From positions 558,001 through 622,000 of the forward strand of contig JBLDXI010000046.1 of the NCBI GenBank assembly GCA_047495785.1: a stretch of 64,000 nt of DNA, given 5' to 3'. Both the position numbers and the translations under genes were made by a program. The notes below the pieces were generated by a model. That model was given only the letters and a program-made list of their open reading frames with translations. It was not told the origin of the DNA and did no database searches. This DNA is from Lepidodermella squamata. Its lineage: Eukaryota; Animalia; Gastrotricha. Positions 1 to 64,000 of this stretch are shown one piece after another (the stretch's first letter is position 1; each line of letters begins with the position of its first letter).

Positions 1-321
1 AAAACGAAGTTTGATGAAACCTATGCAATATGGGTAGACGCCTCATTTAGTGGTTTGTATGGCCAACTAGGGCAGTTTGAGTCGCAGATTCTGAATTTAG
101 CATTATTAAGAACCTAAGCCCCACCGATCTACCTCAAATTATCTCTTTTCTGTACAGCACTGATTTTTGCATTTTCCCGAAGTTATTGCCTCTCTGTTTT
201 TGTGTTTATTGGACCACGGTTTATTGGACACAAAACCGACATTGCCGTTAGCTAGAAGTGAGCAGTCAAAAAGCCAAAAGGCCAATAGCAAAATAGCGAC
301 ACGCCGCAGACGTTATTGAGA

Positions 322-345
322 TTTGAGGACCTTAAGGTCCTCAAA
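322..345. repeat. Perfect 24-bp palindrome centred on TTAA
   Basis: TTTGAGGACCTTAAGGTCCTCAAA is its own reverse complement; imperfect arms TTGAG/CTCAA extend it to about 316-352. Confidence 0.9.
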
Positions 346-1689
346 ACCTCAACTCATGTTCGCAATGCAATCAAAATAATATTTGGGCACACTGTCTCGG
401 TGTGTAAGGCATACATTTTAGCCGTTCTGCTATTGGGGCGCGATTAAAAAGAATTTAACGATTGAAGTATCTGCAACAGACCCAGCCGACATGATCGGTT
501 TGAATAAATAATCCCAGTCGCCAATCGCCAATCGCCAATCGTCTTATTTAATCGTTTCCTCTGAATCGTTCCCTTTTCCCGCAATCTACAGTAGCATTGA
601 GCTTGTTATCCCAATTCAACGTTATAGCAGACTTGACTAAAAAGATGAATGACCCATGAAGTTTCCAATAATTTGGAGAAAGCGCTCAAAGTGAAACTAG
701 GAATTCATGCGCGAGAAATGGAATTTTTGCTGCTGACAGAAGCCTCGTGACTATGTTATGTCCTAGAAATAAAGAATTCCGATGCTAGGTACTGTCCTCT
801 GCTCTACTCTACCTGTAGTATATTGGGTAAATAGATGAGAAATTAGTCTAGCCACAAACAGTCTTAACAGTCATAACATACAAACAGTCTTCTGAAAATT
901 TCGAAGGAACATGATTTTAGCGGCGATTTTCCATTTTCCGACAAACTCAGTGGTTATCAAAGCTTTAGAAACCTAACTCTATTCATAGTAATGCCGGTAT
1001 ATCACAAAATACTCCAGTGATTACAAAGTTTAACGGAAAAATCGCAATAAAAATGCGAATTTTGAAGTTTTATTTGAAGTCAGCTGTATTCGGCACGTTG
1101 ACGTCAAAGGTCAAGTTTCGAATTTATGGGCGGTTTTTATGTCTAAAAATACTACAATTAACAGGCTTTGAAATGAATATGGTGTTCTCGGTCGAAAAAT
1201 GCAATGGCAAAAAGTTTTACGCGCACCCCAAATTTACCACAAAAACTAGGAAAAATGCGTAAATTTCATGTTTTTTGACGCACTCGCAATTTCAGGTTAT
1301 AGCATCAAAACTATGCATCGCAGAGAAAATCGGATTGCACCAGCAGATTCCTCATGAAAAACTGCACTAGAAAATCATGAAATGTCGATTTTGACAAAAT
1401 TCACCTGTCAAGCCTTCTTTACGGTAGGACGTCAAAACAGCGAATGCGCAGAACAGCGAAACCGACATAACAGCGAAAGCGACGAAACAGCGAAAAATCC
1501 TCCCCAAAATGCTGTGTAATGTCCTATATTAAAATCGCTGTTATGTCGCAAATTAGATTTTTCGCTGTTTTGTACGGTTTTCACTTGTCGCGGCTCATCT
1601 GATTTCATGCTGGAAATGTGAAATTCAAGGATCATGAATTAGTGTGTGAAATCTCAAGCTCATGCCCAAGTTTTCACGCCTATTAATTA

Positions 1690-2597
1690 CTGGCTTGTAA
1701 TTGGTGGCCGCCGTTTCATCCGCATTATTTCAGCTTTTCGAATTAAATCAAATGCTCCCATTTCTGCTCTTCGCCGCTGATTTCGGCCGGTTTTTTAACG
1801 AAATTCAACGGTACAACGCCGAAAATTTCAATAAACGCAAGTTCTAAGGTCCAATGTCTTCTAAAATGTATTATGAAATCACCCTCGTTTGAACGTCGTC
1901 CTGTTTTCGGTTTAAAAAATAAACCTTATTACCTGTGATAAAATTCCTGTGACAATAAAAATTGCGTTTATTGAAATTATCGGCGTTGTACCGTTGAATT
2001 TCGTTAAAAAACCGGCCGAAATCAGCGGCGAAGAGCAGAAATGGGAGCATTTGATTTAATTCGAAAAGCTGAAATAATACGATGTATTCTGAAGAGTATT
2101 TGACAGCTCTAGGTTCTAGAGATGAATGGAACATCCAAACAGTGTGCGACTTTCAGGGGGAGGGGGGTGGGGGGGATCATCCCCCCCCAGCTCGGCCGGG
2201 CCAGACAACAAAATGAAAATTTATTCCACTGTTTTGTTAATTTTGGAAGGTTCCGGGGCGCGTTTCAGTGAAAAATCTCCAAAATTTTCTCGCTTCGCTC
2301 GGTTATTAGCCGAAATGACTCGTCATTTTGGCAAAAACAGCAAAAAAATTGTTTCCATCCCTGGGAGCTCGGGGATCGAAGTTCGCACCCTGCATCCAAA
2401 GACCGCAAGATCGACCCGAAGTCGACTACGACAGCTCTAACAGCAGGGAACACCTTCTTTCCTGCTTCGATTCACGAAAAATCACTCGATTTCCTACTTT
2501 AACTGCGCCGAAGAAACGAGGACCAGCTCCGAAACCGAAGCCCAGAAAGATTTCGGTGTCAAAACCGACAAAACGGCGGCCACCAATTACAAGCCAG
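1690..2597. mobile_element. Nested foldback/MITE-like element with two inverted-repeat pairs
   Basis: Perfect 27-bp IR at 1690-1716 / 2571-2597. Inner 117-bp IR at 1724-1840 / 1962-2078 with one mismatch seen. No credible coding region. Confidence 0.7.
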
Positions 2598-3183
2598 GTT
2601 CGGACGCGACAAAATGCCCCTGTTAGCAGCCTAATAGCCTGACAACAATAGATTTAGTGAACGGCGTACCGGTTTTCAAAAGCTGATCGAGTACTCGTGA
2701 GAAACATCGACAGACAGCACAAGGATGCCATCGTCAAGCTTCATAATAGAGCCGACCGAGTGCTTCGGTTAACTGCAAACTGCTAACACTGTTGATCCGT
2801 TCCCACGCTCCAAATTTAGTCAGTCAGACCTTCTACCTTCTACAATAATCAGGTTGGTGATATCGCTGATATCGTTGTTGATAGGGTTGATTCACATTTC
2901 AAAATTCACAATTCAACGATCGCTTCATCTTCATTCACTACACGCGCAACATTGATAGCCTTTTATAGTCAAATCAAAGATCAGTATCAGATATCTTGAA
3001 CATTTAATTTTATAATGCTTCAAGGTGAGCTTCAAGTTTAGCTCTATTTAAAAAACAACCAAGCCAGGAATGAAGGCGGCAGTATTTTATTGAATCAAGG
3101 CTGGCCTATCATCTCATCGTAACTTATCTCTGCTTATTACTGAATTTGCAATACTCGAGAAATTTGACTGCTGCCAAGCCGTT

Positions 3184-3557
3184 TCAATTTTTGACCCAGG
3201 CAAAGACAGTTACGCCAGATAAGGTCGCAGCCCTTTTGCCGCCAGTACAAGAATTCAACAACTCGCATCTGTTGAGAATAACGCCACGTGCCAGCGTGAA
3301 CACAATTGCCTTACATGCAGGATTCGCGTCGCACAATTTCTGGCAATGTGCCGACGCAAATTCATAAGCTGGCTTCTGAACTAGGCTGATTCTGTTCGCG
3401 TTATTATCTGATCGGCATTCACCATCAAACTGTGTGTAGTCTGCTCGGAGTAAAGGATATAATCATATCATTTATCAATTGGCAGAAAACGCATACCTGC
3501 CGCGCATAGGCCAGCAAGGATCACCACGGCGAGAACGGCTGTGAGCTTGATTGACAT
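3184..3557 (-). CDS. Small secreted single PAN/apple-domain protein (105 aa, 2 exons; absent from ORF track)
   Basis: Exon 1 (3557-3497) encodes signal peptide MSIKLTAVLAVVILAGLCAA. 56-nt GT-AG intron 3496-3441. Exon 2 (3440-3184) contains HCQKLCDANPACKAIVF...RCELLNSC, the C-x3-C-x5-C...C-x-L PAN pattern. Phases join correctly. Confidence 0.8.
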
Positions 3558-4327
3558 GGCACGGGTTAGACGAAGTTGAAGGTTGGTTGCGAAAGAAATA
3601 ATACTCCTGAAGTTAACTTGAGAATTTAGAATTGAGCGCAAGAAAATTAACCGATTTATAGGCTGTTTCGTACCGAAATAGCACCGAAAATTGTCAAAGC
3701 TAACAAAAACCCGCGCAAAAAATAATTATAAATAGCTTAGCTTTTAATAGAATTTCAAAAATAACCGAAATATTTGCTAAGCGCAAACGAGATGTAATAC
3801 AGCATTTCCAAAACCCATAGATGTTGAACCTATTTCCTACGTCGCTTTTTGCCAAGTCACTTTATCAAGACTAGGAAGTTAGATAATTAACAAATAATTC
3901 GTAATGTAAAATATTCGTCGGTGCATTCTATCATTCTTCTGCCATGCATTGTTTCAGCTGCCTTCCTTCGCGTATCTTTGTTGTGATGAATAATTTTTAG
4001 CTTTGACAATTTATATTTGGTACTCGGTTCGTGCGAAATGGCATAGAATTTTCGTGCTAATCTTTTTCGCACTTATTTAAGAAACTACACCCTCCTTACT
4101 TTCGATTCCATACGCTCGAGCTATCAATTTTGCAGCCGTCTTCGCGTTGTTGTTTTTCGTGGGTTTACTCTGCTCTTGGACTTTTTCAATAGCGACCGTT
4201 CCCGAGAAGAGCTTCGATAATTCTAACAATTCCATTAGATAGCCATAGATAAAGTATCCCTCTCTTTATTACTCGTTAAGTGGAACAATGTCATGATAAG
4301 ATGATCCAAGGTTAGTATGGCTACTCA

Positions 4328-6023
4328 TCAGCCATATGATCGAACCCTAATTGGAGAAGATAAGAACCCAGAAGTCGCACTCCGGCAGCCATCTTCATCC
4401 ATGTAACACTCGCCCGCCGCATCAGACGCGCACATTTTCACCCGGCAAGATATCGAAATCTGCGGCGGGCGGCCAGTTAACGGAATCGTAGGTAACCTCA
4501 GGAAAAACCAAACAGTCCTCGCCGTATCTTGCCCGGTAACAGTCGTCCTGGCCCATTGCATCAAGGTCCAAGCGAGTCGAGAGGCTGGGCATCTGTCTTT
4601 GATTAGTTGCGTCGAAGTAATGTTATCAAGCATTAAGGAACATTCTTCAACTCGGAATGAAGTGTAAAAAGTTTCGTTATCGCCAACTGTTAAAGTGAAA
4701 ACAATAGGATCACCAGTCTTCAGCGGCCGATCGACGGTTTGAACGGTCAATTTGTTTCGATCTCCAGTCTCCAATCCGAATTTCAGGCCAAGTGAGTTTG
4801 GTGGAACGTAGAGAACGTTTACTCGTCTTTGCTCGGCGCGGAGGAAGCTAACAGCTAGATTGGACAGGTCATTTGCGATGATAGTAGTGCGATTCGATCT
4901 TGGCCTGGGCGTGTTCAAATTGGCAGTCATTGAAGCAACGTCGGGAGTAATCAATCTTTCAGGCTCAACTCCAACAAGGTTCTTCTTCCCAAAAGAATCA
5001 ACATTTGCGAAGACGGCTGTGAACATTTCAGTTAGGACTTTGAGGATTTTTAGCTATGAAATGATGGTCTCACTTGTCTGATAGATATTTGAGATGACTA
5101 TGGTACAGCGAGCTAGGATTACGTTGTCGAAAGGGGTCATCAAATCAGGGTCGTATTGAACAACCAATTGCAGCTCGTGGTAGTCCTTGCGTGGCATAAA
5201 TATCAGTACATCGGATAATTTTGAGTAAGGAAACTTACAACACTCCTTCCACCATTCCCACCGCATTTTCGCAGTACATCGTCCAGGCTGATATTCAAGT
5301 TGTAGGACTGATCTCTGGCGGATAACGAGAAGGCGCAGGCTGGATCATCGATTTTCGCGTGAGTTTCACTATCCAGGACCCAAATTTGACCCTTGAAGCT
5401 AGTGCCGTCATTCGAATATGGGACCAGCCTTAAAGACATTTGTGACGCCGAGCAATTAAGCTGGACTGGAGGAGTACAATATTTAAAAGGTTTCCTGATA
5501 TACCCAGTAAATGCTTTACCTCGAGGTTTCTCGCAAGTTCTCCCGAAAAACGAGTAAGGGCAGTAGCAGGCGTAGGATGTCGCGTTGGAGTTGTAGCAGA
5601 ATGCATCGTCAAAATCACCACAGCCTGCCTTGCAGTTCCCGGCATTTGCAATACTGTTCGCTGAAGTAGTAAAGAGTTTCTTGGATGAAGCTCAACTTAT
5701 GAGTTTTTAAATACCTGGTATAGCACATCGATACCCGTTGTAACCATCATTGCAAGTGCAAGCCCCTGTGTCAATGTTGCAAACTCCAGTTGGGGCGCAA
5801 TCATGACCGTTTCTTCTGCAGTCATATCTAGTTGGAAAAACCTATAGATTCGGCAGGTTGATGCTTCAATGGGCCTCACGTTAAGCTCAACACTTGCGAA
5901 ACATCTTCCAAATCAGCTGCATTTGTTAATCCTATACATGAAATTTAAGATAAATCGAATTCATTGAGGCTTGGACCTACCTAATGCAATGACTGAAATA
6001 ATGAATAGCTGAACCTTTGGCAT
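4328..6023 (-). CDS. Secreted EGF-EGF-zona pellucida (ZP/cuticlin-like) domain protein, multi-exon
   Basis: Signal peptide MPKVQLFIISVIAL from ATG 6023. Two EGF exons (CAPTGVCNIDTGACTCNDGYNGYRC; CYCPYSFFGRTC). ZP-N exons (LVVQYDPDLMTPFDNVILARC) and ZP-C ORF 4328-5026 (GDPIVFTL, LIKDRCP, ISCRVKMC). Short GT-AG introns; AATAAA downstream of the stop. Confidence 0.75.
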
Positions 6024-6616
6024 GGCAAGAAAACATCAAAAGTTGAATTTTTGTTGTTGTGACTTTTCGTCGCATTTTCTCCATCATCACTGTTAATGTT
6101 AATCCGAGGATCAACACATCATGTGAAAGTTGAAAAAAGTGGAGGAGGATGAAGCACGAATTCATAAAGGCATGAATGGGCGGGTGCTAATCCAAAGCTA
6201 ATCCAATAGCACCTGGGAGTCATGTAGAATAATTTATTTAATAAAAGGTAAAGTTCGAATTCCCCTGGTGAATATTTTTATGCGAAAAGTCTTTTAGTTC
6301 AGATCCATTTTGTCCTTTTATATCATGGACATTTGCGTTGAGGGTAGTGCCCATGAGGGATCACATTCAAAGAGCTTTTCGTATCAAATTCCTTAAAACG
6401 CTATTTTCGATCGCCTGCGTCGTCATCACAGCAGCTTTGCCCAGGGCTGCATGATGAAATTCGCTGAATTTATGACGCCAGCAAGTCTCAGGCAAACCTC
6501 AAAAAGCACGATTTACTAATTTTTCAAGCCTTTGACGTAATCGTTGACCCGCAGGACGATGAGGATCCGGCTAGAAGGGGAAATAGCCATATTTTACGGA
6601 GACGATTTTTCGGGAA

Positions 6617-8824
6617 ATGCTGACCATCTTTATCTTACTACTTTCATTGAAATTGTTTGGTGTTAGCTCAAGGCAAGTCATACACGTGAATCATATGTTA
6701 TCCATTGGTGTTTTGGCTCCTGATTTCGGCAAAGCTTGTCAAGCAGCCATGCAATTGGTGTATGACACTGCTAACAACAGAAGCGACTTGCTGCCTAACT
6801 ACCGAATTTCGCCAATATTTGGAAACGAATTTTCCGGTTATCTACAACCGTCAGGACTTGTAAACTTCACGCGCCAATTCGAGCGAGATGGCTTGATTTC
6901 TCCGCTGAATTTCGCTGGGATTACTTCAGCTGGTTGTACTTACAGTGGGCGGCTCTATCATCACCTGAACTTGGTTGGTCTCGGAATTTGTAATTTACAG
7001 GAACTTGAAAATCGAGGCAGATATCCTAACCTATACCTAGCCTACTCGTCCTCAGCTAGTGTAGCCGTTTCGACTATTCAGCTAATGAAAAATATCGGGA
7101 AGTGGCGTAAAATCGCGATTTTCGGCTGGGTTTACGACAAATATTCAGTTTCAGTTTGCGAATCTGTCTATCAAGAAGCTGTTAGAAACAACGTAACTAT
7201 TGCGTATTACAACTTGCATGGCACTGTCGATGAAGAGGAAGATGTTGCTCCGATTCTGAAAGCTAAGGATGTCCGCGTCATTTTTGTACAGGATTACGGC
7301 AACAGTTTCCTTAAGTTTCTCTGCATTCTCCACGAGGACGGGATTAAAGGAGACCGTTACGTGTTTGTGGCGGATATTTTTGCCTATACCGACATTTCGA
7401 GCCTCCCGGAATCAATAGGCGACAAATGTACAAAGAAAATGATCCTTGCGCAATATCAGAACGTATTCTGGGCAGGTCAACTTATGGGCAATAAGTCAAG
7501 TTCTTTCAGAACAGCGATCGGCCATGATTCAGCGAGGTTTGATGCGATTCTTGATGAGAAATATTTGAACTACTCACGTCCTTCCGACTACGACATGCGC
7601 TATTTATGCTATGACAGCGCTCTCATGATCACGCTCGGTTTGAACGTGACAGAAGACCGACTTCGAAAGGCTAATTTGACCCTAGCTGACTACGCTAGGT
7701 ATCCTACTGAAGTGATGAAGATTGCCAATGAATCATTTGTGGGACAAAAAGTAGCAGGGCTAAGAATAGGCAGCGTCAGCTATAACGAATTCGGACTGAT
7801 TGACGATATTCTGACCATAGCCAACTGGAACAAATGGGATGGTTTCCGAACAATATTCACCATCAAGCAAATCAGTGAGGGGAAGTCTAACCGATTCGAA
7901 GTAGTCAGAGTGCAACCTTTCGATTGGATGGCTTGGGGTCGGAGAATTCCACGTGATACCAGCCCCAGCGTAACAGAAATTTCAGAGGTTCCAAATTCGT
8001 TTTTCATAACAATTTGTTGCGTAGCTTCAGGTGGGATGTTGATAACTTTGCTTGGTGGGATAAGGAATGGCATTAAAAGAAGCCTTCGAATCACAATCCA
8101 TTTAGGGCTACTCTTCTGTTATGCAGGTTCCATTGTGTTTTCGTACCCAACTCACATTTCACCATTTTTGGTAACAGTCTTGAGGATTGTCCTACCCTTC
8201 ATTGGCTTGTCCCTTGTTAACGGTTACACAGCTGTTAGCTTTCTTGCGCCGAAAAGGACGATAAAGCGGAGGTCGAGAGCTCCGTTGTCATGGATATCTT
8301 CACAGCTATCGGAAGTTCGGGCTTTGAGAAGCCAAAGGAAGAAAAAGTTTAGGCATCTGGCGATGGCATTTTGTGTCATACTTTTCTCAGTTACTATTGT
8401 CGTTTGGCTGAAGTTCGACCCTCCCCGATGCTGGAATACTGCATCCGAGCCTGATTACGATGATGAAAGAGATGCTTTGGTAACATCGATCCTTTTCTCG
8501 TGCAGCTCAGCTAGCTGGAATGGGTTGATTGCGACTCTAATGAGTTCGCAAATCTTTCTCCTGGCTGTTGGCATCTATGGATTTCTCGTTGTGAAAAGCC
8601 GCCGTTGGACTATCGAGAAGGGCAAATTCCTCACGTTCAATTTGGGCAATTCAATTGCTCTATTGCTGGGTACGACTTTGATTGCTATTACTCTCCGCGA
8701 TCAGATCAAGCAACAGATGACGATTGCCATTGGGCTACTTGTATTCGCTGTTTCGACAGAATCTGCTTGGCTGTACTTATCAAGGCTGACGATCAGTTTC
8801 GGCAGCAATCCTTCATCAACATGA
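6617..8824 (+). CDS. Intronless class C GPCR-like receptor (Venus-flytrap/ANF domain + 7TM, GABA-B-like), copy 1
   Basis: 735-aa ORF: signal peptide, periplasmic-binding-like domain (NNRSDLLPNY, YPNLY, WRKIAI, DVRVIF), seven hydrophobic segments, no Cys-rich linker. Confidence 0.85.
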   Translation: MLTIFILLLSLKLFGVSSRQVIHVNHMLSIGVLAPDFGKACQAAMQLVYDTANNRSDLLPNYRISPIFGNEFSGYLQPSGLVNFTRQFERDGLISPLNFAGITSAGCTYSGRLYHHLNLVGLGICNLQELENRGRYPNLYLAYSSSASVAVSTIQLMKNIGKWRKIAIFGWVYDKYSVSVCESVYQEAVRNNVTIAYYNLHGTVDEEEDVAPILKAKDVRVIFVQDYGNSFLKFLCILHEDGIKGDRYVFVADIFAYTDISSLPESIGDKCTKKMILAQYQNVFWAGQLMGNKSSSFRTAIGHDSARFDAILDEKYLNYSRPSDYDMRYLCYDSALMITLGLNVTEDRLRKANLTLADYARYPTEVMKIANESFVGQKVAGLRIGSVSYNEFGLIDDILTIANWNKWDGFRTIFTIKQISEGKSNRFEVVRVQPFDWMAWGRRIPRDTSPSVTEISEVPNSFFITICCVASGGMLITLLGGIRNGIKRSLRITIHLGLLFCYAGSIVFSYPTHISPFLVTVLRIVLPFIGLSLVNGYTAVSFLAPKRTIKRRSRAPLSWISSQLSEVRALRSQRKKKFRHLAMAFCVILFSVTIVVWLKFDPPRCWNTASEPDYDDERDALVTSILFSCSSASWNGLIATLMSSQIFLLAVGIYGFLVVKSRRWTIEKGKFLTFNLGNSIALLLGTTLIAITLRDQIKQQMTIAIGLLVFAVSTESAWLYLSRLTISFGSNPSST

Positions 8825-9037
8825 GTAAATAGATTGAAAGTTGTGTCAGATCAGTATCGTGGATTAACTCCTGAGTGTGGAAGCGTAATCCTCTCAATTG
8901 AAGACTGAGCTTTCGCATTTGTAGTCTTAAGGGATGAATCAGGTCACATTTTATGTATGACACCTGTTGATGCGCAATCTATAACATGGACCGCCCTCAT
9001 TATATTTGAATCTTTTTATTTACAATTGTGACCTGAA

Positions 9038-10786
9038 TTATCCGAAAATATTCAATTTTACGACATAAATAACAATCAAAGTGAGATAGAAGCTTAGGCT
9101 AAAGCAAAACATGGCAAGGTCAAGTGCCCGTAAAACATCAAGCGAGCAACGCCCGAAAAACAATACCAATCTGCCCTGTAACGCAGGATAATGCTTTTTC
9201 AAATTTGCTAGGAAATTAGCCAGAAAGAAGTACACAGAAATAATCGATGTGAGTACCGATTTCAGGAGTAGGTAGTCGATAACATGAATTCGCTGCGGGG
9301 TGTGAGGAGCACGCCGTCCTACTTCGTTCTGCGTTACGATGAAGGCTAGCAATACAGTCACAGCTATACTCGGTCTTTCATTTCTACGCGTTGGAATAAC
9401 AAATGAGGCGAGTACAATTACGATCAGCGTCTGACATGGGGCAACTATTGACAACATGTAGCCACGAGAATTTCTAATGAATTCTAGGCGGAATAGGGCG
9501 TAGCCCGACATTGAACCTTGAACTATGCTAGACTCAGCGAATCCCGGAATATTCACAGACGTAGCCAGTCGCCACTCAGAATCAACATCTGTAAGCGGCT
9601 CTAGCAAAACAACATTCGAAAATGTCACAAACGTTGCTGGCTCACGAATTATGAAGAAAAAATCGCACATTTGGCGATCAAACGGGAAAAGCTGTAAATC
9701 GATCGCGCATTTCGAGTTAAACACGTTGTACCTCGTCCAATAGAAGTATAGGGTCCTATTCGGTGAATGTGGGTAGTATTGAAGTTGGATATCACTGCCA
9801 GTTAGCAGTGCACTCTTTTGGATGTAAATATCGTCTGTGCTGTTCAACATGAGCATTTTCGGGTGCCAAACTAGTGAAGAATTTGTTACAAGGACCCGCT
9901 CAACCGGGCTAGCCGTTGGGGCGCAGAATTCCTTGGCGCAAACTGTTGATTTCCATTTCAGATGAGACACTCCTGATACTGAAATTGTCTGGTCTAAATC
10001 GTCTAAATCATTGATTGCGTCCATTTGAAACGTGAATGCTACTTTGGTTGGGAGTGATTCTTGGGCAGATCTAGACTTTGGTTGAATGTAGGGACAATGT
10101 AGAATATCGAGTAAGGAAACTGATGGAATAGCCGCACCTTGAACGAGATCAGGAAAGTTGTCATCATCATCATCATCATCATCATTCGGTTTCGTAGAAG
10201 AATTTTGAGAAGGAGCAAGGGTATTATTGAATGGCGGTAGGGTTACCTCGTGACTTGAAAGGTTCTCACTTTGAACATTGGATGCATTGGATTTGGTTTG
10301 GCTGGTTGTAGTAGGCTTGAATGTCGTAGTCAGAGGACTAGAAGTTGGACTGAATGTTGAAGTTAAGTTATCAGACTTCGTGAACATGTTACTAGGCATC
10401 CAAATATCATAAACAAGTAACTGGGTTGGAAAAACCGGGTAATTGTTGTACATCCTACTGACCATTCCCATCTGAACAGTCATGCCATCTTCCAAAAGTG
10501 AACCAAAGCCAGAGGCATTGAAGTTACTGAAACAGACAACAGGTTGATTGCTGTCATTTGGAGTTATGGTGATCAATAGCTGGTCCGACATCACTTGAAT
10601 TACTATCGTGACTCCAGATTGGAGTTGGCCTATTGAAATCGCACATTTTGGACAATGAACCTGGCAACACTGCGCTGTTAGATTGATGCTATCTGTCGGG
10701 AGAGGAGCGAAAACTGGAAATATATTCACAGAGCTCGTGTTTTTTATCGTTACAGCTACAACCAGAGCAGGTCTTTTTTCACCCAC
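9038..10786 (-). CDS. 3' exon of Cys-loop pentameric ligand-gated ion channel (cation-type M2) with N-terminal extension
   Basis: Cys-loop CAIDLQLFPFDRQMC, WHPKML, four TM helices, NERPSIAVTVLLAF at M2. The ORF has no initiating ATG or signal peptide and abuts the element end at 10802. Ser/Thr-rich linker and (GAT)n poly-Asp tract. Confidence 0.85.
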   Translation of the reverse strand: MGEKRPALVVAVTIKNTSSVNIFPVFAPLPTDSINLTAQCCQVHCPKCAISIGQLQSGVTIVIQVMSDQLLITITPNDSNQPVVCFSNFNASGFGSLLEDGMTVQMGMVSRMYNNYPVFPTQLLVYDIWMPSNMFTKSDNLTSTFSPTSSPLTTTFKPTTTSQTKSNASNVQSENLSSHEVTLPPFNNTLAPSQNSSTKPNDDDDDDDDNFPDLVQGAAIPSVSLLDILHCPYIQPKSRSAQESLPTKVAFTFQMDAINDLDDLDQTISVSGVSHLKWKSTVCAKEFCAPTASPVERVLVTNSSLVWHPKMLMLNSTDDIYIQKSALLTGSDIQLQYYPHSPNRTLYFYWTRYNVFNSKCAIDLQLFPFDRQMCDFFFIIREPATFVTFSNVVLLEPLTDVDSEWRLATSVNIPGFAESSIVQGSMSGYALFRLEFIRNSRGYMLSIVAPCQTLIVIVLASFVIPTRRNERPSIAVTVLLAFIVTQNEVGRRAPHTPQRIHVIDYLLLKSVLTSIISVYFFLANFLANLKKHYPALQGRLVLFFGRCSLDVLRALDLAMFCFSLSFYLTLIVIYVVKLNIFG

Positions 10787-10801
10787 TTCCGTTCCATTCG
10801 A

Positions 10802-13393
10802 TGGGCAGGTCCCGGGTTACCGGGGACTGCTGTTAGTCGGCAGACCCCCTCCCCGTTTTTCTCCGTTTGTCCTTGACGCCCGCGGCAAATGCCGTTCGTT
10901 TCATTTACATTTTTCAAAATTTGTTAAACGTTTGTTGAATAATATAAAAATTAAATAAAAATTTAAAATGACCTTGAAAATTTTATTTTCAATTTTTTTG
11001 GCGCGTGACTTCGGGTTTCTCGTCACGCGATAACGACCTGTCGAATTAATGCGCGAAAATTTGTCAGGATTCAGTTGATGATTCAGGATTAGTGATTATC
11101 GAAAAAATATCAAGCTTTTGCATTCAGGGATGGAACAGTTACATTATTAAGTTGATACTATTTTGCTTTGCGGAGCAACCCGGCCGCGTACAAATATCTG
11201 CCTAATTTCGGAAGTGCGCCAAAATATCGGTATCGGTTTCGGAGTATAGCGCGCGCACTTGCACGATAATTAACAAACCATTAGACGCACGCGCAGAATG
11301 GCCGTACCTAATGATCATGTGGCAAATAGAAGTGCGTAAGTAAGAAGTGAGTATGATTGATTGATTGAAAATTTTAGTCAGGCTTCGCTGCCAATAACCG
11401 CAACATTGGGTGAACAGAATTATTCCGCAACCACAAGCCTAACACCTCGCTTACAAAAAGAATGTGTCAACTCTTGCCTTCTAACTGAAGAGTATAAAGT
11501 TAGCAGAAAATCGATCAACATTAGTACATTGGTTGAAGCATTGGTTTTTGATGGATTATATTCCTGTTATGAGAATAAAATGTGAACAGTCCTAAAGCTT
11601 CTCCATGATGCAACATTTATCAGCCTTATTTTCTGTCATTTTTTACCATCCACTTTCTTCTGTCTCCACTTGCATTAAAAGTGTCGCCTATTGTCGTCAT
11701 AGTCGTTTAGCGTTTATCGTATCATCGTTTCCATCTTTTATATCCCCTGTTTTCCTGAAAAAAAGAAAAATGGAAGTTTCGTAATGAAGAAAATCGTATT
11801 GAGGCACAGCCGAGTCGACATCACTCAGAATAACGCCAAAATTCATAGATATAAACGACGACCCTATCATGCCTATACTATTTTCGTTCTATATTGTTGT
11901 TGTACAAAAAATGCGCGTCGTTATACAAACGTTTACAAGGGCAGCAATTGATTTGAGGGCACGACCGCGCAGGTTGGCAGAAAGTTCCTAGATTACTAGA
12001 TTATCTAGGATAAATGTCGGCGGGGTAGAGCAACGTTTTTACGTTTTAGATAACTTTTAGCATTGAACACACGTTTATAAGCGTCATACTCCTTCAGTTT
12101 TCCTGCCAAATGAACACTACTATCACATATCAACCCCAACATTACATAAAACTGTACGAAATTTTTCTCGTTCATCTAGGATAAAGCTCTGAGTTTTAAA
12201 AACTTTCTGCCACCCTGGCACCGCGCACGAATAGCTCCGCTATTCCAATAGACATAATTTAAGGAAATTGTCTATGGCTCTTGCCCTCAGACACCAATGT
12301 AAATCCCATGTACAGATTGCTATGCTTCATACCGAATCGTTTGAACGACTTTGCATGAATGAAATTAACAAAATACCACGCAAACTAGCCTTAATCTACG
12401 CGTTATATTATTATAGATATCGATTGTTTGATATTGACAAACAACCCTCCATTCAGCAGATTGAGTGTTGAGTAGCTTCAAGTTGAATGTTTGAAAAATT
12501 GTTTGAGTAAAATGTTGGTCTTGCAGAGAATTCCCCATAAAATAGTGATTGTGCCTTCTGAGCAGGGAAAGATTGCTTGACTTTCTCACAGAATCACCTG
12601 AAAATAGCATGAAAATCATAAAAAATTTGAACACGAGATATCATTTTAAGGCGGACCAAGATTATCGCATCACTGTTAAATTTTTAAAAAGGTAATCTGC
12701 CATCGACGCTTTTCTTCGCTGCCGATGATCCTAACATTGGGTAAACAATAATTACTCCGCAATTATTATTACCTTACACATCGCTATAGAACAAATTGTT
12801 AGCTTATAAAGCATGCCTTTCCAACTGCAGAATTTGAATGCTAGCCGGCAGAAAATCGATCAATGAAATAGTAACATTGTTGGAACATTGCTTTTTGACA
12901 GTTCTGTATATTCACCATTCCGAGACACATGCGAGCGAAAGCGTGCAAGTGAAGTTGTCCAATGCATCTCAATGATGAAACATTTCTCCGCCTCAATTCT
13001 ACCATGCACTTCCGAAACGTTGTCACATTTAGACATTATCTGTTATTCCTATCCTAACGTCGAGCCATTTACCACCAAAGTGTTAAGAGTAATATCCTAT
13101 CTAAGTCGTTCCCAGAGACCTTGAGTCCCAAGCCTTACGACACTGCTTAGGAAGACTGCTTAGGAAGATTACTGATTTCGAAACGTAAAATCGATGCGCT
13201 TGGTCCTGGTTCGGACGAAATAATAGGTTCAAATGAGTTCAGTGTTCAGTGTCAGTTCAGGATCCCAGATACCAGGAAGAAAAATAATTGGGACCTGCCC
13301 ATTACGTCGCACTGCGAAGCAAGTGCGCGTAAGACAATGCAACTTATGCAAAAATAGAAGCATAGTGCCGCCGGCATTGCGTGGGGACTGATT
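10802..13393 (+). mobile_element. Non-autonomous Helentron/Helitron2-type element (HINE-like), element A
   Basis: 5' subTIR TGGGCAGGTCCC (10802-10813) followed by partial IR GGGGACTGC. 3' subTIR GGGACCTGCCCA (13290-13301) followed by a TTACG...CGTAA hairpin (13302-13332). Both termini resemble those of element B. 3' end approximate. Confidence 0.7.
11970..12217. mobile_element. hAT-like MITE nested in element A
   Basis: 17-bp TIR CAGG(T/G)TGGCAGAAAGTT with one mismatch; flanking 8-mers CGACCGCG / GCACCGCG (degenerate 8-bp TSD). Confidence 0.65.
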
Positions 13394-13429
13394 TTTAAGA
13401 AACGACCTTATTTTATTAATTAACAGGGG

Positions 13430-14700
13430 TTCATATTTTCGAATTATAAATAAAACAATATTTCAAACCACGGAAAAATATAAAAAGGCTTCCGTATTGG
13501 TTTTCACATCAATTTATTAATGAGAACTGGCGCGCAATCAGGTTTTTGGCTGGTGTTAGGCAGTAGTTCGTGTTGCCCGTGGGTTGGGCTCGTCAAGTTA
13601 ACTTTCGGCTGTCTGGCAGTGTATTAGTGCTTATTTTAAGTTGCGGCATTGTATATTTGATCAATTTTTGCTATTGTAGGCGGCAGTGGAGTGGTTAAGC
13701 AGCATATTTTTCAGATTATCAGTTAGATCGGCTTGTTGCTGGCTGTTCTTCTGCAGCTCATGACTTTGAAGATGAGCAAGCGACCATGTTTTGGTCTGAA
13801 TTAGGAGCGCTTTGCTGTGAATTGAAACTCCTTATATCCAGAACACCACTCGTTTTCATAAATTTCGGGAATTTCTCGCGGAGTTACTCTGATTCACATT
13901 TTAGATGCTATTGGAGTTCACAGGTTAGAGATGGGGTTTAATGGATGCTCCTTGTTTATGTTGGCTTGGCATGAGTGTACTAGAATTTACTTTCTTAATG
14001 CTTTTCTGTCTAAGAATTCAATCTAATTTTGCCCTAGGGTCTCTTTGCTGTCTTTCTAAAACCGAAGTTACGGCGTCGATGCACTCGGGGACGTTATGTG
14101 TTATGTGCATTTGATGCTGGTTGGAGTCTCGAGTGTGACATCATTTTCATCTTGAACTTCTTGATAACTGGTAATGGCGGTCCGCTAGGGTTGTAATATC
14201 TCTAGGCTTCTCACTCTAGGATCGAATGAGTGATAGAAAAATGTTAGGCAACATGTAAAGTTTGAAATGCTTCAGGCTGTTGCTGTTTGGGCTTTCGTGA
14301 GCTAGCGTGTTTGAATGCAAGGCGAGTGTGGATCAGGGTGGCGCTGCGTAAACACTCTGATTTAAGTTTGCACATTTAAGGTGACTAATAACTAGTAAGA
14401 ATCCGACTTTAGGCCTTTCATTTTAAGTCAACTGAACTTTCATTAGTTTCGGTCGTTAGCCAGATTATTTCCGAGTTGCTTATCTGGCAGCGCTAACGAT
14501 ATCCATCCACACTCACACTAGCTAATCACGAGTTGCGGATGGGTAGCTGAATAACTAACGCTTGAAGCCAACAAAGGAATGAAGAATTGGATGCTATAAC
14601 CAAGACTTGTTAAGAAATTTCACGATGAATTTGTTTCATTTTGACTTCCGTCTTGCTTTGAAATGTATGATGATTATTTACAAAATTCAGTCGTGAGGTT
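13430..14700 (-). mobile_element. Highly decayed non-LTR retrotransposon (RT C-terminal part, CR1/L2-like)
   Basis: Stop-riddled minus-strand translation keeps LINE-RT-like residue patterns and ends in an AATAAA/A-rich tail near 13410. Recognised by eye only. Confidence 0.4.
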
Positions 14701-14777
14701 AAATTGCGTTAATGTCTCATGTATGTGTAGAGTGGTAATTTCCATTTTTTTCTTAGAATTTATCGATCAAACTTAAA

Positions 14778-15600
14778 ATGGCTAGTCAAAAGGAGAATAC
14801 GATGCGCCCGATACGATCTATACCTTAAGCAGTCGGCCCTTCAGGCGCTTGACTCGCGGCAGACTAAATCAAAGCAAGAGAAACCAAACCGAAGATACTG
14901 GATGTGTTATTCAGCCACGACCACAAATGGTACTTTTAATGTTGAATTTCTTGAAAAATTGGAATTATTTTCAAGGGATCGGAGAACTCTTCTAGAAGAT
15001 AGTTACGAAAATAACTCTATCGTGGATCTATATGAGCCAAAGTAAAATGGTTGAATCCAGGAGCGTGGTATGTTAACATTTCAACTGTTGTTCAGCCGCA
15101 ATATTATTATTCTGATTATTTTCTCAGGTAGTCTGAGATTATTGAAACAGTTTTGGTATCGATTTCGGCTCTGTCGAAAATAAATTGGCGCAAGAGAAAT
15201 ATCGTCAATAATCGAGCTAAAATTCAACGTTGTCTTTGTTTGAATGTCGCAGTTCAACTGTTACTTATTGAATTTCTAAATAATTTTTCGAGGTAAAAAT
15301 GCCAATAAAATGTCGAAACCAAAAGTGTAATTTTTCTGTGAAAATCTGTTGAAATCCATCTTAATTATCGATCGAGTGGCTGTTGCTGATGACGAAGGAT
15401 GGCCCACTGCTCTATATCTGACAGGCTTTCATTCATGCAGAGATTGAAGCAGAAGCTACAAATGGCGAAAATATTTCACAACCACCAATAAAAAAGCCGG
15501 CCTTGGGACCGGTTCCGGGAAAAAACCGCGGAAGGCCTTTACAATGCTAGCATTGCCCTCAGGATTATATACACGAATTAGCACGCAAATAAGAAATATT
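14778..15600 (+). pseudogene. Decayed intron-containing gene remnant of unknown origin
   Basis: ATG at 14778 and successive donor/acceptor pairs (G|GTACT..TCAAG, G|GTATGT..CTCAG, AG|GTAAAA) with exon-like composition but internal stops. Confidence 0.3.
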
Positions 15601-18600
15601 GCGAACATTTTAAAGCCCGCTATCGAAGGCGAAACTGTTAGAGCGAGAAGAAAGCCAGCAAATAAATTATATATTTTTTCGCATATATCTTCGCAGCCGA
15701 AATTTTAACCTGAGCAGCACAACTACAGCGTGTCCCATAAGTAATGCACGCAAAGAAAATACACGGAAAAGGGCTCAGAAAATTTAAAATGCGAGGCGAA
15801 GTCACGCCTCGTGGCCAGAAAATTTTTAGAAAAATTCAAAATATCACACGTAATCAATTTTGCGTCACTCTAAGTGAGATTAAAAATTCCGGAGAAATTT
15901 GGCCCAACCCGGTAAAATACCGAAAATTACCGAACCAGTTACCATCGGGATTTTCCGGGATTTCTCCGGTAAATCTTTAATTTCTTCGGTTAAATCGCCG
16001 ATAAAAGATGGAAATTCTCTCGGTAGGTTTAATTTAATAAAAGTAATGAATTTCCTACTAAAAGTTACCAAATTAAAGAATAGTTGCACAAATTCTGCGA
16101 CACTCTGTATTTATCCATCTTAATATCGATTTCGTCGCCATAAAACATCATGAAATTGATATTTTCAAGCTTTCCTTATTGTTAAAATGGCTAATACAGG
16201 TTTTTGTACATTTCAAATCGGCCACCTCAGGGCGGAAAAGTGAGCCGCGTGATGAGACATGCGCTGAGCTAAAAATTAGGTAAAAAACAGCGACTGGTCG
16301 AGGGTCGAGGGTCGAGACCATGATTCACCGTTTCACACCGTTTCCATAATATGGAGGTACAGCAATTGGCCGTGGCCCGTAATTTTGGGTTGGCGGAGTC
16401 TGGCGAAATTAATTTCAAAATTAATCAGAAAATGTTCTTCTTCTTCTGGCTGTAGGTCATAGTCAAAAAAGCCGAAATAGCAACAATAAATCTGAAAAAT
16501 TTGTTACCACGAAGCTGTAATTGAACGCTGATGCCATCACTTGAGCGGCGTAAATATACATATTTAAACATATTTCCAGAGGTATTGTGTCTACTTAATT
16601 TTGGTACCGTTAACACTGAAAATTGAGTTTCGGCAGCTAAAAATATAGAGCTATAAATAGAAAAAGGTTGTATCTATTCAGACCCCCATCGGAATTCACT
16701 AAAATTCAAACGCTTTGAATTTTTTGTTGAATTTAGGGTTATGAAGTTTTCGAAAATTTAGGGAAAAATCGCATGGAACCGTGAAAAATGTAGCGTGCCA
16801 TTGCGGGACTTCCCATAGATATATCAAAAAAGGAAAAAATCTATTGAAACTACCCACCCGTCGGCGGATGAAGGAATGCCTAATAAATGGTAAGAGCTGA
16901 CTTTTCACCTGAGTGGAAAGAAATTGAGGTTTTAAAATACGTGTAGTCCCAGTCTTTAAATTTCGCGTCGAAAATCTCACTCAGAAAAATCAGCACTGTT
17001 TGTGTGACAAGCTTATGGCAGTTACTGTCTTTGAGTTTAATTTAAAAGCGATTAAGAGTCACGTGACTAGTGTGGCTGTATTAATGACGCAACAATGAAG
17101 GCAGGAGCCCTTCTAAACGGGGGGTCGTGATTTTTTTTGGACTTTTGCTTAAATAGAGGTGATTTTCTCGGTCAGTTTGTAAAATTTTCGAATTTTGAAC
17201 ATATCCTAAGATTCCTCTGCCCTTACATTATAATATCACTTAGAAATAGCTTTAGAATACATTTTACCATTAAAATGCTGGCTGAAATACCTGTTATATA
17301 TGCCCATTTTGAAGCTTGTTCTGGTTGCTTGTTGACCATTGTTTAGCGATTTTAAGCGATTTTAACCGGATTTTCGAGCGATATATGGCTGCTAGCAGTC
17401 GTGGCAATTAGATTGTCGAGAAAAAACGGCTGCAGAAGCATTAAAACTGACAGAAATGCACCTTTGACGTAAGTGAAAAAGCCATAAAAACTGCCTTTTT
17501 CACGCACAAATTATTAATTTGTGCGCTGCCCATGTGTTTTTTTTTATAATCGCTGAGTGAGAATTTTGCACAATGCTATTTTGCGAGAAGTAGTGTGCGA
17601 CGCAAATTATGTCAATTTTTCAGATTTTAGATTTTGGAACACGAATTTTGTATCAAATGCCAAACTATACAAAATTCATACACCAGGCAATTAATATCCT
17701 GTAAATCAAAGGTATAGATCTACCCTCCGATAAATATTACTATAGGTATTCCAAACTACCTTCGCTGAATTGATAATTTTAATTTTAGTTTTGAATTTAT
17801 TAATTTATTAATTATTTTTATGAAATTCCCGGCAACTTGTATTTGTGTCCATCCTTTCGGTATCTTTTATCAATAAATTTCAACTTGTGAAGATGTTCAG
17901 TATTGATTGCCAGCGAAACCCGAAATTTTAGATGGCCTAATCAATTATTATTATTATTATTTTTTATGGCACCGAATTTATCAGCTTTGTCTCTAATATT
18001 CGTCTGACCCCAGTGGCTATGGCATCTGGCTATGGCATATCAAGTTCAGATTTAGATACCGTGCTTATACCAGGCTTATACCAGGACTTGAAGCTGAAAA
18101 TTCCTGCGAATATCCGGAATGAATCAGTACAATTTTAACCATTTTAGTTAGACCCCTAAATTATTTTTCTATTTTATTGCGGTTTTTTCGAACAATGTTC
18201 AACGGACGTGGTAAATTGTTTCAGCCTCCGAAAGTTGCATTGCTTCGAGATTTCACGTAAAATTGATTGCCGTTCACGCTTGCAGCTTGAATTGTTACAA
18301 CATGCTATTTTAGCAGAAATATTTTCGAAAGTTTTTCAACATTTGCCATCCATTTTTTCTACGTGCCTTTGCTGACGTTTTGATCTTTCAAACTTCTTCA
18401 TGTCATAATGACTGTCAGAATGACCAGGCCTGACCCATTCGATGAGGCCCGTGACCTAATTACGCCGCCGGCGAAGGTGTAATATTCCGCGCGCTCGTTT
18501 TATTACTGCTGTTTTATTACTAATCAGGTCATCATGATGAGTGTGTGCGTGTTTATCGAAAGAACCGATTTTCCTCTGTCGACCTCTTGCTATCCAATTT

Positions 18601-20265
18601 TAGCATCTGCAGATTTCCATTCGAATATTGAATATTTATATATTTGTGGAGTTTTTATTTGTTTGTTATTTTGAACCAGACCACCAGACTAGAAATTTAT
18701 TATTATTGCCAAGCTTTTTATTATTCACCGTCACCTGTGGCTGCGCTCCAATTGTCGGCGTTATTTGTCTTTCATCGGTCACTGCTTGCCTGGCTCCTAT
18801 TACATGGTACGTTTTACCTTCTGTTTCTACAGGTTTGAGGTGGCGGGATGAATCAAATCAAATCAATACCCATTTTGTTGAGTGACAAAATTTCCGAGCT
18901 ATTATTTTTTCCCGAAAATTTTGAGGCATCATTTTCGTGCCATGGGAATTTATTGATAATATCGAAGTCTAATCGATTCGTTAATTCTTCTGCTGCAATT
19001 ACCGGTGCAACTGATGGGGCCCGTTTACTCACGGGTAATTTCGCGATAGCTAAATAAGGTGAACAGATTTACTATGCATTATTGAAAAAGGTTTCACCGG
19101 TTCTTCGATTTTTTACCAATTTTCCATCTATTTTCTATATTTATGTTCGTAATCCTATCAATTTGAGGAGTATTCAGCCTATTGAATAGCCATTATGGAA
19201 CTGATATCAGGAAATTAGCCAGAGCATTGTGTCACTTATGCGCCGATGATCATACCTGCATTTTATTATTTTATTTTAATTTTCCTGTATTTTTTTCTCG
19301 CAATTTTTAGTCGTCGGACCGCTCGCGTATTTTAGCGCCATGAAAATAAAAAGAATTTAGATCATTGTGTCTCGGAGATGGCGCAAGATCAGATTGTTCT
19401 CGATTTAGTGTCATAACCCTTGTTATTCAACAGAGGAAAGCGTTCCATATTATAAGCGATTTTATTCCTTCATTTCTTCATTCTGCATTATTTTCTATCA
19501 ATTTCTCGAAATCATTAGGCAGTTTTTAATTTTAATGCATCAACGTCGCTTTGCTCACCTCTTCGCTGCGACTGGTACCTAATGCGGGTAACTTTTACCC
19601 ATTCAGATAACCCACCTTAATTAATTCTTTTTAGCTGCCGTTAATGCTTCTGCTCTAACCAGTCGCTCATCAACTTCGCCTCGCCGCGACTTCGGATTTT
19701 CGGATTGCATTCTTGGATAATTCCAGCAAAATCATGTTCAATCTAATTTTGGAATATTTTTGATATCAGTTCACACATCTGGCTTCACTGTGTTCAAAAT
19801 GAAATATTTGTGTGGCATAGTCAATAAAATTGCCCCATCATTGGGCTTTCAAAGGCTTATGACTTTTATTATGGATCAAAAAATATGGATGATACTTCAA
19901 TTCTCGGAGTGGGTAAATTTAGTTTGCATGATTAGCCGGATAGCAATCGAACTCGGAGGGACAGTAAGCCACTAATTTTGAACGCAAGCATTCAATATAA
20001 CACGATCTAGCATTTCAAGGTTCACCCATCAAAATTCTTGGAATTCTGGAGCGAAGAAACTCGGAGTGCAAAAATCTCAGAGCAGATGATGATAGTTGTT
20101 GAGCTACGGTTTAAAGAATTCGAAAGAAATTTCGCCTCTTCTTGCAGTTTCGCCTTGCGAATCATTGCAGCTGTTTTTTGACCCAAATAGTAGGAAAATT
20201 TCATTTCATCTAAGAAAGATTTCTGGGTTAGTGTTAGTGGCCTGCCCTTTTAATCCTGAAAGTAA

Positions 20266-20735
20266 TTTTCAGCAGTGACACTTTATCAGTAAAACATTAA
20301 AAAAATTAACTATTAGCATTAATTTGAATAATCCTTGAAGACAATTGAGCAGTGACATTTCAGCAGCGACATTATATCTGTGACTATTGAGCAGTGACTA
20401 TTCATCATTGACAGATTAGCAGGTGACACTTCATCAATTGTTATTTATTAATCTCGGGCATTGAACTAGCACTTTTTGATCTCAAAACGTAGCGCGTAGC
20501 TCTCCTGCAGAATACGGCTAAAATCTCTTGATGGAATGTCTCCGCTAAAATTTCACTGCGCAAATGTCAGCAAAATGAAAATAATAAATTTGTAAAAATT
20601 AATAAAAAAGTGAAAAATCACTGTTGACTTGTCACTGATGATTTGTCACTGCGCAATTGTCGCAGCTGAAATGTCACTGATATCATATATCACTGATGAT
20701 TTTACCCTCACCCGCTGAAATGTCACTGCTGAAAA
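20266..20735. mobile_element. Foldback-type MITE with arrays of CAGTGAC subterminal motifs
   Basis: Perfect 15-bp TIR TTTTCAGCAGTGACA / TGTCACTGCTGAAAA. Several CAGTGAC copies in the left arm and GTCACTG copies in the right arm. Confidence 0.7.
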
Positions 20736-21800
20736 GTCGTAAAACCATTCGGTTCGGTATTTTTAGTTCTCCGTTGTCGAGGCCGTTTACGAGTCAGTAT
20801 TTAGTTCCATTATCCTGGGATATATTTTACTATCCGATTACATTTTTTCATATTTCTAACTTGTCTATTTTTTTATTTTTTTTCATTAGATTCTTGGATC
20901 TGACGGTCCTTCATGTTTCATTCCTTCATCCGGTTGTTTTCGAAGAGCTGTGGTTTCCATGCTTCCGTCGCCTTGATGGAGTGATCGTCACTCCGAAAAT
21001 CTGCCTCCCGCATGAAATATTATGCGTTCAAATTACTGCTGAAAAATTTCAAATTGAACGGCTGGTAACACGGAGGTGCTGGCTACAACACCGTGTGACT
21101 GATTGGAAAGCTCAGTTAAACTCAACTTGTTACAATCGCGTACTGTGACTTTGCGATCTAATGGCAACGGTGTTGTGCCATTTTTCACTCATCTCAACCC
21201 CGGTCGGTACTTCGGCCAACTGCATGATTTCCTTCGAGTCGTTGGGCATGCCGGAATTATGCAAGAAATCAACAAGAATTTCTACGTCTCATTCGGCAAG
21301 GACATGCAGTTGAAGAAAAAATTCTGGCCCTGGTCGCGCTGGGTAACAGACTGCCGGGTTGTGGCATGCTGCCGTCGTTGCTCTTCGGGGCGTATTCGGT
21401 GTAGAATCCTGAAATCGACGCTGCTGCGGTGTATAGCTGATACGAAGGCTTCGAACTGATTGGTCAGCCGACGACTGTTTGCGCGGCTGATAGCAGCTGG
21501 TCAAATCCGCCCAGTTGCCATTTGAAAAGTAAGTCGGCCTAATTTTTCAGAACATTTTCGAAATTTGTTTAACAACATAGCGGAAAATTGATGCTGTGAG
21601 AAACAAAAAAGTGGATAAATTTCATTTTTGAACGGGAATTTCTTGAATTTTTTCAGGAATTAACCGAAATTAGCAGCACTATTGGTAGGTCGTTGTAGGT
21701 CGTTCTAGTTTTCGAATTCTAATTTAGAATCCTGGCAGAAAATACTGAAAATTAAGGATCGTGTTTTTCGGGATTTTCCCATTGAATATTATTTTGAAAC

Positions 21801-22030
21801 TCATTGAATCGAAAAGTATAAAGCCCATGAAAATTCAACAACTCCATTAAGATCGCCGCCAATCAAAACAATATCATTCTCGGCCCGTGAATTTTCGATT
21901 TTTTCAAGTACACTCTCAACTATAGAAATATAAATATCTAATTCGTCTACATCAGCTGACGCTGGCGCATATAAATTTACGAACGAATTTTTTCTTCCAG
22001 CCACCTTAATTTCAAGTGTTATTACTCGTT
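21801..22030 (-). mobile_element. APE-endonuclease fragment of an L1/Tx1-like LINE (decayed remainder probably at about 18900-20000)
   Basis: SFVNLYAP...DIVLIGGDLN matches the NxYAP / IxxGDxN motifs of LINE endonucleases. Confidence 0.65.
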
Positions 22031-22121
22031 CATCGAAATATATTCTAACTATTAATCAAAATTAGAATTTAAATGTAAAATGTATTACTATCGAAATTTT
22101 CGTAGCTTGAAATTTTTCAAG

Positions 22122-22335
22122 GATAATGTGGGTTTCCACTACGACCGCGTCACGTTTCTCGTTAATCCATTCGCCGAGGAAAAGGACGGCTTGTACAACA
22201 AGAACGACCTGTACGATACCATTGTGGCGCCCATGTACCACACGGATCTCATCTCCGGCAATTCGTACACGTTCGACCAATCGAATTTCTTGCCAAAAAA
22301 CCGCATTCCTTCAGTCCGTGACCACGTCCAAAATA
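22122..22335 (+). other. Orphan coding exon (captured or remnant gene fragment)
   Basis: TTTTTCAAG acceptor and GTACGT donor flank a stop-free frame with strong C/G third-position bias (DNVGFHYDRVTFLVNPFAEEKDGLY...). Confidence 0.5.
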
Positions 22336-23253
22336 GTACGTTTTCATTTTTATACACTCATTCGATCGCTAAACCGAATCAAAGTTTGAAATCAATCGAT
22401 TCTCGATCTTCCAGTTTAGAGAAAATGAAAGAATCAATACTGATTGATGATTATCGACTTGAAAAAAGCACATTTTGAGAAATCTTGACGAAAACAATCC
22501 AGAATGTAGGGAATTTTGCTGCAATACACAGAACGTGTTCCGAAAAGATACTCTTCAGAGTTCTCGCGCAATCCTTCATTTACGACTTGTAGAAAGTTGC
22601 CCGGTAGAAATTAATCATCCGAATAACTATCAGTTTCTATTGCAGCCCGGGTACTAAAATTTCAACCTCGATGTTCTGAAAAGTTCAGAAACTATTTTTT
22701 GGTTAATCGTTCATTTATTATGTTTTCGAACCGACTTGACCTCTCATCCCGGGGCTACTATTAGGGATGGCGATTATTAGCGAATGGGCCAATATTGGAA
22801 CAAATAATACGGTAAATATTTTCCAACTGGGTAAAAAATTCCTATAATAACTAAGTTAACACAAGCTTTTTCCCGGTTTTTCCTGGTAAATTTTATTCTT
22901 TCTTCGGTGAAATTGCGGATCAAGGACTTAGCTTGGGGCTAATGAGAGGTAGAATAATTTAGAAAAATTTCCTGCGAAACTTTGAAATATTAGAAAGCTA
23001 CCAACTTCGCTATGAAAAAAGCCGTGAAGAGCTGCATACCTTAATTAGATCTTAGATGAAATCGAACTATTTTTTCCGCTCGCTATTAATTTAAAAAAAA
23101 AGACATGAGTTCAGAGGCCATCTAAGGTAGATTTTATATAATTTGAAGATCTAATGTTAGCCTTGGAGCATCGATACTCTGTCTACAATCACTTTAAATT
23201 AAGGAATTTCTGTGTTGATTTTCCAATTTATTGTTTTTCATCGTTCTTTTTAG

Positions 23254-25459
23254 ATGGCGGGTCGCCATCCGACGCCGCTGAAAATTGGCCACCTCAACAT
23301 CGTTGCCATCGTAGAGTGGGCAAAAATCGGCGAAGACTGAGTGAGATAACACCTCCTGCCCCATAAGCTGCTGCAGTGTGGCCTAGCAGCGCAAAAGCAG
23401 AAGCAGGCCCCTATGTCCGCAAGTTGTCTGCTCAGCCGGATTTGAAATCGAATGGCGACCCGATCAAAATTCTGGCTGTGATATCAGACGCCAAGTTTCG
23501 TCGGCATCGATCAATGACCCATCGGTAATTATTTCCTCTGTTGTTTTCAGGCTTCTTGAATTTGAAAATTTTCCTTTTGAAATTTCACAAATTGCAAATT
23601 TGAAACAAATCGATATTTCATTTTGTCATCGCTCGGTCGTTTTTAGGACACATTTCAAGAAAGGTGATCACAAATAATTAGCCTTAGAATTAGAATAATT
23701 GGAAGGTTTCGAGAATTTTTCCTTTATAATTTTAGAATCATAGGCATGGCGTTGAACCCCTTTTCTCGTGAGTAGACAGTCTATAGTCTATAATAATATT
23801 AATAATAACGTCGAAAAAATAATCTCGCCGCAATTAAATAATTCAGACCCATGAATATGTTTTTCCGGGTAGATTGGTTTGATCGGTTGACTTTCATTGG
23901 CACAAGTTACCTAAAAATTGATATTCCCATTCAAGTGATGAATTATGATCGACCGATCATAATTTTTCGGCTAACATGAGAGGTCTCAAATTTTACAATG
24001 TCCACAACGTTGAACGAAATTCCGGCTTCTTTGCGAGATATTTATGAAAATTTTCGTATGTGCCTCCACCTTCTCATTACATCGCGAAAAAACCAAGTCA
24101 TTAAAGCTATTTTCTTATTTTCAGATGATTTTTCAAATTGTCGAGTCGATAGGAAAGTGGGACATTCTCGCGCTCAGCACCATGACCAGCGAGCGTAGCC
24201 ATCGTAGTATGCGTCAACACAGCGAGCGTGACAAAGCGACACCAGCGTCGACCACAACCGGCACCACCACCAGCCTTAGCAACTCGAGGCGTGTTAGGCG
24301 GGTAACAAAGATTGCTAATCGAATTGCTAACAGGTTGACGAGTGAACCGGCTCCCATAGCAAGCGTCAAGATACAGTCAGCATGTCCCAGCCATCGGTAA
24401 TAATTTTCTTATTCCTTTTTCATCTGATTGGCAAAAATATCAGCCGATTCCCTTTTTTGATTGATGCATCGAAGAAAATATACTTAATTTTTATTTGACC
24501 GGTAGCAATTGAAAAATAGGGTTTGGGGTATTTTCTATATTTTCCAGCAAATGGCGAAAGGTGTGTTGACTTGAATAAGGACGATTCTAGGATTCCAAGG
24601 TGTTTCTTAAAATTCAATGCCGTGCTATAAACAGGAATAGATGCCTTGAATCGAGGTTCAATTCTTTGACGAAGGTCGCCCTCCGATTTCTTGACTCATT
24701 CAAAGAAATTTCCTTCGCGTTCCAAAATCGGTATTATGATTGGAAGATCAGTGCCTGCCAAATTTCATCAGATAATTTGCACCCTCTTTTCCGCATTAAA
24801 AATGGGGTTACGTCGTCTGATTTCGTAGTTCTCATTACAATTTCAAATTTTTTTACAAAAATATTTGTCCAGCTTTGAAAAGTGTGAAGAGGTACATTTT
24901 TACCGTAACTGCGCATTATTACCACCTATTTCCTATTTTATATCCCTGGCTTTCTATCCATCTATGACCGACCAAAATTCAGTGAAAGACCATTGATTTT
25001 TCTAGGCAAGTTAAAGCTTTTTTATTCACCATGTCTACAAAATTCGGACAAAATTCGGGTTTTTTGCGGGAAAATATGGATCTTTTCGTATGCATCTCGA
25101 ACTTCGGACTTCTCGACAAAAATTGCATCATGAAAAAACCCACGTCATCAAAGCTATTTTCTCTTATTTTCAGATGCCGCATTTCAATTTTTCGAATCGA
25201 TTGGAAAGTGTTACATTCTCGCGCTCAACACAGCGACCAGCGAGCGTGGCCTCCACAGAATGCGCCAGCACGACTACGGCGAGCGTGACAAAACAGCACC
25301 AGGGTCGCCAACCACCGGCGCCACCACCGGCCCAAGCAACCCATGAGAGAGGATCGCGTGTTATTCGGGATGCAGGAATGTCAATTGAATGATTGGTTGA
25401 TGAGGGCGCTGGCTCTATCATACGTCGAGATCTAGTCAACATGCCTCATCGATGAATTG
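23254..25459 (+). repeat. Three degenerate exon-like modules (23254-23524, 24125-24396, 25174-25459)
   Basis: Each starts AG|ATG and ends G|GTAA. 23998-24480 and 25031-25540 are clearly alignable direct repeats including their flanks. Confidence 0.55.
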
Positions 25460-27299
25460 GTAAGAATTTGCTTATTTTTACCTGATGGGCAAAATTATCA
25501 GCCGATTAATTAAATATCATTTGTCATCGAAAAAAATGATCTTTGAGTTACCATTTGCCAAACATTTGCATCGAAAACACTCATAATTTGTCTAATTTCA
25601 GCAGCATGCATGCCCTAAATTTCAGAATTTATTCGTTGATAGCTTTAATGAAAATTCTGCAAAATTCGGTATTTTATTTTTAAAATTCCAGGGTTACTGA
25701 AAAATTTCTCGGACTTTTCTCCGATATATTCCCGTAATTTTCATATAGATTGCCGAATGCCGGCCCGGCATTTTTTGCAGGAACAATCTGATGAATCCAG
25801 TTTAACTTCACTTAAGTTGAATATACCGATAATTCCCGATTAATTCCGATCGAGCTTTAGTCGTGGTTTCCTCGCAGTGAACTTATTTGTTTCCCCGGTA
25901 AATCGGTGAGAATAGGTACTGAAGTCTATTATGCGCCAACATGAGGAAAATGCATTATTCTGAATTTATGAATTGAGAAAAACCGCGGGTAGAGGCACGG
26001 CCTGCCGCTGTCTTAGATAGGAATTCTCACATTTTCACACATTTTTCCGCCGGCCCAAAAATTGTATCTAACCGGTATCAAAAATTCGTGGACGATGGCA
26101 TCCCATTTCGCTGGCTTCGTTACCCATTTTTCAAATGTACCGCCCTCTCAAAAAAAAATATATCCGGTCTAAATCAAGTGAATAGAAAAATCGTTTTTCG
26201 ATCCCTTTGGTAGTAATTTTTCACGTTTTTCCGCCCGCGCAGAAAGTCACGCGCAGAAAGTCAATAAAAACGTCAAATAATCGGAAAGAATTTACGGATG
26301 CCTCGTCACATTTTTTGCTGTCAATTTTACCCAAGTAATATTTTTTCCAATGCTAAATGCTAACTTTCTTGAATGCTGAACGCTTTTGAAAAACGCTCGA
26401 AAAACGCTATGAAATCGCATTGTTTTGTTATGAATTAAGACCGACGCCTGCCCTATGAACACGGTTTTGTCTTCTATTTCGGATTTCACGGCATTTTTTA
26501 CTCATTTCAAGAGATTCCAAAGCAAGTCAGACTAAACATTGGTCCAGTTGCTACTTTCCGGTATAGAGCTAGCCCGTATTTTGGGTATCAAGAATGGGCG
26601 ATGTGTAATTTTCGTCTTGAATTCATCGTATCTCAACCATTACTAATTAGGTCCAAACATTTCCACAACTAAAAATGAAGATCCAGCACTAAATTTTAGC
26701 GTCCTGGCACTAAATTTTTCTGATTCTTTCCGATTTTGGCGTTTTAGGTTTTCGATCGATACTGATGTCTTCCTTGATCCTTGGATTTTTGTATTGAAGC
26801 TACGTAGAAAAATGATCGATGTTAGGTTCCAAGACAGCTGATATCGGGAAAATTACTGATTTCTAAAATCGTTACTTGGAATCGTTAAATTTACTAATTT
26901 CGAAAAGTTTAATTGCGAAGGAATTGCTGTTACGCTCGAGATTCATTCACTTGAAACGATTCGCATAGAAAAAATAAATTCTTCCATTTCTTTGATTTGC
27001 ATATTGCGAATAAATTTCGAATAATTCTGGCAAATTTAAGGGAATGAAAATGTATGGGAATTTCATTTGGAAAAAAATATCTTCTTCAGTTAATCCTCTC
27101 AGGTTCAAAGATGTCCCTCTTGTTTAGTCACCCAATCGACTTCATCGTGTGATCATTTGAGCGTTCTAATTTTTTTCTCCGATCAAATTGCATGTAATTT
27201 TTTTCTGAAACGCTCAAATGATCACACGATGTTTTTCGTATTCTGATATTTTGCCAATCAAATTTTTAATTTATTTCTCATTTTTTCATCGAATTTACA

Positions 27300-28600
27300 A
27301 TTTGATTTGTGTTTCAGCCTTGTCGAAATCTATTTGCGAGTCGATTGTGAGTCGAGAAGCCGCAAATTTCGAGCTAACTCAACAAATTCAACGCAGCCTG
27401 CGCTTCGCTTCGGAACTCTCTCGTCGAATGAAAACATCCGTTCAATATAAAAATTCAGCTTCCTCTGGTGTTTGGTGTTTTTCCAGCTGCCGATATCTAT
27501 TGCAGTGATGGCCGGTCTTATATTTGTATTTGAAGCTTGCTATTGTTCCGTGTTTGCGACCTTGAATACCTGCTTTGATTTAAGATTAGATCTATCATTT
27601 TCACAATTGATTTCAATAACTTGGGTCAACAATTTTCTGCCTGAAAATAAAAAAATTGGAGTGATTTCATCTATACGGTAATGCTTCACCCGCCGTCATG
27701 CCCTACCTGTTTCGCGTGATTGTTCTTCATTTAGGACTGCGTCTTGTCGATTCTTCTTCAGCGAAATTTGTGAACGGGCATGCTTAGCTTATTTCTTGGT
27801 ACTCGAAACTACGGATTCCTCTGTGCGATGATCTATTCCTGTTTTTTGTTGGCAGCATCATTAGATTCATCTACCTGTTCTTAAATTCACTAGAGTTGAT
27901 TAGCAGGGTTTTATTTGGAGTTGATAACAGTCATGAGGTGTCTGTCTGATATTCGTTAAAAAAAATGCGTCTCCTCGTTGCTCAGTTGCTGGCGGCTGGT
28001 CTGATTTCACTTGTTATCTAACACTACTTTGGTTTCGTAATCCCTCGTTCCAACTTGATCAAATTTAGTCTATAATTTTGTGCAGCCAGCTGTCTTGAAG
28101 ATTGTTTTTCACAGTATTGAGTCGTGCGATTTATCCATTAGCCATCACTGTTTCCTCTTTTTTTTTAATACGAAGTACAAAAAGCTTGGTGGGCAGATCA
28201 TTTTTTATTTATGTCACCTACGACTCCTTAGTTCCTGAGTTGAACGATACCTTGCTATGAGATCTTTCGCATTATCGATTAAATTCGCATTATAGATTGT
28301 CGATTCCTTGTTTGCATAGCCAATAAATGGATGTGAACAAAACAGAACTTGTAATCATTTCTTTTTCACCATCTTCAATGATGCAATTCAACTACGAATG
28401 AGTGTGGAAGGGATAATTCGTTTACTCTTCAGCAACAATACCGCAAGTTTCACAGATACTTATAAGATTGAGAAGGCATATTGAGGCGTGCTGAACTTGG
28501 CTGGCTGTTTATACAATCTGAGGATGCTCAGGAGTAGGATCGTACACCTACAACACGGATATATCGGCCGATAACGAACAGGAAACGTACAAGTCCAGCT
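27300..28600 (-). mobile_element. Decayed LINE reverse-transcriptase remnant
   Basis: Frameshifted RT-like residue patterns on the minus strand with many stops; recognised by eye only. Confidence 0.3.
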
Positions 28601-29734
28601 TAACCCACCTCACGTTAGCCACTTGACGCCTCAGCACCAGCAAACGCGAGGCGACGCGAGACTACTTCAGCCGATAAACAATTCCAGTCGCCATAGAAAC
28701 GCGAAATTAAATTATTTTCTTTATGAAATTAATAATAACTTTCATTAATTAATTGATTTACAACAAATAAATTAGAAACAATTGATTTTGCCGCAGAATC
28801 CCGTTCCGCTTGGTTGAAAACGGCCACGCAAAGTTGGCGTCACTATGAGTGAATTGTCTTACGCCGCTGCGCTGCGCTTGCAGCGTGGCGTAATGGGCAG
28901 GTCCCCTTGTCTTGCGTTGTCTTGCGGAAAAAGGAGGTTTATGTTGATGTTTTATATAGAAAAGGTCTAGTAAGAGATGATTGACGTAGAAAAGATGCGT
29001 CAACGAGGCAAAGGCTGACTCTTGCGTAACCGGGAATCAGTTAGAAAATTTATTTTCGCATGCGGCTAATCTGGTTATTAAATAGACCAAATGATAGCAT
29101 ATTAATAAATAATAAAAACTATTTATACTAAATTTAATTTATACTAGTAGATAATCAAAAGTTTTCGCGCCGTATCTTTTTAAAAACATATATGTTCGTT
29201 TGTACCGATTTGTTTTTAGTGTATTCGCGTTGCGTTTTGCGTCCGTAGTTTTGTTCGACGTAAGACACCTTTGGTTCTGTCCTTGAGACGGTAGAGTACT
29301 AGAATATTAGTCTCAGGGTTTTGTCACTGAATGATATAGATATAGAAATGTGTGGAAACATCACCTCGAATGGTTTAAATGGATAATAATTAAAAAGGCC
29401 TTACTCCGTAAGGAGCCGTTAGGGCCTAACCTTTTAGATCTTGACCAGTTTTATCATCATTATCATCCTTTTTATCATTGTTCTTCTTACTGTGTGATGT
29501 CAAAAAGACAAATGTTGCGATTAAATGTGTTTATTAGGTTTTATGAAACGAGCAGCAGTAGTATGCAATCATATGTCAGAGGATCGGATGAAATGAAAAT
29601 CAAATGATGAGAAGTAAACTCAGATGATGATCAGAGAAGGAAAACAGTCAACAGGTGAGTGGATTCAGTCAAATCAGTGAAATGTCGTAAACTGTGTTGC
29701 ATTTCAGATTAGATGTGGCCCGCCGTGATGCAGA

Positions 29735-30439
29735 TCAGACAATCGGTGCGCGTTTAGCGTTGCCGTGGGGGCGATACTGGTCAGCTGGTTCATTGACCAC
29801 GACGATGGCATTACGTTCGCTAACGTTGATCTGGCGGTCCTGAGCGAAGTGGCCCATCACCCCTTTGAATTGAACGACGGTGCCCTCGATCGGCATGCTT
29901 CGTTCGCCGAAGGCCACAACCAGGATGACGCGGTTTCGGCCGGCGATATCGAAACGGTAACGGTTATCGCTCGGCGTCTTGGGGAAGACGTGAGTGATGA
30001 GCCCTTTGACGGCAACCTTCTCGTGGAGGTTGACGTGAGCCACGTCGTCAACAAGAGCGTATTCGTCAACGTGGGCAGCCGTGCATTCCGGGCTGTGTTC
30101 AATGTCGGTGACGTCAGCCCACAACTCGTATTTGTGGCCTGTCTCGCTGTAGCGAGATGCTGCCTGTACGAAGAGATGCAAGGAAAGATGAAACAGATTG
30201 TTTAACATAAAACAGTTAGTTACCGAAATGGTCGGTTCCTGAACTCGAATCGAGCAGCCGTTGAAGAGCGGGGGCAGTCCTGTGCCTTTGATAACGACAC
30301 GGATAGTTCCGGTTTGGTCGTTAAGTACGACAGCCATTTGCGAACCGTCGGCGATCTTCTGCGGGGCTCCCTGCACCACGCCTTGCAGGTAGAAGTTGTA
30401 GTCGCCTTGCCATAGTTCTGCAATTGATTGTCTCTCCAT
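29735..30439 (-). CDS. RPA/SSB-like tandem OB-fold protein of the Helitron; in-frame 60-nt intron 30223-30164
   Basis: OB-fold patterns VLNDQTGTIRVVI and KVAVKGLITHV...ILVVAFG. The AT-rich segment GTAACT...GTACAG is a canonical intron inside GC-richer coding sequence. Confidence 0.7.
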   Translation of the reverse strand: MERQSIAELWQGDYNFYLQGVVQGAPQKIADGSQMAVVLNDQTGTIRVVIKGTGLPPLFNGCSIRVQEPTISVTNCFMLNNLFHLSLHLFVQAASRYSETGHKYELWADVTDIEHSPECTAAHVDEYALVDDVAHVNLHEKVAVKGLITHVFPKTPSDNRYRFDIAGRNRVILVVAFGERSMPIEGTVVQFKGVMGHFAQDRQINVSERNAIVVVNEPADQYRPHGNAKRAPIV

Positions 30440-33400
30440 GGTGAGTTACGAGTTGAAAAACAAACGAAGACTTTAGTTTTGAAAAATCTATTTATCAGTT
30501 AGTCGCAGAGTGCACGAATGGTCCGTGTCTGACTGTTCTCACCCACGGCGGGTAATTAATTATCGATTGGCGGCGAGAAGAAACGGCTGACCCAGCGACC
30601 TGATCGCCTGGTCGCTGACGCTAGTAATATTAGTGGCCGGTAAGTCACAAAATTAAGGAGGCTCTCGATTGATTTATCTGCTAATTATATTTTTATTGAC
30701 TAGTAGTGACAACTGCTCTTCTGACCTCTCGCTAATGACGGGGTTGCTGGTTGCCTATAATGGCACTTTTCGTCGCTAATTACTGGCTTCGTTTTCGTCG
30801 AGTCTGGTTACGACGTCATTCCAGGTGTGTGTGCACGCGTCAATGGGGCGAAGCGAAATCGGCGTTGCGCAACGGCTTACAATAGGTGTGGTTTTTCGCC
30901 CAAGACTACGGCTCTTATCTGCAAGCTGATGATGTGATTGAAAAGAGAGGAGAGGAAATGAAAAAACACTATGTGTGTAATGTATAATACAACATATATA
31001 CTTCGCGACGCTGGTCAAGGAAATTTGTGGCTTGTCTGACTTTATCATCGTTGTAGTGATAAAATGTTGTTGTTCCAGTTTTTCGGGCGAATGTTGTATA
31101 ATGCCCACTAGTCACGTTTATTCCGTGGTGACATATAATTGCTGAGAGATCATAGTTTTTATTTGCTATCGTTATATGATCCGGATAAGTGACAGGCGAT
31201 AGATTTTTCTGGTCATTGATTAACGCCGGTTGTGATTTGCTTGAGCTCTCTTTGTCATGATCAATAACGTGTTGATATTGATCAAAACGGCTGAGATGTA
31301 AAACTACGTTGCTAGATGGTTCCTGAAACAAAATTTCCCGATTATGCATCTTGTTTTCTTTGCAATTGCTGCATTCCTTAACAATTGTAGTGTGACAATA
31401 TTCGTTTATTATTTCTTCTACTGTACACTGGCTGTTGTTTTCGGGTAGGAGCAAATTAACGAGTGACGTACGTTCGAGGCGCTCGGTTTGCGTGTTACAT
31501 ATAGTGCATGAATCGCGGTAACACAAGCTAATGCCAAAGTTATGAAGTAGATCCGGAGTTTCAAGTTCGACTACTTTTAAAAACACTTCTCGGCTATCTT
31601 GTTGTTCGAAATTTTGAAATATATTGGGATGCAGTACGCCCATTGCTGTTTTGAACCGCCCCGCATCCACATTGTCTAGTCGATTGTTTATTTGTTGTAG
31701 TATCGTGAAAAGACTGCTGAAAATATCTCTGACATGGGCGTCATGCTGTGTCTCATTCAACCACGTTAGATGTGCTTGGAGCCATTCTTTGAAACCAATG
31801 CAAACGTCAAATGCTTGCAAACTCGCATTAATATAACATGTGTTTCCGATATTGCGAATTCCTGAGTTGGACGTGTTTGCTGGCTGCATGTGTTTTTCTG
31901 CTGATGTGTGCACATAATTGTTTATACTCTGCGTAAAAGGTGTAGCGTTGCTGATGTTTTGTTTTGTTTGAGGTGCGCGTTTGATATTTTCTCTGTCGTT
32001 TTCACGTGTGTTCGCTGCTGTGATGTTGCTAACGTAATGTCGTATTTCCTCCTCATAGTTCCACGCATCACTATCACAATCATCGTCATCTTCATCGCTG
32101 TCGCTGGTAGTGTTGAACGTTTTCTTATTATTTATCATCTCAACGAAAGAAGTGAATTTGCGTCCGAAATTAGACACCCAATTCGAATTATTGTCCTGCT
32201 GTCTGTCAAAATACGACTGCAAAAGCAATTCTAATTGATTACTCAGCCCTATGAGACGCTCGTCCTCTTTAAGAGTGCTCGATTTTGGCGTGAAAAATGC
32301 GTAATCGTCGTCTGTTAATTTTTGTAGCAAAATAACACCTTTTCGTGTTCTTGCTCTTGACAGCGCTAAATATAAGCTATGCGCATCTACTTTCTTCATG
32401 CTGGACGGACGTGGGTCTGCTATTATAATATACTCAAGCGTGCTGCCTTGGATTGAGTGACACGTTGCACCATATGCAGGTTGTATGGGAAAGTTGTTTA
32501 TAGTATACTTTTTACCGTGTCGATTTAACTTCACTGACCGTGATTCTCTTTTTATCGGCATGACACTCGCGGGCCAAAATCGCGGTAAACCTGGAAATCT
32601 CAACGAATTATTGTTTCCTTCGATGTCTACGAATATATTTATTGGTGGTTTGCTAGGACGCCAAAATACGCCGTCCTGAGTGAACTCAGTGTCTTTTTCC
32701 CATTGAATATATTTTACTGTTCCGCTCGCGCCATTACATACACCTTTACTCACAGCTTGGTTTACTTTAATTTTTACTGGCATACCCTCAAACACATGTA
32801 AAATTGCTGGTATATTCCCTGTTTTATTTTCTGGAAGTTGGAAAATTGATAGCATGTCGGCGACTGAAGCTCCTCGTATAATCGCTGGTATTTTAAATAC
32901 GCGCTGATCTTGGTTTTCTGTTGCTATTTTCTGTAAAGCAGCCATATTAACCATGTGTCGTGTGTTATTATCAGGAGAGACAATAGGCGCATTTCCTACT
33001 AGTTCGTTGAGTTGCGACAAGTCTTGAATGACGCACCCGTCGAGGATGTCTTTTATTACTTGCGTCCATTTTCCTCGTCTACCATTTTTTAGCTCTTCTC
33101 CCCAGACTGGATCGTTTATATACCTGTGTTGTTCTGTTAGATATATAACGTTTTTTATTGACATATATTTTTCATACGCCATTTGTGTAAATTGATCGGC
33201 TTCTTTTGGTGGCTGAAAGAGGAATCGTGATTGAACTGGTTCGAGCTGAAACCAATCACCTAGTATCATTATCTGTATATCTGGCCATTTTTTTGTCTTT
33301 TTTGTTTCCTTTAATGCGTAAAGGGCTTCGATTGCTATTCCGAATGTTTTTTGGTTTTGCATGCTTACCTCGTCGAGTATTAGTCCGTGGATTCCGCGCC

Positions 33401-35121
33401 ATTTGTTAATTAACTCTTCGCTCGGCTGTTTCAGATGATTAGGAATGTCGTTTATCGGTGGTTTCAAAGAAAATGATGAATGTAATGTTTCGCCGCGTAT
33501 AATACTTGCACTGTTGCCTGTAGTTCCCTCATAGCTGACGCAATTAGCTAGGCCCCACATTTTGAAGAAGTGTTGAATTGCCGCATCCTCCTGAACCGAT
33601 AACTAGTAAAGGATCGCATTTCGTGAAAATCTCGGGTAAACACTCAATTTGAATATCAAAAGCTTTTATGAGAACACGGCCGGCGAATAAAATGAAAACA
33701 TAGTGCTGTTTCAAGTTGAGTTTGAAGTATGCGGAAACCTCAGCGAGTGTGGGGTATATTTTATTTCCTATCTCTTCTGTGTAATGTACACTTTCATGTC
33801 GGTTATATGTTATTGCTTCCGTTATGCGTTTCAGGATTATAGCCTGGGTTTGGGGCAACTCAATATTTTTGTATATTTGCCGTGTTTCTGTGCTTTCGCT
33901 CTCTGAAATCGTAGTCATAGCGTTTATTTTCGCCTTATCATTAACCTCCTTCAACTGTTCTCGAGTCACTGGCTTTTTTATTTGTATCTCGTCCGAACCA
34001 TATTCTGCTTCATGTCTTTGTCTGAGATTTGTTTTCAATGTAAAATTTACTAAACTGGAAATTGATTCGTCAATGATATCTGTGTGCATTGTCTCAGCCC
34101 TCTGTAAACAGTCCGACGATTTTTTATAGAAATTTATCAAATTTTCATCGTCAATTGAGATAATTTTATCGCCACTGCTGTAATTCTTGTTTATGATATA
34201 TTCGCTTTCAATGGCCATATCTTTTTCTCGGGCATCTTCTTCTTTTCTGAAATTTGCACTGTCTTCCTGGGCAAAGTAGAATTGTTGGTGATAATTAAGC
34301 TTGTTCTGAATTTCTCTCGATTTTTTCCAATTATTAAACGCCATTTTGGAACTGCCATTTTCGTCTAGAAATTCTGTTTTTGGATCTCGAAAAGCTTTAT
34401 ACAATAGTAGAGCACATCTGTAATATTTCTCGGCGTCACCTTCATGTTCATCTAATTTATCTCGGTTCGGAAATCTTGGGCCGACAATGCGTGGCACTAC
34501 AGTCTGCGCTCTTATGAGAATACGATGTGATTCGTATTGTGGATGATTGGGGTGAAATCTGTAGTGGCTCTTCATTTTTTTCGTAACTTTTTTGTAGGCC
34601 AGGACATACCAATACCAGGGCATGTTTTCTAGCTCTTTTGGTCGATATAAATAATCATATATGGCCGCGTTTCTTTCAAACATACCGTGTTTATTCTGTG
34701 TGATTATGCATGATAAATCTTTATCCTCAAGCATGTTTAAGCCTTGAGTTAAAAGCAAAGAGGCGAATTCATCGGAGAAATAACCACCTTTTCCTGTAAG
34801 TAAAAAGTGGGTAACAAGCGGCGATCCTATTTCCATAACGGAACTCTCATTCATTGACATGGCTATTAAGCGTTTAAGTCCTACTCGATGCACATCAATG
34901 TCGAGATTGTTTTCGTTTTTTATTCGTGTAGATAAGCCAAGAGTAGCTACGTAAGCTGCATCTTTAATATAGAACACCTTCGCAGAATATTTAGCAGCAT
35001 ATATAGCCCTTGATATTGCTGCGTTAGCTACGAGGCAAATATCGATGTTAAAGTCATAGATCAAACGTATCTCTGGGCAATAGTTATTTACCCATGCATT
35101 TCCTAAGGTTCGCCTGGTATA

Positions 35122-37489
35122 CAGGGTGTTTCAGAACTCGCGCACTATATGAATAGCATGCGGCAAATGCGCGCGCATTGTTATGCGCATACACTATTAT
35201 ACGCGTATACTATTTTACCTATAAATGTACCACACACTACTGTAGTCAGCGTATAAAATATGCGTAATACATAAATGTACAGCATACATAATAGCACTGC
35301 CGTAGTTATTTTCTGGTGGAAACCTTCGAGCCTCGATAAATTTGAGCCGAGTTTCATTGAATATCTTTTTTATTTCGAGGATGATGTCATGTTTTTCTGA
35401 AACATGCTGATTGATTGGACTCTGAAGCGAGAGGTTTCAAAACAATTTCTCAAATTCCGTGGCTGGATATTTCAGAAATTGATGATTTCTGAGAAAATTC
35501 TGATTTTACTTGATGTTGAATTTGTCGAAAAATCGCTGGTTAATTAGTCTCCTGCCTTGGCATCAAAATTTCTTTCACGTTGCATTAATTCAAGGCCCCG
35601 ACCGCACATGTTGATAAAAAATGACGATGATCTAAACCACTGGCGAATGTTATACATCAAGCGAAGACAGAAAATGAAGGTTTGCAGTTCATTACGTGGA
35701 CTTAATGTAGCAATCTGATTTCGTGGATAACTAATCGAAATTTCCTTGAAATTACAATCAAGAAATCAGGAGCAAAATGTTGAAGGATAAATATCGAACA
35801 ATTCATGGCTAGATTTTATACAATCTTCGAAAAAGCCAAGAAAAGGTGAGAAATTGGAATTTTCCAGCCTTCAGGCTCCAGCATCTCCAAAAATCCGTGG
35901 ATGCCAATTGTATATTTTCACATCACTAAACAGCCAGAGATGTGCTTAACAAGGCCAGTAAGTCGCGCAAAATTTCTATCCACGGGGTTCGCAAGGAGAC
36001 GCATGTCAAATGTGACAAAAATCGTCGTTGAGAGGCTGTTTTCGGCCGCGAACGGGTCATCTTTGGGACCCTCCCTCTTGAATACCCGTGGATGGATTTT
36101 TGATTTCTTGACATCGTTAGATAGCCTAAGATGAGCTCTACAAGGCTGGTTGGTCGCGCCGAAAGTCTATCCACGGACATCGCAAGGAGACGCATGTCAA
36201 ACGACGCGAAAACCGTCGTAGAGAGCCTTTTTCCGCTACAACCGGGTCAACTTTACAACCCTCCCTCTTGAATACCCGTGGATGGATTTTTGATTTCTTG
36301 ACATCGTTAGATAGCCTAAGATGAGCTCTACAAGGCTGGTTGGTCGCGCCGAAAGTCTATCCACGGACATCGCAAGGAGACGCATGTCAAACGACGCGAA
36401 AACCGTCGTAGAGAGCCTTTTTCCGCTACAACCGGGTCAACTTTACAACCCTCCCTCTTGAATACCCGTGGATGGATTTTTGATTTCTTGACATCGTTAG
36501 ATAGCCTAAGATGAGCTCTACAAGGCTGGTTGGTCGCGCCGAAAGTCTATCCACGGACATCGCAAGGAGACGCATGTCAAACGACGCGAAAACCGTCGTA
36601 GAGAGCCTTTTTCCGCCCTTAAACGGGTCATCTTTGGGACCCTCACTCTAAGAATTCCGTGGATGGATTTTCGATTTCTTGATATCGTTAGAAAGCCCAA
36701 GAGCTGGTCTACCAGGCTGGTTTGTCGCGCAAAAAGTCTATCCACAGGGTTCGTAAGGAATCGCATGTCAAATGTCACAAAAATCGTCGTAGTTGGGCCG
36801 TTTAAGGTAACGTCAATGTTGCTGCGTCCATTCTTATGCAAGTGGTAAACGACATTTTCCCGTGGAATCGACTAAGTTTTTGCTTTCAAATTTTAGCTCA
36901 CAGAAATTTTTAAACTCAATCAGAGTGTTGCAACATTACCTTTACTCACGACTTTTTTCACTTCCTCTCAATTTTTACTGCTCTTTTCAAGAGTGAATGA
37001 ACGTGAAATCAAATTCATGGAATAAAACAACAGCAACGGCGTAAAAATTACATTATCTGGAATAATTTTCATCATATCTGTTTTGCAAACTCGAAATTAT
37101 TCATAGCCGCATTAAGAACCTGTCCTGTTGGAGGTTTCTTCATTGAGAAATCGGCAAATTTCCAGATATTTTGCAAGAGCAAGTCTTATTTCCTAGCGAT
37201 ATTCCCATTACTGCAGCAGTGTTACGGTATATACGCGGTATATACGAGTTCGATTTGCGCATGTTATAATGCGCGCATACCGCTTGCACGCCATATGGGA
37301 CGTATAACGCCAACTACATAGCATATACGCATTACACGCATTACCGTTTGCGCTAGCCGCGCCTTATACTATGCAAAAATATAAACATATGTGCGCGGAA
37401 TGTATGCGCAGCGCGCGCACGTTTACTCTGGATACCAAGGCAACCATTTGCCGCAGGTTATTTTAGTGCGCAAGTTCTGAAACACCCTG
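35122..37489. mobile_element. Non-autonomous Tc1/mariner-type TIR element with TA target duplication
   Basis: TIR CAGGGTGTTTCAGAACT(C/T)GCGCACTA, with gapped similarity to about 46 bp. TA at 35120-21 and 37490-91. Removal restores the Rep reading frame. No transposase ORF seen. Confidence 0.9.
35881..36830. repeat. Five-copy 190-bp tandem repeat
   Basis: CTCCCTCTTGAATACCCGTGG recurs at 36071, 36261 and 36451 (period 190); diverged copies start near 35881 and 36641. Confidence 0.95.
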
Positions 37490-40400
37490 TATAGGTGCAA
37501 GGTGTTCTTGTCAACTCCAGTTTCTGTTACTAATTTTTGAGGGAATTTGAATCTACAAAGCGATCTCTTTTTACTTGCTTTTCTAGTAATTTTACCGCAC
37601 GTGAAAGTATGTGTATAGCCGTGGATCTGGTCTTTTCGCAAACTCTTGGTCAATTGAACATGCCGAACACGCTTGTTTATTGAGAAACCTCCAGGTAATA
37701 GTCGAATTTTATTTATATTTTCATCGCTGATTTCCATTATTTCCTCAGGCGTGAAATCCTGAGTTTTCATTTCTATTGCGGTATCAATAACTTCATCATT
37801 GGTATGGGATTTTTTGCAGTTTTTACACTGTGCTACTATCGGCGGCGGTGTTGTTTTCTGTAGAATATGTGAGTACATTCGGTCGACTTTTACCGGCTCC
37901 AAATAACCACCGCAGTTGTTAGCATTACACAAAATTGCGTTTTCTGCTGGTAAGTCCCAAAATACTGGTAATTCAGTTTTGATTAATTCGTTAAGAAATT
38001 TCAGATACGTGTTGCTGAAATCGACGTCATTCATTAGTTTGATGAATTCATCGCGGTCGCGAGGAAATCCTACAATCCAAGCTACGCCATGGCAATGGAT
38101 TCTCAGTCTAGCCTGCGATTCGGGCGCAAAATACAAACTTTCCACGTGGCCCAATAACCCAGGTTTTTTCTTTGGTTGTTTCTTTTTTAGATCAAATGCA
38201 AATAATATTTCCATTATACAGGTTATACAAAGCCAATAATATCGAGCTTGAAGTACAGGATTGTTACTGACTATGCGAATCATTTCCGAAGGTGAAGGCA
38301 TCATCCAGCTAGCTAAAGCACTGCTTTCGTCGGGCAATATTTCTCTCTGGCAGTTTGCTCCGTTCCAAAATGAAACTAACAACGAAGAATCTGGTTTCGG
38401 CGTGAACGTAAAGAAAAGGGACGGTATGCCGCGGTAAATGATTATCGAGTCAAGGTTTCGCTGAAAATCAGTACGCTCTTCGTTGCTGCCGAGTCGCGCA
38501 GAAACACTGGCTGATATGGTATTTAATATGTCTCTTTCTTCGTTGTCTGTGAGAATTTGTTCATTGAAATATCTTCGCTTTTTATTAAGAGAATCAGTTT
38601 GAACTGCGGTATATATATCAGCGCCTGTTAGCTTCGCTACATTTGGTATAACATGCGGCTTTATTTTAGTTTTAACTTTGAGCTGCCTTATAATGCTCTC
38701 TTTGCTTATGTAGTCGTACAGTACTAACTTGAAAGTGGGATGCGTAGCAAAAGTTTCGGTAGATAACATGAGGTAATGTTTAGCTAATTCAAAGAGAGTG
38801 TAATGATGAGCACGCCCTTCTTTCAAACCTCCGCACCCGTATTGAAATAAACATGGAAACACTTTCTCGAAAAACAAATCGTCAGTAGCTTTTAATATTG
38901 TTGTTGATCTGTGTGCAACAAACGTATTTCCCTCAGGTGTTCCGTTGAGAAGTAAATTAACGGCTTTCTGCGTCAATTTATCATTCTTATGTTTCGCGTC
39001 TATAATTACAACTTCCGTCTCCGAGAATGCATTCGACTGAGATATGTTATCATCTTCTGTCGTGTCTGCCACAGATTTTCGTATTTTTCTGGCGTTATTT
39101 ATAAGTTCTCGGGTTGTATCATCCTCAGGAAGCCGAAAAATAACATCATTGATGTCTCCCAAGGGACCATTATTTTTTGGAAAGTGTTCAAATAAAGGAT
39201 TAATACGAATGCATTCTTCGTGTAATTGTCTCACAATTTTAGGGTCAAATTGCAGTTTCGTAGCCATGAGTAATTCCTGATCGCTCGTTATGGGGCCAGC
39301 CATTATAACTTTAGCGACGCCATCTTTTAGAGATTGCGGAAGACTAGATGCAATAGTAGCTTCGTAATTATCCCAACAAATCAAATTGCTGCTGAGTGTA
39401 TTACCAACTCCGCCGAAAACTACACGTATATTGCCGGATACACGAGCCAGTGAAATGCACTGAGTTGCTATATAACCTGCATCTGAAAACATTCTGTTGT
39501 TTCCCAGCACAAAATGGTCGGCAATCGCAAATTTAGGAACCTCAAATGATTGCTTCGTACCCTTTGACAATTTTTTCTCTACTTCGTTCAGGTAAATCAA
39601 TATATCAGTGGTAATCCAACAAAAGTAGGCTTTCTCAGCTTCGTCAAAGTAAAACGACCTCGGTGATAGCAAAAGGCGATTTAATCTGGAATTAAATTTA
39701 TTACAGTCGTATGACTCAAACATGGGCTCGGTAGTCCACGGTTTATTTCCACAAAAATACGCAAGCGCTTGGAATGGAAGATTATCACACCTGACTGACG
39801 TACATTCAAACATTGGAGTATAGAGATCAGTAACAAGGCATATTTTATGATCATATCGCTTCTGCAAAAATTCCAGTGCATCAGAAACAAGTTTTTCGCG
39901 GTAGTCGTCACTAGCAACAAAGATTTCATGGGATTCATTCAAAATGGTTATTTCGTCATGAGTCAGTAAAGAATCTGTTTTGGCATCAAAGGAGTCATTT
40001 AAGGAGTCAATGATATTAGTTGATTTAGTTTTCTTGATCTTGTTATATCGGTCTCTGTGCTGGCGAGCATCACTTTCAAGCCGTCGCTGATGTTCTACAT
40101 CAGTTTCGGTTGATCGACGCGTTGCTGCGTCGAATCTTGCCTTATCCAGGCGCTGACGTTTTCGGGCGACATCTTCAGCAGCACGCTGAGCCGACATACT
40201 CTCGCGTTTCTTCAACAAGTGACCGGCTCGACTAGCGTTGTCTTCAGTCGCCTTCCTCTTGGCATAGGACGACTTTTTTCGTTCGAGGCGCGCGCTTCGG
40301 TTTGTAAAGTCGACAGTCTGGTTCACAACAATGGAATCATCGGTAACCAGGCGCGGCCCGTTCGCTGCATCGTCATCGGCTGATGTTTCAGCATTCATGC

Positions 40401-40986
40401 CCTCGTTTCAGTTGTCGTGAGGAATACGATGATAATTTTATCAAAATAAAATATATGAATTTTTCTAAAACGATACGATACGGTTAGTCCAAATATGCAG
40501 TAAAAATGCATAGCGTAAGACAATACTATGATATACGACACTATGATAAAAGATATAATTTTAATGGAAACTAGCAGAAACTTCTTACTTCAATACTTCA
40601 ATACTTTGTCTATCCAAGTTAGGTAAAAACATCACACGATTCTTACTTCCTTACAGCGGTTTGCATACAGCGGTGAGCAAGCTGCAACATTTGTTGGGCC
40701 AAAGGATAACATTCGCTTCACACGTCCGCTTGTCGCTGGGGCGCAGCAGCCATACTGCACAGTACTAAAATACCCGGGACCTTGAAAACTCTTGGCGTGT
40801 TTCTTGGATTAGAAAATAAAAAGACTTATTTGAAATCTATAAATCTGCAGAAACTTAAAGTAAACAGAGAATTGTTGCCGCAGTCGCCCACCACAAACAG
40901 AGAAAAACGGGGGGTCGGCTTCCGCCTAACAGCAGTCCCCCTCCGGGGACCTGCCCAAATCCATGAAACTCATGTTCTCTCCTTAC

Positions 40987-42313
40987 CGAAATCTAGCGGG
41001 GCAAAACCATTCGGAACAAGAGCGAAGTAGAAACTTGACCCGGTATTTTGAGCCGCATTCATGCGTGAAACATTGCCAAATTTGAATGACAACTCAAATC
41101 GAACATTTGGCGATGAAACGCTCTGAATCCATGCCCGGCCCTCAGAATTTGTTGTTATGTTGGGAGGGGATGAAAATCCATCAGTGACAGAAAAATCTCC
41201 AACACTCAACCAATTCACTGGAAATTTGAAAATTGAGCTTAATCGCTGCAACTGACAATATTTTACTCACATTGAGCCAAGTAGTTCGAAGTGAATGATA
41301 TGTTCTGATTCAAAGTTGCCGGTACATTTGGATAATCCGGCAGGCCAGCTAAATGTAAACCAGGCACTGAAGCATTTCGAGGTGGTACCGTAGCTAACTG
41401 GTCCAAGGCAAAAACTCCCAATTTCTTCAACACAATCGCAGATTGGTGATTTCGAATGGCTGCCAATCCAAATTGTTTTTGAGCAATAGTGCTCAGAAAG
41501 GACGAGAGTCCAGTTACGGGCTCGAGTGAAATGCAGTTGTATACAAGGTTAAAACCATCCGGTTGCAACTTAGCTATAGCAACAGATACGGAATCTCGAT
41601 AATGTTGGAAAATCAGTTTAAACTGAACAATTTCGCCGTTTTCGTACTGAACAGAGCATGATGAGCAAGTTTTTGTTGAAGTTATCGCCGGTGGGAATGA
41701 TCCGTAGTAAGCTGCTGAGCTGTTCAGAAAAGCTGCGGATATTTTGGCAATATTCCCTGGGCAAATACTCTGCCACATTGCCAAACCATTCGTGGCACTT
41801 ATCGTATCATCCAGGTCTGATTTTACAGAAACTTCAATAAAAATTGGGGTTATCCGCTGAATGCTTACAGATTGTTGGATAAGCCGATTGGCTGGTTAGA
41901 AACAGGGCGAATAGTGTGCACTTCGATGTTGTTATATTCGGTACGATCGATGATATTAGGAAAAGTTGCTTCAAATCGGAAATCAGCCGTAAAATTGAAC
42001 GGGATCTGAAAGTCTCAAATTTTTCATCAACTCAAGTAACATTTGGATAAATTACGTTGTTTGCCGTGTTTATATACGTTTGGTTCAGCGAATTTAGAGG
42101 CGAGGCAAATCGATAGCCATTTGATGTCCAATTGGCTGGAATCGATTCAGTCCAGCCGTTCAGCGATGAACTTGTGGCGAAATCAAGAGTTAACGGTGTT
42201 AACACTCTCGCTTGTATATTCGGATGCGGAAGAGGTAAAAGGTTGATTTCGGGTGTAATCTGAATGCTAATGCTTAGATGAACTAAGCTTAAAATCAAGA
42301 TGAGGCGAATCAT
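40987..42313 (-). CDS. 5' exons of the split ion-channel gene: signal peptide plus tandem beta-sandwich/lectin-like repeats (probable frameshift near 41962)
   Basis: Signal peptide MIRLILILSLVHLSISI. Short introns 42040-42006, 41868-41817 and about 41270-41218. Last donor G|GTAAGG at 40986. Repeat 2 is completed by the exon near 10800. Confidence 0.65.
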
Positions 42314-42632
42314 TGTTTACAGGGAAATGTCTCTGAATGTCTCCCCTTGAACGAAATGAATTCTCTAGTTCAGATTACGAACTCCCATCGATCCAATGTG
42401 ACCTTGTTGCTTAGAAATTGAGTGCGTAGTGCGTCCTGCTTAGTAAAAATCAATTCAGGATTTGTAAATAGGTGGACTTAAGCTAAATCTCGACTTCTGG
42501 GAGATGGAACGTGTTTACTATTCTGTCGAGCAGTTATTTTAGTACCTAAATTTTTTATTCAGAGCGTTGTATTGCAGCCTGATTTTCAAAGGGCAATAAA
42601 TCAATACACTTTAGTACTTTAGTAACATAGAT

Positions 42633-42870
42633 CTTCTTCTCTTGCAGCTCAGCTAGCTGGCATGGGTAATTTGTGATGAATTCGCAAATCTTGGCTATAG
42701 GAATCTATGATCTATGTTGGATTTCTCGTTGTTAAAAGCAGCCGTCAGACTACTGAGAAGGCAGGGCAAATTCCTCTTGTTCAATTTGGGTAATTCGATA
42801 GCTCTAGTTTTCGCTGTTTCGACAGACTGCTTGGCTTTACTCATCGAGGCTGACGATCAGTTTCGGTAAC
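42633..42870 (+). pseudogene. Deleted fragment of the class C GPCR 3' end
   Basis: Collinear with 8495-8810 (GCAGCTCAGCTAGCTGG, GGGCAAATTCCTC, GGCTGACGATCAGTTTCGG) with several deletions. Confidence 0.85.
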
Positions 42871-44703
42871 CAGTGTGCGACTTAACTCACTTAAAAGAAA
42901 CTTCAGTCTTAAGGGATTCTTATAAGGCACAGTCGATTAGGCTGGTTTGAAGCTCCATAGACTGGATTTCTGCTTTGAAGCTCCATTCTCTGGATTTTGA
43001 CGAAACGCAAGACGGAACTATGCTTTGATTTCCGATACTTGGTTATTTCCAATTACTTTCTTTACTATGAGAAAGCAATTATTGAGCCTTTAGCCTTTTT
43101 TAAATTAAATTAAATTCTTTATTATCAACGGGTAACAAAAAACAAAAAAACGGGTAACTTGAGTTGAGCCTGCACTGTATAATGCAACCCAGGATGTAAT
43201 CATTAGCAATGTTAAGCACTAATGATTAGTAATCATTAGATCGCTGCCGGCCATTGAAATTACTTCTGGAGTCAAAACCGTGCAGATGCAAATGAATCTA
43301 GAGTTTGATAGTCTCTACCGCATATTATAATAAGTCCGCCAAGATAATAAGTTTCCGAAGTGATATCAAATTGCACGATGGCCTTTTTTCCCTGGGTGTG
43401 AAAGAGAAGATATTCAATTACCTCGTAGCAAAATACATCTGTGCTACGTCATTGGCATTGAGACCTTCGCAATCAAGCTATCTCGAAATGGCGTCGAAAC
43501 CTTGGTCGAAACGTCGGGGAAACTGTTGAATGGCACGATTCTCGAAGGTCGTGCCATCGCAGATAATTTTAACGCAGACAATATTTATATTTTTAAGACG
43601 AGTCACTGAGACCAGTCGGGAATTAAGCTCAACGCTGAAAACCGTCCCTTGAAAACCATCTGGTATCTGCGCGTATTTCTTCTTATCCATTTTCAAGAAT
43701 TATGCTGACAATTAGCATTTTCTTGTTTCTAATCCAGTTTGCAGTGGCTGATTCCGCGAGAAACATTCAAGTACTGAACTTGACACCCTACGGAGCGCTA
43801 AGCCCTGACTGGGGCGAGGGTTGCACTGCGACGATACGGCAAACAGCCAAAACCTCATCCCCGGCTGTCACATATCTGCGATTTTCGCAGAGGAGAACTT
43901 TGGTTATCAACAGCCTTCTGCACTCATCAACTTTACTCGAACTTTGGATGAGGGAGCGTCAATCTCGCCAATAAACTTTGCGGGAACTTACTCATCTGGT
44001 TGCATCTATAGCGGTCGTCTCTATCACCACCTCAATATGGTTGGTATCGGAACTTGCAACTTGCAAGAGCTCGAAAATCGAGGCAGGTATCCGAATTTCT
44101 ACGTAGCATATGCATCATCGGCCAGCATCGCTGTATCGACCATTCAGTTGATGAAAGAAATCGGAAATTGGCGAAAAATCGCGATATTCGGGGCGATAAA
44201 TGATGAATATTCGGTTGCAGTCTGTGAGGCAGTGTATCAGAATGCTATCAAAAAAAAAACGTCACTGTTGCTTACTACAACCTTCACGACTCAGTCGAGG
44301 AGGAAAAGAATGTTGCTGTAGTTCTCCGAGCGCAAGATGTCAGAGTAATTTTCTCCGAAGATTACGGCTTCGATTTCCTGAATTTTCTCTGCATTTTATA
44401 CTCGAACGATATTAGGGGTGAACGGTATGTGATTGTGGCTGATATCTTTTCCTATACAGACGTTGACAATCTCCCGGAATCTACTGGAAGTGAGTGCACA
44501 AAAGAAATTATGCTGGCTCAATATCAGCTTGTGTTTTGGGTCGGTCAACTCATGGGCAACAAATCTAGTTCAATCATGTCGGAATTAGGTCACACCGCGG
44601 AGAGTATGGACAGGATTCTCGACGAAAAGTACCTGAACTACCTGGCGACTACGATACGAGGTTCTTATGTTACGATACTGCACTCATGATCACGCTCGGA
44701 TTG

Positions 44704-44911
44704 TGTCAGGATCTAGAACATTCTATGTTCTGGAACCTTCCATGCTCTGGAACCTTCCATGCTCTGGAACCTTCTATGTTCCAGATTATTCCATGGACAT
44801 ATATAAACATCTTTGTTTCTGTATTGATTCAGTTTGTATTATTAAATATTCTCGTTATCAATAAAGGCAATACCTGGCAAATAGCTTCTTGTTTTCACTC
44901 CGCTCCTTACA
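44704..44911 (+). repeat. 5' LTR (208 bp) with 17-bp internal tandem repeats and TATA box
   Basis: Matches the 3' LTR; TCTGGAACCTTCCATGC repeats; TATATAAA near 44800; AATAAA near 44860. Confidence 0.95.
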
Positions 44912-44976
44912 CGATAATACAAACTCTTGCTCTCGGCTAGCCACCTATTGCCTCTCGATCCCGATTCACGCCCGCA

Positions 44977-47900
44977 ATGGAAGCTGCTGAACTCCAAGCT
45001 CAGTTGGCCAATCTGCAAGGTCAAAATGTTATGATCAACCATCGACTCGACGCCTTTACCGATCAATTTGCTCAGCTCTGTACAGCCGTCAATGCTCTTC
45101 GAAGTTCTGCTGCGTCGAATCCTGTATCTCAAGTTGCACCAGTTCCACCAGTGACGAGCCAACCAAATGCCCTGAGAGCTAAAATTCCAAGTCGGTATGC
45201 AGGCGATCGGTCTCAGTTTCGTTCTTTCGTAACTCAGTGCCAGATTTATTTGCGTCTGAATGGGGCCTATTTCCAGGACGATTCAGCAAAAGTCGCATTC
45301 ATTTGCACGCTACTTGATGGCACAGCTCGCGATTGGGTCACACCTTATGCCGAGTCAAACAGTAGTGTCATGGGTGATTTCCAGGCCTTTCTGACTGCTT
45401 TCAAAGCAGCTTTCGATGACCCGAACCGTACGAGAACCGCCGAGTTGACGCTTCAGCGGCTCAAACAAGGAAATCGTTCGGTTGCCGTATATGCTGCCGA
45501 ATTTCAGCGTCTGGCACACGATGTAACGTGGAATGACTCCGCGCTCACGCATCAATTCCGCTTCGGCCTTTCGGAAGAGATCAAGGACGAACTTGCTCGG
45601 GCGGAGTATCCTTCCAACTTACAAGATCTGATTAACCTTACGAATCGGATTGACGCTAGGCTCACGGAGCGAAAGCTGGAGAGAAGACATCAATCCGTTT
45701 ACCGAGGCTCTCCGTTGTATTTTCCTGCGACTACTGCTCAAGCTTCTAGTTCGTCAGCAGCTCCACAACCGCAAAACGAACCCGAACCTATGCAAGTTGA
45801 CGTGGTTCGAAAGCCGTTGACTCAGGCCGAACGCGAGTACCGCCGTCGAAATGGTCTTTGCTTGTATTGTGGTCAGCAAGGTCATGTGATCCGCAGTTGC
45901 CCTTCTCGACCTGCTACAACCCGTGCACGAAAAATAAACAATATACAGCATGATTTGTGCAATACCGATGATGAAATAAAAAATGGTGAATTGTACTCGC
46001 GTCCATCTCCTTTTCTATTGAGGTCTGCTATCAAGTCCCCGAGTGACGATCTCGCTTTCATCGCGATAGCTATGGTCGACTGTGGTGCGGATGGTAACTT
46101 CATGGATATAAAGTTCGCCAAAGATCACGATATCCCGTTCATTGAAAAGACGAAACCGACCCCCGTCAGTGGCGTTGATGGCAAATCGCTCAAGTCTGGG
46201 CCAATAACCCACAAAACTGCTAATCTCCAGTTCGAAGTCTACGGCCACACTGAGACTATTGCTTTTGAGCTCATCGACAGCCCTCACTACCCCGTCATTC
46301 TCGGAATGCCGTGGCTTAAGCTTCATGACCCATCCATCCAGTGGTCCAGTGAATCAATCGTGTTCAACTCGCCACTGTGTAAGAAGCATCACAACACGGA
46401 ATTTCAAAGTCACTTCATAGCCGAAATCAGCAAAACAACAGATATTGAAGATCCTCTGCACTCCCTACCTTCAAAGTACCGCGACTTCGCAGATGTATTC
46501 AGCGAAAGGGAGGCCGACAAGTTACCTCCCCACCGACCCTACGACTGCCCGATTGATCTTGAACCCGGAGAAACGCCGCCCTTTGGTCCGATCTACAGCC
46601 TTTCAGAAGTTGAGCTTGAAGCATTGAAGAAATACATTGGGGAGAACCTCGAAAAAGGGTTTATCCGTCCATCGAAGTCCTCCGCGGGATCACCGATCCT
46701 TTTTGTGAAGAAAAAAGATGGTTCTCTACGCCTATGTGTTGACTATCGCGGCCTTAACAAGATTACGAAGAAGAATCGATATCCACTTCCGTTAATTCCT
46801 GAACTACTTGATCGGCTTCGTCAAGCGAAGATTTTTACCAAGTTGGATCTCCGGGGTGCCTACAATTTGCTCCGAATTCGCGCTGGTGATGAGTGGAAAA
46901 CAGCGTTCCGGACAAGGTATGGCCTATTTGAATATCTGGTAATGCCCTTCGGATTGTCCAACGCCCCGGCGGCATTTCAACACTTCATGAACGACATCTT
47001 CCGTGACATGCTGGATGTTTGCGTCGTTATCTACCTCGACGACATACTCATCTTCAGCGATGATCCTAGCAAACACGATGAGAACGTTAGAGAAGTCCTC
47101 CGTCGCCTAAGGAAGTATCGCCTGTTTTCCAAATTGTCAAAATGCGAATTCGACGTCAGCAGAGTAGAATTCCTCGGCTTCGTAATAACTACGGATGGTG
47201 TCGCTATGGACGAGAAAAAGGTGGCCTGTATCCGCGATTGGAAACGACCAACATCCGTCAAAGACATTCAGTGCTTCATGGGTTTCGCAAACTTTTATCG
47301 ACGATTCGTCGCGAACTTTGCTAAAATCGCCCACCCGATCAATCGCCTTCTAAAGAAGGACGCACCATTCCACTGGGACGATAGCGCCGAAAAAGCCTTC
47401 ATCACGCTCAAGGAAAAGTTCACCTCGGCTCCTGTTTTGGTACACCCGAATCCAGATTTGCCATTCGTTGTCGAAACGGATTGCTCGAATTTTGCCCTTG
47501 GTAGCATCCTATCTCAAGTTCATACCGATGGTCGTTTACATCCATGCGCTTATTATTCTCGAAGTCTGACCGACACCGAACGAAACTACGATATTCACGA
47601 TAAGGAGCTGCTAGCTGTCAAAGTGGCTTTCGAGGAATGGCGACACTATCTCGAAGGTGCCCGTCACAAAATTACGGTCTATTGCGATCACAAGAACCTG
47701 GAATACTTCATGAGCCAGAGAAAAATCCTCAGCCAACGTCAGGCCCGCTGGGCGAACTTCTTCTCTCGATTCGACTTCCTACTCACGTACCGGCCTGGCA
47801 GCAAAGGAGGTAAACCTGATGCTTTATCCAGAAGATCCGAGTATCGCGGAACCGCCGGAAACGACGACTACGAAGCCTCATCCGTACTTACACCTGCTAA

Positions 47901-49392
47901 TTTCCAGGTAATGGCGCTCAAATCATTCTCTTGGTCAAGCCAATTTTCCGAGGACATCAAAGACGCCTTAGTTTCCGACCAGTTTGCTCAGTCTGTTTTC
48001 GAGTCTTTGAGAAGTAGGAAACAGGAGCCAAAGTTCGAGCAGTTTTCCGAGCAAAACGGCCTGTTACTTTTCAAGAACTTGATCTACGTACCTGAAAATC
48101 TGCGGCTCAGGGTTCTACAACTCCGCCATGACGCGAAGATTGCAGGACATTTTGGCTTCCGCAAGACTATGGAACTCGTCTCAAGAGATTATTGGTGGCC
48201 AAAGCAACGACAGTTCGTTCATGATTTTGTCAAGACCTGCGATACTTGCAAACGAGCAAAGGCCCCACGCCACTTACCTTATGGGAATCTGGAACCCTTA
48301 CCGACTCCAGATCGAGCATGGTCTTCTATCTCCATGGACTTCATCACTGAACTACCTCTGTCCAATGGGAACACAGTTATCCTGAACATTGTCGACCGCC
48401 TCACAAAGATGGCGCATTTTATTGCACTTCCAAAGTTACCGACCGCCGAAGAAACAGCAGCAGTGTTCCTCAGAGAAATTGTCCGGTTACATGGCGTACC
48501 TGACTCAACCGTCACAGATCGAGGCTCACAATTCGCGTCGAAATTCTGGAAAAGATTTTTCGAATTGTTGGGTACTGATGTGAAACTTTCCACTGCAAAT
48601 CACCCCGAAACAGACGGTCAGACGGAGCGTGTCAATCAAGTTCTAGAACAATATCTCCGTTGTTTCACGTGTTATCAGCAAGATGATTGGGCTGATCTGC
48701 TGCCCGTTGCCGAATTTTGCTACAACAACTCGTTGCACGCGTCAACCAACTGCTCTCCTTTTATGGCTAATTACGGTTTCCAGCCTAAGTTCGATCCGTC
48801 AACTCCGAGCTCAAGTGAAGTCCCTCGTGCTGAACTCCGGGTTAAGGACCTCTCCGAGCTGAAGGAGACTCTTGTGAAGGTACTTGACGCTGCAAAAGAA
48901 GCGTACAAAAAATATGCCGATCTAAAGCGACAGCCAGGTCCTGTTTTCGCCAAAGAAGATCTTGTTTGGCTGTCTGCGAAGCACGTCTCCACAAATCGAC
49001 CCAGCAAAAAGCTTGATTACAAGCGACTTGGTCCTTTCAAAATTATTGAGAAGATCAGCGATTCTGTTTACCGACTTCAGCTACCTTCGACCCTGAAAAT
49101 CCATCCAGTGTTTCATGTTTCTCTTCTCGAGCCTTACACTGAAAATCCTATCCCTGGTCGAGTTCAACCGCCTCCGCCACCAATCCAATCCGAGGAAGGG
49201 GAGGAATTTGAAGTTGAAGCTATTCTCGACTCGAAGTTGGAACGAGGTATCTTGAAATATCTCGTTGATTGGAAAGGCTATGGCCCTATAACGGAGTTGG
49301 GAACCAGTTTCAAACCTAAATTGCCCAGATCTACATGCCGAGTTTCATGCCAAGTACCCCGACAAGCCGAAAAATCAAGCTGCGACGTCTAG
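44977..49392 (+). CDS. Single Gag-Pol polyprotein (Gag, CCHC, PR, RT, RNase H, IN, chromodomain)
   Basis: CLYCGQQGHVIRSC, AMVDCGA, YLDD, ETDCSNFALG, GHFG/CDTC, DRGSQF, GQTERVN, LGPFKI, FEVEAILD..YLVDWKGY. Confidence 0.97.
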   Translation: MEAAELQAQLANLQGQNVMINHRLDAFTDQFAQLCTAVNALRSSAASNPVSQVAPVPPVTSQPNALRAKIPSRYAGDRSQFRSFVTQCQIYLRLNGAYFQDDSAKVAFICTLLDGTARDWVTPYAESNSSVMGDFQAFLTAFKAAFDDPNRTRTAELTLQRLKQGNRSVAVYAAEFQRLAHDVTWNDSALTHQFRFGLSEEIKDELARAEYPSNLQDLINLTNRIDARLTERKLERRHQSVYRGSPLYFPATTAQASSSSAAPQPQNEPEPMQVDVVRKPLTQAEREYRRRNGLCLYCGQQGHVIRSCPSRPATTRARKINNIQHDLCNTDDEIKNGELYSRPSPFLLRSAIKSPSDDLAFIAIAMVDCGADGNFMDIKFAKDHDIPFIEKTKPTPVSGVDGKSLKSGPITHKTANLQFEVYGHTETIAFELIDSPHYPVILGMPWLKLHDPSIQWSSESIVFNSPLCKKHHNTEFQSHFIAEISKTTDIEDPLHSLPSKYRDFADVFSEREADKLPPHRPYDCPIDLEPGETPPFGPIYSLSEVELEALKKYIGENLEKGFIRPSKSSAGSPILFVKKKDGSLRLCVDYRGLNKITKKNRYPLPLIPELLDRLRQAKIFTKLDLRGAYNLLRIRAGDEWKTAFRTRYGLFEYLVMPFGLSNAPAAFQHFMNDIFRDMLDVCVVIYLDDILIFSDDPSKHDENVREVLRRLRKYRLFSKLSKCEFDVSRVEFLGFVITTDGVAMDEKKVACIRDWKRPTSVKDIQCFMGFANFYRRFVANFAKIAHPINRLLKKDAPFHWDDSAEKAFITLKEKFTSAPVLVHPNPDLPFVVETDCSNFALGSILSQVHTDGRLHPCAYYSRSLTDTERNYDIHDKELLAVKVAFEEWRHYLEGARHKITVYCDHKNLEYFMSQRKILSQRQARWANFFSRFDFLLTYRPGSKGGKPDALSRRSEYRGTAGNDDYEASSVLTPANFQVMALKSFSWSSQFSEDIKDALVSDQFAQSVFESLRSRKQEPKFEQFSEQNGLLLFKNLIYVPENLRLRVLQLRHDAKIAGHFGFRKTMELVSRDYWWPKQRQFVHDFVKTCDTCKRAKAPRHLPYGNLEPLPTPDRAWSSISMDFITELPLSNGNTVILNIVDRLTKMAHFIALPKLPTAEETAAVFLREIVRLHGVPDSTVTDRGSQFASKFWKRFFELLGTDVKLSTANHPETDGQTERVNQVLEQYLRCFTCYQQDDWADLLPVAEFCYNNSLHASTNCSPFMANYGFQPKFDPSTPSSSEVPRAELRVKDLSELKETLVKVLDAAKEAYKKYADLKRQPGPVFAKEDLVWLSAKHVSTNRPSKKLDYKRLGPFKIIEKISDSVYRLQLPSTLKIHPVFHVSLLEPYTENPIPGRVQPPPPPIQSEEGEEFEVEAILDSKLERGILKYLVDWKGYGPITELGTSFKPKLPRSTCRVSCQVPRQAEKSSCDV

Positions 49393-49417
49393 AATCCGTC
49401 GGCTACGAGGGGGGTGA

Positions 49418-49641
49418 TGTCAGGATCTAGAACATTCTATGTTCTGGAACCTTCCATGCTCTGGAACCTTCCATGCTCTGGAACCTTCCTGTTCTGGAAC
49501 CTTCTATGTTCCAGATTATTCCATGGACATATATAAACATCTTTGTTTCTGTATTGATTTAGTTTGTATTATTAAATATTCTCGTTATCAATAAAGGCAA
49601 TACCTGGCAAATAGCTTCTTGTTTTCACTCCGCTCCTTACA
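49418..49641 (+). repeat. 3' LTR (224 bp)
   Basis: Differs from the 5' LTR by one extra 16-nt repeat unit and one C/T substitution, by eye. Confidence 0.95.
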
Positions 49642-51207
49642 ATTGAACGTGACGGAGGACCGACTTAGTAAGGCTAATTTGACCCTAGCTAGGTATCCTG
49701 CAGAAGTCATGAAGATCGCGAATGAGTCATTTGTGGGACAAAAAGTAACAGGGCTAAGAATAGGCAGCATCGGTTATAACGAACTCGGTCTTATTGACGA
49801 TATTCTGACCATAGCCAACTGGAACAAACGAGATGGTTTCCAAACTATTTTCTCTATCAAGGAAGTCAGTGAAGGAACATCGAATCGATTCGAATTGGTC
49901 AGAGTGCAACCTTTCGATTGGATGGCGTGGGGTGGAAGAATTCCAAGAGATTCTAGCCCGAACCTGAGAGAAGTCTCAGAAGTTCCAGCCCCTTTTTTCA
50001 TTACCATTTGTAGCATCGGTTCAATTGGGATGTTGATAACCTTGATTTTTGGGATAAGGAATGGATTTAAAAGAAGTCTGCAGATAACAACTAATATCGG
50101 GCTTCTCTTCTGTTATGCAGCTGCGATCGCGTTCTCGCATCAAACTCACGTCTCGCCATTTTGGGTAACAATCTGGAGAATCGTCCTGCCATTTATCGGC
50201 CTCTCTTTAGTAAATGGGTACACAGCTGTCAGTTTCCTTGCCCCGAGAAGGATAATGAAGAGGAGATCGACAGCTCCGTTATCCTGGATATCATCGAAAT
50301 CTGTGGAAATTCGTGCATTGCGAAGGCATGGAAAGAAAAAGTATAAAAATCTGGCGATAGTATTTTGCTGTATACTTGTCTCAGTTGCGATTATCGCTTG
50401 GTTAATACTCGACCCACCTCAATGCTGGAACACTTCTTCAGAGCCCGTTTACGATGGAAACCGAGATGTTTTAGTGACATCGGTTGTCTTCTCTTGCATC
50501 TCATCAACCTGGAACGTGTTGATCGTTGCTTTGATGAGTGCACAAATTTTTCTCCTGGCCGTTGGAATCTATGGATTTCTCATTATAAAAAGCCGCCGTT
50601 GGACTATTGAGAAAAACGCATTCCTTACGTTCAACTTGGTGAATTCAGTTGCTTTACTGCTGGGGACCAGCCTGATTGCTATAACTCTTCGCGGCCAAAT
50701 CAATCAGCAAATGACAATAGCCATAGGTCTGCTTGTCTTTGCCATTTCGACGGAATCTGCTTCGTTATACTCTCAATTTCGCGATCTATAAGCCCCTAGG
50801 ATATGTGTGTTAATCGGAAACCTCAAGCTAGTCCATTGAGACAAAATTTGTTTCGAAACAGCGACTAATTTTGACTGCAACCTATTTATTTGTTGTCAAT
50901 TCATTCCAATACCACTCGATATTTTTTCGGGATTTCTCGCTCACGCGCTAACGTAACAGTTTTCCTGTTAAAATTTTCTGGTTGTTTGCCACATTTTCAA
51001 TTCTTTACCGTAATAAAACACTTTTTTATCGTTTTCTAACTGTGGATAATTTTCTTTAATTGTTTGCTGTCGGGATAGGGCCGCATTGATCCGTGGTCGA
51101 CCGAGCTCGGTGCGAAGGTTGAGTAAATAAAGATTTCTCAAAGTTTTCAAATTGTTTACCCAGCTAGCCTAATAAATCCTTTTCCCTCGCGCTATTCAGT
51201 TCGCAAA

Positions 51208-52524
51208 ATGTTAGCAATATGGATTGCTTTTCTGAGCCTCAGTTGCTTACAACCGGCCAGCAGTGACTGGAGGCACCCTAATCGGGCTAGCCCGGACAGC
51301 GACAGTTTCGAAGATGTGATCCGAGCCAATCGACGCCAAATCCCTCAAAACAATCTTATAAACATCACTGATTCGATAAATCTTCCGTAAGTTTCATCAT
51401 TATCCAAAAGAAAAGGCAAAGATCAAAGTTTTCAGAGTCGTCAAATGCTTCTTGATCGTCGAGGGTGAATTCAACTACGACGACGCTTTCGGAGCTTGCG
51501 CGTCGCGAAATGTCACCCTGGCAACACTGACAAGTTTGAGCGAGGACAATTTCATTCGGAAAGCTATTGATTGGAGCAAGATTTACGGCTACCAAGAAGA
51601 TAAGTTCTGGGTAGGCCAGTTGTGGCTGGGAGCTAAGCGCAATATAACCGGAGCGTGGGGTGAGTACTACTGGAACACAACTAACAAACCGATTCCTTTC
51701 GAGGGTCCCTTGGCTTATACCCCAAGTGCTCAGTTCCGAGGTTGTCTGCAAATGAGAGTAAGAGTCATGTTCTCGATGATTTGGAAACCCCAAGTAATCA
51801 TGATGTATTTTTAGAGTGATGAATGGAGGGCTCAGAGGTGCGATGCTTTGGACGTTAACAACCCTGCAACTAAGTACCCAGGTGGGGCTATCTGCGAGGC
51901 TGTAACCTATTTCAACCCACCAAGATCTCGAGTTGCTACGGCAGACAACTATTGCGATATAGTAAGTAGATTCAAGTTAATATCCGCCTTAACTGTAGTA
52001 ATTTTTAGTTCTTGGAACCGATTGGACACGCCGTAGCCCTTCCATTGATGGCGAAGAAATCATATTTTCTGATAAGAGGGAATTTCACCTGGCAACAGGC
52101 ATCAGTGGCTTGTGCTTCGAACGACGCTCAACTTGCGTGCATTCGAAGCGATGACGAGACCGCTCATGTTCTCAAATACATAAGTTTGCTGAGAAATTGT
52201 CTGCCCTGGTTTAGAAATGACTCATAATATTACCTCATAGATTTGAAGTCGGTGAATAATCGAGCTTGGATCGGTCTCAAGCGTGGTTTGTTCGATTACG
52301 GCGACTTTTACTGGATGGACAACGTGCGAGAGCCTAATACGTACAATGGCTTCTTACCAGGCAAGCCACTCTTTGGGGCTTGTGTAGCTATGTGGCGCGC
52401 CATTCAGTCGGATCGCTATGGCTGGAACGATTTACCATGTACGGCAACATTCGACCCGAGCGAGCCGTTACGCGAACGTGGATCCGGAATAAGCGCATTA
52501 TGCGAACGCACGAAATTTTACTAG
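51208..52524 (+). CDS. Secreted protein with two C-type lectin domains, multi-exon
   Basis: Signal peptide; FNYDDAFGAC..LATL, LWLGAKR, AICE; FTWQQASVAC, AWIGLKR, WNDLPC, ALCE. Short GT-AG introns. Confidence 0.85.
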
Positions 52525-53800
52525 AAATCATCTTGAGGTCAAATTTCGTCCAACTTTTACAGGCAAAATGACATGAAAACTAGGGTAAAAAATGCATCGC
52601 TTGTCCAGTTCCAAGTTCAAATAAATCTAGATCGGTCTTAGCCTTAGTTTTCAGTACAAAGACAGGCGTTTTGCTCTTGCTGTGAAACTCGAGCTGCTAA
52701 TGCTCAGAATGCGGAAAGTTTCTCTTCTCAAGCTCGGCTAGGGGACTACCGAACTTTTCTATCCGGAAATTGTCTAAACTGGACCACTTTGCGTAGCTCG
52801 ATGTCTTGGATTTCACTTGTTAGCTTTATGAATCAAACCGGTCTGTCTCAACCTAACTGTTTTTAGTCCGGGGATAGGTCAAATTTTGGAGAAAAATGAA
52901 AGCACCCGCAGACAAAAGAGATACCTCAATATTTATCACGCTAATCCTGTGGGACCTAATAGAATATAAGGTCTTTGTAGTTCAATTATGAAGACGTATG
53001 AACTTATTGATAGCCGGAAATGAATTAGAAGCACGTCTAAATAAAGGTTATGTTATTTTTCCTGATCTGCATAACATATTCCAGGCTAAATTGTTGAGGC
53101 CGGTTTGGACAAATCTCCGACAAGCGACATCCTGTTGATCAGCCATTGTTCTCATGAGAGTAAGAAAAAGGATGCCTGCTGCTAGCTGTGGTCTTGGTTT
53201 GAAACAGTCAAGACTTATGACTAATATCTGAGACAAAATCTTGGTTGAAAGGAATCAAAATCTGAGGCTGCTGTGAATCTTCTATTTCCAGCTTCAAAAT
53301 ATGAACGAAACCTTTCGAGATCGACCTGAACGATTCGCTACGTCTGTGGGAAACTCGCCACCGAAATGCGTAGAAGATTAGACAGCTTTTGACCACTTTC
53401 AACAGCTCGAAAACGCGGATGCGACAAAATGTCACTGACATAGAGAATAGAATTACCTATTCTCTGTGATCACCGAAATAGTTCACTTCCGATGAATACG
53501 ACTTTGCATATTGTCGGATGAATAACGCTTGAATTGTTCCCGTAGGAGGTGATCAAATTATGAAGAAATTAGACGTTCGCTCTGCCAACCATTATCAGCG
53601 TATCATCAGACATATAGTCATCGTAGATCCTCTATAGCCTTTTCCTGATCCTGACGTCTACTATCCCTTTAGCAGGAAATAAATAAGCGCGACCCGAACC
53701 TGTCGCTTAATGCATATCCGGAATGCTAGGAGAATTCGAGTCGCCAGTCACTACATAAGGTTTCCCAGTATTACCGCACACCTCAGTACGCGATTCTCAA

Positions 53801-56152
53801 ATGATTTCATCTATCCACATTCTCCTTTTCGTGCCTTTTCTCGCCGGCGTGAATGGTTTTAAACCTCGAAAGCTCGATTACTTAGTTTTTGTCACATTCA
53901 CTGGAAATGAACCGAGGGATGGCCAGGTCTGTAGAGCAGCGAGTCAAGTAGCTTTCAACGAAGCCAATTCTCGAAGCAATATTCTAACGAATTACGAACT
54001 TGTCCCACATTTCAAAGACGAAGGGATGAGTTCTTTGAATGTAGTAACGAACACTCTGCTGTTTCAACGCTTAGCCGAACAAAGGAATAGAACGATCTCG
54101 CCAATATTCGCAGGCCCTAACTTCTCGAATGGCTGTATAACCCTAGCAAGGACCCTGCACCACATAGACATGGCGCATGTTGCGACGGGTTGTACGGCTA
54201 TCCCGCTGTCGGGTATGAGAGATTTGTACCCGAATCTATACCACGGTCGTATGACGTCAGACGCCTTGGTCTACTCCCGGCTTCATTTCGTCAAGAAAAT
54301 TGGTGGCTGGGATAAAGCTGCGATCCTTTCAAGCGCGATGAGTTTCCGCGATGTCACTGCTTCAATCTTGATGGATCAAATATTGGCTCAACACAATGTT
54401 TCTGTCCCTTGGTTCGATTCAAGCCTAGACTTCGATGATTCTATTATCACGTCTCTGCTAAAAAGCGATTTGCGAGTCATTCTCCTCGAATTCACAGTGA
54501 TTGATCCATTACTAAAATTCTTTTGCGCCTCATATCGCAACGGAATGACAGGGGCTCGGTATGTCTTTGTCCCACATCCTAATGCCCTCTTCGACCCAAC
54601 CCGGAAACTTCCCATACTACCACCTGGCTGCGATAGGTCGGTGATCATAGAACAAATGAAGTATACAATGTGGGTCGGAACCTTACTCATGTCGACTACA
54701 AACAATGGCCCAACCTCGTTTGGTTATGACAATATCGAATTCGGGAGAAGGTTGAATCAGCTGGTTGATTCGAGTGTTCTCGCTGATTATACATTGGGAG
54801 ATTTGTGCCATGACGTCACTTTACAGGGGATTTTAGCTCTAAACGCTTCTATACCTGAACTGTCAAAACGAAATTTGACCCTTGAGGATTATTCTACAAA
54901 TTCGACGGAAATTATGAGAATTCTAAGGAAAAACTTAGATGATAGTGACTTTTACGGGCTGAGGTTCGGTCGGCAGAAATATTCAGCTAGAATCGAACCA
55001 GACAACGAGCCTCAGGCTGTCTATCAATGGTTGCCCGATCAGGGTTTTATTCTTGTTGCTAGAATCGACCATGATATCAATCGAATGTGGAACGACTCAG
55101 ATAGTTATACAGTGGAAATAACGGCCAATATTACTTGGAGGCAATGGCCGCCGAAATCCCACCCAGAAATTCAGGTTGAAAACTTGACCCAGCCTATTTC
55201 CTACATAAGATTTGTCGAAATCGCTGCCTCGGTACTAACCATCCTGCCCTTCTGCGCCAAGTTACGAAAAGATTCATTGGACTTGGATAGAGTGACTACA
55301 GCATCGATTTTCACCGGTTGTATCCTACTGAATCTATTGGCGATTCTCTTCGCAGAAATGAACGCAATCGCTGTTCTATACGGCGACTACTGCCTGCTAA
55401 GGAGCGCTGTTGCAATGATAGGCTTATGTCTGCTAAACGGAGGGTTGTTGGTCCGAATGTCCCACCATTACCTCGAAGCTGTGTCCCGGCCATTACCAGC
55501 CGGCCCACGAATGATGCGTTGTCCTTCTCCGAAGCTGCGTTCAACTCGGTCTCTAAAATATGCTAAGAGCCTACCATTATCAAGGATTGCCTCATCAAGA
55601 CCCGCCGACAAGCCTGGATTCAGCAAATTCCACACGTGGGTTGGGTTCATATCATTCATCGCTGCAATTACCATTTTGACGATTATATGGCTGAGTTTGG
55701 ATGGTCAGAAACTGCGATTTCTATCAACAGGGCCGATTTACGATTCTGTATCCGACCGGTATGTCAACTTCATCAATCTTTCATGCCGATCTCGTCACGA
55801 TGTCATATGGATTTCAATCGCTACAACTCTCCATTTGCTAGTTAGCTGCTTTTGCGTACTGACAGCCTTTCGTAGCAGAGACAGGCTTAAAGCAGGAATC
55901 GCTCAAGAGCTAAAGATGACACTGGGCTGTAAAATCAATTCCGACGCCCTATTAATAGTTGGATTGTCGCTCGTTTTCATCATGTCAGAAAATCCTGTTG
56001 GACAGAACATTTTATGCAGCTTCCTATCTCTCGCTGTTTCTGCAAATTCAATCTTATTCGTGAAGTTCGCGAAAGCCTCAACATACAAACCATCAAGCTT
56101 TGATCAGGGGAAAAGCGCATCTCCTTTAGTACTAACAACATTTCATCCGTAG
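53801..56152 (+). CDS. Intronless class C GPCR-like receptor (GABA-B-like), divergent copy 3
   Basis: 783-aa ORF: signal peptide, ANSRSNILTNYEL, YPNLY, GWDKAAIL, seven TM segments. Confidence 0.85.
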   Translation: MISSIHILLFVPFLAGVNGFKPRKLDYLVFVTFTGNEPRDGQVCRAASQVAFNEANSRSNILTNYELVPHFKDEGMSSLNVVTNTLLFQRLAEQRNRTISPIFAGPNFSNGCITLARTLHHIDMAHVATGCTAIPLSGMRDLYPNLYHGRMTSDALVYSRLHFVKKIGGWDKAAILSSAMSFRDVTASILMDQILAQHNVSVPWFDSSLDFDDSIITSLLKSDLRVILLEFTVIDPLLKFFCASYRNGMTGARYVFVPHPNALFDPTRKLPILPPGCDRSVIIEQMKYTMWVGTLLMSTTNNGPTSFGYDNIEFGRRLNQLVDSSVLADYTLGDLCHDVTLQGILALNASIPELSKRNLTLEDYSTNSTEIMRILRKNLDDSDFYGLRFGRQKYSARIEPDNEPQAVYQWLPDQGFILVARIDHDINRMWNDSDSYTVEITANITWRQWPPKSHPEIQVENLTQPISYIRFVEIAASVLTILPFCAKLRKDSLDLDRVTTASIFTGCILLNLLAILFAEMNAIAVLYGDYCLLRSAVAMIGLCLLNGGLLVRMSHHYLEAVSRPLPAGPRMMRCPSPKLRSTRSLKYAKSLPLSRIASSRPADKPGFSKFHTWVGFISFIAAITILTIIWLSLDGQKLRFLSTGPIYDSVSDRYVNFINLSCRSRHDVIWISIATTLHLLVSCFCVLTAFRSRDRLKAGIAQELKMTLGCKINSDALLIVGLSLVFIMSENPVGQNILCSFLSLAVSANSILFVKFAKASTYKPSSFDQGKSASPLVLTTFHP

Positions 56153-56901
56153 CTTGGCTGATAAGGAAATCGGTCTTCTTCATCCTGATATATAAGATAC
56201 ATGCTGTATGTCATATTACATCGACGTCAGTTGGTAAAAATGGGCAAAATGCTGTTTCCTAATATGGCCTGATGAATATCGATGATGTTCGGGCGTCTCG
56301 AATTTCCGCACGCCTGCCCACGCTCGGTTGATTGAGTTTGATAGACGGCAGTGAGTGGTGAATAATCATCGCTACTACTAGTATAGTAAGCATAAGAGTG
56401 GTGTAAATTTCATGTCTTGAACACGAACGAGTGATAAAAACCAGCTGCGTGCTTATAAAATAAACAAAGGCTTATGCATGGCTACGTCTTGTTTCAAAAT
56501 ATTGCGGATAAAATTTGAAAAAAATCAGAAAAAATGCCGAAAATTCCAGTTCGATAGGAAACCCTCGATGGCTATTGCTGGCAATTTTCCAGAAATTGAT
56601 GTTAAATCTTCAATTTTTTATAATTTTTATTCCGCCGGCCGCTATATTCTTTAGAGTGGATGAAAAAAAATTTGTGTGTAATAGAAAAATGCACACACAA
56701 ACTAACGCCGGCATGCTGAAGTGGGAGCAATAACGAAAGTGAGTGGCGTATAAAAAAGTAACGAAACTCAATAATGAAGATATCGTTATTGTACCGAAAA
56801 GCGATCGGTACTGATTCTGCAAACAACTAGAGCGTGATTTTTTTTCATATCATATCATCTCATCGTCTGAATTTTTCCCAAAAAAAGTCAAGAGACGAAA
56901 A

Positions 56902-58648
56902 ATGGCAAGCTACACTGACGACGACGATTTGGTGCGAGTAAATTTTAATCAAAACTTTTATTCAACTCCCACTCATTGATTCTGACCTCCAAAATACAGG
57001 CTCTGTCTTGCTCAGTGTGTCTCGAGCTGTTTGACTCGCCTCGAATTCTGGCAAATTGCGGCCATTCAGTTTGTAAAGATTGCATCGAGAAAATGTATCG
57101 CCATCGGTCTTTCAGCAATACGTCATCGTCGTCGCGGCACTCTCATTCACATCACAGCCACCGCAATTCCGTCACTTGCCCAGAGTGCTCACAACTTAGC
57201 CCGGTCGCAAATGGCGATGTTAATGGTAAATTAACGCGATATAAATTGATCGTGCTATATTTTGTGTGTATCTTGAATATAGGAATGGCGATGAATTACC
57301 CGGTCCAGCAGGCCGCGGATATTTTACGGCGGCAAAACACTATGCCGAAAATGCCTACAGCGCGCCAAGTTACCAAAGACGACGCAGCTTTACGCGAAAA
57401 ATTGAAGGGGGACATCGAATTGTTGGTAAGTTCTCCTTAGTTACTCGGTTGCTAAGGACGCTAGATTTCCTCTTTTTACAGCTCGAGCAGCGGAAGAAAG
57501 TGGTTAACGAGCAGTTACCAGCGCTTTTGGACCGAGCAACGAAGAATGTCGAGCGGCATGTGAACCATGTTTCGGACGATCTCCGGAAATCTCATGCCGA
57601 GCTGCGGTCGAAGATAAATGCGCTACTAAGGCAGCGGGAAGAGCAAGCGTTGAAAGCAGCACGCGATCAGGGCGAGGCGCAGCTCACCAAGTATCGGCGC
57701 AGTCTTGAAAAGGCCGCTGAATGCTACTACCCGAGCGATGATTATCATTTGAGCAGCGACAGTTCTCTAGCCGCAATGTTTGGTATCTACAACCAGATCT
57801 CATCGGAGGACTCGCAGTTACTAAGGGCTATGAACGAGGTTGAGAAGCATGGCGTGAATGGTCGCCTTATTCTATTTCACGACGACTCTATCATCTTCGA
57901 CGCAGTTGAGGAGGCTCTGAATTCCTCGAGCAATTTGATCTTCAAATGGACAGGGCAATTAACGTTGGAAGAGGCGATTTGCCTACTTCATTCAGCAGCG
58001 GCAAAGGGTGATTTATCAACAGTTCGCGAGATTTGCGAGCACCCCCTACCACAAGGCGCGCAGAAGAAGGACTTGATCGAGCATAAGGATCCGGACAACT
58101 TTGACCGAACCCCTTTCCTCCGAGCTGCAATGGAAGGCCATATTGATATCGCTCGGTATCTCATGAACAAAATGAACGCTAACACACATGCGAAAGACTC
58201 GAAGTTAGGGTCGAATGCTCTACACCTCGCGGCTCAAAACGGCCATTTGGAAATGGTTCAGCTACTCTGTGATGAGATCCCGGATCTGATTGAAGGGAAG
58301 GATATCCACTGTTCAACCCCTCTCTACCGCGCTTCCCAGGTCGGCCACCTACCTGTCGTTAAGTTTTTGATCGATGTTAAACGCGCGAATTACGAGAGTC
58401 GCGGCTATGCTGGCCGGACGCCGTTGTTAGTAGCCGCTGGCGAGGGTCACCTGCCCGTTGTAGAATTTCTGGTCAAACGAGGCGCGGATGTTACGTCTCG
58501 GGATGATGAGTCGAAAATGACAGCGTTAAAATTAGCCGCTCATTTCGGGCATAGCGATGTCGTTGAATTTCTTCAGAAGTTACGAGCATTTAGTCATAAA
58601 TCCCCGCATGATTCACTAGAAAAGTCGCATAGCAACGACACAAAATGA
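56902..58648 (+). CDS. RING (C3HC4) - coiled coil - ankyrin repeat protein, putative E3 ligase
   Basis: Exon 1 MASYTDDDDL; CSVCLELFDSPRILANCGHSVCKDC...CPEC; helical region; about six ankyrin repeats (TPFLRAAMEGH, NALHLAAQNGH, TPLLVAAGEGH). Three short introns. Confidence 0.85.
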
Positions 58649-59107
58649 CTCGAAAAGATTGGCAAATATTGATAAATAAAATGTTTTGTCTTTTTTGGAA
58701 AAAATCTTCTGATGGAATCTGATGAAAACGAATACATCTTTTTCCATCTAACAGGAACGAATTTTGGACTCTGATTTCAAGTGTTTTCATAGCTTGGGTA
58801 TTTTTGGGTATCGCCAGCGGTCTTCATACTCAGACTTCTCGAATTGATTGTCCGTGAAACCTCATCTTTGATCAATAGCAGTTTTATGTGGATGAAGCCT
58901 TTGAAAATCGAATAAAACAATAAAGTTTATGTAAAAAATGCAGGTGCGCATCAGATATGATGTGTGATAGAATTACAGAGAAGCGCAATTCCGGATTAGG
59001 CGCGGTTTTAGTCACTAGGTACGAGTTTTTGATTACTTATTATAGCTAAATCCAGCCGAGTACACAGCTCGCTAGTTTGAAAGCAGCATTTGCTAATAAA
59101 TGCCGCA

Positions 59108-60047
59108 ATGTCTCGATCATATTTCTCCGTTTTGATTTTTGTTGTCATAGCCTTCGAAAAAATCAACTGCCAGGGATATTTTTGTAACCACAGTTAGTTA
59201 TAGCCAATAATTTTACTAATTTCCCAGAATTATTTGTCTTGTTTCAGCAAATTATCGTCTGTTTGTTCCTTTCTCTGATGTGTCCAAACCTTGGCGTGGC
59301 TCTTATCAGAATGCTTCGGGAATGTGCCGTAATCTCGGGCATACCATTGCCAATAATTTGCAATGCATCACTGATATGTTGAAGAGCAGCTTTATCGAAA
59401 AAGAGGCCATGAATTCAAACTTATTCTGGGCAACTAATGGAGTGTGTTTACACTGGCCTTCCGGGAATTATTCGTCATTTTGCAACGAAACAGCCGCTGT
59501 TATTTGTCAAGGATTCTCAACTGAAGATCACAAGTTCATAGATTACGCAGCGTCATCAAACGTGACCCTTTCTCTGAAATTTTCTTTTTTCTGAACTTCT
59601 TCTGTTTTTTAGGTCAAACGAGAGCACCACCACAAAAATGGCGGGAAATCAACATTTTCAGAGCTTTTAGATCCATTCTACCTAACTTGCGCTATCTTGG
59701 GAGCTGTTCTCTTTGTTACGATAATAGCCGCCGCAGTATTTCGGTATATTCAGCCTTCAGCAATCAGCCACCTAAGAAAACCTAATTTTGTGTAACAGAA
59801 TGGCGATTATTGTGTCGCAGTATTCTTTCCGCGGAGTGGTAAGTAGTTTCATGATTTAATCACTTATAGTAACAAAGGATCCTTAGCCTGGTGACCCTGA
59901 GACAATCGAGGCGAACCAAATGGCACTTAATTTATCTAACGCTGAAGCGAAATCAGGTCAACAGGTGAGTCATGAAAAAATAGTAACACAACTCTATTGA
60001 ATTAATCTTTTGTTAAGCCTCAAATGATCGCGGATGTAAGCCGATAA
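59108..60047 (+). CDS. Type I membrane protein with a degenerate C-type-lectin-like domain, multi-exon
   Basis: Signal peptide MSRSYFSVLIFVVIAF; SYQNASGMC...FW...C...CNETAAVICQ; TM FYLTCAILGAVLFVTIIAAAVF; short 3' exons. End approximate. Confidence 0.55.
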
Positions 60048-60238
60048 GACGTAATGCACGGGCATGATCCTTTTCGACAAATCTTCGTTAACATTTTTCC
60101 TCGTTTATTATTGTCAAAAGCGTGATCTTGTGCATTATAAAAGTGACTGATTGTTTTAGGCTCGAAAATAATTATCATCAGTGCAATAGGTGAGCATTAT
60201 AATTCAAATCACCATGGAATTACTGCGATTAATATCAT

Positions 60239-61212
60239 CTAATACAGAAATTTATGTGTTACCAACGATATCGCTATAGACAATACGAAAGAGCACTTAA
60301 TCAATGCACCAGAGTTAGTGTTACCAGTAATTAGTTGTTGAACTCCTTCAGGTCTTTGAACAGCCTCTTTCGGCGTCTCAGTTGAGGGCGAAACTGTTGA
60401 GACGGGGGCTCCAGATTCTGCAGTAACAGTAGTGTCCTTGTCAAATAGCGATTTCACACTCCCAGCTTTTGGTCTAAGGCTTTGCTTGAAGAAAGCCGGC
60501 CATGAATTCGCCAATTTTTCCTTAGTAGGCGTAACTAACGCTACAAGAGCCGGTTCTTGATGTAAAATGGTCGCTTTCGTGATGTCCAACGGATGAAACG
60601 ACCCATTCGCCATTCTCAGAGATAATTCATCCTCCTTAAAGATGTAAGCTGTATGAACAACATCAGATCCATTGATAGGTTGAGCTGCGATAGTTAGGAA
60701 TTTTCTCGGCACATTAACACGCCGGTAGAAAATTCCGAGTAAATCATCCTTCCGCACTGCGAATGGGTTCGGGAGGTTAACCGTTATCCACGTTCGCACT
60801 AATTCGGTCGCATTAGCCTCAGTTAATGATAGATGGGCTATTAGCGTGAAATTGACTAAATTGAAGCGAAGACCATCCTCGGACCGCCGGAAAACAGCTA
60901 GATGGAGGTTTTTGATTTCCTCTGTCATTGTTAAGAACCGCCACGATCGAAGATAGCCATCACATGAGACACGAGACGAGCCGAAAATTTGAAGCGCGCC
61001 TCTTCTCGCCTTGAAATAATGCGCGGTGTGATATCGGAAGTCATGCGGAACTGTAAGGGCTAACGAAGCGTTACTACAATATTGACCTAGAAAAATACAT
61101 TTTTTAAGGTGGATTTTTTATTAAATAAAGAAATCGCACCATCTTCGAGAGTTTTAGCGTTTGATGTCGCGAGAATTGTCGCAACCAGCAGCGGTCGAAT
61201 TATGAAGTGCAT
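60239..61212 (-). CDS. Secreted, probably GPI-anchored protein of unknown function (2 exons)
   Basis: Signal peptide MHFIIRPLLVATILATSNA; intron about 61139-61088; CDGYLRSWRF..LAVFRR..DDLLGI domain; S/T/P stalk; hydrophobic C-terminus after NSG. Confidence 0.65.
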
Positions 61213-62058
61213 AACGCGGCGTGTTGTGAAAACTGGCAAAAGTAACGAGTTTCTTTTTTATCCGCCACCGCCGCCGCCACCACATTCCACGCGGCTCATG
61301 TTGATGTTGTTATTTCTGTAGGCCGTCATCACTAGTGTTATGATAGCAATATCCGGTGAGAGTGGCAACACGATTATGATGTTGAGCGAACTTTTTTTCT
61401 GATGTTTATGATTTTCGGCGGCTGCGACGTGTTGCCGCGCATTTCTCGCCGCGTTTTGTTTACGCAACGTTTTATTTTGCGCGCGCGCAACGTTGCTAAC
61501 TCCGTGCGCCAAGTTATTATTTGCGAGATATATGCCGGTTAATTTGCTAAGCACGCGCACGCACAATGCAAACAATTAATTCGCCCGCTGTGGGCATTGT
61601 CATATCGCGCGTAACAATAAAATGCGCTTAACACTTGCACCCGGCATTTATTAACACGTACCTCAAGATCACTTGAAGTCGGCGGCTTTTTGGCGTAAAT
61701 TTTCTTTCTGTTTTTCTGAGACAAATAGTAACCCCAAAAAAGCTTCCCGCTTGAGTTTTAGTCCAAATCTGAATCTCGATACGGAATGTGAAAAATGACG
61801 ACCATAACACGGGATTATTGTAATCTGAACATGCCGCTTTGAATCTTCATAAATGTTTACTACATGAATCCAGAATCCAGGTCTGACGATATGGTGAATT
61901 TTGTTAAGTTCCAGCAGAGAGCTTCATCTAGTTTCTGGGAGGAAAATAAGCATTAAAAATGTCAACCCCGTCAAAACAAACGGAAGGTTAACATTGAAAG
62001 AAACTAAATAAGCAGAAATTAAGTTCTGAATGAAGAGGTTTCGATATTTTATAGGAGA

Positions 62059-63725
62059 TTAATTGATTTCGCTGATATTCCAGTAATTCTTGTCCGCGGT
62101 TCAGCATCCGTCGACGGTGCATGTAGCTAGAATCGCATCTTTGCCTAGGATTTTCAGAAATATTTCAAGAACTCACGCAATATCCCTGAAAAGATTTACA
62201 ATTTAATATTCAATATGTTTTAATAATTTGAACGATAACTACGTTTCTTGCAATCGTTCCCAGTCCAGCCAGATTCGCACAAGCATTGATTCGGTGCGAT
62301 GCATTCGCCTCGAAGAAAGCATCTCGTTCGGCATCTCGCTGAATGATAAATATGGGTCGATATTATACAAATTAGCTTGAAAGAATTTTACGCATGGAGC
62401 AATCGGGAGGTTGCCAGTCATCAGTACATTGGCACAAATTAGGTCGAATGCAAGTCCCACCGTTCGAACAAGAAGAGCTGCAAACAGCTGTTAGCACGAG
62501 ATTGGGATAGGAATTATTCTATCGAAACTGAACTTACGGGTGTCACACAGATTTCCAACCCATCCGGGGCCACAAGCGCAAACATTTCCGGCTTTGCAAA
62601 ATCCACCTGGCCCACATTTCGGATCGCAGCTTGCTGTGGGAACAAAATATAAATCACCTTAATGTCTTCAAGTCGTTTGCTCACGTGTGCTACAGGTGCT
62701 ACAGGTGAGACCGGACCATCCAGGTTGACAGGTGCATCGAAAGCCCCCACTTTTCGCCAAATCGCCGACGCATGTACCGGTCAGGCAATTAGTGGGACAC
62801 GTTATTTCTAGAAAGCAATAGGCAAACAAATGTTCAAGCTAGGAATTACATATCGCCTACGATTTATCGATTGACACTGTTGACGCAGCGTTGCTAGTTG
62901 ATCTGGCGTGAAAGCAGTTTTGTAAAGCGAAATGCAGGCGTATTTGTTGTTGAAGGCCCCATTGAAAGCAGGCTGGTATCTAAACATGAGAATTGGGACA
63001 AATAGACCTCAATAGCTCTAAAAATGGCCCAGTAGGCTCAACAGTTAGGAGTGGATTAGGGTTTTTAGATCAGAGTAATCTTTTTTTTACCTGTGTCCAA
63101 GCAGTAATGTCCTGCTGGTCACTGGGGCTGACGATATTCGAGAACTGCTCAATGTACCATCACAAGCAACGAAAAAAGTCCCGTTAGTCGCATTATAAAC
63201 AACGGCAACAAATCTCCACTGCGAAACATTACATGGAAAATCGTCGACAACTTGTCTAACGGTTGCTGAAGTGTTGGAATATAACAAATTTGGTTGCATA
63301 TCTCCTTGGTTTGCGTTGTTGAATCTCCACAGATTGGCATAGTTCCCAGTTGTGTTACTGAACTCAAAAATAGAGCCACGGGTGGGTATGAAAACATAAC
63401 ACGCGATGGTGTATGAAGAGTTGCCAAATAGGAATAAATCATTAGTGACTTCGATCCAACTCGTGATGTCCAGTTAGTTAGTCTCATAGGCAGTATTTGG
63501 CGAACCGAATGGTCCGACAGTTAGGACACCGCTAGTTGTCTTGAAGATCGCATCGAGTTTGTTCGGCGACAGATCCCTTAAACCAAATACAGCTTTCAAC
63601 GGCCAGTAGAAGACAGCTGGTGGTAGTCTATCTTGATTCCACAAAAACCTGGCTAAATAAACCTGTGAATTCGACTCGAAAACGATGGCTGAGAGGAAAA
63701 TAGCTTGCGACAGTAGTTTTTTCAT
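62059..63725 (-). pseudogene. LamG/ConA-like domain plus EGF-repeat secreted protein with one in-frame TAA
   Basis: Signal peptide, FYWPL, GPFG, WRFVAVVYN, then at least four one-exon EGF repeats. TAA at 63476-63474 lies inside a frame that stays open to the donor near 63089. 3' end approximate. Confidence 0.6.
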
Positions 63726-64000
63726 TATCTGGTAAAATATTGGGGAAAGTTGGGTGCAAGGATCATTTTCTCAGCGAGATGCTTCTTTTTTCATCGATCA
63801 AATGTCTGGGAAAACATGAACGATCGAACTGGCTTGTATTACGCTTTGCGAAAAATTATGAGCGACGTTAATAAATTGATAATATCCAACAGGTTTACTG
63901 AAAAATATAGGTCGAAAACTCATACGCTTGCTCGGAGAAAACATAAACAGAAGATAATAACAAGATCTGTCATTTTCACAGCATTTTCAAATTTTTGACG

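Follow-up and report, generated by a model that had tools for sequence, protein, structure and literature searches.

A 30-kb block inside a Cys-loop channel gene of Lepidodermella squamata is best explained as a nest of separate transposon insertions

HLE2 rolling-circle transposons are defined by a pair of short inverted repeats of 12-16 nt, one at the 5' end and the other close to the 3' end (PMC11417382). In the canonical Helitron Helraiser, the left end is essential and the right end is not, and read-through of the right end makes new 3' ends (PMC4778049). This read-through and capture is the sole known route by which rolling-circle transposons carry flanking DNA, and in the known products a single 5' end is retained and a new 3' end arises on that same strand (PMC4778049). 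In a window of 64,000 nt from L. squamata, the whole stretch of DNA that was analysed, a first-pass annotation singled out a 30-kb block bounded by two outward-facing 5' ends; its headline reading, offered as a possibility, was a composite that had brought its cargo in by a single insertion. Such a composite, if true, would be a new way for rolling-circle transposons to mobilise tens of kilobases; two outward-facing 5' ends are not described for Helraiser (PMC4778049) and are unsupported as a product here. The block was chosen post hoc for its oddness, and we consider it very probable that it is a nest built up by four separate transpositions, three of which hit the same spot of a Cys-loop channel gene (Table 1). 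The main value of our analysis is thus negative, in that a candidate composite is removed and what is left is a transposon nest of the ordinary sort, if a neatly resolved one.

Table 1. Features of the block and of its flanks, by position in the window; a slash marks a boundary between exon and intron.
Feature	Position	Strand	Basis or details
Downstream exon of host gene: N-terminal extension, then Neur_chan_LBD and transmembrane part	9041..10801	-	Pfam, BLASTP
Element A, 2,537-bp HINE-type HLE2	10802..13338	+	12-nt TIR 10802-10813; inverted partner 13290-13301; stem-loop tail 13302-13338
Putative host spacer, 22 nt: pyrimidine tract, AAG/, TTGC on minus strand	13339..13360	-	Outside A and M
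Element M, 15,487 bp, large TIR DNA-transposon family	13361..28847	+	Termini, 2-bp TSD, sister copies
Putative host spacer, 5 nt between B tail and M, including one copy of the AG duplication	28848..28852	-	Outside B and M
Element B, 12,105-bp autonomous-type HLE2	28853..40957	-	13-nt TIR 40945-40957; inverted partner 28893-28905; stem-loop tail 28853-28892
Remaining B coding region: 528-aa ORF, then PIF1-type helicase fused to UCH/USP domain	30972..35130	-	ORFs, Pfam
Non-autonomous TIR element, Tc1/mariner-like, interrupting the B Rep-helicase ORF	35122..37489	.	TIRs, TA TSD, empty site
Rep (HUH) part of B transposase ORF, truncated by the nested element	37426..40407	-	Helitron_like_N E=1e-15
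First 29 nt of the ancestral intron, GTAAGG donor to B 5' end	40958..40986	-	Read directly
Upstream exon of host Cys-loop channel gene	40987..41266	-	Open frame; collinear homology to paralogs L001-L004

The two outermost elements, A and B, lie tail to tail between the gene halves. The first-pass annotation had reported a 12-mer, TGGGCAGGTCCC, four times in alternating orientation, and all four sites were located (10802 plus, 13290 minus, 28894 plus and 40946 minus; 0.06 expected by chance), with no additional site when one mismatch was allowed. They correspond to the inverted repeats, terminal and subterminal, of A and B, two related rolling-circle elements, and measure 12 nt in A and 13 nt in B. 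As in HLE2, HINE and DINE-1 elements (PMC4067079; PMC11417382), the repeats sit at the 5' end and subterminally, and a stem-loop follows the right repeat: a TTACG...CGTAA hairpin of -13.1 kcal/mol in A (z -4.0) and -13.9 kcal/mol in B (z -2.7), the stem sequences being unlike between the two elements, yet both pairing. The relatedness of the two elements, which the annotation had also claimed, is further borne out by their first 87 nt at the 5' end, which are 79% identical, and by their 3' tails, which close with the same CGTAAGACAAT. A and B also have, nested within the 5' end, a short inverted repeat like that of the HLE2 group, and apparently its T-flanked insertion without a target duplication as well: all 13 of the 5' ends and all 14 of the 3' ends that we examined read N/T-GGGCAGG and GACAA-T/N, respectively, and none has a target-site duplication (TSD). 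The sizes first given were 2.6 kb for A and 12 kb for B; those measured are 2,537 bp and 12,105 bp, the latter including a nested 2.37-kb element.

Element B encodes the Rep(HUH)-PIF1 helicase protein of the HLE2 group (Helitron_like_N 1e-15, PIF1 1e-8, UvrD_C_2 3.8e-6), and A is a short partner that shares only the ends. An AP endonuclease (Exo_endo_phos) is absent from all 31 B ORFs of at least 60 aa, and the C-terminal position is occupied instead by a UCH domain (2.7e-28), which has been catalogued behind the helicase in HLE2 subgroups c and d (PMC4067079; PMC11417382). Judged by its Rep and PIF1-type helicase, B is an HLE2 element, and lacking the endonuclease it is not a strict Helentron; the original label of Helentron therefore holds as far as the HLE2/Helitron2 type, and the endonuclease-bearing type has to be dropped. 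B is thus one more HLE2 element with a UCH/USP domain replacing the endonuclease, and it differs from the group in that absence, in an interrupted transposase gene and apparently in having one T per unit. No empty HLE2 site was found from which the flanking Ts could be allocated between element and host, but a head-to-tail HLE2 junction at C1:2904369 reads ...AAGAAAA-T-GGGCAGG..., consistent with one host T, and together with the reading frame discussed below it suggests that only one T per HLE2 unit is element DNA.

A second copy of B (C15:1380121-1392502) is 99.5-100% identical and has unrelated flanks; this copy and the tandem junction set the boundary of B's tail. By frame arithmetic, its Rep ORF continues in frame into the next ORF. 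It also provides the empty site of the element nested in the window's B, CACCTA-TA-TACCAGG, which proves the TA target-site duplication. The nested insertion is private to the window's B and missing from the C15 copy, from which it follows that B has had time to gain a private insertion. The nested element has TIRs that begin CAGGGTGTTTCAGAACT and match at 25 of 26 positions, contains about four copies of a 190-bp tandem repeat and has no Pfam domain, transposase included; its ends point to a non-autonomous, Tc1/mariner-like element. Element A belongs to a family of at least 13 copies with identical ends, ...N/TGGGCAGG and GACAAT/N..., and unrelated flanks. The copies on C15 and C58 are 98.7% identical to that of the window, and its 3' end was set by 12 other copies. 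A single open frame of at least 90 aa lies wholly within A, and no similarity of A to B's genes was found. In having the termini of an autonomous partner and no coding capacity, A is like a HINE.

What lies between the two tails had been described as about 15 kb of decayed remains (LINEs, MITEs and exon fragments), and it is actually one member of a TIR family, which we call M. Its termini read CATAGTG-N-CGCC...TTGCGTGG and form imperfect 24-nt TIRs (19 of 24 positions match), flanked here by a perfect 2-bp duplication, AG. The family comprises about 10 copies, recognised by a left end paired with a right end at a distance of 15.5-25.4 kb, and 7 of 8 pairs have a 2-bp duplication of variable sequence. 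Because M is collinear with a 19.4-kb copy (C36:1172666-1192042) throughout, on the same strand and end to end over 86% of its length, it is a single unit and not debris. Elsewhere in the genome, A, B and M each turn up with these ends and between unrelated flanks, and never together.

The claim that the block separates two halves of one gene has stood up well. Both halves are collinear in four paralogous loci, where 145-314 nt separate the aligned parts, and on the evidence of these collinear paralogs the two flanks are one gene. The downstream exon has a Neur_chan_LBD domain (Pfam 3.6e-10). The donor of the upstream exon is G/GTAAGG at 40987, in phase 1, and this exon end aligns with that of the paralogs. 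In BLASTP, residue 12 of the ORF starting at 10801 pairs with residue 12 of paralog exon 2, such that the ORF is in exact register with the first full codon of that exon; homology would accordingly place the ancestral start of exon 2 about 5 nt upstream of 10801. The outer ends had been said to touch the exons directly, which is not what we see: the 5' end of B is 29 nt into the intron, and the 5' end of A is where exon 2 of the paralogs begins. An empty allele or orthologue of the split locus was looked for and none was found.

Once M is removed, 25 bases are left between the two HLE2 tails, and they are in no repeat; 22 of them were tested and have no second match in the 121-Mb genome when up to 2 mismatches are allowed. 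Remnant host DNA between the two 3' ends had been named earlier as grounds for rejecting a composite, and these bases look like such DNA. On the gene strand the spacer has 13 pyrimidines in 16 nt, followed by AAG/TTGC. Paralog exons start CAG/TTGGA, likewise in phase 1; their split codon is xTT, for L or I, where that of the window would be GTT, for V. The spacer's exon start, TTGCA, keeps the frame and falls in the same register as the paralogs' TTGGA. We infer that the spacer is the native intron end, with the ancestral acceptor, plus the first bases of exon 2, a match that consists of few bases (AG/TTG-A, phase and register) between paralogs only 38% identical in the domain. Since the spacer supplies a pyrimidine tract, an AG acceptor and an in-frame exon start, the ancestral intron would have been about 51 nt; the rebuilt intron has 51 nt and 34% GC, compared with 53 nt and 32% GC for the neighboring intron of the same gene. 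For the frame to close, one flanking T has to be counted as host DNA. The perfect AG duplication, in turn, implies that the 25-nt stretch was already there, unbroken, when M inserted into it. Counting against the match of the spacer with the paralogs' exon start, the flank at B's 5' end, ATGGAT, is about as similar to the paralog motif TTGGAT as the spacer is, although it has no acceptor.

Directly observed, then, are the element boundaries (from other copies), M's duplication, the empty site of the nested element, the uniqueness of the spacer and flanks that belong to one gene. The history that we propose would begin with an intron of about 51 nt between the exon ending at 40987 and an exon starting TTGCA-TCGAAT. 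B, with its Rep-helicase-UCH gene, would have inserted 29-30 nt into this intron, and its non-autonomous relative A into the other strand, about 5 nt past the start of exon 2. M, a putative cut-and-paste element of 15.5 kb from a different family, would then have entered the 25 nt between the HLE2 tails, duplicating AG, and a TA-duplicating TIR element would later have inserted inside the B transposase gene; the order of these events is our reconstruction. The fallback of the first-pass annotation, in which independent hits in one short intron nucleated a nest, is essentially supported, with the amendments that the ancestral intron was about 51 nt, that A probably sits 5 nt inside exon 2 and that the elements are HLE2/Helitron2-type with a UCH domain and not endonuclease-bearing Helentrons. 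Like ordinary intronic nests, the block consists of several unrelated elements with their own boundary signatures, the younger inside or beside the older; it differs in being unusually tight, with three insertion points within about 25 nt across an intron-exon boundary, in a gene whose introns are about 50 nt.

Three large insertions in 25 nt are a striking coincidence, for which a nest as such offers no mechanistic explanation. It is conceivable, although we think it unlikely, that the structure or sequence of the first insertion drew the later ones, in which case the clustering would reflect target preference. Candidate attractors are the T-rich intron end and the near-palindrome of two inverted HLE2 tails, which form inverted arms of about 50 nt around M's target spacer. 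HLE2 and HINE elements do favour T-rich targets (PMC4067079), B lies within a T run just upstream of the pyrimidine tract, and HLE2 copies do stack, as in clusters on C15, C56 and C38 and at the head-to-tail junction sharing one T. But no other tail-to-tail HLE2 pair is present in the hit lists, HLE2 sequence never flanks the M ends examined elsewhere, and the ends of M lie at unequal distances from the tails, 20 and 3 nt; target preference is put forward here as a proposal.

A one-event composite is less probable still. Transposition would have started from one HLE2 5' end and run past its own 3' terminator and through the spacer, with or without M, to the inverted 5' end, where the other element's terminal repeat would mimic a right-hand repeat, placing 30.2 kb into a 75-nt intron. 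The spacer and M would be cargo from a since-lost donor locus, and the empty allele would read ...CATGGATT/TCGAATGG..., without the 25 spacer bases. The first-pass observation behind this idea is sound: excising 10802-40957 leaves 29+46 = 75 nt between the G/GTAAGG donor and a TTGTAG/ acceptor, both phase 1, hence an in-frame intron of normal size with a T on both sides. The 12-nt repeat is indeed present at the inverted 5' end, and the dispensable right end of Helraiser and its read-through (PMC4778049) provide the route that a composite would need. The T/T junction, however, had been offered as a signature and has no diagnostic weight, because an A precedes the 5' end in 9 of 11 A-family copies examined, window copy included, and the right-hand T is its complement. 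The supposedly intronic 46 nt are 48% GC, open in frame and at the position of the paralogs' exon. Termination would fall at the repeat, whereas all normal copies end 37-40 nt further on, past the hairpin. A composite would also require an unseen donor locus at which the three insertions had already come equally close together, then an extra non-canonical event and loss of the donor. The unique spacer, for its part, reads as the acceptor and exon start of the split gene itself. The genome search that had been suggested for a further A-M-B arrangement with the same cargo found none. A composite transposon should either recur whole or be missing whole, and should contain no native target DNA; this block holds 25 host-like nt and M's internal duplication, and its supposed cargo is an independent transposon. 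Least credible of all is a contig misjoined through repeats, with gene halves not 30 kb apart or elements not adjacent, for although nearly all of the region consists of repeats, canonical element ends meet unique DNA at every junction, with no switch within a repeat, AG stands on both sides of M and TA on both sides of the nested element, the HLE2 ends agree to the base with other copies, and each exon half occurs once in the assembly.

Accepting a nest of separate insertions, we have base-level resolution of the insertion history in a gene whose introns are about 50 nt long. The acceptor was probably displaced by one of the insertions, which left an in-frame cryptic acceptor 51 nt downstream. 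This alternative acceptor, TTGTAG/ at 10756, is in frame and opens an exon from 10755 in phase 1; as far as can be read from the sequence, the gene may now be expressible only by splicing to it across 30.2 kb, skipping 17 codons.

The family of M, with lengths of 15-25 kb, 2-bp TSDs and no recognisable transposase, merits separate attention. None of M's 52 ORFs of at least 65 aa has a Pfam match, and neither Pfam nor NCBIfam recognised a transposase in the window copy or the long copies. M is like cut-and-paste TIR transposons with 2-bp TSDs in its TIRs and duplication, and differs from them in its length of 15.5-25.4 kb across the family and its unrecognised transposase; its candidate likenesses among elements with such duplications we take to be the Mirage-type CMC and ISL2EU-type elements. 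Two copies of 25.4 kb are 98.7% identical to each other, and a MITE-sized family of about 200 bp carries a variant of M's TIR.

The 10802-40957 block that splits the minus-strand Cys-loop channel gene is four elements, since two related rolling-circle elements (A and B) and an inverted-repeat transposon between their tails (M) are accompanied by a 2,368-bp TIR element, flanked by a TA duplication, that breaks the Rep-helicase frame of B at 35122-37489. A copy of B on another contig, C15, shows the empty site of this nested element (CACCTA-TA-TACCAGG), with the two ORFs joined in frame, and the window B has probably lost its autonomy as a result of the insertion. That copy in turn carries a private 2.66-kb insertion (C15:1380649-1383308), for which the window has the empty site at ~40430-40436. 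Within the nested element there is also a tandem repeat at 35962-36792 (190-bp unit, 4.3 copies, 90% matches).

The first-pass annotation had proposed that a 12-mer, TGGGCAGGTCCC, present in alternating orientation, marks two related elements, and both the count and our reading of the ends bear this out: there are exactly four occurrences, at 10802 (+), 13290 (-), 28894 (+) and 40946 (-), against 0.06 expected by chance. The A tail is a TTACG...CGTAA hairpin ending in CGTAAGACAAT. Folding energies of the tail hairpins are -13.1 (z -4.0) in A and -13.9 kcal/mol (z -2.7) in B, and pairing is kept in both although the stems are unlike in sequence; over the 5'-most 87 nt A and B are 79% identical. 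The long minus-strand ORFs of B encode Helitron_like_N (1e-15), PIF1, UvrD_C_2 and a C-terminal UCH domain (2.7e-28), and an AP endonuclease domain is absent from all 31 B ORFs of at least 60 aa. HLE2 elements are defined by short terminal inverted repeats, a stem-loop beyond the right repeat and T...T flanks, and UCH is reported almost exclusively in HLE2, subgroups c and d (PMC11417382; PMC4067079). On the basis of its ends, the UCH domain and the lack of AP endonuclease, B is an HLE2 element of the Helitron2 type, and A is its non-autonomous HINE-type relative. The earlier label of Helentron does not hold for B in the strict sense of that name.

Coordinates of the elements, of M copies and of the host-gene paralogs (window positions unless a contig is named)
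Feature	Coordinates	Strand	Remarks
A	start 10802; inverted 12-mer 13290-13301; 37-nt tail to 13338	+	ends read directly
B	5' end 40957; inverted 13-mer 28893-28905; tail end 28853	-	ends read directly
M, window copy	13361-28847		
M, other copies	C4:147356-172777; C3:2888088-2913511; C36:1172666-1192042; C36:1295107-1314730; C28:490618-506602; C30:1161478-1179524; C4:2263329-2280542		
Host-gene paralogs L001-L004	C30:234000-243999; C4:1207000-1215000; C64:132000-140000; C4:896000-904000		

Both rolling-circle families have copies elsewhere in the 121-Mb genome, which is of invertebrate type. There are at least 13 copies of A, and the 12 fetched begin N|TGGGCAGG and end GACAAT|N, in unrelated flanks and with no duplication; the copies on C15 and C58 are 98.7% identical to the window A. 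Of the 11 A-family 5' ends read (window copy counted), 9 are preceded by A, so the T|T junction noted earlier is uninformative. A second copy of B, at C15:1380121-1392502 (+), is 99.5-100% identical in shared parts and has unrelated flanks. At C1:2904369 (locus L049, C1:2904200-2904560) a head-to-tail pair of HLE2 family members has one T in common (...AAGAAAA-T-GGGCAGG...), the tail before the T ending ...CGTAAGAAAA and the next 5' end reading GGGCAGG..., and this shared base suggests that each unit brings a single terminal T. C15 also holds one of A's two closest relatives (1471899-1474426, -). It and the B copy, itself B's closest relative, are placed tail to tail as the window pair is, but 79 kb separate them and their flanks are unrelated; this could reflect local hopping or coincidence. 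A further A copy is found at C15:1499367-1502514.

M was found by genome searches using the sequence adjoining each HLE2 tail, and the homology runs from 13361 on the left to 28847 on the right. Its left end CATAGTGCCGCCGGCATTGCGTGG and right end CATAGTGACGCCAACTTTGCGTGG are distinct and form imperfect inverted repeats (19 of 24 positions match) with the pattern CATAGTG...TTGCGTGG. Genome-wide there are ~10 such pairs of ends, in every case inverted and spaced 15.5-25.4 kb; a 2-bp direct duplication with no fixed sequence flanks seven of the eight pairs read, the window pair (AG) among them. The window M is collinear over 86% with a 19.4-kb copy on C36, on the same strand from first to last base, and 98.7% identity along the entire length of two 25.4-kb copies, one on C4 and one on C3, points to recent mobility of the family. 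What had been described as 15 kb of decayed LINEs, MITEs and exon fragments is therefore one transposon; Pfam matched neither 10 long ORFs nor any of the full set of 52 ORFs of at least 65 aa, so that decayed LINEs and exon fragments are undetectable in it. Small repeats of high genomic copy number do lie inside M, among them one of 200 bp at 21834-22034 with copies 96-98% identical.

Pfam and NCBIfam searches of ORFs from the 25-kb and 18-kb M copies gave a SOCS box and a LINE-type RT as the sole matches, and no transposase. The long copies have ORFs of 645, 397, 313 and 229 aa, with the SOCS box in the 229-aa ORF and the others without a family match; a Rad21/Rec8-like assignment of the 645-aa ORF (Atlas) was a low-recognition lead that we do not trust. 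Loci with variants of the M TIR, considered as a route to classifying M, turned out to be MITEs of ~200 bp adjoining host genes, with terminus CATAGTGACGCCGAAATTGCGTCG (L054:301-501, at C13:1664690-1664890, and ~20 other sites). The MITE and M are probably mobilised by the same transposase.

The proposal that the two flanks of the block belong to one gene is borne out by four paralogous loci, L001-L004, which carry homologues of all host-gene pieces with order and orientation kept. The gap between the parts is 145-314 nt there as against 30 kb in the window, and this collinearity indicates that the two halves are a single gene. Pfam recognises Neur_chan_LBD in the minus-strand ORF at 9041-10816 and nothing in the ORFs at 40973-41266, 41266-41895 and 42035-42316. 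The gene belongs to a small Cys-loop receptor-like family with an N-terminal extension of ~400-500 residues, without Pfam match, before the ligand-binding domain. The best match to this protein in a set of 5.8 billion, searched for counterparts from other assemblies or species, had 31% identity and covered the channel part only.

Proteins were compared one exon at a time throughout. The upstream exon ends at 40987 in phase 1 (donor G|GTAAGG), and in four of four paralogs the corresponding exon starts CAG|TTGGA, also in phase 1. BLASTP places residue 12 of the window ORF from 10801 opposite residue 12 of paralog exon 2, read from its first full codon, with no gap, so the paralog exon start lies at most one codon from the A insertion point. 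The split codon is xTT (Leu or Ile) in the paralogs and would be GTT (Val) in the window. Of the two Ts that flank A, one and only one must be host DNA for the frame to close, in agreement with the one-T junction at C1:2904369. The rebuilt intron has 29 + 1 + 21 = 51 nt and 34% GC, and the next intron of the gene 53 nt and 32% GC. On this reconstruction B and M would lie within the intron and A 5 nt inside exon 2, and the in-frame TTGTAG| at 10756 would be a cryptic acceptor, its use skipping 17 codons. The AAG acceptor suggested earlier at ~10786 does not keep the frame set by the phase-1 donor. That ATGGAT, the 5' flank of B, resembles TTGGAT at the start of the paralog exon could suggest exact excision of the block, but this was also rejected, because the sole in-frame AG ahead of ATGGAT would leave an 18-nt intron.

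We thus have three insertion points, of A, B and M, within 25 nt, in a window that was picked for looking odd. If the 121 Mb hold 10^4 to a few 10^4 insertions, such close pairs would, on a rough estimate, be expected by chance and a triple would be borderline. It is also possible that the HLE2 preference for T-rich targets, or a putative attraction to the near-palindrome of two tails, promoted clustering, but no other tail-to-tail pairs were seen in the hit lists.

That the whole block moved as one unit by non-canonical transposition is a reasonable idea, as read-through past the Helitron 3' end does occur in Helraiser (PMC4778049), but we consider it very improbable here. It keeps the coincidence, because A, B and M must still land within 25 nt at the donor locus, and adds to it a non-canonical transposition and loss of the donor. 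It would also have to terminate directly at the inverted repeat, whereas normal copies all end 37-40 nt past the repeat, after the hairpin. Under it, 10756-10801 (46 nt) would be intron, but this sequence has 48% GC, is open in frame and lies where the paralogs have exon. What are probably remnants of the host intron and exon also lie between the two 3' ends, a finding that the first-pass annotation had itself named as counting against a composite. The spacer consists of 22 nt between the A tail and M (13339-13360) and 5 nt between M and the B tail (28848-28852); with M and one AG removed, 25 nt are left whose bases are outside the A, B and M families. On the gene strand these comprise a T/C-rich run (13/16), AAG and TTGC, and beyond A follows TCGAAT...; the 22-mer has no occurrence elsewhere in the genome at up to 2 mismatches. 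The search for further copies of the arrangement, proposed earlier, yielded no second A-M-B among the flanks of A, B and M, and in the copies examined no HLE2 flanks M elsewhere and no M flanks other A or B copies. Each exon half matches the window only, with no empty allele or haplotig in the genome searched. If the block were composite, an empty site would read CATGGATT joined straight to TCGAATGG; alleles with only A, B or M, or an empty site retaining the 25 spacer bases, would fit a nest of separate insertions, the reading that we favor.

Rfam gave no match in the 10-42 kb region. Four kb from the nest lies an apparently intact LTR retrotransposon: its unbroken 1,483-aa gag-pol ORF (44941-49389, +) is of Ty3/gypsy type and encodes gag, protease, RT, RNase H, integrase and a chromodomain. 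An ANF_receptor ligand-binding region occurs in the long single-ORF genes at 6587-8821 (+), where a 7tm_3 domain is also found, and at 53759-56149 (+); these are class-C GPCR-like genes, intronless over 700-800 codons.

Follow-up and report, generated by a model that had tools for sequence, protein, structure and literature searches.

The HELIANO survey (Li et al., Nucleic Acids Res 2024; PMC11417382) lists UCH, the Pfam domain of ubiquitin-specific proteases (USPs, peptidase C19), among 20 domains that are stably included in Helitron-like elements. In that survey, UCH occurs almost only in HLE2, with an enrichment in subgroups c and d, which are mostly from lungfish and axolotl, and is encoded in ORFs separate from RepHel; the paper analyzes the USP neither at the sequence level nor for selection. 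In Helentrons, tegument-like (VTD) domains cleave ubiquitin and NEDD8 as well as K48 and K63 chains, and are proposed by the authors to protect transposition proteins (Erven et al., Nat Commun 2022, PMC9741609). We analyzed a 64,000-nt stretch of the Lepidodermella squamata genome (the window, on contig C46; the prefix w denotes positions within it). It contains what is probably a recent, now defective insertion of an autonomous HLE2 whose family fuses RepHel to a USP, a predicted cis-acting isopeptidase (Table 1). Because the link between USP and HLE2 was catalogued in 2024, we regard the element as a well-documented case rather than a new system. The original prediction had called such a fusion unfamiliar; with UCH already recorded in HLE2 (PMC11417382), this claim of novelty falls, in part on the ground that the prediction itself had named, namely, that the architecture is common in curated families.

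The element resembles the UCH-containing HLE2 of HELIANO in its RepHel with a DUF6570-like region, inverted repeats of 12-16 nt, 3' stem-loop, a T at both junctions, lack of an endonuclease (EN) and downstream UCH. It differs in that RepHel and USP form a single ORF, and in its occurrence in a small invertebrate genome and two metagenomic relatives. The termini, the RepHel core and the lack of an endonuclease are shared with Helitron2 (Fusarium FoHeli and the Repbase Helitron2 families; PMC11417382, PMC5148889), but the Helitron2 transposases described so far stop after the helicase, whereas this one continues for ~450 aa (linker and USP). Like the Helentrons that carry VTD and/or OTU domains, the family encodes a rolling-circle transposase polyprotein of the HLE2 group with its own cysteine deubiquitinase. 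The class of the deubiquitinase is different, however (USP/C19), as is its place: Helentron VTD and OTU domains lie upstream, whereas the USP is C-terminal, following the helicase where Helentrons carry an AP endonuclease. The protein ends in a USP and has no AP endonuclease.

Table 1 Features of the HLE2 copy in the window
Feature	Position	Strand	Evidence or remark
Whole HLE2 (Helitron2-type) copy	w28852-40957	(-)	~12.1 kb including the nested 2.37-kb insertion
5' terminal inverted repeat TGGGCAGGTCCCC (element strand)	w40945-40957	(-)	flank T before the repeat
RepHel N-terminal part: charged N-terminus, DUF6570-like region, Rep/HUH nuclease	w37423-40398	(-)	HCH motif in RIHCHGVAWI
Nested non-autonomous insertion, CAGGGTGTTTCAGAAC inverted ends, TA target duplication, internal 190-bp tandem repeats	w35122-37489	.	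splits the Rep region
RepHel middle part: two-tyrosine motif (IYAAKYSAK), spacer, helicase start to truncated Walker A (GSGGCGN...)	w33544-35064	(-)	translation
20-bp deletion relative to C15, near w33581	w33575-33590	(-)	20-nt gap, blastn of window against C15
Pif1-type helicase, motifs after Walker A to motif VI	w32241-33560	(-)	PIF1 and UvrD_C_2
Acidic low-complexity linker between helicase and USP, including SDSDEDDDDCDSD	w31863-32240	(-)	translation
USP (peptidase C19, Pfam UCH)	w30984-31862	(-)	UCH E 2.7e-28
Accessory gene downstream of RepHel-USP, exons w30439-30224 and w30163-29735	w29735-30439	(-)	position conserved
Right inverted repeat GGGGACCTGCCCA	w28894-28906	(-)	exact reverse complement of the 5' terminus, read from the sequence
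3' stem-loop (ACGCCACGCTGC AAGC GCAGCG..GGCGT), then terminal AAGACAATT	w28852-28891	(-)	DNA fold

Termini, copies and lesions of the element

Both ends of the window copy are exact: the alignments with its paralogues C15 (99.5% nucleotide identity) and C4 (paralogous copies are named by contig) break there, and the flanks are unrelated. The terminal inverted repeats are 13 nt long, the right one located 46 nt from the 3' end and followed by a GC-rich hairpin. This 3' stem-loop folds as DNA with -15.3 kcal/mol (z -2.7; 0 of 200 shuffles as good) and, together with the inverted repeats, is kept in the C15, C4 and C9 copies. The 5' terminus is identical in the window, C15 and C9 copies despite different flanks; all three have a T at both junctions, and these T residues could be the element's own. 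The 13-nt inverted repeats and the 3' stem-loop, with a T on either flank, identify the element as an HLE2 of the Helitron2 type, in agreement with the canonical description (PMC11417382), in which the right one of two inverted repeats is followed by a stem-loop and the element lies between T and T. The signature of canonical Helitrons (HLE1) is absent: the element begins with TGGGCAGG..., ends with ...AAGACAATT and has inverted repeats, as opposed to a 5' TC, a 3' hairpin plus CTRR, A/T insertion and no inverted repeats. Genome-wide, there are ~30 further matches to the 5' terminus and ~30 matches to the 3' end, the latter including short non-autonomous elements (those sharing the termini are 2-3 kb long). 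Four copies, on four contigs with unrelated flanks, carry the USP, and the 99.5% identity between the window and C15 copies points to recent transposition.

The window copy is dead. A nested insertion of 2,368 bp, with a tandem array at w35975-36792, is not present in the C15, C9 and C4 copies, and the 20-bp deletion causes a frameshift just past helicase motif I, where C15 and C9 read through (GSGGCGKS). With these two lesions, the window copy is unable to make the protein. Its near-identical sister C15 has a 46-bp deletion.

Domain architecture of the RepHel-USP protein

Three minus-strand ORFs make up the RepHel-USP region of the window copy, w40398-37423 (991 aa), w35064-33544 (506 aa) and w33560-30969 (863 aa). 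Helitron_like_N (PF14214) matches residues 541-772 of the first ORF (E 1e-15), and the third ORF matches PIF1 (PF05970; E 1.1e-8, within a range of 1e-8 to 5e-11 over the ORFs tested) and UvrD_C_2 (E 3.7e-6) and then, past the acidic linker, runs on into a complete USP domain. The translation also shows the HCH and YxxxY motifs. Thus, the arrangement of helicase, acidic linker and complete USP within one ORF is as originally predicted, as is the lack of an AP endonuclease: Pfam found no Exo_endo_phos/AP endonuclease match among the ORFs of the window, C15 and C9 copies. This is the ordinary state of an HLE2 of the Helitron2 type.

The C9 paralogue, whose two termini are preserved along with the inverted repeats and stem-loop, has one intact ORF of 2,385 aa in the order DUF6570-like region, Rep, Pif1, USP (Helitron_like_N 570-801, PIF1 1499-1701, UvrD_C_2 1888-1932, UCH 2090-2381). 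The family therefore encodes one polypeptide of ~2,385 aa that consists of a charged N-terminus, the DUF6570-like region, HUH Rep, Pif1-type helicase, acidic linker and USP. The reading of w30969-40398 as a single product accordingly fits C9 and fails for the window, where the insertion and the frameshift leave only the C-terminal part of the helicase and the USP in one frame. The Rep-Pif1-UCH order also occurs in two public proteins, P0001 (2,340 aa; 36% identity over 97% of the query) and P0090 (2,598 aa; ~26% identity); a third, P0006, is a helicase-USP fragment in the same order. Across the window, C15, C9, P0001, P0006 and P0090, the helicase-USP junction contains no stop or frame change.

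DUF6570 (PF20209), the proposed marker of HLE2, was undetected by Pfam in the window and C9 proteins even at E 10, so the protein is assigned to HLE2 by its colinearity with P0001 and by the termini of the element. The domain is above threshold in P0001 (317-437) and P0090 (298-414), where it aligns to C9 residues ~317-437, and the N-terminal RepHel region of the window copy is colinear with this part of P0001.

Downstream of the USP, a conserved two-exon accessory gene occupies the same place as in C15, C4 and C9 (56-58% amino acid identity). Its intron in the window copy (60 nt, GT..AG, w30223-30164) is in frame by chance; that in C9 is 55 nt long and differs in sequence. The gene was predicted along with the transposase, and this part stands, whereas the OB fold assigned to it stays below threshold (PF01336, E 0.0045 in the C15 copy and 0.048 in the window). 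Sequence and profile searches of the accessory protein against PDB found nothing, its single-sequence structure model reaches a pLDDT of only 31.6, and its Atlas look-alikes belong to OB, RPA and SSB clusters (0.92-0.93). The protein is possibly an OB-fold ssDNA binder, judging from these sequence similarities.

Conservation, fold and origin of the USP

The UCH match (PF00443) covers profile positions 2-254 of 254 and residues 567-859 of the third ORF. All the motifs quoted in the original prediction are present in the translation (GNTCYINASLQ, QQD, CTIC and CSNC, SGHY, YNDD) and match the Cys, QQD and His boxes in an alignment with human USP15 and USP2, with catalytic Cys575 (w31836-31838), His820 (w31101-31103) and Asn837-Asp838. 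Four sequences, down to 24% identity, show no change in the catalytic Cys, His and Asn/Asp or in the QQD oxyanion box; the first zinc-ribbon CxxC is conserved, and the second CxxC pair is not kept in P0001. The domain is complete and apparently working. The AlphaFold2 model (pLDDT 89.7, pTM 0.88) has the thumb-palm-fingers fold of solved USPs, with USP1, USP46, USP2, USP12, USP30 and USP21 as the top Foldseek matches in PDB (TM 0.76-0.81, E ~1e-25). Cellular USPs (USP1, USP2, USP12/46, USP15, USP30) share this fold (TM ~0.8), the Cys, QQD and His boxes and the zinc-ribbon CxxC. The Helitron USP is only ~20% identical to them, without orthology to any one of them, and is minimal (~300 aa), lacking the accessory UBL, DUSP and ZnF-UBP domains.

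Between the C46 and C9 families, dN/dS is ~0.17 for the USP, 0.04 for Rep, 0.07 for the helicase (80% amino acid identity) and 0.085 for the RepHel middle part (76% identity to C9 residues 1018-1572), all these values being approximate because dS is saturated (1.2-2.0). The linker looks unconstrained, with 50% identity to C9 at saturated dS. Copies within the family have a dN/dS of 0.84, which fits neutral decay once they had inserted. The genome contains no close host USP, the best match having E ~1e-3 and being confined to the His box. Constraining the five Helitron-borne USPs to a single clade gives a tree that is not rejected (p-AU 0.82) and whose fit exceeds that of the free quick tree.

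Alternative explanations

The purifying selection on the USP indicates that it is not a decaying one-off capture, in support of the original prediction. Such a capture, with a fragment of a host USP carried as a passenger without a role, would fit the gene capture well known in Helitron-like elements, the interpretation of extra domains as capture events in HELIANO, and the neutral decay of copies within one family. It is nevertheless largely refuted and now very improbable, given the in-frame position of the USP common to proteins from other sources that are 36% and ~26% identical, the constraint between families with invariant catalytic residues, the absence of a similar USP in the host genome, and the fit of a single clade of Helitron-borne USPs. 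Nor is the USP likely to be a pseudo-enzyme or scaffold that binds ubiquitin or a ubiquitin-like protein without hydrolysis, e.g. as a docking module for ubiquitylated PCNA, FANCD2 or chromatin. USP1, USP12 and USP46, which act on chromatin and repair substrates, are indeed among the top structural matches, although the differences in ranking are trivial; invariance of all the catalytic and QQD residues down to 24% identity would be unexpected under selection for binding alone.

Co-option of the long Rep-helicase-USP ORF as a domesticated host gene, no longer a transposon, is suggested by the intact C9 ORF and the small number of copies, four with the USP. The termini, inverted repeats and stem-loop retained in C9, the unrelated sites of the copies, the 99.5% identical pair that attests recent transposition, the non-autonomous derivatives with the same termini, and the disruption of copies without constraint make this highly unlikely. 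We give equally little credence to two separate products, with the USP made or released apart by internal initiation, splicing or self-cleavage. The length, acidity and lack of constraint of the linker would fit this, as would the placing of UCH among separate-ORF domains by HELIANO, but the frame from helicase to USP is unbroken in all six sequences compared, and the maintenance of one frame across an unconstrained linker in such diverged lineages argues for co-translation.

Implications for Helitron-like elements

Under the preferred reading, that of an autonomous HLE2 with RepHel and USP fused, the USP would travel in cis with the transposase as a ubiquitin or ubiquitin-like isopeptidase. 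It would take ubiquitin off the transposase, which is covalently linked to DNA through tyrosine in rolling-circle transposition, and/or off host replication and repair factors, shielding these proteins from proteasomal or DNA-protein-crosslink removal. This would parallel the active tegument-like (VTD) and the OTU deubiquitinase domains of Helentrons. The original prediction had likewise proposed that the USP may stabilise Rep or act against the repair of Rep-DNA adducts. The USP probably guards the transposase or its cofactors against ubiquitin-dependent removal; the modifier may be ubiquitin or NEDD8, ISG15 or similar. A bolder extension, which we consider doubtful, is that deubiquitination is generally required in HLE2: three unrelated deubiquitinase folds (OTU, VTD and USP) would have been recruited, with the USP, in this genome, C-terminal in the C46 family and N-terminal in the C23 family, and a USP in cis would strip ubiquitin from the covalent Rep-tyrosyl-DNA intermediate, evading ubiquitin-dependent DNA-protein-crosslink repair. 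If true, the cellular sensing of HUH-DNA adducts could be studied in this family as a tractable model.

The locus provides a sequence-level record of a USP-class deubiquitinase that is read as part of a Helitron-like transposase and kept by selection over deep divergence, and the single-ORF fusion refines the 2024 catalogue entry of UCH in separate ORFs. The intact C9 paralogue offers a compact USP (~300 aa) for biochemistry. Added to the OTU and tegument-like enzymes known from Helentrons, this USP strengthens the case that HLE2 need to counter host ubiquitylation.

A defective Helitron-like element with a transposase-protease fusion

The minus-strand Helitron2-type (HLE2) element in the window is a defective copy with a conserved fusion of the RepHel transposase (Rep nuclease and Pif1-type helicase) to a ubiquitin-specific protease (USP, peptidase C19). 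The coding region is split into three ORFs (see the table), the last of which joins the helicase, an acidic linker and a full-length UCH domain (Pfam; profile 2-254 of 254, residues 567-859, E 2.7e-28), bearing out the single helicase-USP ORF of the original prediction. All the motifs quoted in that prediction are present in this ORF and, in alignments with PDB sequences, GNTCY, QQD and GHY...YNDD line up with the Cys box, QQD box and His box in USP15 and USP2.

Homologues of the helicase-USP protein are encoded at four places in the eukaryotic assembly (121 Mb, 151 contigs), namely, in the window contig (C46) and in contigs C15, C4 and C9. Comparison with the other copies reveals two lesions in the window copy. 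The Rep region is interrupted by an insertion of 2,368 bp (35122-37489), a non-autonomous DNA element that has CAGGGTGTTTCAGAAC terminal inverted repeats and a TA target duplication (Tc1/mariner-like); inside it, a 190-bp unit occurs in 4.3 tandem copies. The same inverted-repeat end also adjoins the C4 Helitron copy at its 3' end; the family of this insert has therefore probably been active recently and is likely to be abundant. The second lesion, a 20-bp deletion near 33581, just past the Walker A motif, accounts for the frame change between ORF 2 and ORF 3. The C15 copy (99.5% nucleotide identity to the window) is free of both lesions and carries its own 46-bp deletion (38255-38300 in window terms), as well as a 2.66-kb insertion, absent from the window copy, that lies upstream of the ORF, in the untranslated stretch following the 5' terminus (L016/L019, approximately G000:C15:1380650-1383310). 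The C4 copy (~96% identity) is internally deleted. The C9 paralogue (76-84% nucleotide and 68% amino acid identity) retains one uninterrupted ORF of 2,385 aa. Thus, the predicted protein of about 2300 aa exists as a natural ORF in C9 and not in the window, where the ORF is broken.

Besides a Ty3/gypsy element, the neighbourhood in the window has ORFs of animal type, which encode class C GPCRs, a Cys-loop channel and an ankyrin protein. The GPCR-like and channel ORFs confirm the animal host, and there is no sign of human DNA.

Features of the window and related loci in the same genome (G000); positions are those of the window unless a contig or stretch is named
Feature	Position	Strand	Content
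ORF 1, 991 aa	40398-37423	-	Helitron_like_N residues 541-772, E 1e-15 (Pfam)
ORF 2, 506 aa	35064-33544	-	Long ORF
ORF 3, 863 aa	33560-30969	-	PIF1, UvrD_C_2, UCH/PF00443 (Pfam)
Accessory gene, 234-aa ORF	30439-29735	-	Downstream of RepHel-USP; position kept in C15, C4, C9
C9 paralogue ORF	L022:1331-8488	-	Helitron_like_N 570-801; PIF1 1499-1701; UvrD_C_2 1888-1932; UCH 2090-2381 (Pfam)
5'+3' terminus pairs, 2-3.5 kb apart	G000:C13:4283512-4285790; C50:390666-394063; C21:278384-281095; C13:2546419-2549181; C42:3398826-3401989		88-100% identity at ends
Ty3/gypsy gag-pol ORF, 1,471 aa, uninterrupted	44977-49392	+	Capsid, RT, RNase H, integrase, SH3_Tf2-1; ~4 kb from Helitron
Long ORFs, class C GPCR-like receptors and Cys-loop channel	6617-8824 (+); 53801-56152 (+); 9038-10786 (-)		ANF_receptor + 7tm_3; channel ligand-binding domain; apparently intron-poor

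Termini and classification of the element

Alignment of the copies delineates sharp ends at 40957 (5') and 28852 (3'), with unrelated flanks. At its 5' end, the element reads TGGGCAGGTCCCC; this sequence recurs as a perfect reverse complement 46 nt from the 3' end and is followed there by a GC-rich stem-loop (z -2.7, with no shuffle folding as well) and the terminal AAGACAATT. Both junctions carry a T in three copies, those of the window, C15 and C9. By sequence, the inverted repeats and the stem-loop have the canonical HLE2 layout as described in the HELIANO survey (Li et al. 2024, PMC11417382), in which the terminal inverted repeats measure 12-16 nt and the right one is followed by a stem-loop; the junction T residues, which may belong to the element itself, would be compatible with the T/T insertion given there. 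A canonical Helitron (HLE1) is ruled out because the ends do not show the TC...CTRR layout, and a Helentron is ruled out by the lack of an EN domain. Indeed, as originally predicted, no AP-endonuclease domain was detected by Pfam in the ORFs of the window, C15 or C9 copies; the element accordingly represents the Helitron2 state of HLE2, in which this lack is ordinary. DUF6570, an HLE2 marker, was not detected by Pfam in the window/C9 family itself, and the colinear region scores above the threshold in two relatives. Each terminus has about 30 further matches in the genome, some of them as paired ends 2-3 kb apart that are probably non-autonomous derivatives of this family.

Conservation, selection and predicted fold of the protease

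Between the window and C9 families, the Nei-Gojobori dN/dS ratios, which are approximate because dS is near saturation, rise from 0.04 (Rep) through 0.07 (helicase) to 0.17 (USP), and the linker between helicase and USP is unconstrained. Within the family (window vs C4), the ratio for the USP is 0.84, as expected for a copy that decays neutrally once inserted.

The fusion is also found in public relatives. A word search with the whole-length C9 protein identified P0001 (2,340 aa), which is encoded on an ENA metagenome contig and shows 36% identity over 97% of the C9 protein; it combines DUF6570, Helitron_like_N and PIF1 with a UCH domain at the C-terminus. No OB gene or inverted repeats were found on its contig, which is possibly truncated. 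A word search with the USP region among proteins of 1,312-4,174 aa yielded no match, a blank that reflects limited sensitivity rather than absence, given that the whole-length search then found P0001. A profile search of the whole library added P0090, a protein of 2,598 aa with ~26% identity and an unchanged domain order, and the shorter P0006 (722 aa), a helicase-USP fragment that is colinear with the C-terminal part. The USP profile itself had 20,268 matches in the whole library, the top ones being mostly multi-USP or generic USP proteins; among the 33 long top matches, P0090 was the only Helitron and P0006 was the helicase-USP fragment. Because this USP is too divergent, the match list is no gauge of the frequency of the fusion.

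In an alignment extending down to 24% identity, the invariant positions include the catalytic Cys, His and Asn-Asp as well as the QQD box and the first CxxC. As judged from sequence, the USP is under purifying selection and its catalytic apparatus appears intact. A confident AlphaFold2 model from a 39-row alignment (pLDDT 89.7, pTM 0.88) matches the solved structures of USP1, USP46, USP2, USP12, USP30 and USP21 (TM ~0.8, E ~1e-25). Several tests, on selection, conservation of the fusion, catalytic residues and the predicted fold, thus point to the USP as a functional part of the element.

Origin of the Helitron-borne USP

The genome encodes many ordinary USPs, for example, USP32-like and USP9X-like genes, and the best host match to the Helitron-borne domain reaches an E value of only ~1e-3, in the His box alone. 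Recent capture of a host USP is ruled out, there being no close host USP in the genome; together with the retention of the fusion in P0001, P0006 and P0090 and the between-family dN/dS, this makes a one-off capture of the USP very unlikely. In a 40-row USP tree, built from a subset of 130 rows, long branches meet and the deep nodes are weak; constraining the five Helitron-borne USPs to form one clade gives a better fit than a free quick search (lnL +25, p-AU 0.82). A single origin of these USPs is not rejected, with tree support that is weak because of the long branches.

Another HLE2 family in the same genome, in contig C23 (L031:2509-5499, G000:C23:305509-308499), encodes UCH at residues 93-293, DUF6570 at 529-658 and Helitron_like_N from 834. 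Its USP is N-terminal, whereas that of the window family is C-terminal, so a single genome has HLE2 transposases with the USP at either end; the two USPs are not detectably close.

The accessory gene

The gene downstream of RepHel-USP is conserved in C15, C4 and C9 at 56-58% amino acid identity. Comparison with C9 indicates that it consists of two exons separated by a very short GT..AG intron, which measures 60 nt at 30164-30223 of the window and 55 nt, of other sequence, in C9 (L022 583-637). As the window intron keeps the frame and contains no stop, the two exons appear there as one ORF, a trap for ORF-based annotation. The original prediction of an OB-fold gene holds insofar as a conserved downstream gene is present; the fold is only a lead, suggested by a sub-threshold PF01336 match and by language-model look-alikes among OB/RPA/SSB clusters. 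PDB phmmer, PDB profile and word searches, performed with the unspliced ORF and exon 2, gave no match, and a single-sequence AlphaFold2 model (pLDDT 31.6) did not confirm an OB fold.

Relation to known elements and possible role of the protease

The USP-Helitron association, described as unfamiliar in the original prediction, is already known: HELIANO counts UCH among the 20 domains that it calls "stably included" in these elements and reports it almost exclusively from HLE2, with enrichment in two subgroups (c and d) that consist mostly of lungfish and axolotl elements (PMC11417382). The observation behind the original prediction is real, and its interpretation is supported only in part. Our literature search found no further paper linking Helitrons with USP domains. 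Zebrafish Helentrons have tegument-like VTD domains that were shown to be active both as deubiquitinases and as deneddylases; OTU domains have been noted in Helitrons, and the role proposed for these domains is protecting proteins needed for transposition (Erven et al. 2022, PMC9741609).

Beyond the architecture, termini, conservation and fold described here, we infer that the USP may be an active isopeptidase travelling with the transposase. It would strip ubiquitin, or else a ubiquitin-like modifier, off the transposase, off the intermediate in which the transposase is covalently bound to DNA, or off host factors for replication or repair, and would thereby prevent their degradation or extraction. 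The roles suggested in the original prediction belong to the same family of hypotheses, among which the sequence data do not discriminate.

The survey places all but four named domains, and UCH with the majority, in ORFs separate from RepHel (PMC11417382). In contrast, the locus described here and its relatives add a USP in frame with RepHel, at the position where Helentrons carry the endonuclease, together with selection and intact catalytic residues and, unlike the lungfish and axolotl elements, a host with a small invertebrate genome. The locus is a well-characterised example of the kind catalogued in 2024.
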